In this document: piece by piece, positions 1 to 52,442 of the stretch
How positions within the stretch are numbered: position 1 is the first letter of the stretch
Layout of the letters: every line of letters begins with the position of its first letter
Source of the DNA: Verrucomicrobiota bacterium
GTDB taxonomy: Bacteria; Verrucomicrobiota; Verrucomicrobiia; Limisphaerales; UBA11358
Reading direction: 5' to 3'
DNA: 52,442 bases
Assembly: GCA_049521735.1 (NCBI GenBank)
Contig: JBEKON010000003.1
Location: 1 to 52,442, forward strand
Made by a program: the position numbers and the translations under genes
Notes under the pieces: model-generated
Databases searched by the model: none
Seen by the model: only the letters and a program-made list of their open reading frames with translations
What the model was told of the DNA's origin: nothing

Positions 1-195
1 GAAGCCTTGCGTGAGGCCGAGGCGCGCGCTGCCGCCGGCACCGGCACTCAACTCGACGTGCTCGACGCCCAGACATCGCTCACTCAAGCGCGCACAACGC
101 AGGTGCAGGCGCTGCACGATTATACCGCCGCCTGCGCCAGGCTCGAGCGCGCGATTGGCGAGGACATGGTTCAAACCGCGGCGAATAAACCGTGA
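1..195 (+). CDS. TolC-family outer membrane efflux protein, C-terminal fragment (runs off the window start)
   Basis: Frame is open from base 1; EAEARAAAGTGTQLDVLDAQ...HDY..A.ARLERAIG matches the C-terminal OEP/TolC repeat pattern. Confidence 0.8.
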   Translation, partial: EALREAEARAAAGTGTQLDVLDAQTSLTQARTTQVQALHDYTAACARLERAIGEDMVQTAANKP

Positions 196-240
196 TTTGC
201 CGTTGACGAAACCGGCAGGTCTGGAAGATTTTGTCACGTC

Positions 241-1791
241 ATGGCAAACATTCAACGGGCGTTGCTCTCTGTTTCCGACAAAAGCGGCCTCATTCCGCTG
301 GCGCAAATCCTTGCGACGGCGGGCATCGAACTGATTTCAACCGGTGGCACGGCCAAAATCCTTCGCGACGCGGGATTCAAGGTGAAGGATGTCAGCGAAT
401 ACACCGGTTTTCCTGAAATGCTCGACGGCCGCGTCAAGACGCTGCATCCCAAGGTTCACGGGGGTCTGCTCTTTATTCGCGGGAACGAAAGCCACGAGGC
501 CGCTGTGCAAGCGCACGGGATTAAGCCGATTGATCTGGTCGTCGTGAATCTTTATCCATTCGAACAAACCGTTGCGAAGCCGGATGCAACATTACACGAT
601 GCAATTGAAAACATAGACATTGGCGGACCTTCGATGCTTCGCAGCGCGGCAAAGAATCATGAGAGCGTCACCGTCGTGGTTGACCCGGCGGATTACGCCG
701 AAGTCGCCGCGCAAATCAGTGCGAACGGCAATACGACGCTGGAATTGCGCCGCAAACTGGCCGCAAAAGTGTTCGCGCGGACTGCGGCGTATGATGCCGC
801 CATCGCGTCGCATTTGAATAAAACGTTTGACGTGCGGAGCGCCGGCTTGCCGAACACACTTTTTGTTTATGCACCACTTGTCCAACCGTTGCGTTACGGC
901 GAAAATCCGCATCAAGCCGCCGCACTCTATGGCGGATTTCGCGATTTTTTCCAGCAAATCCACGGCAAGGAACTTTCCTACAACAACATTTTGGACCTGA
1001 CGGCAGCGGCAAATTTGATCACGGAATTTGCGAACGACATGCCGACATTGGCGATTTTGAAACATACAAATCCATGCGGCGTCGGACAGGGCGGAAGTTT
1101 GTGTGAAGCATGGAACAAGGCGTTCGCAACGGACAAACAAGCGCCTTTTGGCGGAATCATCGTGACAAACCGCCCGCTCGATGGCGCGTGCGCCGCAGCC
1201 ATCGCTGAAATTTTCAGCGAGGTTATTATCGCGCCGGATTTTTCCGCAGATGCACTGGCGGCTTTGCAAAAGAAAAAGAACCTGCGTTTGTTGAAAATGT
1301 TGAAATCGCCAACAGCCGGCAGCGAGTTCAATTTGCGGAGCGTCGGCGCAAATTCATTTTTATTGCAGGAGCGTGATTTGAAAACGGCCACGCGCGCGGA
1401 TCTGAAAATCGTCACCCGCCGGCAGCCGACGGACAGTGAATTGCGCGCAATGCTGTTTGGCTGGCGTGTGGTCAAGCACGTGAAATCAAACGCGATTGTT
1501 TATGCAGCGGACGACCGGACGCTGGGCATTGGCGCGGGACAAATGAGCCGCGTGGACGCAAGCCGGATTGCGGTCTGGAAGGCGGGGGAGGCAAAGCTTT
1601 CGCTGAAAGGCAGCGTGATTTGCAGCGACGCGTTTTTCCCGTTCCCCGATGGTTTGATTGCCGCAGCGGAAGCGGGCGCGACGGCGGCAATTCAGCCGGG
1701 CGGTTCGGTGCGCGACGCAGAAGTCACCGCGGCGGCGAACGAGCGGAATATGGCGATGGCATTCACCGGCATCCGCCATTTCCGGCATTAA
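241..1791 (+). CDS. purH: Bifunctional IMP cyclohydrolase / AICAR transformylase
   Basis: [51 protein letters not shown] and C-terminal RHFRH motifs. Confidence 0.98.
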
Positions 1792-2180
1792 TGAATCAGC
1801 TGGTAGATTAGAAAAAGCTCACACAAGACAACCAGGGCCAGAAGCGCCCAAAAGAACCCTTCGCGGAGACACAAGCTGCGCTGTCGAACTGCAGTGAGCC
1901 AAAATTGGAGTTTGGCAGCACCGAGAGTGATGACATCGCCATTGCGGAGCAGAGCGGTTTGCACGGGCTGACTGTTCACGGTGACCAGAGCGTTCGGCGC
2001 TGCCGCGAGGATGACGCCTTGCTGTGGGTTGAATTCAAGCGTCGAATGTTGATCCCAGACACCATCATCATCCAACTGCAAATCATTTCCATGCGCGCGG
2101 CCGATACGAAAAGGAAAACGGCAGGCAACCCATTGATTGCCCGCCTTCCTGCCCGCAAGGATGTGAAGTTGAATCTTCAA
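1788..2180 (-). CDS. FHA-domain protein with C-terminal transmembrane helix
   Basis: FRIGR...NDLQL.D.GV...H...VNSQPV....[13 protein letters not shown] pattern and hydrophobic tail; stop overlaps the purH stop. Confidence 0.8.
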
Positions 2181-2833
2181 AAGAAGCTGCGCGGCACTTG
2201 GATTTGGTCGCCGGGATAAACAGGCGGGTCCAAAGACGGGTTTTCAAGGGCTTTATTGCAGTTGACCTTGATGCGTTTCCCATTGGCGCGGACAAGCCAC
2301 ACCTTGCCTCGGTTCGCGAAATCAGTGAAATCACCGGCGGATTGAATGGCTCTGGTTACGGTGGTTTCGCCTACATAAAGTTGGCGGCCGGGTTGCTTGA
2401 CTTCGCCGCCAACGTAATAAACGCGGTCGTCTGATTTCACGGTCACAGTAAGCCGGACATAGTATTTGGGCACGTAAAGGTTGAGGATTTCATTCTGCAG
2501 TTGACCGGTCGTCTTGCCCGCCGCCTGAACCGCGCCAATGTAGGGAAGCGTGATGGTGCCGTCTTCTTTGATGGGCTCCGAATGTTCGGGGATTTGATCG
2601 ACTGTGCCCGTGAGATCCACAATCACAGTTTCGCCCACGTGTAAACCGTTGGCGGCTGGATTACCAGATGTCGAACCCTCCGGCAATGGCCCGGCCAAAG
2701 AAAGCGGCGGTTTAGGTTTGTTGGAAGCCAATGACCGGTCTGAGGACGATGAACAGCCGCCGAGCACAAGCCCAAACAGCAAAAGCCCGCATGCGCACCA
2801 TTCCAAACACAACGGTCTGCAAAACAGTTTCAT
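2177..2833 (-). CDS. Polysaccharide export OPX (Wza-like) lipoprotein, short Poly_export + SLBB form
   Basis: Lipobox LVLGGC, DGTITLPYIG.V.AAGKT, YYVGGEVKQPG, PGDQI.VP; ATG 2833 preferred to 2914, which overlaps the upstream gene. Confidence 0.88.
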   Translation of the reverse strand: MKLFCRPLCLEWCACGLLLFGLVLGGCSSSSDRSLASNKPKPPLSLAGPLPEGSTSGNPAANGLHVGETVIVDLTGTVDQIPEHSEPIKEDGTITLPYIGAVQAAGKTTGQLQNEILNLYVPKYYVRLTVTVKSDDRVYYVGGEVKQPGRQLYVGETTVTRAIQSAGDFTDFANRGKVWLVRANGKRIKVNCNKALENPSLDPPVYPGDQIQVPRSFF

Positions 2834-2867
2834 GTGAACACCAATCCTTGCCAAATTCGCCGCAGAA

Positions 2868-5015
2868 TCAATACTTTTGTTTGATCCCGGCCTCATCGGA
2901 TTCTCCGGGAACATTTTGGGCTGGCGTTTCCTGTTTATCTTCGTTGCGCGAATAGTAGTAGTAATAACCCTCGTCGTGCGACATGGTGATATTGTTGAGG
3001 ACGATGCCGATCAGATTACCACCCGCCTTCTCGACCAACTGTTTGACGCGCATGTTCATCTGTTGTGGGTAACGGCGGTATTGTATGACTTGTACGGCCA
3101 TGTCCACTTCGCTGGCCAGTATGGCGGCATCACTCACGCCTAGGATTGGAGGTGAGTCGAAAAACACGAAATCATAGCGCCGTTTCAATTCCGCAATTAA
3201 ATCCTTCATCTGCGGCGAATTGAGAATGCTCATGGAACTGCTTGGTAATTTGCCACTGGCCATGAAATCAAGCATCGTCACACTGGTGGTTTGAATGACT
3301 TCTTCAAGTGTGTTTTGTTTCAGCAAATAATTGGTCAGGCCGATGTTATTGCTGACGCGGAGCAAGTTGTGGAGGGTGGGGCGGCGCAGATCCGAGTCCA
3401 CGATCAAAATACGCTGGCCAGCTTGAGCAAAGACTGTAGCCAAATTGAGGGCGGTGATGGATCTGCCTTCGCCCATACCGGCACTGATGGTGACAATCGT
3501 ATTGAGCTTGTCATCCTTGCGAGAAAACAAAAGATGGGTTCGCAAGATGCGATAAACCTCGGCATGTTGGCTCTCGGGGCCTTCGTCCAGCAGACAACCA
3601 ACGTTCTGGGGAATCACACCAAGCACTGGCGCTTGAAACACGCGCTCGATTTCATCAATGGTTTTGACGCTGGTGTCGAGATATTCGATGAAGAAAGCCA
3701 GAGCGATGCCAAGCACCAAACCGCCGACAATGCCGAGAGTGATGTTCAGTTTTTTATTTGGAGAAATGGGATTTTTAGCCGGTTCGGCCTGGCGGATGAT
3801 TTCCACCATCGCCGTTCTTGGAATTTCCAAGTCGAGCTTCTCCGCTTCAATTTTCGCGGCGAGCAACTTATGGAATTCCAGCATGTTCTCAAATTTGCGC
3901 TTTTCCTCCCAGTAAGGCTGTCCTCTCGAGGCTTCCTCCTGATCTTTCTGTTTGGCTTCGTCAACCGCGTCGGTGAGCGCATCAAGCGCGGCCTTCTCGG
4001 ATTTCACCTGGCTGCCAAGGCCAGCCATGATGCCGCTGACCCGGTCATCAATCTGAAGATTCAACTCGTCAAGCAAGGATTGCACACGGGTGACATCCGG
4101 GTTTGCAAGCGAATAATCATTCGTCAAAGTGACGAATTTCTGCTGGGCTTCATGCAGTTTGCTCAACAAATCAGAAAGCGCAGTATCAGGAACAGTCGTG
4201 GGCAAAACCTCCCTCAATTTTTCCGGGCTTAATGGTTGCAGTTCGGTCAACTGTTTTTCATACTTCATGTAGCGCGCCTCGCCTTCGATCATCAAGTTGT
4301 TGTAGTTGTGCAGTTGCTCCGAGGTCAGCGTGGGGGTGGGGCTGGTGGCATTGGGATCGTAGTCGTGAATGCGCAGTTCCTTGCGCAATTGATCCACTTT
4401 CTGCTCGACGACATCCAGCTGCTGTTCGTCTGCTTGATACTGGTCTTCAAAAGCCTTGATGCCGCGCAGCGATTGTTCCTTGCGCAGGTTGATCCGGTAA
4501 TCGCGATAGGCTTCGGTGGTGGCATTGGCAATGCGGGCCGTCAAATCGCCGTCCTCGTCGCGCACGGTGATTTCGATCAATTTAGTGTTGCGAATGGGGT
4601 TGAGAGACATTCGCCCTTTGAGCATCTCCATTGTGATGGAGGTCTCAAGTGGCACACCGCCGTTATATTTCCTGCCCCACACAACATTCAAATTGAGCTT
4701 TTCGATGACCTTGCTGAGGACAACTTGGTCATGAATGATTTCAAATGCAGTCTGAATGAAATACGGATCGTATGGGGCATATGTGACATCGCCTGTTCCA
4801 ACTCCTTGAACGTCTGAAATGATATCAGGTTCGATCTTGATTCGCGCGGTGCTGGCGTAGGACGGCCGCAGAATGAACGTTACCACCGTAGCGACGGTAA
4901 GGGTAATCAAAAAAACGGTAATGACAATGGTTTTGCGGGTGCGCAGGATGCGCCAATAGTCCAGGAAGTGCAGCATGGTTTCCTGTTGCGGCGGCTGATT
5001 TTGTAATGAATCCAT
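2868..5015 (-). CDS. Wzc/GumC-like polysaccharide co-polymerase with BY-kinase domain
   Basis: Two TM helices around a coiled-coil region, Walker A-like GEGRS, IVDSDLRRP, FFDSPP and a C-terminal YYYYY cluster; ATG 5015 preferred. Confidence 0.92.
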   Translation of the reverse strand: MDSLQNQPPQQETMLHFLDYWRILRTRKTIVITVFLITLTVATVVTFILRPSYASTARIKIEPDIISDVQGVGTGDVTYAPYDPYFIQTAFEIIHDQVVLSKVIEKLNLNVVWGRKYNGGVPLETSITMEMLKGRMSLNPIRNTKLIEITVRDEDGDLTARIANATTEAYRDYRINLRKEQSLRGIKAFEDQYQADEQQLDVVEQKVDQLRKELRIHDYDPNATSPTPTLTSEQLHNYNNLMIEGEARYMKYEKQLTELQPLSPEKLREVLPTTVPDTALSDLLSKLHEAQQKFVTLTNDYSLANPDVTRVQSLLDELNLQIDDRVSGIMAGLGSQVKSEKAALDALTDAVDEAKQKDQEEASRGQPYWEEKRKFENMLEFHKLLAAKIEAEKLDLEIPRTAMVEIIRQAEPAKNPISPNKKLNITLGIVGGLVLGIALAFFIEYLDTSVKTIDEIERVFQAPVLGVIPQNVGCLLDEGPESQHAEVYRILRTHLLFSRKDDKLNTIVTISAGMGEGRSITALNLATVFAQAGQRILIVDSDLRRPTLHNLLRVSNNIGLTNYLLKQNTLEEVIQTTSVTMLDFMASGKLPSSSMSILNSPQMKDLIAELKRRYDFVFFDSPPILGVSDAAILASEVDMAVQVIQYRRYPQQMNMRVKQLVEKAGGNLIGIVLNNITMSHDEGYYYYYSRNEDKQETPAQNVPGESDEAGIKQKY

Positions 5016-5150
5016 ATGTCGGAAAACAATAATGGAAGCCATGCCATTGACCCGGCTCCCGTCCAAACGTTCAAAACAATTTGCGGAGTATGTAGTTAGC
5101 GCAAATAGCGGTGATGCTGTGCGGATTGTTGCCCGGAAAGGGGCAAGACC

Positions 5151-5348
5151 TCACTGGCTCTCCGCTATCTCGATTTTGCTGCTCTCCGCTATCTCGATTA
5201 TTTGTCGCCTCAAAAGGTCAAGCTCTCTCTGCGTCTCGCCATTTTGAAGTTGCAACTCCGCAATTGTGTTATCATGGGCCTCATTTGCTTTCTCAAGCTC
5301 CGCAACTCGGTTACGGAGTTCCGCTGCCATTTTTTGGTCTTCATTCAT
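5151..5348 (-). CDS. Small coiled-coil hypothetical protein (65 aa)
   Basis: ATG start, heptad-like E/L/Q/R-rich sequence, same strand as neighbours, followed by hairpin TTGCCC-GGAAAG-GGGCAA (5129-5146). Confidence 0.5.
   Translation of the reverse strand: MNEDQKMAAELRNRVAELEKANEAHDNTIAELQLQNGETQRELDLLRRQIIEIAESSKIEIAESQ
5157..5199. repeat. 19-bp direct repeat GCTCTCCGCTATCTCGATT at 24-bp spacing
   Basis: Copies at 5157-5175 and 5181-5199; encodes a duplicated IEIAES in the small ORF. Confidence 0.85.
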
Positions 5349-5647
5349 AATGTCGCTTCAGCCTTTTGCCAGCAAAAACGATGCCACCCAGAACGCGCCG
5401 GCAACAAACTAAGCCTCTATTACCCAGATATATGCGTCGTTGTCCCCGGTTTAGTTCTTGGTTTCTTTGAATGCCTTAAAGCACCGTCCTTTCTTGTTAT
5501 GGAACAATCACCCCATTATCCAGCTTGGCTTTTGGATGGTTTAGCTGGATTTTGGCCGCAGCGGGCACGTTAATGTTGATTTTTGCCTAAAAATAACGCG
5601 GTTTGCGTTAAATACATACTCCCGACAATTTGGTTTAACACGGCTGG

Positions 5648-7003
5648 CTAATAGGCGGCTGAAACTCCCAAATAAATGCGGTTGCGCGTGTAACCGTTTC
5701 CTGAAATTTGAGAGACACTGTTTCCTACAGCTTGAGAAACAACATCATCAAAATTATAGCCGGCCTCAACTGAAAAATGCCGGTTGAAACTATACGACAG
5801 GTTCACACCCAAACTATAGTAATCACTCGCCTGATTGTTGTAAAGGCCCCCGTTGTACACCGCGTGTTGCCAGCGCCCAATGACTGAGCCCAGCAGCTTG
5901 GATGTCAATTGGTGGTTGATGGAAGCGTAAACCGTGGAACTTTCCTGGCTCTGCGTAATACGCCCTTTGGCGTCCGGCGTAATCTCGTCCGTTGCGCTCT
6001 GCGATTCCGTGAAACCAATCTGCGCATAGCCGCCGTGAGCATAGGTGTAGGTTGCCGACATGACTGCATAAGGAGCCAGCGATGGCAAGCTAAGCGGATC
6101 ATTGTAATTCACCGTATATTGAAAGCCGCCCTGTGCGTTCATAGACAGATTCGGCAGAAAGGCGTGTCGAAAACCAAGATAGCCGATGTAGGAACGACTA
6201 TTGCGGCTGTCGCTGAAATAAATGATGTTGGCGGATGGAAACGCCGTAGCCACAGGTTCATTTCCTGTGTAATTCACCAGCCCAAAGTTGCCACCAACCA
6301 GGACCATGGTTTCCGGCCGGACCTGCCATTGCAAATCCAGCCACACTGATTGTTCAATCCGATTCAGCAAGCCGGCAAGGCTGGCGTTTACTGAGGTTGC
6401 GACAAAAACGGGAGGAGTAGATGGGAATGTAAAGCCATTAACCACCGCACCGCTGTTTTCGTAATCGTAAAATGTGTTTTGATAGCCCAACACGGTGCTG
6501 AACAGCCGCGTCCAAATCGTGTTCAGAGTTAGGCTGCCCATGTTGCTGATGTTATTTCCCTCGATGCGGGTAGTCACAGAGGTATTGCGATCAATCAATT
6601 CCGGCTCCTGCCCCACGACGAATGAATCCTGCACTTTTACCTGCCAGCGTTCGGTGAATACGTGATCCACCCACAAATCAAACTGGTGCGTCTGGTCAAC
6701 CGGATTCTCGCCGAGGGTCTTCCGATCCTGATAATAATACAAACCGTAAGTGTAGCGCAGTCCAAATTCCGTTTGTTGAAGCGGCACATTCAGGCTGAAA
6801 GCAGGACTGACTTCAAATCCGAAACTGCCGCGTTTGCTTGGCCCCGCCGGCGCGGTGTTGTAGTTATCGTCGTAGAAACCGCGCAAGGTGCCTGACAGGC
6901 TCCACATGGAAGCCGACGTGGAATCCCAGTCAGGGGCATAGGCAGCCTGAAGGCTGGCCGTCCCAGCAGCAATGAGCCCCACAGAGACAAAAAACTTCCT
7001 CAT
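5648..7003 (-). CDS. Outer-membrane beta-barrel protein (polysaccharide-export associated, BBP2-like)
   Basis: Signal peptide, many alternating aromatic beta-strands, C-terminal YTRNRIYLGVSAAY beta-signal; upstream of the Wzc/OPX genes. Confidence 0.8.
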   Translation of the reverse strand: MRKFFVSVGLIAAGTASLQAAYAPDWDSTSASMWSLSGTLRGFYDDNYNTAPAGPSKRGSFGFEVSPAFSLNVPLQQTEFGLRYTYGLYYYQDRKTLGENPVDQTHQFDLWVDHVFTERWQVKVQDSFVVGQEPELIDRNTSVTTRIEGNNISNMGSLTLNTIWTRLFSTVLGYQNTFYDYENSGAVVNGFTFPSTPPVFVATSVNASLAGLLNRIEQSVWLDLQWQVRPETMVLVGGNFGLVNYTGNEPVATAFPSANIIYFSDSRNSRSYIGYLGFRHAFLPNLSMNAQGGFQYTVNYNDPLSLPSLAPYAVMSATYTYAHGGYAQIGFTESQSATDEITPDAKGRITQSQESSTVYASINHQLTSKLLGSVIGRWQHAVYNGGLYNNQASDYYSLGVNLSYSFNRHFSVEAGYNFDDVVSQAVGNSVSQISGNGYTRNRIYLGVSAAY

Positions 7004-7152
7004 AATATGCTTTTCTTCACGTTGCTGCTTGAAAACACCGGACGGCCAACGAACACAGAAACAACCGATGACTACGGCGGAAGTATCGACAAGATGAAAA
7101 TTCTGTCAAACCCATTTCCAATTTTTCAATTCAAAAAATCCCGCTGATTCGC

Positions 7153-8913
7153 TTAAAATCCTTTGTCTTCAAGCCGTTTGGACTTTAACTCCTTCAACAA
7201 CACCTTCAATGACGACGCATTTACCACATCCACTTTCTCCAACCAGCCTTTTCGCCCAATCCCCGCGCCCAACCGAAGAAAACCCGCGTGCTCATTCCGA
7301 TGCGCGTCTGGATTAATGACGCACTTGACACCTTTGCTTTTCGCGTAAGGCCAAAGCCGCCAGTCCAAATCGAACCGATGCGGATTGCAATTCAGTTCAA
7401 TCCACGTGCCCATTTCCGCGCACACGTCAATCACTGCCTGCGCATTGACAGGATATGCCTCCCGCTCGAGCAACAGCCGGCCTGTCATATGACCAATCAT
7501 GTGAACGAACGGATTCTGTGCCGCGCGAATCAACCGTTTTGTGTTTTCCGCCTCGTTGTTGGACGGAACATGCAGACTGGCGACCACCACGTCCAGTTCC
7601 GCGAGCAGGTCGTCGTCGAAATCCAGCCGGTCGCGTAAAATGTCCACTTCGATGCCCGTGAGCAACCGGAACTCACCACCGCGCCTGGCAAGTTGTCCGT
7701 TGATTTTTTTGATTTCCTTGATTTGCTCACGAACCCGCTTCACATCGAGACCGTTCGCCTGAAACGACGATTTTGAATGGTCGGTAATGGCCCAGTATTC
7801 AAGGCCGAGTTCCTCCATGTAATCGGCGATTTCGCCCAATTGATTATGCCCGTCGCTCCAGGTCGAATGGCCATGCAACGCGCCCCGCAAATCCGTCCAT
7901 TCAATGAGTTGTGGCAGTGCATTTTTTTCGCCAGCGGCAAATTCGCCGTGGTCTTCGCGTAATTCCGGCGGGACAAACGGCAAGTCGAGCTTCGCAAAAA
8001 TTTCTTCTTCATCCCGGCATGGCACGAGCAATTTCGGGTCGCGGGTTTCTTCCTTTGACTTGAACAGCCCATATTCATTCAACCGCAAACCGCGCTGGAT
8101 CGCACGCTGGCGCATGACGATATTGTGTTCCTTGCTGCCGGTGAAATACGCGAGCGCGAACGGAAATTCCTTGTCGCTCACCACGCGCAGGTCGCATTGA
8201 ATGCCGCCTTCCAAAATCACACTTGCCTTCGTTTCGCCTTTCGCCGTCACCTTGATGATTCCGGGTTGCAAAACGAAAAATTCAATCGCTTCCACCGGTT
8301 TTTTTGACGACGCGAGCAAATCAATGTCACCAATGACTTCCCTGAACCGCCGCAAGCTGCCCGCCGCGCTGCAGCGAATCACTCCGGGATGCTCGCGCAG
8401 GCTTTCCAGCAATGGCTCCGCGGCAGCCAGCGTGTCGCTCAATAAATGTTTGGAAGCGTAAGTCCGCCGACGCTCAATGCCTTCAAGAAGGTTGGCCTGT
8501 GTCTTTTCGCCGAAGCCGTCGAGTTCCGCAACTTTGCCTGCCTTGCACGCGGCTTCAAGTTTCCCGACCGAATCCACGCCGAGTTTTTTGTTGAGCGCCT
8601 GGATTTTCCTGGGTCCGAGTCCGGAAATTTCCAGCATCGCAATCAGGCCCGGTGGAATCGAAGCTTTCAGTTCGTCGTAGTAGGCAAGTTTGCCGGTTTC
8701 GACCAGCTCGGTGATTTTCTTTTCCAGCGCCTCGCCGATGCCCTTGATTTCGCCCAGCCGTTTTTCAGCGACGATTTTTGCCAGCGGCTCGCTCAAGCCT
8801 TCAATCGTGCGCGCGGCATTCATGTAGGCGCGCGTCTTGAAAGGATTTTCGCCCTTCAGTTCGAGCAACGTCCCGATCTCGACCAGGATTTCCGCAACTT
8901 GGTCCTTGTCCAT
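7153..8913 (-). CDS. polX: DNA polymerase X with PHP domain
   Basis: GENPFKTRAY, HhH motifs, AGSLRR...GDIDLL, FTGSKEHN, PHP motifs HGHSTWSDG, ITDHS, NPDAH. Confidence 0.95.
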   Translation of the reverse strand: MDKDQVAEILVEIGTLLELKGENPFKTRAYMNAARTIEGLSEPLAKIVAEKRLGEIKGIGEALEKKITELVETGKLAYYDELKASIPPGLIAMLEISGLGPRKIQALNKKLGVDSVGKLEAACKAGKVAELDGFGEKTQANLLEGIERRRTYASKHLLSDTLAAAEPLLESLREHPGVIRCSAAGSLRRFREVIGDIDLLASSKKPVEAIEFFVLQPGIIKVTAKGETKASVILEGGIQCDLRVVSDKEFPFALAYFTGSKEHNIVMRQRAIQRGLRLNEYGLFKSKEETRDPKLLVPCRDEEEIFAKLDLPFVPPELREDHGEFAAGEKNALPQLIEWTDLRGALHGHSTWSDGHNQLGEIADYMEELGLEYWAITDHSKSSFQANGLDVKRVREQIKEIKKINGQLARRGGEFRLLTGIEVDILRDRLDFDDDLLAELDVVVASLHVPSNNEAENTKRLIRAAQNPFVHMIGHMTGRLLLEREAYPVNAQAVIDVCAEMGTWIELNCNPHRFDLDWRLWPYAKSKGVKCVINPDAHRNEHAGFLRLGAGIGRKGWLEKVDVVNASSLKVLLKELKSKRLEDKGF

Positions 8914-8936
8914 GCCGCTAATCTACGCGGTCAGCG

Positions 8937-8999
8937 GTGATTTGTGAATGGCGAAGGCGCGCACAATTCACTATTCACCATTCACGATTCACGATTTAA
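8937..8999. repeat. Inverted heptamer arrays between divergent polX and thiD
   Basis: GTGATTT GTGAATG GCGAAGG facing AATTCAC TATTCAC CATTCAC GATTCAC GATTTAA. Confidence 0.8.
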
Positions 9000-9006
9000 T
9001 TGCGCC

Positions 9007-9801
9007 ATGCCGAAGCGGAAACAATTACCCGTCGCGCTGACCATCGCCGGCTCGGATAGTGGCGGCGGCGCGGGCATTCAGGCCGACTTGAAAACGTTCG
9101 CCGCGCTTGGCGTGCATGGCGCAAGCGTCATCACTTGTGTGACCGCGCAAAATCCAAATCGCGTTCGCAATATCGAATCGTGCTCACCCAAAATCGTGCG
9201 GCAACAAATCGAAACCGTGTTTGAAGAATTGCGACCGGGGGCGGTGAAAACCGGCATGCTGTTTTCTGCTGAAATTGTCCGTGTTGTCGCCAGTTTTTTC
9301 AAAAAAAGGGATCGCCTGCCGCTCATTATTGATCCGGTGATGATTTCAACCAGCGGCGCAATGTTGCTGAAGCCGGCGGCAATTAAACTTTTGAGGGAAC
9401 ACCTGCTGCCACTTGCTGCGCTGGTCACGCCCAATTTGCACGAGGCCGGAATTTTGACCGGACGTAAAATGACATCCATCGAAAATATGCGCGCCGCCGC
9501 CCGTGAGATTCACGCGCATTTTGGATGCGCGGCGCTGGTGAAGGGCGGTCATTTGCGTGGAGGGTGTGAGGCGGTGGACATTTTTTTTGATGGCCGGACG
9601 GAATTGCTGTTAACCGCGCCATTTGTGAAAAGAGTCCACCCGCACGGCACCGGTTGTGTGTATTCAGCGGCTATCACGGCGGAGCTTGCGTTGGGGCATG
9701 ATTTGTCTGATGCGGTAAAACTTGCCAAACACTACGTCACTCACGCCATCGCGCGAAGCTATCGCATCGGGCAACATTTTGCGCTCGGACATTTTGCTTG
9801 A
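9007..9801 (+). CDS. thiD: Hydroxymethylpyrimidine/phosphomethylpyrimidine kinase
   Basis: ALTIAGSDSGGGAGIQADLKT, VKTGML, DPVM, TPN, KGGH, HGTGC; ATG 9007 preferred. Confidence 0.96.
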   Translation: MPKRKQLPVALTIAGSDSGGGAGIQADLKTFAALGVHGASVITCVTAQNPNRVRNIESCSPKIVRQQIETVFEELRPGAVKTGMLFSAEIVRVVASFFKKRDRLPLIIDPVMISTSGAMLLKPAAIKLLREHLLPLAALVTPNLHEAGILTGRKMTSIENMRAAAREIHAHFGCAALVKGGHLRGGCEAVDIFFDGRTELLLTAPFVKRVHPHGTGCVYSAAITAELALGHDLSDAVKLAKHYVTHAIARSYRIGQHFALGHFA

Positions 9802-9814
9802 GCGCGCGAAATTT

Positions 9815-11383
9815 TCACGGTCGCTGCAGCCGGAAAAACTGGCTGCCATTCGTCGCGCCGAGCGTGACGCAATTTTGACTATTGGTCACGGTGGGAGCCG
9901 GGTTGTTTGTATTCCAAACCGGCGCAGCCAGATTGGTGGCGGCTTGGAGCACGAAGCCCGCCGGATAAATCGGCCATGTGAGAACTATATTGGTGCCGGA
10001 GCTGGCGATGTTCAACGGCGTCGAGAAAAATTCAAACGCGAGCGCGTAGGTTTCATTGGTGCTGACGATGCCGAACCCGCCGGCTTTCCAGACCTGCAAA
10101 TCATAACGGCCTTGCGCCAGATGCGGCACCCAGATGTGTTCGACGTTGTCCACCAGGCTCGCGCTGCGGGCGATCAGGTTGCTGGAAATCGTGTCGTATA
10201 AAAACAGGTCAAGGTTGTTGATGTTGGTGCAATTCCGGTGGCGATTCCAAACGAGCGTGATGGTGGCGGTAAAAGTGGCGCTGTTCACACCATTGGTGAC
10301 GTTGAAATAATAATGGTTCACCCCGTCGGACGAGGAACTGCTGGTGTTGGTGTTGAAATCCCAGCCGCTCAACACACTGACCGTTCCGGTGGCGCCGGTC
10401 GGTGGATGCGGGCTGTTGGTGAAAACACTCATTGAAACGATGTAACCATGCTTGCCGCCGGTGAGCTGCTCGTAGGAGTTGAAAACGTTTAATACGCCCG
10501 CGCCGTAGCGTGTGTCCAGCGGCGAAGGCGCGTTGTTTGTCCAATCAGCGGGCTTGATGGCGCCGTTCAGCAACAGTGCCTTTACCGTGCGGATGTCGGC
10601 GGCGGAGTTCGTGTCGCTGCCGCCGTCGCCGCGCAATCCCGCCTGCATCAGCACCGCCGCCGCGCCCGCAACCTGCGGCGTGGAAAAGCTTGTGACGCCT
10701 GCCGGGGCGGTGATGTCCGGTTTGGCGCGGCCATTGTCGATCGTCGGCCCGAAACTCGAACTGCCGCCGTAAGCGCCGACGCCGATGCCGTTGTAGCACG
10801 TTGCCGGCGCACACACCGGCCCGCCGTTGTTGGCGGCGGAGACAAGAAGCATGTGGTTTTGCACGGCATAATTGTCGTATTGCGAATCAACCATTTGCTG
10901 GTCTGAAACCGTGAGCGAGCCAAAAGTGAAACTTTGGTTGACCACCGAATCGCCGCTGTCCGACAACAATGAATTTGCAACATAATTCGTGTAAAAGAAT
11001 TCAGCGTCGTAATTGTCCACGTGCGCCACATTGGTCGCCACGCCACCAGACAATCCATAAAAATATCCGCCCACCCCGTCGGCATGGCCGGATTCGTTGC
11101 CCACGGAGTTTGGAAATGTGTTGGTCGTGCCAGCGGCGGAAATGTAAGTGAACCAGCTTGCCGGCTGGTTTACCGGGGTGGGATTGACTTCAAAGGCGCT
11201 CGGATGATTGGTATTGCTGTCTGCATTAGCTTCGGGCTGCGCCACGCGAATGCCCGAGCCATTGACGTTGGTCGTCACCGCCCACAACAGCGTAACGCCG
11301 ATGGTGTCGAGATTCTGTGCGCGGGCAGCCATTTGCCCCAGGAAAACGAAGGCCAGGAGGAATTGTGCGCCGCGCAATTTCAT
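9815..11383 (-). CDS. Secreted S8 (subtilase) serine protease-like protein
   Basis: Signal peptide, SGHADGV (His), SAANN, GRAKPDITAP, TSFSTPQVAG (Ser), YGAG. Confidence 0.82.
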   Translation of the reverse strand: MKLRGAQFLLAFVFLGQMAARAQNLDTIGVTLLWAVTTNVNGSGIRVAQPEANADSNTNHPSAFEVNPTPVNQPASWFTYISAAGTTNTFPNSVGNESGHADGVGGYFYGLSGGVATNVAHVDNYDAEFFYTNYVANSLLSDSGDSVVNQSFTFGSLTVSDQQMVDSQYDNYAVQNHMLLVSAANNGGPVCAPATCYNGIGVGAYGGSSSFGPTIDNGRAKPDITAPAGVTSFSTPQVAGAAAVLMQAGLRGDGGSDTNSAADIRTVKALLLNGAIKPADWTNNAPSPLDTRYGAGVLNVFNSYEQLTGGKHGYIVSMSVFTNSPHPPTGATGTVSVLSGWDFNTNTSSSSSDGVNHYYFNVTNGVNSATFTATITLVWNRHRNCTNINNLDLFLYDTISSNLIARSASLVDNVEHIWVPHLAQGRYDLQVWKAGGFGIVSTNETYALAFEFFSTPLNIASSGTNIVLTWPIYPAGFVLQAATNLAAPVWNTNNPAPTVTNSQNCVTLGATNGSQFFRLQRP

Positions 11384-11536
11384 GAGATTTTCATTTTTTG
11401 CCGCAAATTTTACGCCCCAATTCCAACCTCACATTTGAAGTTTGAGGTGATTGCGGATTCTTAGAATATAGCCGCGAATCGCACCAAAGCAAATCACAGC
11501 CATTTCCTTTTAACGCTGGAGCGCTACACTGCCAGC

Positions 11537-12280
11537 GTGTCCGACACGCTGGTTGTCAACGAAATCTATTTGAGCTTGCAAGGGGAAAGCACCTTCGCCG
11601 GGCTGCCGTGCGTTTTTATCCGGCTCACCGCCTGCGATTTGCGCTGCTCGTATTGCGACACCGCCTACGCCTTCACCGAAGGCAGAAAAATGTCGCTCGA
11701 CGAAATCCGAATGAAAGTTCGAGAGTTGGCGGCTCCGTTTTTAAATTCAAAACTCAAAACTCAAAATCCAAAACAACCACTAGTCGAGCTGACCGGCGGC
11801 GAACCGTTGCTCCAGAAAAATTCCCTGCCGTTGATGAAGCGGCTTTGCGACGATGGGTTCATCGTTCTCCTCGAAACCGGCGGTGCGCATGACATTTCTC
11901 AAGTGGACGCCCGGGTTCGCCGAATTATGGATTTGAAATGTCCCAGCAGCGGCGAAGTTGAGCGCAGTCGTCTTGAGAACATTCCACGCCTCAAGGCCAC
12001 CGATGAAATCAAATTCGTCATTGGCACGCAGCAGGATTACAATTGGGCAAAACAAAAAATTTCCGAGCACAAGCTCAACACCATTTGCCCGTTGTTAATT
12101 TCGTGGGTGCAGCCGCTCGCGCCAGAGCAGCAGGATAAATCGCTAAAAAAAGTTCCATTGGGGCAGAAGCCCATTTCACGCCAACAACTTGCGGAAAAAA
12201 TCATTGCCGACGCGCTGCCGGTTCGATTCCAAGTTCAAATGCACAAAGTAATTTGGCCGCCGGAGCAACGTGGTGTTTGA
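11537..12280 (+). CDS. queE: 7-carboxy-7-deazaguanine synthase (radical SAM)
   Basis: EIYLSLQGES, CDLRCSYCDT (CX3CX2C), TGGEPL, ETGG, QMHKVIW. Confidence 0.9.
   Translation: MSDTLVVNEIYLSLQGESTFAGLPCVFIRLTACDLRCSYCDTAYAFTEGRKMSLDEIRMKVRELAAPFLNSKLKTQNPKQPLVELTGGEPLLQKNSLPLMKRLCDDGFIVLLETGGAHDISQVDARVRRIMDLKCPSSGEVERSRLENIPRLKATDEIKFVIGTQQDYNWAKQKISEHKLNTICPLLISWVQPLAPEQQDKSLKKVPLGQKPISRQQLAEKIIADALPVRFQVQMHKVIWPPEQRGV
11744..11773 (+). repeat. In-frame heptamer array inside queE
   Basis: AATTCAA AACTCAA AACTCAA AATCCAA; encodes NSKLKTQNPK. Confidence 0.8.
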
Positions 12281-12285
12281 TTCTG

Positions 12286-13629
12286 ATGAAGACGAAACAA
12301 ATTCTCGACCTGTTGCGCGCCTACGAGTCCCGCAACATTGTGTTCATGGAGCCGGACGGCTCCTGGCCCATCATTTGGGAACGCGCCAAAGATGTTTACG
12401 TTTGGGACGCTGACGGGAAAAAATATCTCGATTTGTCCGGGGCATTTGGCGTTGCCGCTGCCGGCCACGCGAACCGGCGCGTCGTCAAGGCCGGTCAAAA
12501 ACAAATGGCGCGGTTACTCCACGCGATGGGCGACGTGCATCCGCATGCAGGTAAAGCCGGACTCGCGCGCGAGTTGAGCCGCATCACGTTCGAACATTGG
12601 GCCAGTTTTCGGAGGGACGAGCTCCGCGAGTCCCCAACATCAGGGCATCGTGGAACTCCGCCCTCCGGAAAGGTCATTTTCAGCAATTCCGGCTTCGAGG
12701 CCGTCGAATCCGCGCTCAAAACCGCGATTCTCGCCACGGGCAAACAGGGCGTCATTGCGTTCACCGGCGCGTATCACGGACTCGGCTACGGCGCGCTCAA
12801 CGCGACGCACCGCGATTTTTTCCGCGGCCCGTTCCAATCGCAACTTCGCGAGTTCGGGCATTTCGTCCAGTTTCCGTCAAAAGCCAGCGACCTTGCCTCC
12901 GTGGAGTTCAGCATCCGCCACTTTTTTCGGCGTGAACGCATTGGCGCGATTCTGGTCGAACCGGTCCAAGCTCGCGGTGGCATCAATGTTCCGCCAAAAG
13001 AATTTTTGCCGCTGCTTCGAAAACTTTGCGACGAACACGGCGTATTGCTGGTTCTCGATGAAATTTACACCGGCTTTGGCCGCACCGGAAAATGGTTCGC
13101 GTGTGAACACAACGGCGTGGTTCCCGATTTGATTTGCCTCGGCAAGGCGCTTACCGGCGGCTTTCCGCTCTCGGTGTGCGTCGGTCGCGCCGACCTTATG
13201 GATGCCGCATGGCCGGCTTCGCGCGGCGAGGCGATTCACACCAGCACATTTCTCGGCCATCCTGTTGGTTGCGCAATGGCGTTGGCGCAAATCAAGGAAA
13301 TCGAGCGACTCAACCTTTGCAAACGAAGCGCGGAACTCGGAGAATTTCTTTTGGCGGAGTTGTCTAAAATCCAAAGTCTAAAATCCAAAGTTGTTTGCAA
13401 ATCACGCGGTTTGGGTCTGATGGCCGGCATTGAATTGCGATTGCCCGACGGCAAACCTGCCACCGAAGCCACAATGCGGGCCATCAAAAACATGTTGCAT
13501 CGTGGCTTCATTCTTTTGCCCGAAGGCGGGCATGGCAACGTCATCAGCTTCACACCGCCGCTTACTATTGCCAAGGCGCAACTGTCAAAGGCCGTCAGCA
13601 CGCTCGCGGAGGTTTTGAACCACGAATGA
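12286..13629 (+). CDS. Class III PLP-dependent aminotransferase
   Basis: [44 protein letters not shown] (PLP Lys), RGLGLM. Confidence 0.93.
12607..12670. repeat. Imperfect palindromic element in frame within the aminotransferase
   Basis: Left arm TTTCGGAGGGACGAGCTCCGCGAGTCCC; reverse complement of right arm TTCCGGAGGGCGGAGTTCCACGATGCCC. Confidence 0.8.
13361..13391 (+). repeat. In-frame heptamer array inside the aminotransferase
   Basis: TGTCTAA AATCCAA AGTCTAA AATCCAA AGT; encodes [10 protein letters not shown]. Confidence 0.75.
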
Positions 13630-13768
13630 ACACGGATAAACACGAATTTTCAGGCTGGTGGGGCGAGCGTCCCCGCGAGCCGTTCTTGGTGTGGAACCAT
13701 TTGGCTCATCAAGTAACCCCGCCCCACCTTTGCGTTTCATCTGTGTGCATCCGTGTTTATCCGTGGTT
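13618..13768. repeat. Nested element: inverted decamer arrays enclosing a GGTGGGGCG...CGCCCCACC palindrome
   Basis: AACCACGAATGAACACGGATAAACACGAAT on the left, ATCTGTGTGCATCCGTGTTTATCCGTGGTT on the right; inner IR at 13657-13665 and 13720-13728. Confidence 0.88.
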
Positions 13769-13770
13769 AA

Positions 13771-14628
13771 ATGTTCCCAGTGAAACTTTCTGAAATGCGG
13801 GAACTCTTGACGACGAGAGGGATTCAACTGACAAAATCCCTCGGCCAGAATTTTCTACACGACGGCAATCAACTTCGGCGCATCATTGAGGCGGCGGAAT
13901 TAAAAAAGACGGACAAAGTCCTTGAAATCGGGCCGGGACTTGGGCCGCTCACCGAATTGCTTTTGGAAAGAGCGGGTGAGGTTTTGGCCATCGAAAAGGA
14001 CGCCAGGCTCGTGGAATTTTTACGCGAGCGGTTTTCCAATCCGCAATCCGCAATTCGCAATTCGCAATTTGAACTGCTTCACGACGATGCGCTGGAATTT
14101 CTGAAACGCGAGCAAAGGGATTGGAGCGATTGGAAGCTCGTGGCCAATCTGCCGTATTCCGTCGCTTCGCCGATTCTCGTCGAACTGGCGCAATCGCCCA
14201 AACGACCGGAGCGGATGGTCGCAACGTTGCAACTCGAAGTCGCGCGGCGGCTTGCGGCCAAAGCCGGTGATGCGGATTACGGCGTGTTTACGTTGCTGAT
14301 TCAACTCGACTATGAATCCCGAAAGCCTTCGGGATTCAAGATTCCGGCAAGTTGCTTTTTTCCGGAACCGGACGTGGATTCGGCATGCGTGGTTTTGATT
14401 CGCCGCGCCACGCCGCTTTTGCCCGAAAGCCAGCGTGCGGCGTTTGTGAAAATTGTGAAGCGGGCGTTTTCGCAGCGGCGTAAAATGATGCTGAAACTGC
14501 TGCGCGAAGACTGGCTGGCGGAGAAATTGGAGCGGGCGTTTGAAGACTTACAGCGTTCGTCACAAGTGCGAGCGGAAGCGGTGGGCTTGGAACAATTTAT
14601 TGAGTTAACTCAAATATTGGCGGAGTAG
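13771..14628 (+). CDS. rsmA: 16S rRNA dimethyladenosine transferase
   Basis: KSLGQNFL, EIGPGLG, IEKD, VANLPY, F.P.PDVDS, FSQRRK. Confidence 0.96.
   Translation: MFPVKLSEMRELLTTRGIQLTKSLGQNFLHDGNQLRRIIEAAELKKTDKVLEIGPGLGPLTELLLERAGEVLAIEKDARLVEFLRERFSNPQSAIRNSQFELLHDDALEFLKREQRDWSDWKLVANLPYSVASPILVELAQSPKRPERMVATLQLEVARRLAAKAGDADYGVFTLLIQLDYESRKPSGFKIPASCFFPEPDVDSACVVLIRRATPLLPESQRAAFVKIVKRAFSQRRKMMLKLLREDWLAEKLERAFEDLQRSSQVRAEAVGLEQFIELTQILAE
14034..14068 (+). repeat. In-frame heptamer array inside rsmA
   Basis: TTCCAAT CCGCAAT CCGCAAT TCGCAAT TCGCAAT; encodes SNPQSAIRNSQ. Confidence 0.85.
14313..14338. repeat. Perfect 11-bp stem hairpin inside rsmA
   Basis: TGAATCCCGAA-AGCC-TTCGGGATTCA; partial related copy CGAAGGCTTCGGGATT at 49896-49911. 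Confidence 0.7.
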
Positions 14629-14644
14629 TTTTTATCCAAAAATC

Positions 14645-14702
14645 GGGAGGATCGGCATATTGCCGGCCAAAATTTCAGGGACGGCGGCACGCTGTCCCTC
14701 CC
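14645..14702. repeat. Degenerate REP-like doublet between rsmA and the NUDIX gene
   Basis: GGGAGG...CCTCCC ends with internal hairpins CGGCA-TAT-TGCCG and GGGACGGCG..CGCTGTCCC. Confidence 0.55.
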
Positions 14703-14714
14703 ATGTGTTGAATC

Positions 14715-15242
14715 ATGAGCGAAGAAATTTTTGATGTCGTTAACGAGCGCGACGAGGTGATTGACCACCAGCCGCGCAGTGAAGTGCACCGGCTGGGCTT
14801 GAAGCATCGTGCGATTCATGTGCTGGTCTTTAATTCGCGCGGCGAGACTTTTCTCCAAAAACGCTCGATGAAAAAAGACCGGGAAGCTGGCAAATGGGAT
14901 TCATCGGCATCCGGTCACGTGGGTTCCGGTGAGGATTATGATGCCTGTGCGGTGCGCGAATTGCGTGAGGAAATTGATCTGAAAATTGCGCGGCCACCGC
15001 AACGATTATTCAAAATCGCCGCGTGCAAGGAAACGGACGCAGAATTCGTCTGGGTTTATCACTGTGAAGCCGAAGGGCCGTTTCAGTTGCATCCTGACGA
15101 AATTGAACGTGGCGGTTGGTTCGCGCCGGGAAAAGTCACGCACTGGATCGCTGAAAAACCGGAGGAATTCGCCAGTGCATTCGTTTTGATTTGGGAATTA
15201 TATCTCACGCAAAATCGCAAAGGCGCGAAGACGCCAAGCTAA
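14715..15242 (+). CDS. NUDIX hydrolase (Idi/YfcD-like)
   Basis: [37 protein letters not shown] Nudix box. Confidence 0.88.
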
Positions 15243-15269
15243 AATCTTTCTTTGCGGGCTTTGCGTGAG
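15204..15269. repeat. Inverted octamer-type array overlapping the NUDIX stop codon
   Basis: CTCACGCAAA / TTTGCGTGAG perfect 10-bp IR; units CGCAAAAT CGCAAAGG CGCGAAGA CGCCAAGC. Confidence 0.75.
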
Positions 15270-15997
15270 GTTGCGCCTTTACTTGTGCCGAAAATGGAGT
15301 AGTTATTCAGTCATGCAAAATTTCCTGGTTCCAATTGTGGTCGAGCAGACCAGTCGCGGCGAGCGGACGTGGGACATCTACTCGCGCCTGCTTGTGGACC
15401 GCATCATTTTTCTCGGCACAGCCGTGGATGACACAGTCTCAAACATCGTCATCGCACAACTGCTTTTTCTCCAGATGTCCGACGCGAAGAAGGATATTCA
15501 TCTCTACATCAATTCGCCGGGCGGCAGCGTCACGGCCGGGCTGGCGATTTACGACACGATGCAATATCTCACGTGCGACGTGAACACTTATTGCGTCGGG
15601 CAGGCCTCAAGCATGGCTGCCGTGCTGCTCGCGGCGGGCACGAAGGGCAAGCGCTACGCGCTGCCGAACGCGCGCATCCTGATTCATCAACCGTGGGGCG
15701 GCGTGCAGGGTCAGGCCTCAGACATCAGCATTCAGGCCAAGGAAATTCTGCGGCTCAAAGACCGGCTGAATGAAATTCTTGCCAAACATTGCGGGCGCAA
15801 GGTCGAGGAACTCACGCGCGACACCGACCGCGACCGTTTCATGTCCGCCGTGGAAGCGAAAGAATACGGCCTCGTGGATCAAGTTGTGCAATCGCGCAAG
15901 GAAATCGCGGGACTAACTGAAAAAACTTCCGTGGCGGTTTGACGACAAGAGAATTATTCTGCGCAAACAGTGTCAGGAAGCAGCGTGAGGTTGCGCC
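15263..15997. repeat. 15-bp exact direct repeat GCGTGAGGTTGCGCC flanking clpP
   Basis: Copies at 15263-15277 and 15983-15997. Confidence 0.85.
15313..15942 (+). CDS. clpP: ATP-dependent Clp protease proteolytic subunit
   Basis: [26 protein letters not shown] (Ser), IHQP (His), DRDRFMSA. Confidence 0.97.
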
Positions 15998-16020
15998 ATT
16001 TCGTTTAGTTTCTATACAGC

Positions 16021-16800
16021 TCATTCGTGGCCGCCGTGCTGGCGCAGCACTTTCACCACATCCGTGTGGCCCTTGGCAACTGCCGCGTGCAAAGGCGTAA
16101 AGCCGTCGTTGTCCTTGGCATTGACCTCGGCTTTGTTGGCCAGCAGTAATTCCGCCACGTCCGTGTGTCCACCAATCGCCGCTGCGTGCAAAGGCGTAAA
16201 GCCGTTTTTTTTGTCCTTGGCATTGATCCCAGCTTTATGGGCCACCAGCAATTCCGCCACGTCCTTTTGTCCGTAAAGTGCCGCCCAGTGCAGAGGTGTC
16301 CTGCCGTCGTTGTCCTTGGCATCGACATCGGCCTTGCTGCTCAGCAACAATTCCACCACATCCTTTTGTCCCTTAAGCGCCGCCACGTGCAAAGGTGTCA
16401 AGCCCTTGTTGTCCTTGGCATTGACATCAGCCTTGTTGACCAACAGCAATTCCGCCACATTCCTCTCACCCAGAACCGCCGTTACGTGTAAAGGCGTCAC
16501 GCCATTGTTGTCTTTGGCATTGACCTCGGCTTTGTTAGCCAGCAGCAATTCCACCATGGCCTTGTGGCCACCAAACGCCGCCCAGTGCAAAGCCGTCCAG
16601 CCGTCGTTGTCCTTGCTGAAAACCAAATCAGGATTGTCTTTGAGCAGCACCTTGACTTTTCCCAAGTCACCCCCTTTGGCCGCGTCATGAATCTCGCCGC
16701 AAAAGGCGAGACTGCTCCAAGCCAGCGCGACCAGCGTGACGACGGCGAGGCGGGGAATTGAGGCATGACAGAGTCGGCTAAAGAATGAGTGCGTGTTCAT
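16021..16800 (-). CDS. Secreted ankyrin-repeat protein (N-cap plus 6 repeats)
   Basis: Tandem G.TPLH.AA..G..DV.ELLL..KA.VNAKD units after a signal-peptide-like N-terminus; ATG 16800 preferred. Confidence 0.92.
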   Translation of the reverse strand: MNTHSFFSRLCHASIPRLAVVTLVALAWSSLAFCGEIHDAAKGGDLGKVKVLLKDNPDLVFSKDNDGWTALHWAAFGGHKAMVELLLANKAEVNAKDNNGVTPLHVTAVLGERNVAELLLVNKADVNAKDNKGLTPLHVAALKGQKDVVELLLSSKADVDAKDNDGRTPLHWAALYGQKDVAELLVAHKAGINAKDKKNGFTPLHAAAIGGHTDVAELLLANKAEVNAKDNDGFTPLHAAVAKGHTDVVKVLRQHGGHE

Positions 16801-16884
16801 GTTTGCTCCGATTGGCTGGTTACTATACCGACTGATGCGGAACGTCAAGCCGAAAGATTCTCCGTTGTCGTCAGGGTGCAAAAT

Positions 16885-17322
16885 TCATTCGCCAATGTCT
16901 TCACTCCAAAGCTCTGGCTTGGCTTTGATGAAATCGCACATGAGTTGGATGCACACCGGGTCTTGGAGCACTTCCACCTTCACGCCTTGTGAGCGGACGT
17001 ATTCTTCCGGGCCTTGGAAGGTTTTGTTTTCGCCGATGACAACATGCGGGATTTTGTAGAGCAGAATCGCGCCGCTGCACATCGGACACGGCGAGAGTGT
17101 CGAATACAAAACACAACGCTTATAGACCGACGCCTTGAGCCGTCCAGTGTTTTCGAGGCAATTCATTTCCGCGTGATGAATCACGCTGCTGCGCTGAACG
17201 CGTTGATTGTGACCGCGCCCGATGATTTTGCCATCCAGCACAAGCACCGAGCCGATGGGGATGCCGCCTTCCGCCAAGCCTTTTCTGGCCTCTTCAATGG
17301 CTGCTTGCAGGAAAACATCCAT
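16885..17322 (-). CDS. Zinc-dependent cytosine/nucleoside deaminase
   Basis: EGGIPIGS, HAE and PCPMC motifs; end WSEDIGE resembles yeast-type cytosine deaminase. Confidence 0.9.
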   Translation of the reverse strand: MDVFLQAAIEEARKGLAEGGIPIGSVLVLDGKIIGRGHNQRVQRSSVIHHAEMNCLENTGRLKASVYKRCVLYSTLSPCPMCSGAILLYKIPHVVIGENKTFQGPEEYVRSQGVKVEVLQDPVCIQLMCDFIKAKPELWSEDIGE

Positions 17323-17357
17323 GCACGGAGTGAAACACTTTCTTTATACGACGGCAA

Positions 17358-17434
17358 GGTAAGGGACACGCGGCCCGCGCGTCCGGCGGAAGTTCCGCTT
17401 CCCAACCCAGTCGCCTCGGCGAGGCGACCCTACC
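17358..17434. repeat. GTAG-type REP doublet, intergenic
   Basis: GGTAAGGGACACGCGGCCCGCGCGTCC on the left; right arm reverse complement GGTAGGGTCGCCTCGCCGAGGCGAC. Confidence 0.7.
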
Positions 17435-17438
17435 AATT

Positions 17439-18416
17439 TTAGCGCGCGAAAATCTGGCGGATCACGTCTTCAATCGGCACTTCCTGAATGTCAATGTCGC
17501 TCACCGGCAAATCGTCGAGCAGCGATTTACAGACGGCGATAACACGGTCGCGTTTCACCTTGAACGTGATGGAACCGACGTTTTTCTCCATGACTTCGCC
17601 GTAACGCGCCAGATTTTCCGCCGGATAATCGTTCGCCTTTTCGCATTGAATCGTTACAACCTTGAAGTCGGCGAAGCGATCCACGATTTCGCTCAATTTA
17701 CCATCGAAGAAAATCTTGCCGTGGTCAATGATGATGACACGCTCGCAGAGCGCCTGGATGTCAGCCATGTAATGGCTCGTAAGCAGGATCGTCGTCTTTT
17801 GCCCGGCGTTGTGGTGGCGGATGAATTCGCGGACGATCTTTTGCGAAACCACGTCGAGGCCGATGGTCGGCTCGTCGAGGAACAGAACCTTGGGCTGGTG
17901 GAGAAGCGAGGCGATCAGCTCCATTTTCATGCGTTCGCCAAGCGAAAGCTCACGAACGCTGATGTTGAGTTTGTCGCGGATGTTGAGCATTTCGCTCATT
18001 TCGGCGACGGTGCGCTCGAAGCGGTCGGCGGGAATGCCGTAAATTTTTGAGTTCAGTTCAAGCGATTCACGGGCGGGCAAGTCCCACCAAAGCTGGTTTT
18101 TCTGGCCGAGCACGAGTGCGAACTGGCGGCGGTAGCCGTCGTGGCGCTCCCACGGAACATAGCCGAGCACGAGCGCCGAACCGGCTGTCGGGTAAAGCAG
18201 ACCGGCGAGCATCTTGAGCGTGGTGGTCTTGCCCGCGCCGTTCGGGCCGAGAAAACCGACGAGTTCACCGGGTTCAATCGTAAAATGCACGTCGTTGACT
18301 GCAACGGTTTGTTCGTATCGACGGTGAAACAATCCCTTGATCGCGCCCGCAAAGCCGGGTTGCTTTTTGTAGGTGCGAAAGGTCTTGGTGAGACCGCTGA
18401 CTTCAATAACAGGCAT
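17439..18416 (-). CDS. ABC transporter ATP-binding protein (ABC-2 type)
   Basis: GPNGAGKTT, LSLGE, FLDEPTIGLD, TSH. Confidence 0.93.
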   Translation of the reverse strand: MPVIEVSGLTKTFRTYKKQPGFAGAIKGLFHRRYEQTVAVNDVHFTIEPGELVGFLGPNGAGKTTTLKMLAGLLYPTAGSALVLGYVPWERHDGYRRQFALVLGQKNQLWWDLPARESLELNSKIYGIPADRFERTVAEMSEMLNIRDKLNISVRELSLGERMKMELIASLLHQPKVLFLDEPTIGLDVVSQKIVREFIRHHNAGQKTTILLTSHYMADIQALCERVIIIDHGKIFFDGKLSEIVDRFADFKVVTIQCEKANDYPAENLARYGEVMEKNVGSITFKVKRDRVIAVCKSLLDDLPVSDIDIQEVPIEDVIRQIFAR

Positions 18417-18422
18417 CGAGGA

Positions 18423-18490
18423 AGTTTTCAGCTTCAGGTTTTGAGTTTCAAGTTCTAAAACCGAACACCGAGAACTTCAGACTTGAAACT
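18423..18490. repeat. Inverted heptamer arrays directly after the dnaA stop
   Basis: AGTTTTC AGCTTCA GGTTTTG AGTTTCA AGTTCT facing AAAACCG AACACCG AGAACTT CAGACTT GAAACT. Confidence 0.75.
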
Positions 18491-19854
18491 TATCTCATCA
18501 ACTGCTTTTCGATGTAATGGACGACCTGGCGGACGTTGGGATCCACTTCCATGCGGTCTTTGACGAGGCGGCAGGCATGCATCACCGTGCCGTGATCGCG
18601 TCCGCCGTAGGCTTCGCCGATGGTGTTGAGCGAACTTTCGGTCATCTGACGCGAGAGATACATGGCGATTTGGCGCGGGAAGGCGATGTTTTCCGGGCGG
18701 CGCTTGCTGGTCATGTCGGCAAGGCGAATATCAAAATGTTCCGCGACTTTCTTCTGAATGACTTCGATGCTGATGGAAAAACGGCCTTCTTCGTGAAGGA
18801 TTTCACGCAGTAAGCCTTCGACGACCTCGATGGTGAGTTTCTTGCCGGTGAGCGAAGCGTAGGACGCCACGCGGATGAGCGCGCCTTCGAGCCGGCGGAC
18901 ATTGGTGCGGATGCGGTTGGCCAGAAAATTCATAATGTCGTCCGACAGTGTCACGCCCATGATCTGCGCCTTTTTGTTGAGGATGGCGAGGCGCACTTCG
19001 ACGTCCGGCGGCTGCAAATCCGTCACCAAACCCCATTCGAAACGCGAGACGAGGCGGTGTTCGAGCCCCTGAATCTCGCTGGCCGGGCGGTCGCACGTGA
19101 GCACGATTTGCTTGTGCGATTCGTGAAGCGCGTTGAAGGTATGGAAAAATTCCTCCTGAATCCGTTCCTTGCCGGCTAGAAACTGGATGTCGTCAATCAA
19201 CAGCACGTCGGTCTGGCGGTATTTTTTGCGGAATTTGACGAGTTGGTTGTTTTGGATTCCGTCAATGTATTCGTTGGTGAACTTCTCCGAGGATAAATAG
19301 GCAACGTGCGCACCTTTCCTGTTGCTGACAACATGCTGGCCAATGGCATGAAGCAGGTGTGTCTTGCCGAGACCCACACCCCCGTAAAGGAAAAGCGGGT
19401 TATAGGATTTGCCGGGCGCTTGGGCGACGGCGAGCGCGGCGGCGTAGGCAAAATTATTGTTATTACCAACAACAAAGGCTTCAAACGTGTTCTTGGGATT
19501 AAAACCAAATTCGCCATTATGTGTCGCTCGTTCGTGGCTGGAGCCAGCGGCTTTTGTTGTTTTCACCGGTGCTGGAGCAAGCGCAGCGGTGGGGTGGGCA
19601 TTTCCGCTGGCAATTTTGAATTTTACCTGCAATTGGCGGCCAGCGGCTACAGCCAGGGCATCTTGCAACAGGCTGAGGTAATTGTCCTTAAGCCAGACTT
19701 CGCAGAATTCGTTGGCCACTTCCAAAGTGACGTGGTTGGGATCAATCGCATCGGCTCGCAACGAAGCAAACCACATGTTGTAAGTGTCTGCGTTCAACTT
19801 GGAACGGAGATGTTCCCGCGCCGAATTCCAAATTTTTTCTGCTGAAAGCTGCAT
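18490..19854 (-). CDS. dnaA: Chromosomal replication initiator
   Basis: YNPLFLYGGVGLGKTHL, LLIDDIQF, QEEFFHTFN, SRFEWGL, RDHGTV.HA; ATG 19854 preferred. Confidence 0.99.
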   Translation of the reverse strand: MQLSAEKIWNSAREHLRSKLNADTYNMWFASLRADAIDPNHVTLEVANEFCEVWLKDNYLSLLQDALAVAAGRQLQVKFKIASGNAHPTAALAPAPVKTTKAAGSSHERATHNGEFGFNPKNTFEAFVVGNNNNFAYAAALAVAQAPGKSYNPLFLYGGVGLGKTHLLHAIGQHVVSNRKGAHVAYLSSEKFTNEYIDGIQNNQLVKFRKKYRQTDVLLIDDIQFLAGKERIQEEFFHTFNALHESHKQIVLTCDRPASEIQGLEHRLVSRFEWGLVTDLQPPDVEVRLAILNKKAQIMGVTLSDDIMNFLANRIRTNVRRLEGALIRVASYASLTGKKLTIEVVEGLLREILHEEGRFSISIEVIQKKVAEHFDIRLADMTSKRRPENIAFPRQIAMYLSRQMTESSLNTIGEAYGGRDHGTVMHACRLVKDRMEVDPNVRQVVHYIEKQLMR

Positions 19855-19884
19855 TTGCGTTTTGTCAAAAAGCCCGTTTTTCAA

Positions 19885-20300
19885 GCGTTTTATTCACTTA
19901 GCCCTAAAATTGGCGGTTAACCCCGCCCGCCGTGCCCGTCCGCGCCGCTCAAAACCTATTGTTTCGTTAAAGGGTTCGTATACACGCTTTTATTAATTAA
20001 AATCTTCATCCAAGCATTAAAATAACATGCTGATTCCCAATATGTTACAAATCAAAAAATCAAAACCCTCATCCCGCTTTTCCCACAGATGCTAAAACGT
20101 CGCGACCAACTCATACTTACACGGGGGTTTTATGTGAATGAGCCGAACGTTTCGAGTATAACATATTAACTTTTGTTCACGAGTTATTCACATCGGCCTT
20201 TCGACCCATTAAATCAATGATTTACAATTACTTTACAAATCGCTTTCTGAATTTGCACCCGGTCAAAATTATACTTTCAACGGATATTTTCCCTCAAAAG
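19885..20300. other. Probable replication origin oriC
   Basis: Non-coding AT-rich region upstream of dnaA with DnaA-box-like 9-mers TTATTCACA (20184-20192), TGTGAATGA (20133-20141), TTTCCCACA (20079-20087), TTATTCACT (19890-19898), TTGTTCACG (20173-20181). Confidence 0.72.
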
Positions 20301-20308
20301 GAAGTCAC

Positions 20309-20677
<369 letters not shown>

Positions 20678-20748
20678 TTAGCACCGAATGTCGCACTGTA
20701 AACAGGAATCTTCTCGCAAGCAGATTGATGCCGGGCAAAGTGCGTTCA

Positions 20749-20777
20749 TTGACACCATTTTCCCCGGCTGTTAGCTT
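20749..20777 (+). promoter_or_regulatory. Sigma70-type promoter of ileS
   Basis: TTGACA, 17 nt spacer, TAGCTT with upstream TG. Confidence 0.6.
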
Positions 20778-20798
20778 TCGTCCTTCCAGAAGCTAAAA

Positions 20799-23747
20799 AT
20801 GGACTATAAAAACACATTGAATTTGCCGCACACTGATTTCCCGATGAGGGCCGATTTGGTGGCGCGCGAGCCTGACCGGTTGAAAAAATGGGAGACGGCG
20901 AGGCTTTACGAAAAAATCCAGGCTGACCACGCCAATGTGAAGGAAAAGTTTGTTCTGCACGACGGTCCGCCGTTCGCCAACGGCGACGTGCACATCGGCA
21001 CGGCACTGAACAAGATTCTCAAGGACATTATCGTTAAATACAAAACCCTGCGTGGGTTCAACGCGCCCTACATTCCGGGCTGGGATTGCCATGGATTGCC
21101 CATCGAATTCAAGGTTTCACAGGAGATGCGGAAAGGCCAGAAGTCAGAAGTCGGAAGTCAGAAGTTGGATTCTGATCGATTTTCGGCGTCCGCGATTCGC
21201 AAAGCTTGCGAAGTTTACGCCCGCAAGTTCATTGACATCCAGCGAACGCAATTCAAGCGTCTCGGCGTCTTTGGTGATTGGAACAATCCCTATCTCACGC
21301 TGAACAAGGAATATGAGGCTGACGAGTTGCGTCTGTTCGCCGACATCGTAGAAAAGGGTTTTGTCTATCGCGGCAAAAAGCCGGTCTATTGGAGCATTCC
21401 CTGTCGCACGGCGCTCGCTGAAGCCGAAGTTGAATATCAAGATCACGTCAGCCCCAGCATCTACGTGAAGTTTCCCATCGTCGGCCAGCCGAACACGTTT
21501 GTGCTGATCTGGACGACGACACCATGGACTTTGCTGGCGAATCTCGCCGTCGCTTACAACGACAAATTTCAATACGTCCAGGTCGAAGTCGGCGGTGAAA
21601 AATACATTTTATTCCGGGGGCTGCTGGCCGCCGTCGCGGAAAAATGCGGCTGGAGCGGTTATACCGAAACGTCGTTCGCAACCGAAAAACTTGCTGCGCT
21701 GCAGTTTCAGCATCCGTTCTGTAATCGCACTGGCAGGTTTTATCCCGCTGACTTTGTTGCCAGCGACACCGGCACCGGCTTCGTCCATATCGCGCCCGGC
21801 CACGGCTTGGAGGACTATCAACTCGGCTTGTCTGTCGGTCTGCCAATTTACTCGCCTGTGGATGATGATGGCAAGTTCATGCACACGAACGATTTACCTA
21901 TCGAGCAACAAATGCCCGCCGAGATGGTCGGGAAATCCATCCTCGAAAAACATGGCAAGAGTGAAGCGAATGAAGCGGTGCTGCATGAACTGCGCATTCG
22001 CAAGGCGCTGTTGCACCAGGAAGATTATAACCACAGCTATCCGCATTGCTGGCGCAGCAAGACGCCCATCATCTTCCGCGCGATGGATCAGTGGTTCATC
22101 GAGATTGACCATGAGAAATTCCGTGACCGTGCTCTGGCAGAAATTGACCGCGTCAAATGGGTGCCGGACTGGTGCATCAATCGCATCAAAAGCTTGGTGC
22201 AAACCCGTCCCGACTGGTGCATCTCGCGCCAACGCACTTGGGGCGTGCCGATTCCGGCGTTTTACGCCGCGAAAGGAAATCCGATTCTCGACGCGCAAAT
22301 CGTCCGTAACACCGCAAATTTGATTGAAAAGCATGGTTCAAATGTCTGGTTCGAAAAATCCGCTGCAGAACTTTGGTCACTGGTAAAACCGAAGAATTGG
22401 AAAGGCGCTACCCCCACCGCCAAATCCAACGACACGCTCGACGTGTGGATTGATTCGGGAAGTTCGTCGCGAAGTGTGCTGATGCGGCGGGCGGAATTGC
22501 ATCACAGCGTAGGACAGGCTTCCAGCCTGTCTCCATCTAAAAAGGAATTAGAGACAGGCAAGATGCCTGTCCTACAATGGCAAGCCGACGTTTACCTCGA
22601 AGGCTCCGACCAGCATCGCGGCTGGTTTCAATCGTCGCTGTTGCTGTCGCTTGCTGGCAACGGGGCCGCACCGTACAAGACCGTGCTGACCCACGGGTTC
22701 ATGGTGGATGCCGACCGCGAAAAAATTTCCAAGAGCAAACAAAGCCAGGGCGGCTACGAAAAACCGCAGACTGCCGAGGCTTACGTGAAAAAACACGGCG
22801 CGGATATTGTGCGTCTGTGGGTTTCGTCGCAGGATTTCCGCAACGACATCATCGTGAGCGAGGAACGCGTCAACAAGATCGCGGAAACCTACCGCGTTAT
22901 TCGCAACGCGCTGCGTTACCAACTTTCGAACCTTTACGATTTCGATCCGGCGAAACACACCGTTGCCGATGACAAGCTCACCGGCCTTGACCGCTGGATT
23001 TTAGCCAGATTCTCCTTGCTCGAACAACAGGTGTTCGGAGCATGGAAAACTTTCGAAGAAGCAATAGTCTCAAAGAAACAAGGGCACTATGACCTTTACG
23101 AATTTCACGCCGTTTATCAATGGATGAGTCAATTCATAGCCGTTGAATTGTCCTCTATCTATCACGACATCATTAAAGATCGCCTCTACACCGACCCGGC
23201 CAATTCGCATCGCCGGCGCTCGACGCAAACCGCGTTATACCGGCTCGTGACCGGCCTGTGCCAAATGCTCTCGCCGATTCTGGCTTTCACCACGGATGAG
23301 GCGTGGGAATTGATTCCTGGAAAGGTTGGGTCAGTCCATGAAACGGCTTGGCAACCAATGGGGCTGATCCGTCCAAGCGAGGAGGCAACTTTTTGGGGAG
23401 AAATGTTTGCTCTTCGAGATATTCTGCTGCTCAAGCTAGAAGAGAAGCGAAAAGGGAAGGTAATTGGTAAATCGCTTGAAGCAAAGATCCATTGGTTTCC
23501 CGAACGAGCCAAAAAACTTTCAGATTTGGTTTCAGATGGAAAGATACTCGAAGAGTTTCGTGAGTTGGTAAATGTTTCACAATTTGAGATTACGAATGAC
23601 CCGAAAGCAGAACTCGTTGTCCATGCCGACGGTAAGAAATGCGAGCGCTGCTGGCATTGGGAAACGGATGTTGGTTCGCACAAGGAGCATCCGACGATTT
23701 GCGGTCGTTGCATTGCTGCAGTGAAGGAATTTCAGGCCGGGCGATAG
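20799..23747 (+). CDS. ileS: Isoleucine--tRNA ligase (type 1)
   Basis: LHDGPPFANG, PGWDCHGLPIE, WTTTPWT, DWCISRQR.WG, EGSDQHRGWF, C-terminal CERC...CGRC zinc finger. Confidence 0.98.
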   Translation: MDYKNTLNLPHTDFPMRADLVAREPDRLKKWETARLYEKIQADHANVKEKFVLHDGPPFANGDVHIGTALNKILKDIIVKYKTLRGFNAPYIPGWDCHGLPIEFKVSQEMRKGQKSEVGSQKLDSDRFSASAIRKACEVYARKFIDIQRTQFKRLGVFGDWNNPYLTLNKEYEADELRLFADIVEKGFVYRGKKPVYWSIPCRTALAEAEVEYQDHVSPSIYVKFPIVGQPNTFVLIWTTTPWTLLANLAVAYNDKFQYVQVEVGGEKYILFRGLLAAVAEKCGWSGYTETSFATEKLAALQFQHPFCNRTGRFYPADFVASDTGTGFVHIAPGHGLEDYQLGLSVGLPIYSPVDDDGKFMHTNDLPIEQQMPAEMVGKSILEKHGKSEANEAVLHELRIRKALLHQEDYNHSYPHCWRSKTPIIFRAMDQWFIEIDHEKFRDRALAEIDRVKWVPDWCINRIKSLVQTRPDWCISRQRTWGVPIPAFYAAKGNPILDAQIVRNTANLIEKHGSNVWFEKSAAELWSLVKPKNWKGATPTAKSNDTLDVWIDSGSSSRSVLMRRAELHHSVGQASSLSPSKKELETGKMPVLQWQADVYLEGSDQHRGWFQSSLLLSLAGNGAAPYKTVLTHGFMVDADREKISKSKQSQGGYEKPQTAEAYVKKHGADIVRLWVSSQDFRNDIIVSEERVNKIAETYRVIRNALRYQLSNLYDFDPAKHTVADDKLTGLDRWILARFSLLEQQVFGAWKTFEEAIVSKKQGHYDLYEFHAVYQWMSQFIAVELSSIYHDIIKDRLYTDPANSHRRRSTQTALYRLVTGLCQMLSPILAFTTDEAWELIPGKVGSVHETAWQPMGLIRPSEEATFWGEMFALRDILLLKLEEKRKGKVIGKSLEAKIHWFPERAKKLSDLVSDGKILEEFRELVNVSQFEITNDPKAELVVHADGKKCERCWHWETDVGSHKEHPTICGRCIAAVKEFQAGR
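21138..21165 (+). repeat. In-frame heptamer array inside ileS
   Basis: CAGAAGT CAGAAGT CGGAAGT CAGAAGT; encodes QKSEVGSQK. Confidence 0.85.
22509..22575. mobile_element. GTAG-family REP doublet (REPIN-like) in frame within ileS
   Basis: GTAGGACAGGCTTCCAGCCTGTCTC and, inverted, GTAGGACAGGCATCTTGCCTGTCTC, separated by a 17-nt spacer. Confidence 0.85.
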
Positions 23748-23769
23748 TTCCGCCACCCTTGATTGTCGC

Positions 23770-25194
23770 CTAAAACCCGCCGCCTTTGTTGTTGATGAAA
23801 CTGATGCGATTGGTGTTGCTGAAAGAGTTGGCTTGGGAAGTGTTCAGGAACCGGCAATTGGCGACGGTCACGTCCGTGATCCGGTTCGCGGAATTCAATC
23901 CTTGGAGATAAACCGCCTGGGCCACATTGGCAAAGGCGCAATCGCGGATGTCGATGTTGCGGATGACCGGTGTGTTCGTGCCCGTGTCGGCTGGGGAAGA
24001 GGAAGTGTACTGCATCGTCATGTGAATGCCGGTCTTGCTGACAGTCTTGGTCATGCAGTTGCGAAAGTAAATGTTTGCAATATAACCGCCCCGCGCTGTG
24101 TTGTTCTTGAAACGGAAGACGTACTGCAAGCTGGTGCTGTTGAAAGCGCAATTTTCCGCAAAAACATTGGTAACCCCGCCGGATTCCTCGCTGCCCAAGG
24201 TGACGCCGCCGTGACCGTCGGCAAAAACGCAGTTTTGAATCACAATGTTCCGGCTGGGAATGTTGACGCGCAGACCGTCCTGATCGCGGCCGGACTTGAT
24301 GGCGATGCAATCGTCGCCGTCGCTGAAGGAGCTGTTCTTGATCAGCACGTCGGTGCAGGAGTCTGGATCGCAGGAGTCCGTGTTCGGGCTGGTGCTGCTA
24401 TTGTTGACCGTTACGCCGCGAATGGTGACGTTGGTGCAATACAGCGGAGTCACCGTCCACATCGGCGAGTTGAGAATGGTGACACTGTCAATCAATACAT
24501 TTTGACAACGAACAGGCTGGATAAAAGTTGGCCGCAGATAATGTCCCGATCCAAAAATGCGCTGCGCCACGGGCATATTGGTGCTGGCCATGTTCCACAA
24601 CAATTGCTCGTCGGCAGTGAGCAGGTTTTTCCAATTATACCAAACCGAGTTTTGCGCCTGTCCGTCAATCGTTCCCGGTCCCGTGATGGCGATGTTCGTC
24701 TGGCCAAACGCGTAGATGAACGGTGAATAATTCATCAACTCAATGCCCTGATAGCGCGAGAAAACCACCGGCAAAAACGCAGTCGTGTTGATGCTGAACA
24801 AAATTTTTCCGCCTTGGGCGACATACAAATTAACGTTGCTGAGCAGATGAATCGCGCCCGTCAGGAATGTCCCCGCCGGCACGACCACGCGCCCGCCACC
24901 CGCCCCGTTGCATGCCGCAATCGCACTGGAAAAAGCCGCCGTGCAATCGGTTGAGCCATCGCCCACCGCGCCGTAGCTGGTGATGACAAAATCCTGCGCC
25001 GGAAAAGCCGGCGGAATGATACGCGAGAGAATGTTGGTCACCCGCGACCAATCGCCCGGACTGGTCTGGGCGGCCAGCCGCGTCGGGACCAGCAGACCGA
25101 AACCGATGGACAAAGCGGTTACAACCATCGCGGACGAAAACCGCCGCGAACGGGTCTGGTTGCCAACTTCGTTTGAGTGCCGGCAAAAAATCAT
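23770..25194 (-). CDS. Secreted glycoside hydrolase family 28 (polygalacturonase-like)
   Basis: Signal peptide, YGAVGDG, NTD, GDD, GHG, RFK motifs. Confidence 0.93.
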   Translation of the reverse strand: MIFCRHSNEVGNQTRSRRFSSAMVVTALSIGFGLLVPTRLAAQTSPGDWSRVTNILSRIIPPAFPAQDFVITSYGAVGDGSTDCTAAFSSAIAACNGAGGGRVVVPAGTFLTGAIHLLSNVNLYVAQGGKILFSINTTAFLPVVFSRYQGIELMNYSPFIYAFGQTNIAITGPGTIDGQAQNSVWYNWKNLLTADEQLLWNMASTNMPVAQRIFGSGHYLRPTFIQPVRCQNVLIDSVTILNSPMWTVTPLYCTNVTIRGVTVNNSSTSPNTDSCDPDSCTDVLIKNSSFSDGDDCIAIKSGRDQDGLRVNIPSRNIVIQNCVFADGHGGVTLGSEESGGVTNVFAENCAFNSTSLQYVFRFKNNTARGGYIANIYFRNCMTKTVSKTGIHMTMQYTSSSPADTGTNTPVIRNIDIRDCAFANVAQAVYLQGLNSANRITDVTVANCRFLNTSQANSFSNTNRISFINNKGGGF

Positions 25195-25342
25195 GACGCC
25201 CTCAGTTTAACAGTGAAATCAGGTTCGGAAACAACAAATTCCGGGGAACTCATTGAAAAAAACACATTTATCTCTTATGCTATCACGATATGCAAAAGAG
25301 TCAAAAGCCGGGGCTAATTATTGGCTGTGAACCAACGGCAAA

Positions 25343-26491
25343 ATGAACATTTCGAAAAACAGTTTCCAGAATAACACCTTCGTGCCGGCCATTGCACTTT
25401 TGGCGCTCATCCTGATTTTGGGACAACGAGCATCGGGCAACACGATTGTCGCATGGGGCTATGATTCCGCCGGCCAGATTGAAATCCCGCCGGGTCTGAC
25501 AAACGTGGTGGCCATCGCGGCCGGTGCTTATGACAGCCTCGCGCTCACAGGCAGCGGCACGGTCGTCGTGTGGGGTGACAATACTTACGGCCAGACCAAT
25601 GTGCCGGCCAATCTGACGAACGCGACGGCCATTGCCGCGGGCTGGTATCACAATCTGGCGCTGAAAAGCAACGGCACGGTGGTCGCCTGGGGTGACAATT
25701 CTTTTGACCAGACGAATGTGCCGTCCGGCTTGAGCAATGTCAGGGCCGTCGCCGGCGGCTGGATTCACAGTCTCGCGCTCAGGAATGATGGCACCGTCGT
25801 GGCGTGGGGTGACAATGGCTGGGGACAGACCAATGTTCCGGCCGGACTGGCGAATGTCGTGGGGATTGCCGCCGGTGAATTGCACAGCCTGGCGCTAAGA
25901 AATGACGGCACGGTGGCCGCTTGGGGCGACAATACCTATGGCCAGACGAATGTGCCGGCGGGGTTGACGGGTGTGGCGGCCATTGCTTGTGGCTGGTTTC
26001 ACAGTCTGGCCGTCAAGAACAACGGCACGGTGGTCGTATGGGGCGACAATACCTACGGCCAGACAAACGCGCCGGCGGGTTTGACGAATGCAACAACCAT
26101 TGCCGGTGGCAGCGCACACAGTTTGTCGTCGGAGAGCAACGGCACAATGGTCGCCTGGGGAAACAATTTTTTCGGCCAGACAAACTTGCCGCCGGGTCTG
26201 ATTCAAGTATGGGCAATTGCCTGCGGCGGTTATCACAGTCTGGCGGTTTCGATGCCGACCATTCCTCCGCTGGTTTTCAACCAGGTCCCGCCGAACCTGC
26301 AAATGACCGCCGCCGGTTTTCAACTGCAGGTGGACGGCGCGGACGGGATTACACCGGTGGTGATTTATGCTTCGACGGATCTGGCGAATTGGACGCCCAT
26401 CTTCACCAACCCGCCGGTGGTTGGCTCAGTGCCATTTCTGGATTCTTCGGCCACGGGTTTTTCGCATCGTTTCTATCGGGCCAGGGAATAG
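25343..26491 (+). CDS. Secreted RCC1/BLIP-II-like 7-repeat beta-propeller with C-terminal domain
   Basis: Seven 39-aa repeats VVAWGDNxxGQTNVP.GL.NV.AIA.GxxHSLAL..DGT. Confidence 0.9.
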   Translation: MNISKNSFQNNTFVPAIALLALILILGQRASGNTIVAWGYDSAGQIEIPPGLTNVVAIAAGAYDSLALTGSGTVVVWGDNTYGQTNVPANLTNATAIAAGWYHNLALKSNGTVVAWGDNSFDQTNVPSGLSNVRAVAGGWIHSLALRNDGTVVAWGDNGWGQTNVPAGLANVVGIAAGELHSLALRNDGTVAAWGDNTYGQTNVPAGLTGVAAIACGWFHSLAVKNNGTVVVWGDNTYGQTNAPAGLTNATTIAGGSAHSLSSESNGTMVAWGNNFFGQTNLPPGLIQVWAIACGGYHSLAVSMPTIPPLVFNQVPPNLQMTAAGFQLQVDGADGITPVVIYASTDLANWTPIFTNPPVVGSVPFLDSSATGFSHRFYRARE

Positions 26492-26527
26492 CAGCACGGC
26501 ATTGACCGGCGCAATACGGACGTGATT

Positions 26528-27658
26528 TCAAGCCGGTTGCTGTTGGGTCAGGCAATGGAGTGAACCGGAACCGACCACAAGGTCCACCGCATGAATGCCG
26601 ACGACCAGCCGGTCTTTAAACAACTCACTCAAAACGCCGAGTGCAACGCGGTCGTTTGGATCATTGAACGTCGGGGCGATGACGCAGGCATTGCCGATGT
26701 AAAAGTTCGCGTAGCTTGCTGGTAAGCGGCGACCGTCAAAATAAAGCGGCGCGGGCATGGGCAGCGGCACAACTTCGGGCTTGGAACCATTCTCGAGCCG
26801 CAAATCCTTGATGCGTTCCCAGTTTTCTGCAAGCGGGCGGTAGTTGATGTCTTTTTGATTCGTTTCCTTGATGAGCACGAGCGTTTTTGGATTCACAAAC
26901 CGGCAGATGTCGTCAATGTGTCCGTGTGTATCATCGCCAGCCGGCCCTTTGCGCAGCCAGAACACGTTTTTCACGCCGAGATATTTTTTGAACGTTTCGT
27001 TGTATTGTGCCCGCGTCATGCCGGGGTTGCGGATTTGAATCTTAGGATGAAGATAACACTCCTCCGTCGTCAGCAACGTGCCGCGACCGTTCACTTCGAT
27101 GCCGCCACCTTCGACGACGAAAGGTTTGCCATCAAACCCGGCGTGAAAGAGCCGTTTATACAAAACGCGCGCCGCCATCTCCGGCACTTTGCGGTCTTTC
27201 TGCCAGTCGTCGTGTCTCGCCCACGCATTGAAATGAAAATGGACGATGGCGGTTTCTGTGGTAGGGACGGCTCGCCGAGCCGTCCGCGGACGCCACGGCG
27301 CGGCGTCCCTACCAATAAATTTCCTGACAAAAATAGGCCCGCTATCGCGCATCCAGGCGCGGTTCGTCGGATGCACGATGAACTGGATCTTCTTCAAATC
27401 GCAGCCCGCGTGCCTGAGATGGTTGGCGGCAAGTTTTTGCTCGGCCTTGTTACGGACGAGAATGCGCACGATTTCGCCGGGCGAAATTTTGCGCGCCATT
27501 TCGCCATAGACCCAGCGAATGGCGTCCATCTTGCCCGGCCAATCGGCCTCATGGTGCGGCCAGGCGAGCCAGGTGGCCTCGTGCTTTTCCCATTCGGCGG
27601 GCATCGAAAAGCCGAGTTCAGCCGGTATGGCGCCATTCGCTTTTTTGGGTCGCGGCAT
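26528..27658 (-). CDS. aguA: Agmatine deiminase (PPAD family)
   Basis: MPAEW, WMRD.GP, FNAW, EGGG, DDTHGHIDD, ASYANF, GSLHCLTQQ. Confidence 0.93.
   Translation of the reverse strand: MPRPKKANGAIPAELGFSMPAEWEKHEATWLAWPHHEADWPGKMDAIRWVYGEMARKISPGEIVRILVRNKAEQKLAANHLRHAGCDLKKIQFIVHPTNRAWMRDSGPIFVRKFIGRDAAPWRPRTARRAVPTTETAIVHFHFNAWARHDDWQKDRKVPEMAARVLYKRLFHAGFDGKPFVVEGGGIEVNGRGTLLTTEECYLHPKIQIRNPGMTRAQYNETFKKYLGVKNVFWLRKGPAGDDTHGHIDDICRFVNPKTLVLIKETNQKDINYRPLAENWERIKDLRLENGSKPEVVPLPMPAPLYFDGRRLPASYANFYIGNACVIAPTFNDPNDRVALGVLSELFKDRLVVGIHAVDLVVGSGSLHCLTQQQPA
27260..27313. mobile_element. GTAG-family REP doublet (54 bp) in frame within aguA
   Basis: GGTAGGGACGGCTCGCCGAGCCGTCCG abutting inverted GGTAGGGACGCCGCGCCGTGGCGTCCG. 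Confidence 0.85.
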
Positions 27659-27795
27659 AAATGTCGCGTAAGCTTAATAATTTTGTATAGCGGTGGCAAA
27701 TTTTGAATTTAATGACCGGCAACGATGTATTTTTCAATAAACTCTTGTAACGCGAAAAATTTTTGGACAAAGTGCCGCGCTAAAACAATTTTGCC

Positions 27796-29253
27796 ATGCT
27801 CGAATTCAGGAACAAAATCTTGTTCGTCGGTTACGGGGCCGTGGCGCAATGCACCCTCCCGATTCTCGTCAAGCACCTCAAGACGCCGTACCAACACATC
27901 ACGGTCATGGACTTCGAGGATCGCCGTGACGTGCTGGCGCCGTGGCTGAAGCACGGCGTGAAATTCGCGCACAAACGCGTGACGCGCGAAAACATGGGCG
28001 CGCTACTGGGCAAATATCTGGAGGCGGGCGATGTCCTGATTGACTTGGCCTGGAACATTGACTGTTGCGAAATCCTCCAGTGGTGTCATGACCGCGGCGT
28101 GCTCTACGTCAATACCTCGGTTGAGCTGTGGGACCCGTACGAGAATGCCAGAGCCGCAACGCCGCAGAAGATGACCCTGTACTGGCGTCACATGAACATC
28201 CGGCGCATGATCGGCAAATGGGCCCGGCCCGGCCCGACCGCGGTGCTCGAACACGGCGCGAATCCCGGTCTCATCTCGCACTTCACCAAGCAGGGTTTGA
28301 TTGACATCGCCAACCGGGCAATCAAGGACAGGAAGATCACAGGTAAAGCCGCTGATGAAATCAGACAACTCATCGCCGGACAAAAATTTAATCTGCTGGC
28401 GATGAAACTCGGAGTGAAGGTGATTCATTGCAGCGAGCGCGATACGCAAATCACCAACAAACCGAAGCAGGTGGACGAATTCGTCAACACCTGGAGTGTG
28501 GAAGGCTTCCGCGAGGAAGGTACCACCACCGCCGAGATGGGTTGGGGTACGCACGAAAAGGAGTTGCCGCCGCTGGCGTATGAACATGCCGAAGGCCCGC
28601 GCAACCAGATTTGCCTCGCCCGCATGGGCATTAACACCTGGGTTTCGTCGTGGGTGCCGGACTACTGCATCAACGGCATGGTCGTGCGCCATGGCGAGGC
28701 GTTCACCATTTCAGACAGGCTGACAGTCTGGGAAAGCGGTAAAGCCATCTATCGGCCCACGGTACACTATGCCTATTGCCCGGCCGATGTGGCCATCGTG
28801 TCGCTGAACGAATTGCGCGGCTACAATTACAAACTCCAGAAGAAACAACGCATTCTCAACGACGATATTACCAGCGGCTCCGACATCCTTGGCGCGCTGT
28901 TGATGGGCCACGTTTACAATTCATGGTGGACTGGCAGCGATTTGAGCATCGGCGAATCACGCCGGTTGGTGCCGCACCAGAACGCCACCACCATGCAGGT
29001 CGCCATCTCGGTCGTCGCGGCGGCCATGTGGATGATTGAGAATCCGGCCAAAGGCGTTTGTGTGCCAGACGATTTGCCGCACGAATACATTCTGAAAATT
29101 TCCAAGCCATATCTGGGTAAATGGATTTCCGAGCCGGTCGACTGGACGCCGCTGAAGCACTACAACAACGCGTTCAACGGGCACAACCATCCACAGATTG
29201 ACCGGGACGATCCGTGGCAGTTCAAAAACTTCCTGATTACCGACGGAGATTGA
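27796..29253 (+). CDS. hss: Bacterial homospermidine synthase
   Basis: Rossmann GYGAV, GANPG, NTWSVEGF, YRPTVHYAY, QNATTMQV, DPWQF. Confidence 0.92.
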   Translation: MLEFRNKILFVGYGAVAQCTLPILVKHLKTPYQHITVMDFEDRRDVLAPWLKHGVKFAHKRVTRENMGALLGKYLEAGDVLIDLAWNIDCCEILQWCHDRGVLYVNTSVELWDPYENARAATPQKMTLYWRHMNIRRMIGKWARPGPTAVLEHGANPGLISHFTKQGLIDIANRAIKDRKITGKAADEIRQLIAGQKFNLLAMKLGVKVIHCSERDTQITNKPKQVDEFVNTWSVEGFREEGTTTAEMGWGTHEKELPPLAYEHAEGPRNQICLARMGINTWVSSWVPDYCINGMVVRHGEAFTISDRLTVWESGKAIYRPTVHYAYCPADVAIVSLNELRGYNYKLQKKQRILNDDITSGSDILGALLMGHVYNSWWTGSDLSIGESRRLVPHQNATTMQVAISVVAAAMWMIENPAKGVCVPDDLPHEYILKISKPYLGKWISEPVDWTPLKHYNNAFNGHNHPQIDRDDPWQFKNFLITDGD

Positions 29254-29254
29254 G

Positions 29255-30397
29255 ATGATTCCACGACGCACACTGAAGAAACTGGCCGAACAACACGGCA
29301 CGCCGTTGTTCGTGGTGGACCACGACGAATTACGCCGCAACTACGCCACGTTCAAAAAATACCTGCCGCGCGTCCAAGCCTACTATGCCGTCAAGGCCAA
29401 CCCCGATCCCGCCATCGTCAAGACCCTGTTCGACGCCGGGGCGAGTTTCGACGTGGCCTCGATGCCGGAATTCCACATCGTCCATGAATACATCAAGGAC
29501 ATGCCCAACAAGCAGCGGCAGGACTGGATTTGGGACAAAATCATCTATGCCAACCCGATCAAGGCCAACGAGACGCTGCAGGAGTTGAACCCCTACAAAC
29601 CGCTGGTCACTTACGACAACCACGAAGAAATCCGCAAAATCAAGAAGTACGCCCCGCAGGCCGGTCTCGCGTTGCGGCTGAAAGTGCCCAACACCGGCGC
29701 GATGGTCGAACTGTCGTCAAAGTTCGGCGCCGCGCCCGGTGAAGCCGTGGACTTGATTCTTGCGGCGGACAAAGTGGGGCTGACCGTGGAAGGCATCAGC
29801 TTCCACGTCGGCAGCCAGACGACCAATTTCAAGAATTACGTCGCCGCCATCAACCTCGCCGCCAACATCTTCAAGGAAGCCAAAGACCGCGGCTACGCCA
29901 AGATGAACCTGCTCGATATCGGCGGCGGATTCCCGGCTCCCTACGACGACACGGTGAAACCGTTCCGCGAGCTGGCCGGCATCATCAACCGCGAAATCAA
30001 CCGGCTCTTTCCGAAGAACATCCAGATTCTCGCCGAGCCGGGCCGGTTCCTCTGCGCCACCGCCGCCACCGCCGTTTCGAAGATCATCGGCAAGGCCATG
30101 CGCGAAGGCAAACTCTGCTACTACATCAATGACGGCGTCTATCACACCTTTTCCGGCGTCATCTTCGACCATTGCCACTACCACCTGAAATCGTTCAAGC
30201 GCGGACCGACGCAGATTTGCTCGGTGTTCGGGCCGACGTGCGACGCGCTCGACGTGGTCTCGATGGCGGAGAATCTGCCGGGCGACCTGCAACTGGGCGA
30301 CCTGCTTTACAGCGAACAAATCGGCGCTTACAGCCACGCTTCTTCGACCTGGTTCAACGGTTTCCCGCCGGCGACCGTGGTGCACATCAACCAGTGA
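29255..30397 (+). CDS. Alanine-racemase-fold ornithine/lysine decarboxylase
   Basis: YAVKAN, FDVAS, SKFG, FHVGSQ, DIGGGF, EPGR, GPTCD, GAYS. Confidence 0.92.
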   Translation: MIPRRTLKKLAEQHGTPLFVVDHDELRRNYATFKKYLPRVQAYYAVKANPDPAIVKTLFDAGASFDVASMPEFHIVHEYIKDMPNKQRQDWIWDKIIYANPIKANETLQELNPYKPLVTYDNHEEIRKIKKYAPQAGLALRLKVPNTGAMVELSSKFGAAPGEAVDLILAADKVGLTVEGISFHVGSQTTNFKNYVAAINLAANIFKEAKDRGYAKMNLLDIGGGFPAPYDDTVKPFRELAGIINREINRLFPKNIQILAEPGRFLCATAATAVSKIIGKAMREGKLCYYINDGVYHTFSGVIFDHCHYHLKSFKRGPTQICSVFGPTCDALDVVSMAENLPGDLQLGDLLYSEQIGAYSHASSTWFNGFPPATVVHINQ

Positions 30398-30459
30398 ATT
30401 GACGGATCCCACCATTGGCTTGAATTCGCGCCCGGCTCGCATCATGCTGGTCAAAATTT

Positions 30460-31467
30460 GTGAAGCCCGATGATTTTTCCGATGCGCGGGTGCTTGTCAC
30501 CGGCGGCGCGGGCTTTATCGGCAGCGCGCTCATCTGGGCGCTGAACCGCTGCAGTTGCGAACGCATCGTCGTTTGTGACCGCCTCGGCATGGATGAAAAA
30601 CGGCGCAACCTTGCGTCGCTGCGCTTCGCCGATTATGTCGAGGCCGATGCGCTTCAGTCGCGCCTGCAAAACGGTGCGCTGGGGAAATTTGATTTGGTTC
30701 TGCACATGGGCGCCTGTTCGTCCACGACCGAGACCGATGAAAGTTTTCTTACCCGCAACAATCTTGAGTTTACCAAAGACCTTGCCGATTGGGCGCTCGG
30801 CCAAAAAACACGGTTTGTTTATGCGTCCTCTGCTGCGACTTACGGCGACGGCTCGGCAGGCATGGACGATGACGATTCGCAACTCGACAAGCTGCATCCG
30901 TTGAACCTATATGGCTGTTCGAAACATCTTTTCGATTTACATGCCAAACGCGCGGGATTTTTGAACCGAATCGTGGGGCTGAAATATTTCAACGTTTTTG
31001 GTCCCAACGAGGATCACAAGGGCGACATGCGGTCGGTCGTCCACAAAAGTTTCGGGCAGGTGCAAACCGAAGGTGTCATCCGGCTTTTCAAAAGTTACCG
31101 GAAGGATTATGCCGACGGTGAACAGAAGCGGGATTTTCTTTACGTAAAGGATGCCGTTGCGATGACGCTGTATCTGGCCGCCAACAAAGAAGCCAACGGT
31201 CTGTTCAACATCGGCAGCGGCGTGGCACGAACGTGGATTGATCTGGCAAAAGCCGTTTTCGCTGCGTTGAACCGGAAGCCGAACATCCAGTTCATCGAAA
31301 TGCCTGAAGCGATTCGCGACAAATACCAGTATTTCACCCAGGCGAACCTTGCCCGGCTGCACGCTGCCGGTTATACTGCACCCGTTACTTCGCTTGAAGA
31401 CGCCGTGAGCGATTACGTTCGCAATTATCTCGTTACCGACCGCCGCCTTGATCCAAAAACAAATTAG
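30460..31467 (+). CDS. hldD: ADP-L-glycero-D-manno-heptose 6-epimerase
   Basis: TGGAGFIGS, HMGACSSTTE, YASSAATYG, PLNLYG.SK, YFNVFGP.E.HKG.M, YQ.FTQA. Confidence 0.95.
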   Translation: MKPDDFSDARVLVTGGAGFIGSALIWALNRCSCERIVVCDRLGMDEKRRNLASLRFADYVEADALQSRLQNGALGKFDLVLHMGACSSTTETDESFLTRNNLEFTKDLADWALGQKTRFVYASSAATYGDGSAGMDDDDSQLDKLHPLNLYGCSKHLFDLHAKRAGFLNRIVGLKYFNVFGPNEDHKGDMRSVVHKSFGQVQTEGVIRLFKSYRKDYADGEQKRDFLYVKDAVAMTLYLAANKEANGLFNIGSGVARTWIDLAKAVFAALNRKPNIQFIEMPEAIRDKYQYFTQANLARLHAAGYTAPVTSLEDAVSDYVRNYLVTDRRLDPKTN

Positions 31468-31546
31468 TGACTGACAAAAAAACGCCGACATTTCTTGTAA
31501 CCTTGGCCGGATTTTGCCTAAGTAACGGGTAAGACCTTTACAAAAT

Positions 31547-32332
31547 ATGGAATCCACCCCGTCCATTCCTGAACTGCAGCCGGTCGGATCCCACCCGTCT
31601 GCGACGTCACTTGCCGGACGGTTGCTGAATGTTTTTGCCGCGCCGGGCGATGTTTTCGACGAAATCAAAACTGCTCCACCGTGCGTCGGCAACTGGCTCG
31701 TGCCGATCCTGATTTACGCCGTGGTGGGCGTGATTTCCGTGTGTATTATGTTTGCCCAACCCGCCATCCAACAGACCATTCATGACCAGCAGGTCAAGGC
31801 GCTCGATAAACAGGTGCAACAAGGCAAAATGACCCAAGCCCAGGAAGACAAGGCTTTGCAGGTGATGGAGAAGTTCATGGGGCCGACGATGCTGGCCATC
31901 TTCGGCAGCTTTGGCCTCGTCATCTACAGCTTCGTCTCGGCTTTCGGCTGGGCGTTGGTGTTGTGGCTGGCCGGGCGCTGGCTCCTCAAGTCCCAATTTG
32001 ACTACATGAAGGTGCTTGAGGTTGCCGGGTTGTCCTCCGTCATTTTTGCCCTGGGCATGGTCATCTCAACACTGCTCGCCGTGATCCTCGGCCGGCTCTA
32101 CGTCGGGCCAAGCTTGGCGCTGTTGGTGGACAATTTTGATCCGAAGAATCGCGGTCACCTTTTGCTGGGCGCGGTCAATTTAATCTATCTCTGGCACACG
32201 GGCGTGCTGGCCATCGGGCTGGCCAAACTTTCAGGTGGGTCGATAACCAAGGCCTTTGCAGTCGTTTTCGGCTTTTGGGTGCTGATTGAGCTGTTGCTCA
32301 TTGCCATCGGTCTGGGACAGTGGGCATTATGA
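31547..32332 (+). CDS. Yip1-family membrane protein (YknW-like)
   Basis: LNVFAAPGDVF..I start and about five TM segments; first gene before the MFP/ABC genes. Confidence 0.78.
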   Translation: MESTPSIPELQPVGSHPSATSLAGRLLNVFAAPGDVFDEIKTAPPCVGNWLVPILIYAVVGVISVCIMFAQPAIQQTIHDQQVKALDKQVQQGKMTQAQEDKALQVMEKFMGPTMLAIFGSFGLVIYSFVSAFGWALVLWLAGRWLLKSQFDYMKVLEVAGLSSVIFALGMVISTLLAVILGRLYVGPSLALLVDNFDPKNRGHLLLGAVNLIYLWHTGVLAIGLAKLSGGSITKAFAVVFGFWVLIELLLIAIGLGQWAL

Positions 32333-32398
32333 AACTTGCGCGAAAACCTTGATTTTGCGGAACGAATTCATCTTGGCGATGTCTTAATACCAAATACC

Positions 32399-33718
32399 AT
32401 GGCAAAACCTAAAAAACGCCGGAAGATCATCATCTCTTCGGTCATCGGCCTGGCGCTCGTTGCGTTGACGCTGGTAGCCGTTTTCAAAAAACACGAACCG
32501 GCTATTACGGTTCAAACGGAACCGGTTGCGCGCCACAGCCTCACCAACATTGTTGTGGCCAACGGTAAAATTCAGCCCGTTGTGCAGGTCATGATCAGCC
32601 CGGAAGTAAGCGGCGAAATCATCGAACTGCCAGTCAAGGAAGGCCAGGAGGTCAAGAAAGGCGATCTACTGGTGAAGATCAACCCGGACATTTATATCGC
32701 CGCGGTCAACCAGGCGAAGGCCGGTTACGAATCCTCGCTCGCCACCAAAGCCTCGGCGGAGGCGAACCTGGAAAAAGCCCAGGCGGACTACGACCGCAAC
32801 CAGGAATTGTTCCACCAGAAGCTGCTTTCAGCCTCGGATTTTATTGGTTTCAAATCCGCCCGCGACGTGGCCAAGGCGCAACTCGACAGCGCCAACGACC
32901 AAGTCAATGTGGCCAAGGCCACCGTGGACAGCGCCGAGGAGGAATTCGCCAAAACCACCATCGTTTCCCCGCTCGACGGCACCATCAGCAAATTGAACTC
33001 GCAACTCGGCGAGCGTGTGCTGGGTACCGTGCAAAATGCCGGGACCGTCATCATGATCATTTCGGACCTGAACCAGATGGAGGCCCGCGTGGACGTTGGC
33101 GAAATGGACGTGGTGGACATCAAGCCCGGCCAGAAGGCTTGGCTGGACGTGGACGCGTTCAAGGACCGCAAATTCAACGGTATGGTGACGGACGTTGCCA
33201 GTTCATCGAAGGACAATTCCAGCGGCAGCAGCCAGTCGCAGGAAGCCACCAAGTTCCAGGTGCGCATCCGGCTCAACGACAAGGAATCCTTTCGCCCGGG
33301 CATGTCCGTCAGCGCCGAGATTGAAACCAGTTACCGCACCAACGTGCTGACCGTTCCACTGGCCAGCGTCACCACCCGTCCTCCAAAACCAGCGCAAAAG
33401 CAAATGGATTCCGGCACCAATGCGGTCAAATCCAGTGTGACCAATATTTCTTCCGCCACCAACGCCGTGGCCGCCGACAAAAAATCCAAGGAATCCTCCA
33501 AGATGTTGGACGTCGTGTTTGTGGTGAAAGGCAACCACGTGAAGGCCGTGCCGGTGAAAATCGGCATTTGCGACGACAATTACTGGGAAATCACCGACGG
33601 TCTCACCAACGGCGAAGAAATTGTCTCCGGCGGTTACCGTGCCATCAGCCGCGACTTGGACGACGGCAAAAAAATCCATAAAGGCGCTGCCACCCCTGAA
33701 ACGCCGAAGAAGGACTAA
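32399..33718 (+). CDS. Periplasmic adaptor / membrane fusion protein (MacA/YknX-like)
   Basis: N-terminal TM, ISPEVSG.I, VKEG..VKKGDLL, I.SPLDG, RPGMS. Confidence 0.92.
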   Translation: MAKPKKRRKIIISSVIGLALVALTLVAVFKKHEPAITVQTEPVARHSLTNIVVANGKIQPVVQVMISPEVSGEIIELPVKEGQEVKKGDLLVKINPDIYIAAVNQAKAGYESSLATKASAEANLEKAQADYDRNQELFHQKLLSASDFIGFKSARDVAKAQLDSANDQVNVAKATVDSAEEEFAKTTIVSPLDGTISKLNSQLGERVLGTVQNAGTVIMIISDLNQMEARVDVGEMDVVDIKPGQKAWLDVDAFKDRKFNGMVTDVASSSKDNSSGSSQSQEATKFQVRIRLNDKESFRPGMSVSAEIETSYRTNVLTVPLASVTTRPPKPAQKQMDSGTNAVKSSVTNISSATNAVAADKKSKESSKMLDVVFVVKGNHVKAVPVKIGICDDNYWEITDGLTNGEEIVSGGYRAISRDLDDGKKIHKGAATPETPKKD

Positions 33719-33721
33719 GCT

Positions 33722-34420
33722 GTGGCGCTCATCCGCCTCCAGAATATTTCGCGGTGTTACCAGATGGGCGCGGAGACCGTCCATGCTTTGCGTGACGTGT
33801 CGCTCGAAATCCAGCGTGGTGAATACGTCGCCATCATGGGGCCGTCCGGCTCCGGCAAATCCACGTTGATGAACCTCATCGGCTGTCTCGACACGCCGAC
33901 CTCCGGCCGCTACGAATTGAACGGCATCAACGTCGGCGAGATGAATGACAATCAACTGGCGGAGGTCCGGAACCGCGAAATCGGCTTCGTGTTTCAAACC
34001 TTCAACCTGTTGCCCCGCTCCAATGCCTTGCACAATGTCGAGTTGCCGCTGATTTACGCCGGTGTGCCCGCCGACGAACGGCGGAAGATTGCGCTGGGAG
34101 CGATTTCCCAGGTCGGTCTGGCCGACCGCATGCACCATAAGCCCAATGAACTTTCGGGCGGCCAGCGCCAGCGGGTCGCCGTCGCCCGTGCCCTCGTCAA
34201 CAAACCGTCCATCCTGCTGGCCGACGAGCCGACCGGGAACCTGGACTCCAAAACTGGCGCCGAAATCATGGCGTTGTTCGGGGAGCTTTCGCAAAAAGGC
34301 AACACCATCATCGTGGTCACGCACGAGGAAGACATCGCCAGGCAGGCCCGCCGGGTCATTCGTCTCCGCGACGGTTTGATTTCCAGCGACGAGAAGCGGG
34401 GCGACCAACCTGCGCCATGA
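33722..34420 (+). CDS. ABC ATP-binding protein (MacB/LolD family)
   Basis: [27 protein letters not shown]. Confidence 0.96.
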
Positions 34421-35646
34421 ACCTGCTCGCTGAACTTCGTGAAGGCTTTGGCATCTCGTGGAACGCCATCCGCGCGAACAAAATGCGTTCCGTACTCACC
34501 ACGCTCGGCATCGTCATTGGCATCGTCACCGTCACGCTCATGGGCACGGCCATCGAGGGATTAAACAGGTCTTTTCTCAAAAGCATTTCGTCCCTTGGCG
34601 CGGACGTGTTCTATGTCCAACGCTTCAGTTGGCTTAACAGAACCTACGAAGATTGGAACAAACAGCAGAAGCGTCGCCCGATCCGGCTTGTGGAAGCCCG
34701 GGCACTGGCCAACCAGTTGACACTCGCCGAGGCCGTCGTGCCTACCGTGGACATAAACGCCCCGCTAAAATACAAGAACCGCAGTGTCAGCACTGTGACG
34801 GTCATCGGCACGACCGACACCTACCTGCACACCAGCGGCGTCGGCGTTTCACAAGGCCGCTTTCTTTCCGCCGCGGACGCCGAAGGCGGCCGGCCCGTGT
34901 GCGTCATCGGCACCCAGGTGGCGACCAATCTCTTTCAACAGGAACCGCCCTTGGGCAATAAAATCAAGATCGGGGCGCAGTCTTATGAAGTCATCGGCGT
35001 GATGGAAAAACAGGGATCGTTTCTCGGCCTCTTCAGCCTCGACAATCGCGTGATCATTCCGCTGAAACAACTCATGGCCACGTTTTGGGGCAACCCGGAC
35101 ATCGAAATTCAAGTCAAGGCAAAGAACCTCGTGCAACTGGACGAAGCCCGCGAGGAACTGCGCCAGGTCATGCGCCGTGTCCGCCGGATCGCGCCGGATA
35201 AGCCGGACGATTTCTCCATCAACCAGCAGGATCAGTTCGTCCAGATGTTCGATCGCGTGGCCGGCACCATTGCCGTTATCGGCCTGTTCGTTACCGGCCT
35301 GTCCCTGTTCGTCGGCGGCATCGGCATCATGAACATCATGTTCGTGTCGGTGGCCGAGCGGACCCGCGAAATCGGCATCCGCAAGGCCATTGGCGCCAAG
35401 CGACGCACCATCCTGCTGCAGTTCCTGACCGAGGCCGCCTGCATTTGCATGCTCGGCGGACTGATCGGACTGGCCATTGCCTGGCCGTTGACGCTCGTGG
35501 TGCAGCGGTTTCTGCCCACGACGATGTCATTGACGGTCGTGGGCATTGCGCTGCTCGTATCGCTGGTGACGGGGGTGGTTTCGGGATTCGTCCCCGCCTG
35601 GCGCGCCGCGCGCATGAACCCGGTGGATGCGTTGAGAAGCGAATGA
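34417..35646 (+). CDS. ABC permease (MacB/FtsX family) 1
   Basis: [45 protein letters not shown]. Confidence 0.95.
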
Positions 35647-36905
35647 AATTGCACCGGCCAACACTGCTGCTCGCCGAGGTCCGCGAAAGTTTCTCCATGG
35701 CCATGAACGCGCTGGTCGCCCACAAGCTGCGCTCGGCGCTCACGCTGCTCGGCGTATTGATCGGCGTGTTCTCGATCATCGTTGTGATGACGGCGATGCG
35801 TGTGTTGAAGCGTAACATCGAGACGGACTTGAGTCAGTTGGGAGGCCGGACCTTCGCGATCCAGAGATGGCCGGCGATTTATATCGGTGGTCCGGAGGGG
35901 GCCGAGAAATACTGGCGGCGCAATTACATCACCCTCGCCCAGGCACGGCGGGTGCAGGAGAAGGCCACCCTCGCCAGCAGCGTCGGCGTCGAACGCAATT
36001 TCTGGGGCGGCCAGGTCGGGACGCGCTATCAGAAAACTCCGCCCACAGTGCAGTTGCTGGGCGAGACGCCGGAAAGTTTTCCAGCCCGCAATTGGATCGT
36101 CGCCGAAGGCCGTGCCTTGACGGAACCCGATGTGGACAACATCCGCGATGTTTGCGTGTTGGGCAGTGCGCTGGCAAAAACCGTCTTTCCATTCGGCTCG
36201 CCGGTCGGCGAACGCCTCAAGATCAACGGTATCAATTACACCGTGGTTGGCGTGCTCGCGCCCAAGGGTGGTTCGGTCGGCGGGGAACAGGACAATTTCG
36301 CCGTCGTGCCAATCACCACGGGACTAAGCCGCTTTGGACGCTGGTCGTCGAGCCTGATGATCCTCGTTCAGGCGCGCGACGCGGAGAGTTATGATGATAC
36401 TGTCGAACAGGTGCGCGGCATCCTGCGCGTCATCCGCAAAGTCCCGCCCGGGGTGGAAGACGACTTCGAAATCTTCTCGAACGACTCTATCATCACGCAG
36501 TTCAACTCGTTCACCTTCGCGGTGCGCATCGGCGTTTCGGTCATCAGTTCGATTGCGCTGCTCGCTGCGGGCATCGGCATCATGAACATCATGCTCGTCT
36601 CGGTCACGGAGCGGACGCGCGAGATCGGCATCCGCCGCGCCATCGGCGCCAAGAAGCGGAACATCATGACGCAATTCATCATGGAAGCAGTGGTTTTGTG
36701 CGAAGTCGGCGGCGTCATTGGCGTGGTGCTCGGCATTCTCGGCGGCAACGCCCTGGCGTGGTATATGAAAACCCCACCCGCGATACCGGTTGATTGGATT
36801 GTGCTGGGGCTGATGATTTGCTCGCTGGTCGGAATTATTTTCGGGACCTACCCGGCCTATAAAGCGGCAAACCTCGATCCGATTGAGTCGCTGCATTACG
36901 AATAA
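35643..36905 (+). CDS. ABC permease (MacB/FtsX family) 2
   Basis: Same motifs as the preceding gene; ATG 35643 overlaps the previous stop (ATGA). Confidence 0.95.
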   Translation: MKLHRPTLLLAEVRESFSMAMNALVAHKLRSALTLLGVLIGVFSIIVVMTAMRVLKRNIETDLSQLGGRTFAIQRWPAIYIGGPEGAEKYWRRNYITLAQARRVQEKATLASSVGVERNFWGGQVGTRYQKTPPTVQLLGETPESFPARNWIVAEGRALTEPDVDNIRDVCVLGSALAKTVFPFGSPVGERLKINGINYTVVGVLAPKGGSVGGEQDNFAVVPITTGLSRFGRWSSSLMILVQARDAESYDDTVEQVRGILRVIRKVPPGVEDDFEIFSNDSIITQFNSFTFAVRIGVSVISSIALLAAGIGIMNIMLVSVTERTREIGIRRAIGAKKRNIMTQFIMEAVVLCEVGGVIGVVLGILGGNALAWYMKTPPAIPVDWIVLGLMICSLVGIIFGTYPAYKAANLDPIESLHYE

Positions 36906-36906
36906 A

Positions 36907-39900
36907 TTAATCCTCCGCGAACAAATACTCCAAATCCGTCGTGGTGAGGCTGCGGGCAAAACCTTCCTCGCCCAGCACGTCGGCAATCGTCTGCGCCTTG
37001 CTTTGTTGCAGTTCCCAGATTTTTTCCTCGACGGTGCCGGGCGCGATGAGCCGGTAGGCGTTGACGGTCTGCGTCTGGCCGATGCGGTGCGAGCGGTCAA
37101 TGGCCTGCGCCTCCACCGCCGGATTCCACCACGGATCGTAAAGAACGACATAGCTGGCGTTCGTCAAATTCAAGCCCGTTCCCGCCGCGCGCAGACTCAG
37201 CAAAAATACGCCGGGGTTTGTGTCGCCTTGGAACGCGCTGACGACCTGCTGCCGATTCTTGGTCTGGCCGGTGAGAATGTGCGTGTTGATTTGCCGGTCG
37301 CAACATTCCTTTTCCAGCAGTTGCAGCATCTTGACGAACTGGCTGAAGACCAAAACCTTTTGTCCCTCGGCGATCAACGGATCGAGCAGTTCAAAGAGCG
37401 TTTCGGTCTTGCCGGACGCGGTGTCGCTGCCGACGAGCCGCGGATGGCAGCAAATCTGGCGCAACCGCGTGAGCGCGGCGAGCACGTGCATCTTGCTTTT
37501 GTTGAGGCCTTGCTCCGCAACGGTCTGCATGATTTGGTCGCGGCTGCGGCGCAATTCAGCAAGGTAAAGTTTCCGCTGCTCATCACCGAGCGGACAATCG
37601 CGTCGCTGCTCGATGCGGTCGGGCAAATCCTTCGCGACATACTTTTTCAGACGTCGCAGCAGCAACGGGCGCAATTTGGCCGAAAGCCGTTTGCGCGCGA
37701 TGCGCTGGATCGACTCGGTTTTCTCGCTGCGCGACTGCTCGACCGGAGCGGTTTCTTCGGTGACCTGTGCGCGCGGCTCGTAGGTTTCGAGAAACTGTTC
37801 CTGATTGCCGAGGTAGCCGGGCTGGATGAAATCCACAATGCTCCACAAATCCAGCAGCCGGTTTTCGAGCGGCGTGCCGGTGAGCGCAAGGCGATGCTCG
37901 GACTTGAGTTGCTTGACTGACTGAGTGACCTGCGCGCCCGGATTTTTGATGAACTGCGCCTCGTCCAAAATCACCGCCCGGAATGCGAACTTTTGAAATT
38001 CCTCCAAATCGCGCCGCAGCAGCGCGTAGTTGGTCACGATCAAATCGTGCTGCGGAATCTGTTTTCGCAAATTATGCCGCGCCGCGCCGCTTTCGAGCAC
38101 GAGCACCTTCAAATTCGGCGTGAACCGGTTCGCTTCGCGCCGCCAGTTGTGCAGCACGGACGCCGGGCAAATGACGAGCGACGGCTTGGGATTTTTTGCG
38201 TGGCGTTCCTTGAGCCACGCCAGCCACGCGAGCGCTTGCAGCGTTTTGCCGAGGCCCATGTCGTCGGCGAGAATGCCGCCGAGTTTGATTTGCGTGAGGT
38301 GGCAAAGAAAGTCGAAGCCGTCCTTTTGATACGGACGCAACTCGGCTTGCAAGCCTTTGGGCAAGGGCATGGACGGAACGCCTTTGAATTCGCGGACACG
38401 TTCGCGCAATGCCTTCGCCTCCTGCGTATCGGCGAAACGCGCAAGTTCGTTCGCGTCCAAATGAGCGACGTGCTCCATGCCGACTTTTTGAGGCACGGCG
38501 ATGAGACCGTCCACGCCCATTTCTGCCATCGCTTCATGCGCGCCTTGCACGGCGGCAGTGTCAAGTTCGACCCAGCCGGAGTTCGGCAGTTTGACGAAAC
38601 GGCTGGTGGAGGCGGCGAGTCGTTCGAGATCGGCCTTGGTCAGTTTGATCCCCTCCGCTTCCCATTCGGCGGAGACGGAAAGCCAGTCAATGCCGCTGCC
38701 TTTGACCACGAGCCGCGGCTTGAGCTGGCGCGGTTGCAGGAACAGGCGGTGAAACGCCGGGTTGCCAAGAAATTCCGCTTCGCTGGGGCGTTCCGCCCAC
38801 ACGGCCGCAAGCGTGCCAAGAAAGTTTTCGTTCGCGTCGCCAATCCACAAACCGGGTTCGGGTGTGAACCAGTCAAGTTTGCGCAGCCATTGGATTGCGG
38901 GTTCGAGGCGCGGGTCATCGAGAATTTCCGGTTTGTTGCCCGGACGCTTTTTTGGTTCGTTCGCGACCCATTCGCGGCCGTTCCAAAACCAAACGCTTTG
39001 ATCGCGGAGACTCCTGGCGAGCAGACGCAACCGCACCGTATCGTCGAGCAGCTCGAAAACGAACTGTGACTTGGCCGGATGCGCGATGCAAAGCTGCTCC
39101 CAATCCACGCCGTGATTCGACTGCGTCTTGCGCAGGTGCAGCAACAGCCGATGGCTCAGTTTGCGCACCGGTACGGACGGTTTGTGTGCGAGATATTTCA
39201 GCACCGGCGGCGGCGGCGCGTTGCGCAGCAGATAAAACGTGCCGTTGACCAGCGCGAGCGGCGGCTGGCGGTTGAAAAATTTCACGTCGGCGACGGAATG
39301 ATTTTTGCCGCCGGGCAATTCGATGCGGTGCGTAAACGAAAGTTCCTTGTCGCCGTTGTCGAGGTGCGGCGTGAGCGCGGCGACTTGACCGTGAAATTGC
39401 AACGGCTTGCCGTCGCATTCAAGGCGCGGCATGTGACCCCAGCGCGCGAGCCATTGGAGCAATTCAGCGTCCGACAAAATCAGCGTGTCCGCGCCGTCGT
39501 TGCGATCGCGATGCGTGTCGGCGAGCCACTGGATGAATTCCCAATCCGCGGGCGGGAACAGTTCCTGTTCATGCGTGGCGCGAACGACGAGGTCGATCAA
39601 CTCGCGCAATGTGCGCGCCTTTTCACCGGTGCGTGGACGTGACAAAAGAAATTGCACCGCGAGACGGTAACACGACGACTCGTCGTCCGGCTGCACACGG
39701 CAAACGACGCGGAGCGTGGCGCGCGGCGTGTCGAGCAGCGGCAGCGCCGGTGGCGAAAGCCAGTTTTCGAGTTCCTGCACCAGTCTCAGTTCCTTCTCAG
39801 CTTCCTCGGCTTTGGCAAAACGGTCGAGGCTGGCGTGGGGTTGCAATTCAGGAGGCACGGAACGTTTCGCGCGGAGAAAAATAAATACGAGTTCTTCAAG

Positions 39901-40203
39901 TCGCGCTTTGCCCTGGGCATTCAGCAGGCGCGGCCACCAATTCGTATCGGGGAAATCGCGGCGCGAGAGTGAAAGCCTTTCAAAATAATCTTCAAGTAAC
40001 AGCCACGCGCGCTGTGAATCGGGGCACGCTGCGAAGCTGTGCAGGATTTCCTCGCGTTCGTTGACAATCGCCTTCGAGTCCGAGAGTTCCCGGCGCAAAT
40101 CGGCAAACGCGCCGTAGGTCTGCGACAGCACTTTGTGGTGCGCGTCGTACTTCGTCGTGCCCATTCGCCGACCGGTCCCGTTTCTGACTGACACTTTCGA
40201 CAT
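36907..40203 (-). CDS. SNF2/SWI2-family helicase
   Basis: LRPYQ, LADDMGLGKT, DEAQ, LTGTP.EN, LVFSQF, GLNLT, QAIDRSHRIGQ; start may be 40164. Confidence 0.95.
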   Translation of the reverse strand: MSKVSVRNGTGRRMGTTKYDAHHKVLSQTYGAFADLRRELSDSKAIVNEREEILHSFAACPDSQRAWLLLEDYFERLSLSRRDFPDTNWWPRLLNAQGKARLEELVFIFLRAKRSVPPELQPHASLDRFAKAEEAEKELRLVQELENWLSPPALPLLDTPRATLRVVCRVQPDDESSCYRLAVQFLLSRPRTGEKARTLRELIDLVVRATHEQELFPPADWEFIQWLADTHRDRNDGADTLILSDAELLQWLARWGHMPRLECDGKPLQFHGQVAALTPHLDNGDKELSFTHRIELPGGKNHSVADVKFFNRQPPLALVNGTFYLLRNAPPPPVLKYLAHKPSVPVRKLSHRLLLHLRKTQSNHGVDWEQLCIAHPAKSQFVFELLDDTVRLRLLARSLRDQSVWFWNGREWVANEPKKRPGNKPEILDDPRLEPAIQWLRKLDWFTPEPGLWIGDANENFLGTLAAVWAERPSEAEFLGNPAFHRLFLQPRQLKPRLVVKGSGIDWLSVSAEWEAEGIKLTKADLERLAASTSRFVKLPNSGWVELDTAAVQGAHEAMAEMGVDGLIAVPQKVGMEHVAHLDANELARFADTQEAKALRERVREFKGVPSMPLPKGLQAELRPYQKDGFDFLCHLTQIKLGGILADDMGLGKTLQALAWLAWLKERHAKNPKPSLVICPASVLHNWRREANRFTPNLKVLVLESGAARHNLRKQIPQHDLIVTNYALLRRDLEEFQKFAFRAVILDEAQFIKNPGAQVTQSVKQLKSEHRLALTGTPLENRLLDLWSIVDFIQPGYLGNQEQFLETYEPRAQVTEETAPVEQSRSEKTESIQRIARKRLSAKLRPLLLRRLKKYVAKDLPDRIEQRRDCPLGDEQRKLYLAELRRSRDQIMQTVAEQGLNKSKMHVLAALTRLRQICCHPRLVGSDTASGKTETLFELLDPLIAEGQKVLVFSQFVKMLQLLEKECCDRQINTHILTGQTKNRQQVVSAFQGDTNPGVFLLSLRAAGTGLNLTNASYVVLYDPWWNPAVEAQAIDRSHRIGQTQTVNAYRLIAPGTVEEKIWELQQSKAQTIADVLGEEGFARSLTTTDLEYLFAED

Positions 40204-40294
40204 TTGAAAAGACTTAAGCTAGTATTTCGTCATAATCGGCAACTCCGGTCAATCAGAAAGCGAAAGAAAATGTGTTGCGCACTCGCTGGCGTGA

Positions 40295-40322
40295 TTGACG
40301 TGAGCCTGGTTTTTGCTATAAT
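40295..40322 (+). promoter_or_regulatory. Sigma70-type promoter of asd
   Basis: TTGACG, 16 nt spacer, TATAAT with extended TG; 10 nt before the ATG. Confidence 0.65.
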
Positions 40323-40332
40323 TCAGCCTTTT

Positions 40333-41337
40333 ATGAACCAAAACCCGCATGTGGCCGTGGTCGGCGCCACGGGCGCCGTCGGCGTCGAAATGATCAAAAC
40401 GCTGGAAAAAAGAAGTTTTCCGGTGGGTAAACTGACGTTGCTCGCTTCGGCGCGTTCCGTCGGCAAGAAACTCAAATTTCGCGGCGAGGATATCACGGTC
40501 AGGGAGCTGAAGAAGGATTCCTTCAATGGCATTGATATTGCGTTGTTCAGCGCGGGCGGCGGCATTTCGAAAGAATTTGCGCCGATTGCGGCGAAGGCCG
40601 GCTGCGTGGTTGTGGACAATTCCAGTGCGTTTCGCATGGACAATTCCGTCCCGCTGGTGATTCCCGAAATCAACGCTTCGGACGTGAAGTGGCACAAGGG
40701 CATCATCGCCAATCCGAATTGCACCACGATTGTCACACTCATGGCGCTGTATCCGCTTCACAAGGCGTTTAACTGCAAACGCATCTTCGCGTCCAGTTAC
40801 CAGGCCGTGTCCGGCACCGGCGCGAAGGCGATCGAAGAGCTGAAACGCCAGGTGGGAGAAATTGTTTCCGGCAAGCCGGCCACGAAGGAGGTTTATCCGC
40901 ATCAAATCGCCTTCAACGTGCTGCCGCATGTGGATTCATTTCTGCCGAGCGGCTACACCAAGGAAGAAATGAAGATGGAAAACGAAGGCCGGAAAATCAT
41001 GCACCATCCGGCGTTTCGCGCGAGCGTGACGTGCGTGCGCGTGCCGGTTTATCGCGCGCATTCGGTGGCCGTCAGCGCGGAATTTGAAAAGCCGGTGAGT
41101 GTTGAAGCCGCGCGCGCCGTTTTGAAGAAAGCGCCCGGACTCGACGTCGTGGATGAACCGGCGAAGAATGAATATCCGATGCCACTGTTCACCTCGGAAA
41201 AATACAACTGCGAAGTTGGCCGCATTCGCAAGGATTGTGCGATGGACAACGGTTTGTGCTTCTGGGTCAGTGGCGATCAATTGCTCAAAGGTGCTGCGCT
41301 CAACGCGGTGCAAATCGCCGAAGAGTTGCTGAAGTAA
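40333..41337 (+). CDS. asd: Aspartate-semialdehyde dehydrogenase
   Basis: VGATGAVG, DNSSAFR, ANPNCTT, YQAVSG, CVRVP, LLKGAALN. Confidence 0.98.
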   Translation: MNQNPHVAVVGATGAVGVEMIKTLEKRSFPVGKLTLLASARSVGKKLKFRGEDITVRELKKDSFNGIDIALFSAGGGISKEFAPIAAKAGCVVVDNSSAFRMDNSVPLVIPEINASDVKWHKGIIANPNCTTIVTLMALYPLHKAFNCKRIFASSYQAVSGTGAKAIEELKRQVGEIVSGKPATKEVYPHQIAFNVLPHVDSFLPSGYTKEEMKMENEGRKIMHHPAFRASVTCVRVPVYRAHSVAVSAEFEKPVSVEAARAVLKKAPGLDVVDEPAKNEYPMPLFTSEKYNCEVGRIRKDCAMDNGLCFWVSGDQLLKGAALNAVQIAEELLK

Positions 41338-41342
41338 AATTC

Positions 41343-41450
41343 AACCGCAAAGACGCCAAGGCGCAGAGCAAAGTTTCAAATAAGGAAGGCAGGAATCGTG
41401 GAAATTTCGGTTCCTGCTTTCTTGCTTTCCTTATTAAATCCTTGGCGTCT
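41343..41450. repeat. Nested inverted repeats between convergent asd and exbD; probable bidirectional terminator
   Basis: AGACGCCAAGG / CCTTGGCGTCT perfect outer IR; inner AATAAGGAAGGCAGGAA / TTCCTGCTTTCTTGCTTTCCTTATT. Confidence 0.78.
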
Positions 41451-41455
41451 CGAAA

Positions 41456-41881
41456 TCATGGCTTGCCCGTTTCCTTCGTTTTCGTATAAGCGACGAGGGA
41501 TTTGATTTTCGCCTCGGCGGCGGCGTCGCGCACCTTCACTATTTTTCCCCACGGCGCTTTTTCGTCGGCGTTGATGGCCAGCACGAGCTGCGGATTTTTC
41601 GCTGATTGTTTCAGCAGTTCGCTCCGCAATTGCTCAAATGTCACCGGCAGCTTTTCCAGATAATAAATTCCCTTGGCGTCAATGCTCACAACGAACGGTG
41701 GATTGTTGGTCGCACCGGATTTTTGCGCCTGTGAAGATTCCGGCAGCGCGAGCCGTAACGCCGCCTGCTGCTTGAATGTTGTCGTCACCATCAAAAAAAT
41801 CACCAGCACGATGAGCACGTCAATCAGCGCGACGATGATGACGGCCGGCGCGGTCCGCCGTTTGTGCACGAGGAATCGCAT
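41456..41881 (-). CDS. exbD: Biopolymer transporter ExbD/TolR family
   Basis: ALIDVLIVLVIFLMV TM with Asp, L.LP, I.AD..AP. Confidence 0.88.
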   Translation of the reverse strand: MRFLVHKRRTAPAVIIVALIDVLIVLVIFLMVTTTFKQQAALRLALPESSQAQKSGATNNPPFVVSIDAKGIYYLEKLPVTFEQLRSELLKQSAKNPQLVLAINADEKAPWGKIVKVRDAAAEAKIKSLVAYTKTKETGKP

Positions 41882-41883
41882 AA

Positions 41884-42480
41884 TCAATGCTTTTTGTCGT
41901 CGGCGTATTGCCGCCGGATGAATTTGTCGCAGAGCGCCTCCATTTCGACCGCCTGCACCTCGACTTTTTTGCTGAAGTAACTCCACGCAATGAGCGACGG
42001 GATGGCGATGAGCAGACCCATCAACGTCGCGTTCAAAATCAGTGCGATGCCTTTGGCCAAACGCGCCGCGTCGTTCAAACCGCTCTGTCCGATGTCGCCG
42101 AACAATGTCATCATGCCCGCAATCGTCCCGACCAAACCGAGCAGTGGCGCGATGCCGACAATAATTTCGAGCACAACGAGGCCGCGTTCGAGCCGGACAA
42201 TTTCACGGCGCGCGGCGGTTTGCAGCGCATCCACAGTGTCGGCTTTTGGCCAATCGAGATGGTCGGCGGCGAGCAGCAACAATCGTCCGAGCGATGACGG
42301 TTTTCTGCGGCAGACAGCGCAAAGTGTCTTTACGTCCTCGCGCGTCTCGCACGACGCGAGCGCCGCCACGATTTCCGGCGGCACGACTTTGTTCCAGCGC
42401 AACGCGAGTGCGCGTTCCACGATAAACGCCAGCCCGATGACCGAAGTCAGTCCCAGTAAAATGTAAATGAGTTCATCCAT
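41884..42480 (-). CDS. exbB: MotA/TolQ/ExbB proton channel family
   Basis: APLLGLVGTIAGM, GIA..L..T..GL.IAIP. Confidence 0.88.
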   Translation of the reverse strand: MDELIYILLGLTSVIGLAFIVERALALRWNKVVPPEIVAALASCETREDVKTLCAVCRRKPSSLGRLLLLAADHLDWPKADTVDALQTAARREIVRLERGLVVLEIIVGIAPLLGLVGTIAGMMTLFGDIGQSGLNDAARLAKGIALILNATLMGLLIAIPSLIAWSYFSKKVEVQAVEMEALCDKFIRRQYADDKKH

Positions 42481-42511
42481 AAATTATTCCGTCATTCACC
42501 GCGGCGCGCGG

Positions 42512-43453
42512 TCAGTAATAATAAAACGTGAACGTGATTTCGCGATAATTTTCGCCGACCATCCGCCGCATATCGCTCGGCCACGCCGCGAACGGCGCGG
42601 GATCCGTCACCGCTTTTTGACAAACATAGCCCAGCACGTCACCGACGGTGTTTTGCAGAACCTGCATATCGGCTATGGTCCCGTCATAATTCAAGTGAAA
42701 TCGCAATATCACTTTGCCATTGCGATCGCGTGCGAATTGCTGGCTGTCCAGCAAATCATACCAACGCTGCGTCACCGCTTCGATGAACGCGAGGTCATAC
42801 GCGCCAAACGGTGTTGCCTTCACATCGAACGACGGCACAAGCGCCTCCCGGTGAGTCCCGCCTTCCTCTTTCATCTTTGGGCCGGGCAACCGATTCTGTT
42901 GCTGCGCATTGGCCTGCTTGAGTGTGCGCGGACGTTCTTGCTGCTGTAAGTCTTCCAGCCTGGCCAGCATCAAGTCGCCCGGCTCAGGTGTCGGACGCGA
43001 CACCTCCTGCCGCTGATTCGCCTGCGGTGCGACAGGTTGAAGTTTGGACAAAATCTGCCGCGTCACGTCCTCGGTCTTGGCGATCTCGGTTTGTTTGCCG
43101 TTCAATTGCGGAATATTCTTGTTTCCCTTCGTCTGGTCGGCAGCCTTGGAATTTTGGTTGGAATAATACTTCGCATTCTTCGGCGCTTCGGCCGTCGGCT
43201 GCGACACATCCACGAATGTCAATGGTTCTTCATTATTTTGAAGCACCGACGACGGTTCGATTTTCATTATTGCCAGGCGGGGCAACCATGTCGGCCAATG
43301 CAATTGCTGCCACAAGTTGAGTTCCTTGCCGGCTTCATAACCGCCCCATGCGAGCAAATGCACCGTGGCCGACAATGCCAGTGCCAGACCCAGCCGCCGC
43401 ATTTCGAGGTTGCTGGACCGCAAAGAATCAAATTGTGCGCCGACTTCGGCCAT
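42512..43453 (-). CDS. TonB/TolA-like energy transducer
   Basis: TM with S...H (LSATVH), P/Q-rich linker, C-terminal TonB_C-like domain; upstream of exbBD; start uncertain. Confidence 0.75.
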   Translation of the reverse strand: MAEVGAQFDSLRSSNLEMRRLGLALALSATVHLLAWGGYEAGKELNLWQQLHWPTWLPRLAIMKIEPSSVLQNNEEPLTFVDVSQPTAEAPKNAKYYSNQNSKAADQTKGNKNIPQLNGKQTEIAKTEDVTRQILSKLQPVAPQANQRQEVSRPTPEPGDLMLARLEDLQQQERPRTLKQANAQQQNRLPGPKMKEEGGTHREALVPSFDVKATPFGAYDLAFIEAVTQRWYDLLDSQQFARDRNGKVILRFHLNYDGTIADMQVLQNTVGDVLGYVCQKAVTDPAPFAAWPSDMRRMVGENYREITFTFYYY

Positions 43454-43585
43454 GCCACCAAGATAGCCCCAGAAAAACGAGGTGGGCAACTTCTTTACCG
43501 GCATTGGGAGTGACAGTTCCCCCTGTTGTTTCGAAATTCTGCATTGCAATTTTGCCTGATACTGGCAGCTTCACCAGTTCGGCGT

Positions 43586-43662
43586 CGGGGCGTAGCGTAG
43601 CCTGGTAGCGCGCTTGTTTCGGGTACAAGAGGTCGTGAGTTCGAATCTCACCGCCCCGACCA
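43586..43662 (+). tRNA. tRNA-Pro (anticodon CGG)
   Basis: Acceptor CGGGGCG/CGCCCCG, anticodon arm CTTGT-TTCGGGT-ACAAG, GTTCGAATC T-loop, encoded CCA. Confidence 0.97.
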
Positions 43663-43670
43663 CTTTTTCA

Positions 43671-43700
43671 AATTTCGGATTTTCGATTGTGGATTGAGGA
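43671..43700 (+). repeat. Degenerate heptamer array between tRNA-Pro and trmB
   Basis: AATTTCG GATTTTC GATTGTG GATTGAG. Confidence 0.55.
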
Positions 43701-44312
43701 ATGGAAAATCAAAACAATCTCATTGTTGAACTCCATTCTATCGTCGAACGACTGAGTTTGGCGCAGCTTTTCCCGAAACCACAACCGCTCGAAGTCGAAC
43801 TCGGTTGCGGCGACGCGTCGTTTCTCGTCGAATATGCGCGGCGGCATCCGGAAAGAAATTTCATCGGTGTCGAGCGACTGCTCGGCCGCCTGCGCAAGCT
43901 CGACCGCAAAGGCCGTCGCGCCGGACTGACGAATCTCCGCGGCGTGCGAATCGAGTCGTCGTATTTTTTGCAACACCTTTTGCCGCCGCGTTCGGCGTTG
44001 GCGCTGCACGTTTATTTTCCCGATCCGTGGCCAAAGACAAAACATCACAAACACCGGTTCATCAACGAACGTTTCCCGGAAATCGCCCGCGCCGCGCTCA
44101 CGCCTGGCGGCGTCGTTTATTTACGTACCGATGATGGGGATTATTTCAACCAGATGACCGAAGTTTTTCGCGCGAACGCTGAATTCCAAAAAATGGAAAC
44201 GCCCATTGAACTGGCGGAATTACTGACGGATTTCGAACTGGAATTTCGCGGGCGGGGGATTCAGACATTGCGCGCGGCGTACCGGTCAAAATTTCGAATT
44301 TTTAGTTCTTAA
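43701..44312 (+). CDS. trmB: tRNA (guanine-N7)-methyltransferase
   Basis: EVELGCG, FIGVE, FPDPWPK..H.K.R, LRTD, TDFE. Confidence 0.93.
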   Translation: MENQNNLIVELHSIVERLSLAQLFPKPQPLEVELGCGDASFLVEYARRHPERNFIGVERLLGRLRKLDRKGRRAGLTNLRGVRIESSYFLQHLLPPRSALALHVYFPDPWPKTKHHKHRFINERFPEIARAALTPGGVVYLRTDDGDYFNQMTEVFRANAEFQKMETPIELAELLTDFELEFRGRGIQTLRAAYRSKFRIFSS

Positions 44313-44376
44313 TTTTTAGTCAAAGCGGCCAACGGCGGCTTGCCAAAACTAAAAACTCAGAATTAAAAACTTAAAA
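44290..44376. repeat. Inverted heptamer arrays between convergent genes; includes the trmB stop
   Basis: AATTTCG AATTTTT AGTTCTT AATTTTT AGT facing ACT AAAAACT CAGAATT AAAAACT TAAAA. Confidence 0.8.
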
Positions 44377-44383
44377 CCGCATT

Positions 44384-44836
44384 TCACACATCAATCACCG
44401 GCCCGTCATCGCCGGATTTTGGCGGTGGCCGGCGGCGCGAAAAGGTGACGCGAGTGTTGCCGACGCCGGTCAAAATGTTCAGCGCGATGGACACGACGCT
44501 GATGATGATGGCGCCAAGAAACGCCGCGCCGAAGCTGTCCACCGTAAATTGCAGTCCCAACAGCTCCATTAGCCACCCGACGCCATAAAGCATCAGTGCA
44601 TTGATGACGAGCGTGAAGAGTCCCAGCGTGAAGATCAGCAGCGGCAGCGCAAAGAACATCAGGATGGGGCGAACGAATGCATTCAAAACGCCCAACAACA
44701 GTGATGCGAGCAGCAAATCCACAGGCCGGCCATAGCGGATATGGCCTTGCAAAATCAAAACCGCCACCAACACCGCGAGGGTGTTGATGAGCCAGCTTTG
44801 CAGAAAGCGCAGAAATTTTCTTGTGCCGGGCTGCAT
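44384..44836 (-). CDS. 4-TM phage-holin-family (YvlD-like) membrane protein
   Basis: LG.LNAFVRPIL...ALPL...TLGLF..VINA. Confidence 0.85.
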   Translation of the reverse strand: MQPGTRKFLRFLQSWLINTLAVLVAVLILQGHIRYGRPVDLLLASLLLGVLNAFVRPILMFFALPLLIFTLGLFTLVINALMLYGVGWLMELLGLQFTVDSFGAAFLGAIIISVVSIALNILTGVGNTRVTFSRRRPPPKSGDDGPVIDV

Positions 44837-44944
44837 GGTTTTCGTTGAAAATCAGCGCTCCGCAAAATGCGCCAGCTTGCGCGGAAAAACAAGTGGCAAA
44901 CTCTGAAAAGAGCCGAACCAGAACCTGGATTATTCTTCGGCGCG

Positions 44945-45076
44945 GTGAAAAAGAAATGGAGTCGCTGGATGGTGGCGGTTTTTCTGGCGCTCTTCGCATT
45001 AAGCCGCTGGCCGGGATTGTTTCCACTGGATTTCAGTCCGGTTTATGCTCTGGCAGTTGAATGGGAGCATCGGTAA
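44945..45076 (+). pseudogene. Probable truncated 5' remnant of a membrane protein gene
   Basis: VKKKWSRWMVAVFLALFALSRWPGLFPLDFSPVYALA reads as a TM-R.P....NF-type start (DUF6580-like, from memory) and breaks off where the next gene begins. Confidence 0.45.
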
Positions 45077-47652
45077 TATTTGCACCTGTGTTTGTATACG
45101 CGGTGACGATTTTTATAGGGGCTTTCCTGCTTTTTCAGGTGCAACCCATGATCGGCAAATACATTTTGCCGTGGTTTGGTGGTGCGCCAAGCGTCTGGAC
45201 AGTTTGCATGTTGTTTTTTCAGGTGCTGCTGTTGGGTGGCTACGCCTACGCCCATTTCACCTCCCGCTGGCTCAAAATACGCACCCAAGTGATAGTGTAT
45301 TGCGCCTTGCTTGTTGCGGCACTGGCATTGTTACCCATCACACCCTCCGATTCCTGGAAGCCGAGTGGCAGCGAGAATCCGACACTCCTAATTCTCGGCT
45401 TGCTGGCCGTAAGCATTGGTCTGCCATATTTCGTCCTCTCATCCACAAGTCCGTTGATGCAACACTGGTTTAACCGCACCAACCCCAGCGTCTCACCCTA
45501 CCGGCTCTATGCGCTCTCAAACATCGGTTCACTGCTGGCGCTGGTCAGTTATCCGATTTATTTCGAGGCACAGTTCACACGCACGATGCAGGCCACGTTA
45601 TGGGGGTGCGGACTGGCTGCATATGCGGTTTGCGGCGGTTTCTGCGCGATGAAATTATGGAAGACAGCGGGTGGATGGCGCTGCGGAACAAACAGCGAAA
45701 GGCCCAAGTCAGAAGAGTCAGAGAGCAAGGAAAGGGACTTCCCAAAAGAGGGGCTTGCATCCTCAAACCGCCAACTTCACGTCTTCGACCGTCTTTTGTG
45801 GCTGTTGCTGCCGGCTTGCGCTTCGGTGCTGCTGCTGGCAACAACAAACAAGATTTGTCAGGACGTGGCTGTGGTTCCATTCCTTTGGGTGCTGCCACTG
45901 GCATTGTATCTGTTAAGCTTCATCATCTGCTTCGACAACCCGCGTTGGTATGCCCGTCTTCCATTCATCCTGGCGCTCACTGTGACAATGGCCGGCATCT
46001 GCTGGGCATTGTTCAAAGGAACAGCGATATCCGTGCAACTGCAATTGAGTATTTATATCGCAGGACTTTTCGTCTGTTGCATGGTCTGTCACGGCGAACT
46101 TTACCGCCTCAAGCCCGACCCGAAACATTTAACGGGCTTTTATTTGATGATAGCCGCCGGCGGCGCGATGGGCGGATTCTTCGTCGCCATCGATGCGCCA
46201 CTGATCTTCACCGACTACTTTGAATTACAATGGGGTCTGCTGCTTTGTGTCTTGTTGTTCCTGCTCGTCTGTCTGCGCGATCGGAATTTCGGCGGCTTTC
46301 ATCGCTGGCGCCTTCCAGCCTGCGCCTGGTTATCGGCCAGCTTGGTAACACTCGGTGTCGTTTTGTGGTTGCAAGCACATAAGACTGCTTCTGGTAACCT
46401 ACACTGCACTTCTGATTTGGTTTACCGGTCGCGAAACTTTTACGGGGTGCTCAAAGTGTACAGAAATTCTGATGCCACATCGGATCTGTGGTACACGCTT
46501 CATCATGGGAGGACGTTGCACGGTCTGCAGTTCGCCGACCCATTGCGAGCTTCCTGGCCGACAAGTTACTACAGTGAGGAGAGCGGCGTCGGTCTAGCCT
46601 TGCACGCCCTGTCAACCGCCCCTCGGCGTATCGGTCTGGTTGGCCTTGGCACCGGCACGTTGGCCACCTACGCACGAACAGGAGATTACGTCCACATTTA
46701 TGAAATCAACCCTGCAGTGCTGCGGCTGGCCACATCAATGTTCACTTACCTCATCAACTGTCATGGGAAAGTGGAAGTCACCCTCGGTGACGCCCGTCTT
46801 TCGCTGGAAAGGGAGCCACCACAGGATTTTGATCTGCTCGCTCTCGACGCTTTCAACGGCGATGCCATTCCCGTGCACCTGCTAACCCAGGAAGCCTTCA
46901 CAGTTTACCAAAGACACTTGAAACCCAAAGGCATTCTCGCAGTGCACATCACAAACCGTTCCCTCGATCTCGAGCCGGTGGTCATCAACCTCGCTCGTCG
47001 TTTCAACTACAAGGCAACCATTGTTAAGGATGTGGGGACTCCTGGCAAATGGTGGATTCAACCATCTGTGTGGATGCTATTATCGCACAGCGAAGAGATC
47101 ATCAATTCTCCTACCATTCATCTGGCCGCCAGACCGTTGCAAACCAATTTTGAGAGTATCCCACTCTGGACAGATGATTTTACCAGTTTGTTTCAAATTC
47201 TCCGTTCGGAAAGAACCCCGCAAATTTTATCCAAGTCCTCGGAAGCACAAATCAAAATCGCATATAGTTTGTGGGTACAGGGGAATTTCGCTGAAGCCAT
47301 TGCTCATGATCGCCTTATACTAAAAGCGCAACCCGACTCGCCCACTTTGCTTAACAACTTGGCTTGGATGATGGTCACTTGTCCTGATGCGTCATTACGC
47401 AACGGCCCTGAAGCCGTGCAACTCGCCGAGAAAGCTTGTCAATTAACGCATTATAGCGAGGCGGTTCGCGTGAGCACATTGGCTGCAGCCTATGCCGAGG
47501 TGGGGCGGTTTGACGATGCGATATGGATGGAGCAAAAAGCCTGTGCATTGGCCTCCAAATCAGGCGCGCCGAAGGACTGGCTGGAACGGAATCAGGAATT
47601 GCTTGCCCTATATCTCAAGCACCAACCGTATCACCAAACAACAAAACCGTAA
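45061..47652 (+). CDS. Multi-TM spermidine-synthase-like SAM-dependent transferase fused to a C-terminal TPR region
   Basis: Many TMs, YRLYALSNIGS, CHGEL, HG.Q, GLGTGT, YEINP, GDAR, LDAF, LWTDDF, then LNNLAW...LAAAYAEVGRFDDA. Confidence 0.87.
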   Translation: MGASVIFAPVFVYAVTIFIGAFLLFQVQPMIGKYILPWFGGAPSVWTVCMLFFQVLLLGGYAYAHFTSRWLKIRTQVIVYCALLVAALALLPITPSDSWKPSGSENPTLLILGLLAVSIGLPYFVLSSTSPLMQHWFNRTNPSVSPYRLYALSNIGSLLALVSYPIYFEAQFTRTMQATLWGCGLAAYAVCGGFCAMKLWKTAGGWRCGTNSERPKSEESESKERDFPKEGLASSNRQLHVFDRLLWLLLPACASVLLLATTNKICQDVAVVPFLWVLPLALYLLSFIICFDNPRWYARLPFILALTVTMAGICWALFKGTAISVQLQLSIYIAGLFVCCMVCHGELYRLKPDPKHLTGFYLMIAAGGAMGGFFVAIDAPLIFTDYFELQWGLLLCVLLFLLVCLRDRNFGGFHRWRLPACAWLSASLVTLGVVLWLQAHKTASGNLHCTSDLVYRSRNFYGVLKVYRNSDATSDLWYTLHHGRTLHGLQFADPLRASWPTSYYSEESGVGLALHALSTAPRRIGLVGLGTGTLATYARTGDYVHIYEINPAVLRLATSMFTYLINCHGKVEVTLGDARLSLEREPPQDFDLLALDAFNGDAIPVHLLTQEAFTVYQRHLKPKGILAVHITNRSLDLEPVVINLARRFNYKATIVKDVGTPGKWWIQPSVWMLLSHSEEIINSPTIHLAARPLQTNFESIPLWTDDFTSLFQILRSERTPQILSKSSEAQIKIAYSLWVQGNFAEAIAHDRLILKAQPDSPTLLNNLAWMMVTCPDASLRNGPEAVQLAEKACQLTHYSEAVRVSTLAAAYAEVGRFDDAIWMEQKACALASKSGAPKDWLERNQELLALYLKHQPYHQTTKP

Positions 47653-47713
47653 CGGTAATACCGGCAGTCATTTCAGGTTTTAGGAAAAGCAGACTAAAAG
47701 CTCGTGGCTACTT

Positions 47714-49858
47714 CTATCTGAATTTCCCCGACTTGCGATAACTTGCAGGTTTTGTTTCCCCGGTTGACGAGGTATCGCCAATCATGCGTTTGAGTTCCTT
47801 GATCTGGTCGCGGAGCAGGGCGGCTTTCTCGAATTTCAAATCGTTTGCGGCAGTGAGCATTTCCGTTTCGAGTTCGCTGATGGTTTCGGTCAGGTCCACG
47901 TCCATGCCGGCGTCTTTGAGAACCGATGCGCCTGCTTCGCGCTTTGATTCGTAAGTGGCAAGGCTTTCTTCAACGGCGCGGCTGACACTGCGCGGCGTAA
48001 TATGGTGTTCCTTGTTGTAGGCAATTTGCTTTTGGCGGCGATATTCGGTGACGGCAAGAAATCGTTTGATGCTGTTGGTCATCACGTCGGCGTAGAGGAT
48101 CACTTCGCCGTTGAGATGGCGCGCGGCGCGGCCCGCGGTCTGAATCAGGCTCGTTTCGCTGCGCAGGAAACCTTCCTTGTCCGCGTCGAGAATCGCGACG
48201 AGCGAGACTTCCGGCAAATCGAGTCCCTCGCGCAACAAATTGATGCCGACGAGCACGTCAAACTCGCCCTTGCGCAACGCGCGCAAAATCTCGACGCGCT
48301 CGATGGCGTCAATCTCACTGTGGAGGTAGCGCACGTTCACGCCGATGTTGCGAAGATAATCGGTCAGTTCCTCGGAGGTGCGCTTGGTGAGCGTGGTGAC
48401 GAGCACGCGCTCCTTCGTGTCGGCGCGCTTGCGGCATTCCTCAATGAGATCGTCAATCTGGCCTTTGAGCGGTTTGAGCGTGACCTTTGGGTCAATAAGG
48501 CCGGTCGGTCGAACGACGAGTTCCACGACGCCGGGTTGTCCACCAACTCCCTCTCCTCCGCGAAGTGGAGGAGAGGGCTGGGGCGAGGAGGTGCTTTTGT
48601 TGAGCTGCCCCTCTCCCCGCTCCTGCGTCGCGGGGCGAGGGAGAATAAAACTTTGCCGCGACCATTCCAATTCCCGTGCTGCCGGGGTCGCACTGGCGTA
48701 AATCGTCTGGTCTTGCATCGCCTGGAATTCCAGAAAGTTCAACGGCCGATTATCCAGCGCGCTCGGCAGACGGAACCCGTAATCCACCAGCACCGTTTTG
48801 CGCGAGCGGTCGCCCTCGAACATCCCGCCGATTTGCGGCACGGTGGCGTGCGATTCGTCAATCACCAGCAGGTAATCGTCCGGGAAAAAATCAATGACGG
48901 TCGCCGGACGCGAGCCGGGCGGGCGGCCGGCGATGTGCCGGGAATAATTCTCGATGCCGGAACAAACGCCCATTTCCTCCATCATTTCGAGGTCGTATTC
49001 GGTCCGCTGCTTGATGCGCTGGGCCTCGAGCAGTTTGCCGTGTTTCTCGAACCACGCGATGCGCTCGCCGAGTTCCTCGCGGATGGTGAGGATGGCGCGC
49101 TTCAGTTTGTCGCTGGTGGTGACGAATTGTTTTCCTGGAAAAATGGTGACCGCGTCGAGCGATTCGATTTTATTTCCTGTGAGCGGCTCGAACCGCGTGA
49201 GGCGCTCGATTTGCTCGCCGAAAAATTCAATGCGCAGCGCGTCTTCGCGACCGGCAGGATGGATTTCCACCGTGTCGCCGCGCACGCGGAAATTGCCGCG
49301 CTCAAACGCGATGTCGTTCCGGTCGTATTGCAAATCCACCAGGCGCGCGAGGAATTGCTCGCGCGAAATTTCCTGCCCGACGCGAATGGGAATGATCATC
49401 GCCTCGTAATCCTCCTTGCTGCCGATGCCGTAGATGCACGACACGCTGGCGACGACAATCACATCGCGCCGCGAAAACAGCGAACTCATGGTCGAGAGCC
49501 GCATCCGCTCGATTTCCTCGTTCCGGCTGGAATCCTTTTCGATGAATGTGTCAGTGCGTGGGATGTAGGCTTCCGGCTGGTAATAATCAAAATAGCTGAC
49601 GAAATATTCGACGGCGTTGTTGGGAAAAAAACTTTTAAACTCGGCGTAAAGCTGCGCGGCGAGCGTCTTGTTGTGCGAGATGACCAGCGTCGGCTTGTCC
49701 ACGTTTTTGATGACATTGGCGATGGTGAACGTTTTGCCGGAACCGGTGACGCCGAGCAGCGTTTGATGCCGTGCACCGGACAAAATGCCGTCGGTCAGCT
49801 TCGTAATCGCCTGCGGCTGGTCACCGGCCGGTTGATAGGGCGCTACAAGTTCGAACAT
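47714..49858 (-). CDS. uvrB: Excinuclease ABC subunit B
   Basis: GVTGSGKT, YFVSYFDYYQPEAY, DESH, SATP, RPTGL, REGLD, QTAGRAAR, C-terminal UVR domain. Confidence 0.99.
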   Translation of the reverse strand: MFELVAPYQPAGDQPQAITKLTDGILSGARHQTLLGVTGSGKTFTIANVIKNVDKPTLVISHNKTLAAQLYAEFKSFFPNNAVEYFVSYFDYYQPEAYIPRTDTFIEKDSSRNEEIERMRLSTMSSLFSRRDVIVVASVSCIYGIGSKEDYEAMIIPIRVGQEISREQFLARLVDLQYDRNDIAFERGNFRVRGDTVEIHPAGREDALRIEFFGEQIERLTRFEPLTGNKIESLDAVTIFPGKQFVTTSDKLKRAILTIREELGERIAWFEKHGKLLEAQRIKQRTEYDLEMMEEMGVCSGIENYSRHIAGRPPGSRPATVIDFFPDDYLLVIDESHATVPQIGGMFEGDRSRKTVLVDYGFRLPSALDNRPLNFLEFQAMQDQTIYASATPAARELEWSRQSFILPRPATQERGEGQLNKSTSSPQPSPPLRGGEGVGGQPGVVELVVRPTGLIDPKVTLKPLKGQIDDLIEECRKRADTKERVLVTTLTKRTSEELTDYLRNIGVNVRYLHSEIDAIERVEILRALRKGEFDVLVGINLLREGLDLPEVSLVAILDADKEGFLRSETSLIQTAGRAARHLNGEVILYADVMTNSIKRFLAVTEYRRQKQIAYNKEHHITPRSVSRAVEESLATYESKREAGASVLKDAGMDVDLTETISELETEMLTAANDLKFEKAALLRDQIKELKRMIGDTSSTGETKPASYRKSGKFR
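48547..48643. mobile_element. CCCTCTCC double-hairpin element in frame within uvrB
   Basis: CCCTCTCCTCC / GGAGGAGAGGG (perfect 11 bp) and CCCTCTCCCCGC / GCGGGGCGAGGG (11 of 12). Confidence 0.82.
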
Positions 49859-49866
49859 GCCCTGCG

Positions 49867-49895
49867 AAAGTAGGAGCGGGATTGCCGGGTGTCAA
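49867..49895 (-). promoter_or_regulatory. Sigma70-type promoter of uvrB (near-leaderless)
   Basis: TTGACA, 17 nt spacer, TACTTT on the minus strand, 8 nt before the ATG. Confidence 0.65.
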
Positions 49896-49953
49896 CGAAG
49901 GCTTCGGGATTGAAACGTTCGGGGATTTCCGTAAGCTCCGATGCCAAGCAACC

Positions 49954-50829
49954 GTGAAAACATTTTTTGCCTCGGCCATTTTGCTTTTGTCGCCGGTTTT
50001 GTCCCACACTGAAATGCAGACTCCCATTCCACTCTGGCCCGGCGGCGCACCCGGCGCGCTCGGCAAAACCACCAACGATATTCCCACGCTCACGCCGTAT
50101 CTGCCCCAGCCGGCAAAAGCGACGGGCGCGGCCATGGTGATTTGTCCGGGCGGCGCCTATCAAATCCTCGCGCCGCATGAGGGAGAGGATTATGCGCTCT
50201 GGCTGAATAAGCACGGCGTGGCTTGTTTCGTGTTGAAATATCGCCTTGGCTCAAATGGCTACCGCCATCCGGCGATGCTGCAGGATGCCGCGCGCGCGGT
50301 GCGGCTGGTCCGGGCGAGGGCGGCGGACTGGAAAATTGACGTGAAACGCGTCGGCATCATGGGTTCATCAGCGGGAGGGCATCTGGCGTCCACGTTGATG
50401 ACGCATTTTGATTCCGGCAACACGAACTCAAATGACCCGATTGAACGGCAAAGCTCGCGGCCGGACATCGGCATTTTGTGCTACCCGGTTATTACAATGG
50501 GCGAATATACCCATCGGACTTCAAAGAAAAATCTGATCGGCAAACATCCGTCACGGAAGCTGGTCAAGTTGCTTTCCAGCGAACTGCAAGTGACGACCAA
50601 TACGCCGCCATGTTTCATTTGGACGACGTTTGAAGACGAGAGCGTTCCCATGGAGAACAGCCTGATGTTTGCCGAGGCGCTGCGAAAGGCTGGCGTGCCG
50701 TTCGATCTACATATTTACGAAAATGGCAAACACGGCATGGGCTTAGGCGACAAACCGCCGTTCACGCATCCGCATCAGTGGGCCGGCGATTGTTTGTTCT
50801 GGCTGAAAGCGCAGAATTTCGTGAAATAA
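49954..50829 (+). CDS. Secreted alpha/beta hydrolase (carbohydrate esterase-like)
   Basis: PLWPGGAPG, CPGGAY, GSSAGG, ED.SV, HGMG. Confidence 0.88.
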   Translation: MKTFFASAILLLSPVLSHTEMQTPIPLWPGGAPGALGKTTNDIPTLTPYLPQPAKATGAAMVICPGGAYQILAPHEGEDYALWLNKHGVACFVLKYRLGSNGYRHPAMLQDAARAVRLVRARAADWKIDVKRVGIMGSSAGGHLASTLMTHFDSGNTNSNDPIERQSSRPDIGILCYPVITMGEYTHRTSKKNLIGKHPSRKLVKLLSSELQVTTNTPPCFIWTTFEDESVPMENSLMFAEALRKAGVPFDLHIYENGKHGMGLGDKPPFTHPHQWAGDCLFWLKAQNFVK

Positions 50830-50831
50830 TT

Positions 50832-50858
50832 CACCACAAAGACACGAAGGCACAAAGG
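50832..50858 (+). repeat. Octamer array after the hydrolase stop
   Basis: CACAAAGA CACGAAGG CACAAAGG; resembles the units at 15204 and 41343. Confidence 0.6.
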
Positions 50859-51148
50859 AAACGGAATTATTCTCGACAAAAGTGGCTGTCAAGAAATCGC
50901 GTCTGACTTGTGGGGAAAATCAGACTACCTATCCGCACGGGCGTTAAAAAATCTTGCAATTCCGGGCGTTTCCCTTATTCTCTGTTTTGCCTGAACGCCG
51001 CGTGTGTGGATGTTCATTGAGGCTGAGAAAAAATAGTTAAACCAACAACCTAACAGTCAACCTCCGTTGCCGTTAGCAGCGATCTCGCCTCGGCGAAGCG
51101 TTCGCGAAGACGGGTGGTAGTTAGGCAATGGAGCTTCGGTCCGGTTAT

Positions 51149-51208
51149 TTTGGAGTGCGCGGACGCGTCCGCGCTTTTAAAGCGGCGACATGTCGCCGCA
51201 GTCCATAA
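51149..51208. repeat. TGGA-ended REP-like doublet upstream of rpsA
   Basis: Two perfect 18-bp palindromes GCGCGGACGCGTCCGCGC (51157-51174) and GCGGCGACATGTCGCCGC (51182-51199) inside TTTGGAGT...AGTCCATAA. Confidence 0.8.
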
Positions 51209-51243
51209 TGCTGGACAAAGTCTCCCACAGTTCAAACACAGTT

Positions 51244-52442
51244 ATGCTCACAATGGAAGAAGCCATGAAGCAAAGCGCGATGCGTTTTGTGGCAGGCGAA
51301 ATCGTCAAAGGCAAGATTATCGAAGTCCGCCCGAAGGAAGTTTTGGTGGACATCGGCTACAAAAGCGAGGGCGTCATCCCCGCCAATGAATTTCAAGACA
51401 TCAAAGCCATGAAAGTCGGCGATGAAATTGATGTCCTTATTGAAAAACTGGAGAACAAGGAAGGCATAGTTGTCCTGTCATACGAAAAGGCGGAGTTTAA
51501 GAAGAACTGGGACAAGATCCTGACGATTTGCAACGAAGGCGGCGTCATCACCGGCAAGGTCAAATCCATCGTCAAAGGCGGCTTGGTCGTCAATGTGGGC
51601 GTCGAGGCGTTTTTGCCCGCGTCGCAGATTGATGTCATCACACCGAAGAACCTCGCGCAATTTGTCGGCAACAGCTACGAATTCAAAGTCGTCAAAATCA
51701 ACCAGGACCGGCAGAACATTGTTCTTTCACGCCGCGAGTTGATCGAACAGGAACGCGATGAGAAACGTTCAAAGTTGCTGGCCGAAATGGTGCCGGGCGA
51801 CATCCGCAAGGGCACGGTCAAGAACATCACTGATTTCGGCGCGTTCATTGACCTCAACGGCATTGATGGCCTGTTGCACATCACGGACATCAGTTGGGGG
51901 CGCATCGCGCATCCGTCGGAAATCCTCAAAGTCGGTCAGGAAATTGACGTGGTTGTGCTTGATGTGAACAAGGAAAAGGAACGCGTCAGCCTTGGCCTCA
52001 AGCAAAAGATGGCCAACCCGTGGGACAACATCGAAACGAAATTCCCCGTCGGTGCGCGTGTCAAAGGCAGGGTCGTCAGCCTCGTGCCTTACGGCGCATT
52101 TGTGCAACTCGAGCCGGGCGTTGAAGGTCTCGTTCACGTCACTGAACTTTCCTGGACGAAGCGCGTGGCCAAACCCAGTGACATTCTCAAGCAGAACCAG
52201 GAAATTGAAGCGGTCGTGCTGGGCATCAACCGTGAGGAACAGAAAATTTCCCTCGGCATTCGCCAGCTTGAATCCAATCCGTGGGACACCGCTGGACAAA
52301 AATATTCGACCGGCACCCGCGTCAAGGGCAAGGTGCGCAATCTCACAAGCTATGGCGCGTTTGTGGAATTGGAAGAGGGCATTGACGGCATGATTCACGT
52401 GTCCGACATGTCGTGGACGCGCAAAATCAATCATCCGTCCGA
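51244..52442 (+). CDS. rpsA: 30S ribosomal protein S1, runs off the window end (missing from the ORF track)
   Basis: Manual translation MLTMEEAM...VDIGYKSEG...AFLPASQID...NITDFGAF.DL.GIDGLLHITD.SW with repeated S1 domains. Confidence 0.97.
   Translation, partial: MLTMEEAMKQSAMRFVAGEIVKGKIIEVRPKEVLVDIGYKSEGVIPANEFQDIKAMKVGDEIDVLIEKLENKEGIVVLSYEKAEFKKNWDKILTICNEGGVITGKVKSIVKGGLVVNVGVEAFLPASQIDVITPKNLAQFVGNSYEFKVVKINQDRQNIVLSRRELIEQERDEKRSKLLAEMVPGDIRKGTVKNITDFGAFIDLNGIDGLLHITDISWGRIAHPSEILKVGQEIDVVVLDVNKEKERVSLGLKQKMANPWDNIETKFPVGARVKGRVVSLVPYGAFVQLEPGVEGLVHVTELSWTKRVAKPSDILKQNQEIEAVVLGINREEQKISLGIRQLESNPWDTAGQKYSTGTRVKGKVRNLTSYGAFVELEEGIDGMIHVSDMSWTRKINHPS

Follow-up and report, generated by a model that had tools for sequence, protein, structure and literature searches.

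The window, that is, the whole 52,442-nucleotide stretch of DNA analyzed, is the entire contig C3 of a 2.08-Mb assembly (79 contigs, 92% complete) of a verrucomicrobial genome, probably of the Limisphaerales, found in peat metagenomes. An earlier note on this DNA had claimed about 20 short repeat elements, a count that was borne out on C3; the "TGGA doublet" that it listed was not found in the window. Eight of the elements were in frame, one each in queE, rsmA, aguA, and uvrB and two each in ileS and an aminotransferase gene, the latter including a 10-mer array at its end (genes named by NCBIfam), and in the codon view of the window the reading frame stayed open across every insert. As had been stated, C3 held no mobilizing gene, with profile searches giving no match to Y1 transposase, PF05635, DUF559, or PF13366. 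The sole Rfam match in the window was a tRNA.

Genome-wide, hundreds of short hairpin and heptamer repeats were identified, many within gene reading frames, an assignment that depends throughout on a crude codon-usage gene caller made for this analysis. Counts of the repeat families across the genome showed that the inserts are multicopy. The reading favored here, with a probability of about 0.7, is that the genome has been colonized by several small-repeat systems, each with a gene-bearing form elsewhere and many gene-less copies.

One such system would be classical REP/REPIN-RAYT in seven versions, with GTAG- or GGAG-tagged hairpins occurring singly or as inverted doublets and HUH-Y1 RAYT genes each flanked by their own hairpin type. 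A hairpin followed 228 of 1303 GTAGG sites (17.5%) in the genome, compared with 0.8 to 2.5% for 13 of 14 control pentamers; the 14th, GGTAG, overlaps the GTAGG elements themselves. These hairpins grouped into 152 clusters, of which 75 were in predicted genes, 14 at gene edges, and 63 in intergenic DNA; inverted doublets made up 76 of the 152. When folded as single-stranded DNA, hairpin elements gave z values of −3.5 to −7.9 and a heptamer array showed no fold (z = +0.74). Seven RAYT-like genes matched NF047646, four at or above the cutoff of 80 bits (on contigs C34, C8, C1, and C14) and three below it (C15, 78.6 bits; C13, 73.1 bits; C29, 67.3 bits), and each of the seven was bordered by a distinct REP type. 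The types found in aguA, the aminotransferase gene, and ileS border the RAYT genes on C34, C15, and C29, respectively, and that of the GGAG-tagged REPIN past rsmA borders the one on C14. The C34 product matched TnpArep (PDB 4er8_A; E = 3.8e−7). RAYT had been named earlier as a candidate, and its genes are indeed bordered by GTAG and GGAG REPs. The element types described as unrelated thus belong largely to one known kind: both the GTAG doublets and the GGAGGG palindrome are REP/REPIN elements partnered by a RAYT. The GGTGGGG palindrome (GTGG tag) is probably also a REP/REPIN; a RAYT partner for GTGG-tagged hairpins was not found in the genome.

Family-A doublets numbered 24, with 20 in genes, and the A-rich spacer was on the sense strand in all 20. 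Their frames were used 14, 6, and 0 times, the unused frame being the one that reads TAG. Whole RAYT genes were also found in frame within PriA and a DinG-like helicase, for both of which Pfam returned helicase and Y1_Tnp domains only. The copy embedded in PriA (omega, ∼0.09) is under purifying selection.

Dispersed tandem heptamers of about four units per array are familiar from the cyanobacterial STRR and small dispersed repeats. Here, 121 period-7 arrays of at least three units were identified genome-wide; the corresponding counts for periods 8 and 9 were 8 and 3. They were short (21 to 39 nt), and 94 lay within predicted genes with a bias to the sense orientation, although 13 of the 94 fell in the first 5% of the ORF and may precede the true start. 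The sense strand of the in-gene arrays was 36% A, 32% C, 21% T, and 11% G. The units AATCCGC, AAAACTC, and AAAGTCC each recurred in 11 arrays at unrelated loci and were also seen in other species.

All four PF05635 genes of the genome stood between inverted heptamer arrays, which agrees with the earlier naming of four-helix-bundle proteins as a candidate. For 24 of 32 PF05635 genes in the order (13 genomes), the two flanks were joined by an inverted repeat matching at 17/20 or better, as against none of 60 mismatched pairs; for the rest of the phylum, the counts were 18 of 28 genes and 1 of 60 controls. The flank repeats had a period of 7. In-gene arrays were single (2 of 81 with an inverted partner), and among 27 intergenic or edge arrays, 6 had a partner at 16/18 and 12 at 15/18. 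This second system would thus consist of arrays of four or five heptamers, with inverted pairs that border PF05635 genes or make gene-less intergenic hairpins and single arrays within genes. For the commonest single units (AATCCGC, AAAGTCC, and AACTCTC/AACCCTC), no PF05635 gene with matching flanks was found in the 92%-complete assembly, whereas relatives did have such genes. We know of no mechanism by which an inverted pair would give rise to a single array. No REP lay within 30 nt of any heptamer array; therefore, no mutual targeting of the two systems is visible. A PF05635 ORF is also carried by 23S rRNA intervening sequences (as in the family name and older Leptospira work). The likeness extends to a small four-helix-bundle ORF within inverted repeats that could fold into a long stem, but the copies examined here lay between protein-coding genes, such as a tyrA-like gene and aroA, and have as their inverted repeats heptamer arrays with a unit that varies among copies.

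Two further systems would comprise CCCTCTCC nested hairpins near DUF559 genes and 8- to 10-mer arrays near GxxExxY genes; both of these gene types had likewise been named earlier as candidates. Counted without a control, both DUF559 genes of the genome were beside CCCTCTCC-like hairpins, and all four GxxExxY genes were beside 8-mer arrays, which were TTAAC-type for three genes and built of another 8-mer for the remaining one. The 8-mers of the inverted pair in the window were also found 3′ of a GxxExxY gene on C18, and the 8-mer type next to the esterase gene borders GxxExxY genes.

Table 1. Repeat elements and related features of the window
Feature	Position	Strand	Context
Heptamer array CACNATT, ∼5 units	8962..8998	+	ORF extension 5′ of thiD; TRF
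Heptamer array CAAAACT	11743..11774	+	In frame in queE; encodes NSKLKTQNPK
GGAG-tagged REP pair (REPIN-like)	12607..12667	+	In frame in aminotransferase, aa ∼119-139
10-mer array, CACGAATGAA type	13621..13647	+	Provides final two codons and TGA stop of aminotransferase
GTGG-tagged palindrome GGTGGGGCGAGCG ... CCCCGCCCCACC	13655..13732		Intergenic
Inverted copy of 10-mer array	13738..13771	+	Ends GTGGTTAAATG at rsmA start codon
Heptamer array CAATCCG/CAATTCG	14037..14071	+	In frame in rsmA; encodes NPQSAIRNSQFE
GGAG-tagged REPIN	14645..14702		Extragenic, just past rsmA stop
REPIN, GTAGGGTCGCC arm + GTAAGGGACACGCGG arm	17359..17434		Extragenic
Heptamer array CAGAAGT	21136..21169	+	In frame in ileS, aa ∼113-124
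GTAG doublet, family A, GTAGGACAGGC...GCCTGTCCTAC	22509..22575	+	In frame in ileS; encodes VGQASSLSPSKKELETGKMPVL
15-aa insert WKTFEEAIVSKKQGH	23040..23084	+	ileS
GTAG doublet, family B, GTAGGGACG type	27261..27312	-	In frame in aguA, aa 116-133
8-mer arrays, inverted pair, TTCCTGCT type	41380..41434		Intergenic
Heptamer array, AAAACTA type	44345..44377		Intergenic
Nested-hairpin composite CCCTCTCC/CCCTCGCC	48520..48646 (about)	-	In frame in uvrB; adds ∼40-45 aa
8-mer array CACAAAGA/CACGAAGG	50830..50857	+	Begins directly 3′ of esterase TAA stop
Two 18-nt perfect palindromes	51157..51199		rpsA ATG at center of second

In the window, the thiD array probably sits 5′ of the genuine start (9007) and would be untranslated, because orthologs are without the N-terminal extension; they align from aa 22, and the NCBIfam match begins at aa 26 to 31. 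The 237 residues of QueE cover 205 NCBIfam profile positions, and the loop that holds its array is occupied by CGAACTC in G022 and CAATTCG in G011. The left arm of the aminotransferase REP pair (z = −3.54) has 17 copies in the genome; orthologs carry heptamers at this site instead. An arm of the GTGG palindrome (z = −3.63) was likewise matched 17 times, and arrays with a GTGGTTAA end stand before many gene starts genome-wide. The REPIN with the GTAGGGTCGCC arm lies 7 nt past the stop of a minus-strand gene (17439-18416). Among 30 rsmA orthologs, the loop was empty in 11 and the remainder had other elements. In an AF2 model of the rsmA product (mean pLDDT, 90.8), the insert forms the block of lowest pLDDT (68), a coil that connects helix 78-89 to strand 100-104, and is predicted to be a surface loop. 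A second element claimed within the rsmA ORF was not found; the other two elements linked to this gene adjoin its start codon and lie past its stop. It had also been claimed that three elements supply last codons or a stop, which is clear for the aminotransferase and plausible for the esterase TAA adjoining the 8-mer array; a third case was not found.

The ileS heptamer array was missing from all 23 other aligned orthologs, and the GTAG doublet (z = −7.85) was common to G022 only. The 15-aa ileS insert was rejected as a repeat element, being single copy in the genome. At the aguA site, 29 orthologs had heptamers, other hairpins, or nothing, with minimal alleles in 3. The uvrB site of the composite (z = −4.04) was empty in 7 of 10 aligned orthologs, and one ortholog of 75% identity had a longer, different composite.

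Empty alleles were present for every host checked, sister species included, and a single protein loop carried different elements in different species. The rsmA and aguA loops and the tyrA-aroA spacer were occupied in most species examined, and the insert peptides showed no conservation across orthologs. Exact contigs from three other metagenome runs of three studies covered the ileS inserts and their junctions; one from run X1 crosses the heptamer array, and both junctions of the GTAG doublet were covered. The central inference of the earlier note, that several non-autonomous families supply housekeeping enzymes with new peptide loops, holds: the inserts are multicopy, missing from orthologs, and recovered in three other runs. 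Neither a transposition event nor a polymorphic empty site or excision product was observed; the compared contigs were without indels, but contigs lose rare variants. The one RNA run gave diverged pieces only.

For the REP system, RAYT would cut and rejoin single-stranded hairpins to generate REPIN copies. Copies landing in genes would survive only in a tolerant surface loop, in sense orientation, outside the TAG frame of GTAG, and as a multiple of three bases, and would then be translated as hydrophilic loops of 7 to 45 residues. The biases in frame, orientation, and sense-strand composition, together with the insert-bearing ileS being the sole ileS found in the genome, point to translation. 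The same loop may be reused by different elements in related species because few loops tolerate inserts; this reuse could also reflect interspecies recombination rather than repeated insertion. The repeats with their copy numbers and frames, the empty alleles, and the pairing of genes with repeats were observed directly, and from them mobility, translation, and the way in which single heptamer arrays arise are inferred.

The heptamer arrays could instead be ordinary simple-sequence repeats, produced by replication slippage in place in weakly constrained loops, in which case they would not be mobile and the PF05635 link would be incidental. They are short (21 to 39 nt), they often grade into the native 3′ flank (e.g., CAATTTG-AA in rsmA), the AAAGCGG array in aguA of G005 is similar to the flanking GCGGAAAC, and heptamer repeats in Xanthomonas and Nostoc are reported to prefer about four units (PMC4692102). 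However, identical units occur at many unrelated loci and in other species, a one-unit slip within a gene would break the frame, complementary arrays flank PF05635 genes in 24 of 32 cases against 0 of 60 controls, and AAAGCGG in G005 is found both within aguA and beside a PF05635 gene, making slippage unlikely. Retention for host benefit, rather than tolerance of selfish DNA, for instance if the inserts acted as flexible linkers or as stem-loops in RNA that govern mRNA processing or stability, would fit the filling of the same loops and of the tyrA-aroA spacer in most species examined, the strict sense orientation of family A (20/20), and the REP effects on mRNA stability and termination already in print (PMC3733652). 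It appears quite unlikely, given that the occupant varies between close species (11 of 30 rsmA alleles empty, 3 of 29 aguA alleles minimal), the peptides lack conservation, single in-gene heptamer arrays do not fold (z = +0.74), and the orientation and frame biases would follow from purifying selection that removes stops and hydrophobic peptides.

Removal of the inserts before the protein is finished, as RNA introns or inteins, would leave no new loops. This idea was prompted solely by the essential-gene hosts and strong hairpins, with no supporting result, and is highly improbable: removal at the RNA level would free frame, stops, and orientation, yet the frames are 14/6/0 and the orientation 20/20, and no intein or intron family was returned by Pfam for PriA and the DinG-like protein or by Rfam for the window. 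Misjoining of repeats into genes during metagenome assembly or binning is barely credible. Assembly graphs do break at repeats, and public-run contigs stop inside the ileS REPIN, where depth is 10 to 30 times higher; nevertheless, exact contigs from three different studies run from unique ileS sequence into and through the elements, G022, a different species, has the same element at the same ileS codon, and frames are open through every insert. Colonization by several small-repeat systems remains the preferred reading.

In-frame GTAG REPs had been reported by 2013, with the largest number in a verrucomicrobium, Opitutus terrae (Di Nocera, De Gregorio and Rocco, PMC3733652), so Rickettsia, put forward earlier as the best-known in-frame precedent, is not the sole one. 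The present elements resemble those described there in being GTAG hairpins, single or as dimers, that lie in ORFs and encode ∼20 to 30 residues. Among the hosts there are genes for tRNA synthetases, helicases, and excinuclease subunits; a genome has several REP families, and a dedicated RAYT unit ("REPtron") goes with each; the tag has GTGG variants; and the highest intragenic copy number is in a verrucomicrobium. In contrast to the elements as described there, family A is nearly all intragenic here (20/24 doublets), RAYT genes lie in frame in hosts, heptamer arrays occupy the same loops, and turnover at single loops is documented across 29 to 30 species. Heptamer arrays, a loop shared by differing elements, and RAYT genes in frame in hosts go beyond the 2013 report as cited. 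Rickettsia palindromic elements, as described in PMC3733652, are similarly in-frame palindromic repeats in host genes that still function, but they have other sequences and belong to another phylum. The same source places two short ones, RPE-4 and RPE-6, among the CGTC repeats and reports that no dedicated transposase was found for these repeats, whereas cognate RAYTs are present here. With the REPIN-RAYT systems of Pseudomonas and enterobacteria (Bertels and Rainey 2011, PMC3116915), the genome shares inverted REP doublets, RAYT bordered by cognate REPs, and tens of copies per family. REPINs are described there as extragenic, whereas about half of the clusters here are in predicted genes, and, unlike in those bacteria as described, seven RAYT-like genes occur in a 2-Mb assembly. 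The Xanthomonas and Nostoc arrays (Rehm et al. 2015, PMC4692102) are also dispersed tandem heptamers of about four units each, but are reported as rich in G, located mainly between genes, and depleted from coding regions, whereas the arrays here are largely in genes (94/121), AC-rich on the sense strand, and paired around PF05635 genes.

Short repeats in frame within core genes, taken in an earlier note on the window as several nonautonomous element families that add peptide loops to housekeeping enzymes, were largely borne out, and the inference was supported. The hosts it had named matched NCBIfam models (queE, aminotransferase, rsmA, ileS, aguA, uvrB, esterase, and rpsA), and thiD was added to them, although the thiD array (8962) is probably located 5′ of the gene's actual start codon. 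A whole-genome 14-mer count flagged the same places in the window as multicopy, and codon-level views revealed a reading frame open through every element. Eight elements were in frame within genes rather than the approximately nine proposed; neither a second element within the rsmA ORF nor a TGGA doublet could be found in the window. Three elements had been credited with supplying final codons or a stop; the 10-mer array at 13621, one of the eight, does provide the last two codons and stop of the aminotransferase, but the third was not found. No element was assigned to an Rfam family.

The window is the whole of contig C3 (52,442 bases) in G000, a 2.08-Mb assembly of 79 contigs rated 92% complete. 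Of 24 sampled genomes from the same genus (G001 to G024), 22 were listed at 2.6 to 5.9 Mb, the small exceptions being G007 (1.8 Mb; 69% complete) and G002 (2.2 Mb; 89% complete); either genome reduction or incomplete assembly of repeats may account for the size of G000. The closest relatives of the window uvrB were from Verrucomicrobiota genomes obtained from metagenomes, and a peat-metagenome label was carried by eight public runs with at least half of the words sampled from the ileS stretch.

Repeat elements of the window and RAYT genes of G000 (positions refer to the window unless a contig is named)
Feature	Position	Sequence type (for RAYTs, flanking REP type)	Counterpart in window	Detection
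Heptamer arrays	starts 8962, 11743, 14037, 21138, 44345			Tandem Repeats Finder
10-mer arrays	starts 13621, 13738			Tandem Repeats Finder
8-mer arrays	starts 20049, 41411			Tandem Repeats Finder
GTAG doublet in ileS (family A)	22509-22575			repeat finder and hairpin scan
GTAG doublet in aguA				repeat finder and hairpin scan
Hairpin in uvrB		CCCTCTCC		repeat finder and hairpin scan
15-residue insert in ileS	23040-23084	WKTFEEAIVSKKQGH
Unit with inverted-repeat ends	5085-5622
ORF within this unit	5202-5573
Palindrome at rpsA start codon	51182-51199	GCGGCGACATGTCGCCGC
Example of array upstream of a start codon	C3:13748-13771	GTGGTTAA(A) at end
RAYT on C34		GTAGGGACG	aguA insert
RAYT on C15		GGAGGGACGAG	aminotransferase GGAGGG palindrome
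RAYT on C14		GGGAGGGACGGC	pair after rsmA stop
RAYTs on C1 and C13		GTAGGGCG types	none seen
RAYT on C29, within DinG-like helicase gene	C29:2-2953	GTAGGACAGGC (family A)	ileS insert
RAYT on C8, within priA	C8:42099-45074	GTAGCACCCGCG	none seen

Hairpins (stem, ≥7 bp) followed 228 of the 1,303 genomic GTAGG sites, against about 1 to 2.5% of sites for 13 control pentamers. These elements were short imperfect palindromes with a conserved terminal GTAG tag, as in REPs; inverted doublets with a short spacer (REPINs) accounted for 76 of 152 clusters, and in 72 the GTAG ends faced outward. Folding of the hairpin elements as single-stranded DNA was far better than that of shuffled sequences (z = −3.5 to −7.9), the lowest value (−7.85) belonging to a REPIN-like long hairpin. 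When compared with MITEs, the REP elements had inverted termini, and family A, the GTAG doublet type found in ileS, was often flanked by AAC, on the 5′ side only.

Seven RAYT-like genes, plus one IS200-like gene, were identified in G000 using NCBIfam model NF047646 (curated cutoff, 80 bits). Scores reached the cutoff on C34 (87.1/85.3), C8 (82.6), C1 (82.1), and C14 (80.3 with neighbors) and fell below it on C15 (78.6), C13 (73.1), and C29 (67.3); HVH and Y-x-x-x-NP motifs were present in the RAYTs of C34, C8, and C29. Each of the seven had a distinct REP type on both sides, within about 250 nt. A GGAG tag variant flanked the RAYTs on C14 and C15, and no RAYT partner of the GTGG variant was found in G000. 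Since every RAYT has a hairpin type of its own on either side, several of the element types that the earlier note had called unrelated are REP/REPIN families with cognate RAYTs. Several REP families per genome, each with repeat-specific RAYT units, are also described in PMC3733652. The same paper reports REPs inside ORFs, with the GTAG cases most numerous in Opitutus terrae, the intragenic GTAG hosts being repair genes, helicases, and tRNA synthetases and the inserts encoding 20 to 30 residues. Given this report, the central phenomenon, REPs translated within verrucomicrobial genes, is already known.

To gauge scale, genes were predicted with a codon-usage caller of our own (1,661 genes; 86% coding). 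G000 shares GTAG-tagged palindromes, doublets, and REP-flanked RAYT-like genes with known REP/REPIN-RAYT systems, but its REPs were not confined to the expected extragenic locations, as about half of the clusters (75/152) lay within predicted genes. In all, 119 of the 1,661 genes (∼7%) contained one or more REP or heptamer inserts. As in Rickettsia palindromic elements, insertion was in frame and left host genes intact; the ileS gene carrying the inserts was the sole ileS found in G000. Six window hosts were compared with orthologues on both sides of their inserts. In the AlphaFold model of RsmA (mean pLDDT, 90.8), the insert was a coil linking a helix to a strand and was the least confidently predicted part of the protein.

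Misassembly is not the explanation, because contigs from the runs of three studies gave exact matches to the inserts of ileS and to the junctions around them. Family A was almost wholly intragenic (20/24 doublets). All 20 in-gene doublets had the A-rich spacer on the sense strand, and their frames were distributed 14, 6, and 0, the zero being the frame that reads the TAG of GTAG. Such biases of orientation and frame would be expected if selection acted on a translated insert, and they argue against removal at the RNA level. RNA run X24 yielded short pieces only, each with 2 to 10 differences, and no presence/absence variants of REPINs were seen among the public-run contigs matched. Mobility and translation of the inserts, and the origin of the single arrays, are inferred.

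Heptamer arrays formed a further class, with 121 of period 7 in G000 versus 8 of period 8. They had about four units each (median, 30 nt in genes; maximum, 39 nt), and 94 of the 121 were in predicted genes, although 13 of these, within the first 5% of the ORF, may be untranslated. The in-gene sense strand was AC-rich with 11% G, encoding peptides rich in S, N, K, Q, and P, and as single-stranded DNA an array folded no better than shuffled sequences. Xanthomonas and Nostoc heptamers are likewise dispersed period-7 arrays of about four units; however, as described in PMC4692102, they are G-rich, mostly intergenic, and underrepresented in coding sequence. A few heptamer units of G000 recurred at many loci and in other species, which fits poorly with local slippage alone. 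Insertion of REPINs into arrays was considered and dropped, no REP lying within 30 nt of any heptamer array in G000.

A link to four-helix-bundle (PF05635) genes, guessed at in the earlier note, held for all four PF05635 matches in G000 (56 to 124 bits; cutoff, 33.8), each situated between period-7 arrays that were mutually reverse-complementary. An initial automatic scan for inverted array pairs 150 to 2,000 nt apart returned 10 pairs, clean only at the C8 four-helix-bundle gene, and was replaced by a test of flank complementarity. By this test, 24 of 32 PF05635 genes in 13 genomes of the order had complementary flanks, versus none of the 60 mismatched pairs. The phylum's other classes and orders gave corresponding counts of 18/28 and 1/60. 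Arrays within genes were single in G000, with an inverted partner for only 2 of 81, and intergenic and edge arrays often had one (6 to 12 of 27, according to the threshold used). A PF05635 ORF between inverted repeats is also a feature of intervening-sequence elements inside the 23S rRNA gene. The G000 ORFs resemble these in family and in enclosure by inverted repeats; unlike them, two of the four copies lie among protein-coding genes, that on C12 between a protein-coding gene and aroA and that on C8 between protein ORFs. Two other guessed partners also had repeats beside them, in small samples and without controls: CCCTCTCC-like hairpins adjoined both DUF559 genes, and 8-mer arrays adjoined all four GxxExxY genes (three of the TTAAC type and one of another 8-mer).

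Alignment to orthologues, which the earlier note had proposed as a check, recovered insert-free alleles of ileS and uvrB. For ileS, 24 of 30 loci were aligned (L016 and L020 were dropped as antisense ORFs, and L019, L022, L027, and L030 lacked an 850-amino-acid ORF). The heptamer insert was unique to G000 among the 24, and the GTAG doublet was common only to G000 and G022. A 15-residue insert was single copy and likewise unique to G000 among those aligned; not all extra segments derive from repeat families. Near residue 438, inserts of at least five kinds occurred in 9 of the 24 orthologues, with none in G000. In uvrB (10 of 80 loci aligned), the insertion point was empty in seven, and a 75%-identical relative (L044; 766-amino-acid ORF) carried a longer, different composite at the same point. 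This composite includes a motif ending QSLLTSAAT that is also present in ileS inserts of other relatives.

Turnover of occupants was apparent at single loops. In 30 species, the rsmA loop was empty in 11 and otherwise held clear heptamer arrays (five species; three units), family-A doublets (two), CCCTCTCC elements (three), GGAG pairs (two), other hairpins (three), or short or degenerate inserts (four). The aguA loop, surveyed in 29 species, was minimal in 3 and short in 11, with clear heptamer arrays in 7 (six units), degenerate arrays in 5, and REPIN-like hairpins in 3, one of them a 44%-identical homologue. Between tyrA and aroA, a spacer compared in six species, G000 had a PF05635 gene with heptamer ends, G022 an inverted heptamer hairpin without a gene, G014 an 8-mer hairpin, and G023, G011, and G017 10-mer hairpins with nested elements. 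Such re-use of sites may reflect repeated insertion into a few tolerant positions, targeting of occupied sites, or allele exchange between species. The aroA matches in G014, G011, and G017 (L257 to L259) were split, with open frames of 481 to 563 amino acids versus ∼435 in G000, which suggests further internal inserts.

Two of the seven G000 RAYTs were themselves in frame within larger genes. In PriA (L032/L124), a complete RAYT-like HUH-Y1 domain, bracketed by its own hairpins, lies between the 3′-DNA-binding domain and the helicase core. In the DinG-like helicase (L033), the RAYT-like domain has REPINs of the same family as the ileS insert on either side, and a similar protein was present in G017 (L157). 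Pfam searches of the two G000 proteins returned helicase and Y1_Tnp domains only, with no Hint/splicing (intein) domain. Among 41 genomes, a RAYT was found in PriA of G000, G017, and G014, and apparently G036; in G011 the site held the two REP arms alone, and in most of the remaining genomes it was empty. Between species, omega was 0.09 and 0.085 for the embedded RAYT and 0.14 and 0.105 for the rest of PriA, and H300 and H302 (HUH) and Y368 were invariant in 39 PriA-embedded RAYTs. These substitution patterns indicate that the embedded domain is under purifying selection.

A database search identified 920 longer proteins containing a PriA-type RAYT. The best 120 of the 920 were nearly all PriA of about 950 to 1,000 residues, with a few methionine synthases (MetH; ∼1,650 amino acids), and the closest PriA homologues were named Limisphaerales or Verrucomicrobiota by their sources. 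Loci L154 to L162, from G011, G017, G020, G026, G036, and G039, had in-frame RAYT-like domains in AlaRS, ClpB, a type IIG restriction-modification enzyme, and a UDPGP-domain protein (Pfam was run on eight of the nine long ORFs, L161 being omitted for size). A PDB sequence search with the PriA-embedded RAYT gave no match at E ≤ 0.01, and the predicted PriA-RAYT structure (alignment A2; 39 sequences) was poor (mean pLDDT, 45.1; pTM, 0.25). According to PMC6006769, unexpectedly long proteins were removed from a Y1 survey as fusions or annotation errors. The literature searched, outside subscription journals and supplements, contained no report of a RAYT inside PriA, nor of PF05635 genes flanked by heptamer arrays.

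Set against the literature searched, these findings extend what has been published in three respects: heptamer arrays pair with four-helix-bundle genes, occupants turn over at individual loops, and PriA and other core proteins retain RAYTs in frame. A tentative joint reading, to which we give a probability of roughly 0.3, is that Verrucomicrobia harbor an undescribed class of mobile elements with inverted ends of short tandem units, together with RAYTs that have become internal domains of PriA (and, in relatives, of AlaRS, ClpB, MetH, and a DinG-like helicase). Heptamer ends would enclose PF05635 genes and 8- to 10-mer ends GxxExxY nucleases, and gene-less derivatives would occupy operon spacers in hairpin form and protein loops in the form of single translated arrays. 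If embedded RAYTs are kept by purifying selection, REPIN copying would fall to a replication-restart helicase with its own HUH nuclease.

Should this joint reading be true, the PF05635 family and bacterial heptamer repeats would gain a common explanation. The lineage displays the phenomenon at scale and with its partners, making three open questions testable. One is how much foreign loop essential enzymes absorb, the same loops being refilled by different elements in sister species. Another is the origin of bacterial heptamer repeats and the role of the widespread PF05635 proteins, for which the pairing with arrays offers a testable hypothesis of protein-array binding or of RNase III cutting of paired arrays. 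The last is what RAYTs are for, as the natural PriA fusion of many Limisphaerales lends itself to purification and assay. For those annotating verrucomicrobial proteins, the inserts account for unusual additional segments and low-complexity peptides.

Some smaller features were also recorded. In the window, inverted repeats of 26 nt (85% complementary; 486 nt apart) enclose a 123-amino-acid ORF that scored low for coding and matched no Pfam family, and this unit may represent one more small element. Genome-wide, arrays ending in GTGGTTAA(A) were often found immediately before start codons, with a predicted start within 60 nt at 14 of 45 octamer sites, and they may function in the 5′ leader. 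The start codon of rpsA is at the center of a perfect 18-nt palindrome with about five copies in the genome.

Follow-up and report, generated by a model that had tools for sequence, protein, structure and literature searches.

REP-derived sequence within the ileS reading frame

The window analyzed here, a stretch of 52,442 nucleotides, belongs to a peat Verrucomicrobium (Limisphaerales) whose 2.08 Mb genome (G000) is a MAG of 79 contigs, 92.4% complete. It contains an isoleucine–tRNA ligase gene, ileS, whose coding sequence is interrupted, in frame, by a pair of inverted REP units:

20799..23747, plus strand: ileS (isoleucine–tRNA ligase), 982 aa, intact, the sole copy found in the genome (from the ORF, its translation and TIGR00392)
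22509..22575, plus strand: REPIN doublet of 67 nt, whose in-frame translation gives VGQASSLSPSKKELETGKMPVLQ at residues 571–593 of IleRS (from sequence, fold and the gap in the 8c9e alignment)
22509..22531, plus strand: left REP unit, with GTAG head, 7-bp stem GACAGGC/GCCTGTC and loop TTCCA
22532..22552, plus strand: spacer, 21 nt, purine-rich (TCCATCTAAAAAGGAATTAGA), coding for most of SPSKKELE
22553..22575, minus strand: right REP unit, inverted, with its GTAG head on the minus strand, the same stem as the left unit and loop ATCTT

The ORF matches TIGR00392 with 818.6 bits (cut-off 621.4) over residues 14–898, spanning model positions 2–858 of 861, and its best structural relative is the solved IleRS 8c9e (E = 3.6e-223). 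Its omega against another species-level genome, G034, is 0.11–0.18. Our search of the 92.4% complete genome for a second ileS returned none, the remaining matches being valS, leuS and REPIN peptides. The scenario raised by a first-pass annotation, in which a second ileS exists and the present copy is inactive, is therefore not borne out.

The doublet runs GTAGGACAGGC-TTCCA-GCCTGTC, the 21-nt spacer, and GACAGGC-AAGAT-GCCTGTCCTAC. Both units have a perfect stem of 7–8 bp and are mutually inverted, their 25-nt arms being 88% complementary. The window holds two copies of the motif GACAGGC-N5-GCCTGTC (0.01 expected), a count reached in 0/100 shuffles. The encoded residues stand immediately N-terminal of WQADVYLEGSDQHRGWF, and sequence and ORF both agree with the inverted, GTAG-headed pair that the first-pass annotation had described at this position. 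Its placement in the catalytic domain also holds: the insert lies in the Rossmann-fold part, between the motifs DVWIDSGSS and YLEGSDQHRGWF, and alignment to 8c9e opens a 25-residue gap exactly at the insert. In an AlphaFold2 model built from a 40-sequence alignment (mean pLDDT 70.4), the insert and the catalytic core (47–101, 549–656) score below 50, values too low for this model to position the loop with respect to the active site.

The predicted RNA fold of a 75-nt stretch covering the element is very stable (-41.8 kcal/mol, z = -9.1), and some cost of such a hairpin within an essential mRNA might be expected. No Rfam family matched the element at gathering score; the sub-threshold matches were miRNA-precursor look-alikes alone, which we set aside as a chance resemblance to any long hairpin.

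We next compared the length of this loop, anchored on flanking motifs, across 96 ortholog rows, in which some genomes appear twice (e.g. L190/L192; L035/L059) and from which one spurious frame (L032) was left out. The loop measures 24 aa in 20 of the 96 rows and 37–55 aa in 28, and these longer loops contain other REP dimers or heptamer arrays. The loop that holds the insert is naturally hypervariable and would be one of few harmless places for extra residues in ileS.

To verify the assembly, we used Logan contigs from four peat-metagenome runs, matched to the window at 88% likeness. Both junctions of the element are covered with no differences, which speaks against an insert that is missing from the raw reads, and the whole element is spanned by 0 single contigs because these break within the repeated arm. 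Certain joints in the contigs (e.g. 22456 to 22608) resemble empty alleles, a reading that we rejected: with short sides and 88% likeness, they most likely derive from the ileS of other species.

A dispersed and largely intragenic REP family

The REP-like character noted at first pass is confirmed by membership in a genuine family. The 23-nt unit has 67 genomic copies at up to one mismatch (56 perfect) on at least 30 contigs, and a reversed control pattern has 0 occurrences in the genome. These copies group into 34 doublets of 64–131 nt and 8 singles. A looser search (up to four mismatches) yields 85 units, 73 of which start with GTAG, and the most frequent loop type is TTCCA (25/85). The family thus consists of GTAG-ended palindromes in many dispersed copies, and its doublets place two inverted REPs at a short distance, able to fold as one long hairpin. 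Spacer length varies between 18 and 85 nt among the doublets, and only the first bases (TCC, TCT or TCA) and the final GA are common to all. This variation in length and sequence fits poorly with a classic REPIN copied as a fixed unit, and the family lacks the conserved spacer expected, in the sense of Bertels and Rainey, if the whole doublet were the copied unit.

Twenty-nine of the 34 doublets are intragenic, in frames of 283–1224 aa that are open on both sides, and the extragenic location usual for REPs does not apply in this genome. The first-pass labels of an "extragenic-type" element and of the "clearest case" of its kind are therefore not supported, and intragenic GTAG-tagged REP dimers, including some in tRNA synthetase genes of other species, are already described in PMC3733652. 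The hosts are 27 housekeeping genes (8 tRNA synthetase, 8 DNA-repair), all named by NCBIfam, and in 26 of the 27 the family matches flank the insert on both sides. Doublets fall in frames of at least 250 aa in 85% of cases, versus 78% of random windows (P = 0.21); intragenic doublets are no rarer than random placement would give. Among the 29, 21 translate the GTAG head in phase 0 (VGQ...) and 8 in phase 1 (RRTG...), and none uses the phase that would expose TAG.

A candidate cognate RAYT nested in a helicase gene

The first-pass annotation had called for a RAYT gene flanked by the same REP, and such a gene was found on another contig:

C29:1592-2218: RAYT, between the doublets C29:1523-1592 and 2219-2288 (Pfam Y1_Tnp)

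It is nested in frame in the sole DinG/YoaA helicase gene of the genome, with a REPIN on either side. The RAYT scores 28.6 bits against Pfam PF01797 (Y1_Tnp; cut-off 23) and 73.6 bits against NCBIfam NF047646 (REP_Tyr_transpos), below the cut-off of 80. Its HUH motif, NHVHC, and its Y..NPVK motif, YIRENPVK, pair with HMHC and YIYINPVK in a weak match to E. coli TnpA-REP 4er8 (E = 0.018), and the aligned Tyr of YIRENPVK is presumably the catalytic tyrosine. With an omega of 0.17–0.18, the gene is under purifying selection, and it would be the probable mobilizing enzyme of the REPIN family found in ileS.

This nesting recurs in at least 92 protein clusters in which a RAYT lies within DinG/YoaA. 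The genome also has a priA version, in which REP doublet, RAYT and REP doublet are read through in priA; the RAYT matching the ileS family is that of DinG/YoaA, not that of PriA. A further candidate, C37:2174-2515, gives a strong Y1 match (103.6 bits) and was rejected as the cognate RAYT: it is a 150-aa stand-alone IS200-like protein, and the nearest REP of the family lies about 11 kb away. Our literature search, partly swamped by unrelated matches, found no published description of a helicase gene that harbours a RAYT.

Conservation of the element between species

Two other species-level genomes, G034 and the MAG locus L054, carry the element at the same ileS site with equal spacer length. 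Across G000, G034 and L054, 0/46 bases of the two 23-nt arms differ, while the spacer differs from that of G000 at 2/21 bases in G034 and 3/21 in L054, a rate like that of the coding flanks (81–89% identity). The ileS dS among these species is 1.1–1.4, near saturation, and pS within the insert is 0.057. As the arms are identical at this distance, the perfect stems would reflect constraint rather than youth. The first-pass annotation was right that the stems are perfect; its suggestion of a recent insertion is contradicted by the same element in both other species.

This pattern extends beyond ileS. Of the 58 elements in G034, 16 share their site with REP units of G000, and in 15 shared pairs identity amounts to 92.3% for arms, 74.4% for spacers and 75.7% for flanks. 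Despite the wide range of spacer lengths within the family, 13 of the 15 are equal in length, the exceptions being a 6-nt change within a gene (mutS) and an intergenic change of 1 nt. For the 12 shared intragenic pairs, spacer pS is 0.48 versus a pN of 0.23 (omega 0.37), and arm pS is 0.13 versus a flank pS of 0.59; the flank comparison is ungapped and its pN may be inflated, making the codon-aligned ileS and DinG figures the safer baseline. Since the spacers evolve like coding sequence (pN < pS), translation would be the best reading of the element. At shared sites, loop types swap among canonical variants, and stem changes can be compensatory, as at C29:2219 and C10:5947 and in a paired GCAGG/CCTGC change in G034 bioA.

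Interpretation and alternative explanations

We consider it probable, with good confidence, that the ileS REPIN, from a RAYT-associated family, is of old date, has been inherited vertically and is transcribed with ileS, translated and tolerated. Two inverted GTAG-tagged REP hairpins and their spacer would have been passed down in ileS, co-transcribed with it and translated as 23 additional residues that the enzyme tolerates. The insert may survive both through its frame, with the GTAG head read as Val-Gly and never in the TAG-stop phase, and through its location, at a place in ileS where added residues would do no harm. Constraint acting on the arm sequences, as DNA or as RNA, would account for the perfect stems, and it could consist of hairpin selection or RAYT-linked re-copying. 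Translation itself, mobilization by the RAYT, neutrality of the insert for IleRS and the way in which the arms are maintained are the presumptive parts of this account. Arm conservation at synonymous sites is just as compatible with a function for the host, which the reading of a tolerated passenger does not predict.

Co-option by the host, in which the hairpins, acting through mRNA or DNA structure or by binding the RAYT, or else the encoded peptide would serve the host at ileS, for instance in tuning translation or mRNA stability, draws on several of these observations: the low arm pS relative to flanks, the 46/46 identical arm bases in three species at dS > 1, the compensatory stem changes and the very stable structure of the element. 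However, orthologs with a 24-aa loop (20/96 rows) or with unrelated inserts in its place indicate that ileS does not need the element. Equal arm conservation at every shared site, across genes that are unrelated, marks it as a property of the family and not of ileS, and the switching between canonical loop types fits re-copying better than a site-specific function. We therefore regard co-option as unlikely, albeit the most serious of the rivals. Removal before or during translation, by intron-like excision or ribosomal bypass, would leave an enzyme without the 23 residues, and such a process might use a hairpin that, like this one, is very stable and has defined ends. Stop-free, in-frame inserts would then be unneeded, yet all 29 intragenic doublets are both, with the TAG phase at 0/29; moreover, non-synonymous changes in the spacers are fewer than synonymous ones, the one length change within a gene is a multiple of 3, and no Rfam family was matched at gathering score. 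Inteins are far larger than 23 residues, and the insert is too short to be one. Together, these points render removal highly improbable.

The same low standing applies to insertion that is recent, or that occurred independently in each lineage at a target hotspot. Perfect stems would be expected from it, and the different REP families in the same IleRS loop of other genomes could mean targeted insertion, but the three species share an equal spacer length and an alignable spacer whose divergence matches the flanks, and the identical length of 13 of 15 shared elements is set against the widely varying spacers of the family. Finally, the fragmented MAG and the breaks of the Logan contigs within the repeat could point to a dead gene copy or an assembly artefact of the metagenome bin. 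The ORF is intact, with a full-length ileS model match and omega of 0.11–0.18, no other ileS was found in the genome, contigs from each of four runs include the two junctions, and the independent assemblies of G034 and L054 have the same arrangement, leaving this explanation with a negligible probability.

More tentatively, the REPIN-RAYT system of this lineage may have left intergenic DNA for permissive loops in long housekeeping genes, with active RAYT-dependent copy-correction of fixed sites. Essential genes would then shelter the elements from deletion, as they do inteins. Copy-correction is suggested by arms that appear to be retained, or rewritten where they stand, as canonical loop types swap at shared sites and stem variants co-vary. 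We view this broader proposal as possible but somewhat doubtful, and our literature search found no paper describing such an in-gene way of life with copy-correction.

Relation to known systems

Inteins offer an analogy only: they too are selfish inserts that find shelter in conserved genes of housekeeping function, such as those for replication, repair and synthetases, from which an imprecise loss would be lethal. Unlike inteins, the ileS insert has no splicing domain, comprises 23 residues and is expected to remain in the protein. Rickettsia palindromic elements (RPE), attributed to Ogata et al., are palindromic repeats reportedly found in frame within genes that seem to have stayed functional, and the ileS element likewise behaves as a tolerated, translated selfish insert. 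According to the part of PMC3733652 available to us, RPE end in CGTC, not GTAG, and have no dedicated transposase. We rejected assignment of the ileS element to the RPE, given its GTAG head instead of the CGTC tag, its other host phylum and its other sequence.

The closest precedent is the study of Di Nocera, De Gregorio and Rocco (2013, BMC Genomics 14:522; PMC3733652), which, in the sections accessible to us, describes intragenic GTAG-tagged REP dimers, most numerous in the verrucomicrobium Opitutus terrae, that encode 20–30 residues of known genes. Genes for DNA synthesis and repair (uvrA, DNA ligase) are over-represented among their hosts, which in some species include tRNA synthetases; the TAG of the GTAG head can act as the stop codon of a neighbouring gene, and GTGG head variants occur. 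The presence of REP dimers in genes, with enrichment in repair and tRNA synthetase genes, is thus already known from those sections. As there, the ileS family consists of GTAG-headed short palindromes, mainly inverted dimers. Most REPs are intergenic according to the same sections, whereas the doublets here are mostly intragenic, with no depletion relative to random placement; a cross-species test does not figure in those sections, and here sites are shared at dS > 1 with conserved arms.

In the REPIN-RAYT systems of Pseudomonas and enterobacteria, as Bertels and Rainey (2011, PMC3116915) reportedly describe them, two inverted REPs form a larger hairpin and the cognate RAYT is flanked by repeats. 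The portion of "Ancient Darwinian replicators" (bioRxiv 10.1101/2021.07.10.451892) available to us reports long vertical persistence, and treats these systems as extragenic and insertion into genes as inactivating. The present family shares the larger hairpin, the repeat-flanked cognate RAYT and the long vertical persistence; it differs in that the spacer is not conserved among copies and in that elements and RAYT are read in frame within genes.

Taken alone, ileS is a further example of REP dimers living, translated, in loops of essential enzymes, and carries little weight by itself. A REPIN population and RAYT that are almost wholly intragenic contradict the usual premise that such systems persist only in intergenic DNA, and the 16 sites common to two species, with their coding-like spacers, provide a clean natural data set on the maintenance of REP arms. 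Perfect stems cannot be used to date a REP, as arms stay identical while surrounding synonymous sites saturate. Annotators should not label genes bearing REPs in the manner of ileS as broken, and permissive loops mapped by such inserts offer ready, tolerant insertion sites for engineering synthetases and repair enzymes. In the ileS product, the predicted tryptic peptides over the insert junctions are one ending in ...SLSPSK and another running through ...MPVLQWQADVYLEGSDQHR.

The ileS element and its host gene

The first-pass annotation had described an intact REPIN-like doublet within the essential ileS gene of the source genome (G000), and this observation was confirmed as written, because the stems, the inversion, the reading frame, the ileS match and the structural alignment all agree. 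The features concerned, in window positions, are:

22509-22575: ileS element, GTAGGACAGGC TTCCA GCCTGTC, 21-nt spacer, GACAGGC AAGAT GCCTGTCCTAC
20799-23747: open reading frame of 982 aa with the element in frame, encoding VGQASSLSPSKKELETGKMPVLQ immediately ahead of WQADVYLEGSDQHRGWF

The stem is perfect in either REP unit, the units are inverted and their 25-nt arms are 88% complementary; the window holds two instances of the core pattern where 0.01 would be expected, and none of 100 shuffles contained two. The frame was identified as ileS by TIGR00392 (818.6 bits, cut-off 621.4, across the entire model), and aligning it to the IleRS structure 8c9e leaves a 25-residue gap that coincides exactly with the insert. 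A search for a second ileS in G000 (2.08 Mb in 79 contigs, of which the window is C3; 92.4% complete) returned one ileS, together with valS, leuS and three matches to the REPIN peptide. Four runs, each from a different study and one perhaps of the source sample itself, yielded contigs with both junctions and no differences; peat metagenomes contain DNA of the window. The doublet is real and, in all likelihood, translated. It is of a kind already known, the intragenic GTAG REP dimer: the available text of Di Nocera et al. 2013 (PMC3733652) describes GTAG REPs inside genes, most in Opitutus terrae, with enrichment in DNA synthesis and repair genes and with tRNA synthetases as hosts in three species, and likens them to Rickettsia RPEs.

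Genomic distribution of the GACAGGC family

The 23-nt unit of this family (GTAG + GACAGGC-N5-GCCTGTC, one arm of a doublet) was found 67 times in G000 at ≤1 mismatch, 56 times perfectly, and a reversed control gave 0. Grouping the units gave 34 inverted doublets, with 8 left single. Arms are nearly invariant, loops fall into about six canonical types (TTCCA, ATCTT, GTCCC, ATCCT, GTCTC and GTCGC), and spacers of 18-85 nt have only their ends in common. Across the genus, the unit, often GTGG-headed, was present in 46 of 61 genomes sampled, with at most 91 copies (G000 and the relative G073 counted), or in 44 of 59 without these two.

In G000, 29 of the 34 doublets are intragenic: the open frame, 283-1224 aa long, runs on past either end of the doublet. 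These represent 27 host genes named by NCBIfam, and the family match flanks the insert on both sides in all except the dsbD-like gene (26/27):

tRNA synthetases: argS, ileS, glnS, leuS, valS, alaS, pheS, pheT
Further hosts: recG, uvrA, uvrC, mfd, ligA, mutS (two doublets), xseA, dinG/yoaA (two doublets)
Remaining hosts: hisC, trpC, gcvP, clpB, carB, rfaF, dsbD-like, hypF, ispG, argE/dapE-like, bioA

As a placement control, we scored 20,000 random 71-nt windows in the same way. Frames of at least 250 aa held 29/34 doublets versus 78% of random windows (P = 0.21), indicating no depletion from long frames, and doublets were enriched in frames of at least 500 aa (24/34 versus 36.6%, P = 6e-5) and at least 800 aa (14/34 versus 15.4%, P = 3e-4). 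tRNA synthetase genes, which would typically account for roughly 2% of a genome of this size, hold 8 of the 29 intragenic doublets. In 21 of the 29 the GTAG head encodes Val-Gly, 8 use the +1 phase (RRTG), and the TAG-stop phase occurs in 0 of 29. Placement and head phases therefore make "extragenic-type", as the element had been called, a misnomer for the GACAGGC family. In contrast, most REPs are intergenic according to the available text of Di Nocera et al. (PMC3733652), and a family that lives almost entirely inside genes goes beyond the literature we found.

Age of the ileS insertion

The relatives of the G000 IleRS come from MAGs whose labels read Verrucomicrobiota, Limisphaerales or Pedosphaera. 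In a survey of 96 motif-anchored ortholog rows, some genomes appearing twice, 20 rows had a 24-aa loop between DVWIDSG and YLEGSDQHRGWF, and 28 had one of 37-55 aa. The ileS element occupies the identical place in G034, a species-level genome of the same genus, and in L054, a named MAG record. Across the three, both 23-nt arms match at 46/46 bases and the spacer is of equal length, differing at 2 (G034) and 3 (L054) of 21 bases. Between G000 and G034, ileS dS is 1.1-1.4 (omega 0.11-0.18), and pS within the insert is 0.057. The perfect stems had been read as a sign of recent insertion; the stems stand, but an element common to G000, G034 and L054 despite such high dS is old and shared, not recent. 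A search for strains with the empty allele had also been proposed; none was found within the species, and orthologs lacking the insert are common in other species. The ileS doublet is thus old and tolerated.

Other genomes carry different sequences at the same point: L062 has the GACAGGC family with a spacer longer by 9 nt, some have sister REP families (stems GCGCAGGC or GGGCAGGC, loop types identical to those of the GACAGGC family), and still others have 7-nt tandem arrays. Inserts persist in IleRS at two sites, this loop and another near residue 439. At the latter (window ~22113), many relatives, including L035, L037, L039, L042 and L044, bear a different in-frame repeat insert after IDH (e.g. 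VGDDVRSLKSKSEI..QSLVTS); G000 is empty there.

Evolution of shared sites

The 58 REP elements identified in G034 were all retrieved, and both flanks of each were mapped onto G000. For 16, the two flanks map to one G000 place also bearing REP units, including ileS, glnS, leuS, mfd, both mutS, ispG, bioA, trpC, carB, rfaF and both DinG sites. Comparison of 15 pairs (the single unit at C4:4159 was left out) gave identities of 92.3% for arms, 74.4% for spacers and 75.7% for 300-nt flanks. Lengths were identical in 13 pairs, the changes being one of 6 nt in a gene (mutS) and one of 1 nt in an intergenic site (C35). Codon-wise comparison used the 12 equal-length intragenic pairs, with mutS 2885 and C35 left out and leuS lost at a contig end.

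Codon-wise divergence between G000 and G034 (12 intragenic pairs)
Flanks: pS 0.59, pN 0.25, omega 0.27
Spacers: pS 0.48, pN 0.23, omega 0.37
Arms: pS 0.13, pN 0.06, omega 0.43

These values show that spacers evolve like translated sequence and that the nucleotide sequence of the arms is conserved, synonymous sites included. We infer that arm conservation reflects either re-copying or selection on the hairpins. Arm differences are mostly switches among canonical loop types, with at least two loop bases differing in 8 of 30 arms, and compensatory stem changes are present in the family. Loop-type switching sites include bioA (G034 L217 versus G000 C32:23577-23644), C20:37189, C21:48691 and C7:3714; in bioA both heads are altered together (GCAGG...CCTGC) and the long hairpin stays paired. 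The paired bioA change and the loop switches hint that arms are re-copied in place or that the entire doublet structure is under selection. This cross-species evidence of arm conservation while the coding surroundings saturate is likewise beyond the literature found.

Other families of palindromic doublets (GTAGGGCGCGC..., GTGGGGCGAGC... and hairpins of the GGAGGAGAGGG type) occupy G000 sites at which G034 has the GACAGGC family, and several REP families therefore coexist in G000. At sites of G034 REPIN doublets, G000 can instead carry tandem copies of a 7-nt unit (e.g. CAATCCG), an alternation between genomes seen in the ileS loop as well; permissive or target sites seem to be common to these heptamer arrays and REP dimers.

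Other-family doublets: C2:6331-6411; C14:50056-50145; window 48532-48657; window 41335-41458
Heptamer array: window 14034-14075, inside ORF 13771-14628
Further heptamer arrays: C43:14449-14522; C32:22399-22461; C59:19350-19417; C30:6974-7026; C13:20317-20348

RAYT domains nested in host genes

G000 contains four Y1_Tnp matches. A REP-associated Y1 HUH transposase (RAYT) flanked by the same REP, which the first-pass annotation had proposed to look for, was found among its contigs:

C29:1592-2218: RAYT with a GACAGGC-family doublet on each side; cassette C29:1523-2288 (locus L145, 1-2949)

The RAYT and its flanking doublets are read through in a 983-aa DinG/YoaA helicase frame. It scores 28.6 against Pfam Y1_Tnp (cut-off 23) and 73.6 against NCBIfam REP_Tyr_transpos, just under the cut-off of 80, and its HUH and Y..NPVK motifs align to E. 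coli TnpA-REP (4er8) with an E-value of only 0.018. Omega against G034 and G017 is 0.17-0.18 for the RAYT and 0.07-0.14 for the DinG halves; no second DinG was found in G000. Among 41 genomes, a RAYT lies inside the DinG match in three (G000, G034 and G017), and in most others 12-90 nt separate the DinG halves, the frame being ~707-750 aa long. A large protein collection contains 1075 longer proteins with a match to the RAYT part (E ≤1e-10). Of the best 120, 118 keep the HUH motif, and 92 have the RAYT, with a REPIN-coded peptide on either side, placed between TSATL and GTPFDY, two DinG motifs. No account of a RAYT lying inside a host gene emerged from the literature searched, and the DinG-nested RAYT is beyond what we found there; in the accessible text of Quentin et al. 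2018, over-long family members were discarded as fusions or errors.

Homologues with 49-50% identity to the DinG-nested RAYT are in frame in ClpB of G032 (L182), at the exact site of the REPIN in G000 ClpB, and, for G030 and G039 (L181, L183), in a protein of 1414-1441 aa whose fucokinase-like match is weak. A second RAYT-like HUH domain, bordered by peptides of repeat-coded appearance, is present in PriA of G000, G017 and G014 (L184, L185, L186):

C8, locus L184, 2052-5072: PriA RAYT-like domain of G000 (NF047646, 78 bits), read through in a PriA of 1007 aa

A further family of repeat-coded peptides (LTRPAATLSPPNGERDGARGA and its variants) occurs repeatedly within the same large genes of G000, on C6 (uvrA), C7 (mfd, twice), C9 (ligA N-terminus) and C8 (priA), and low-complexity runs such as SKLKTQNSKL and STFNLQPST likewise recur in this uvrA, mfd, ligA and priA group.
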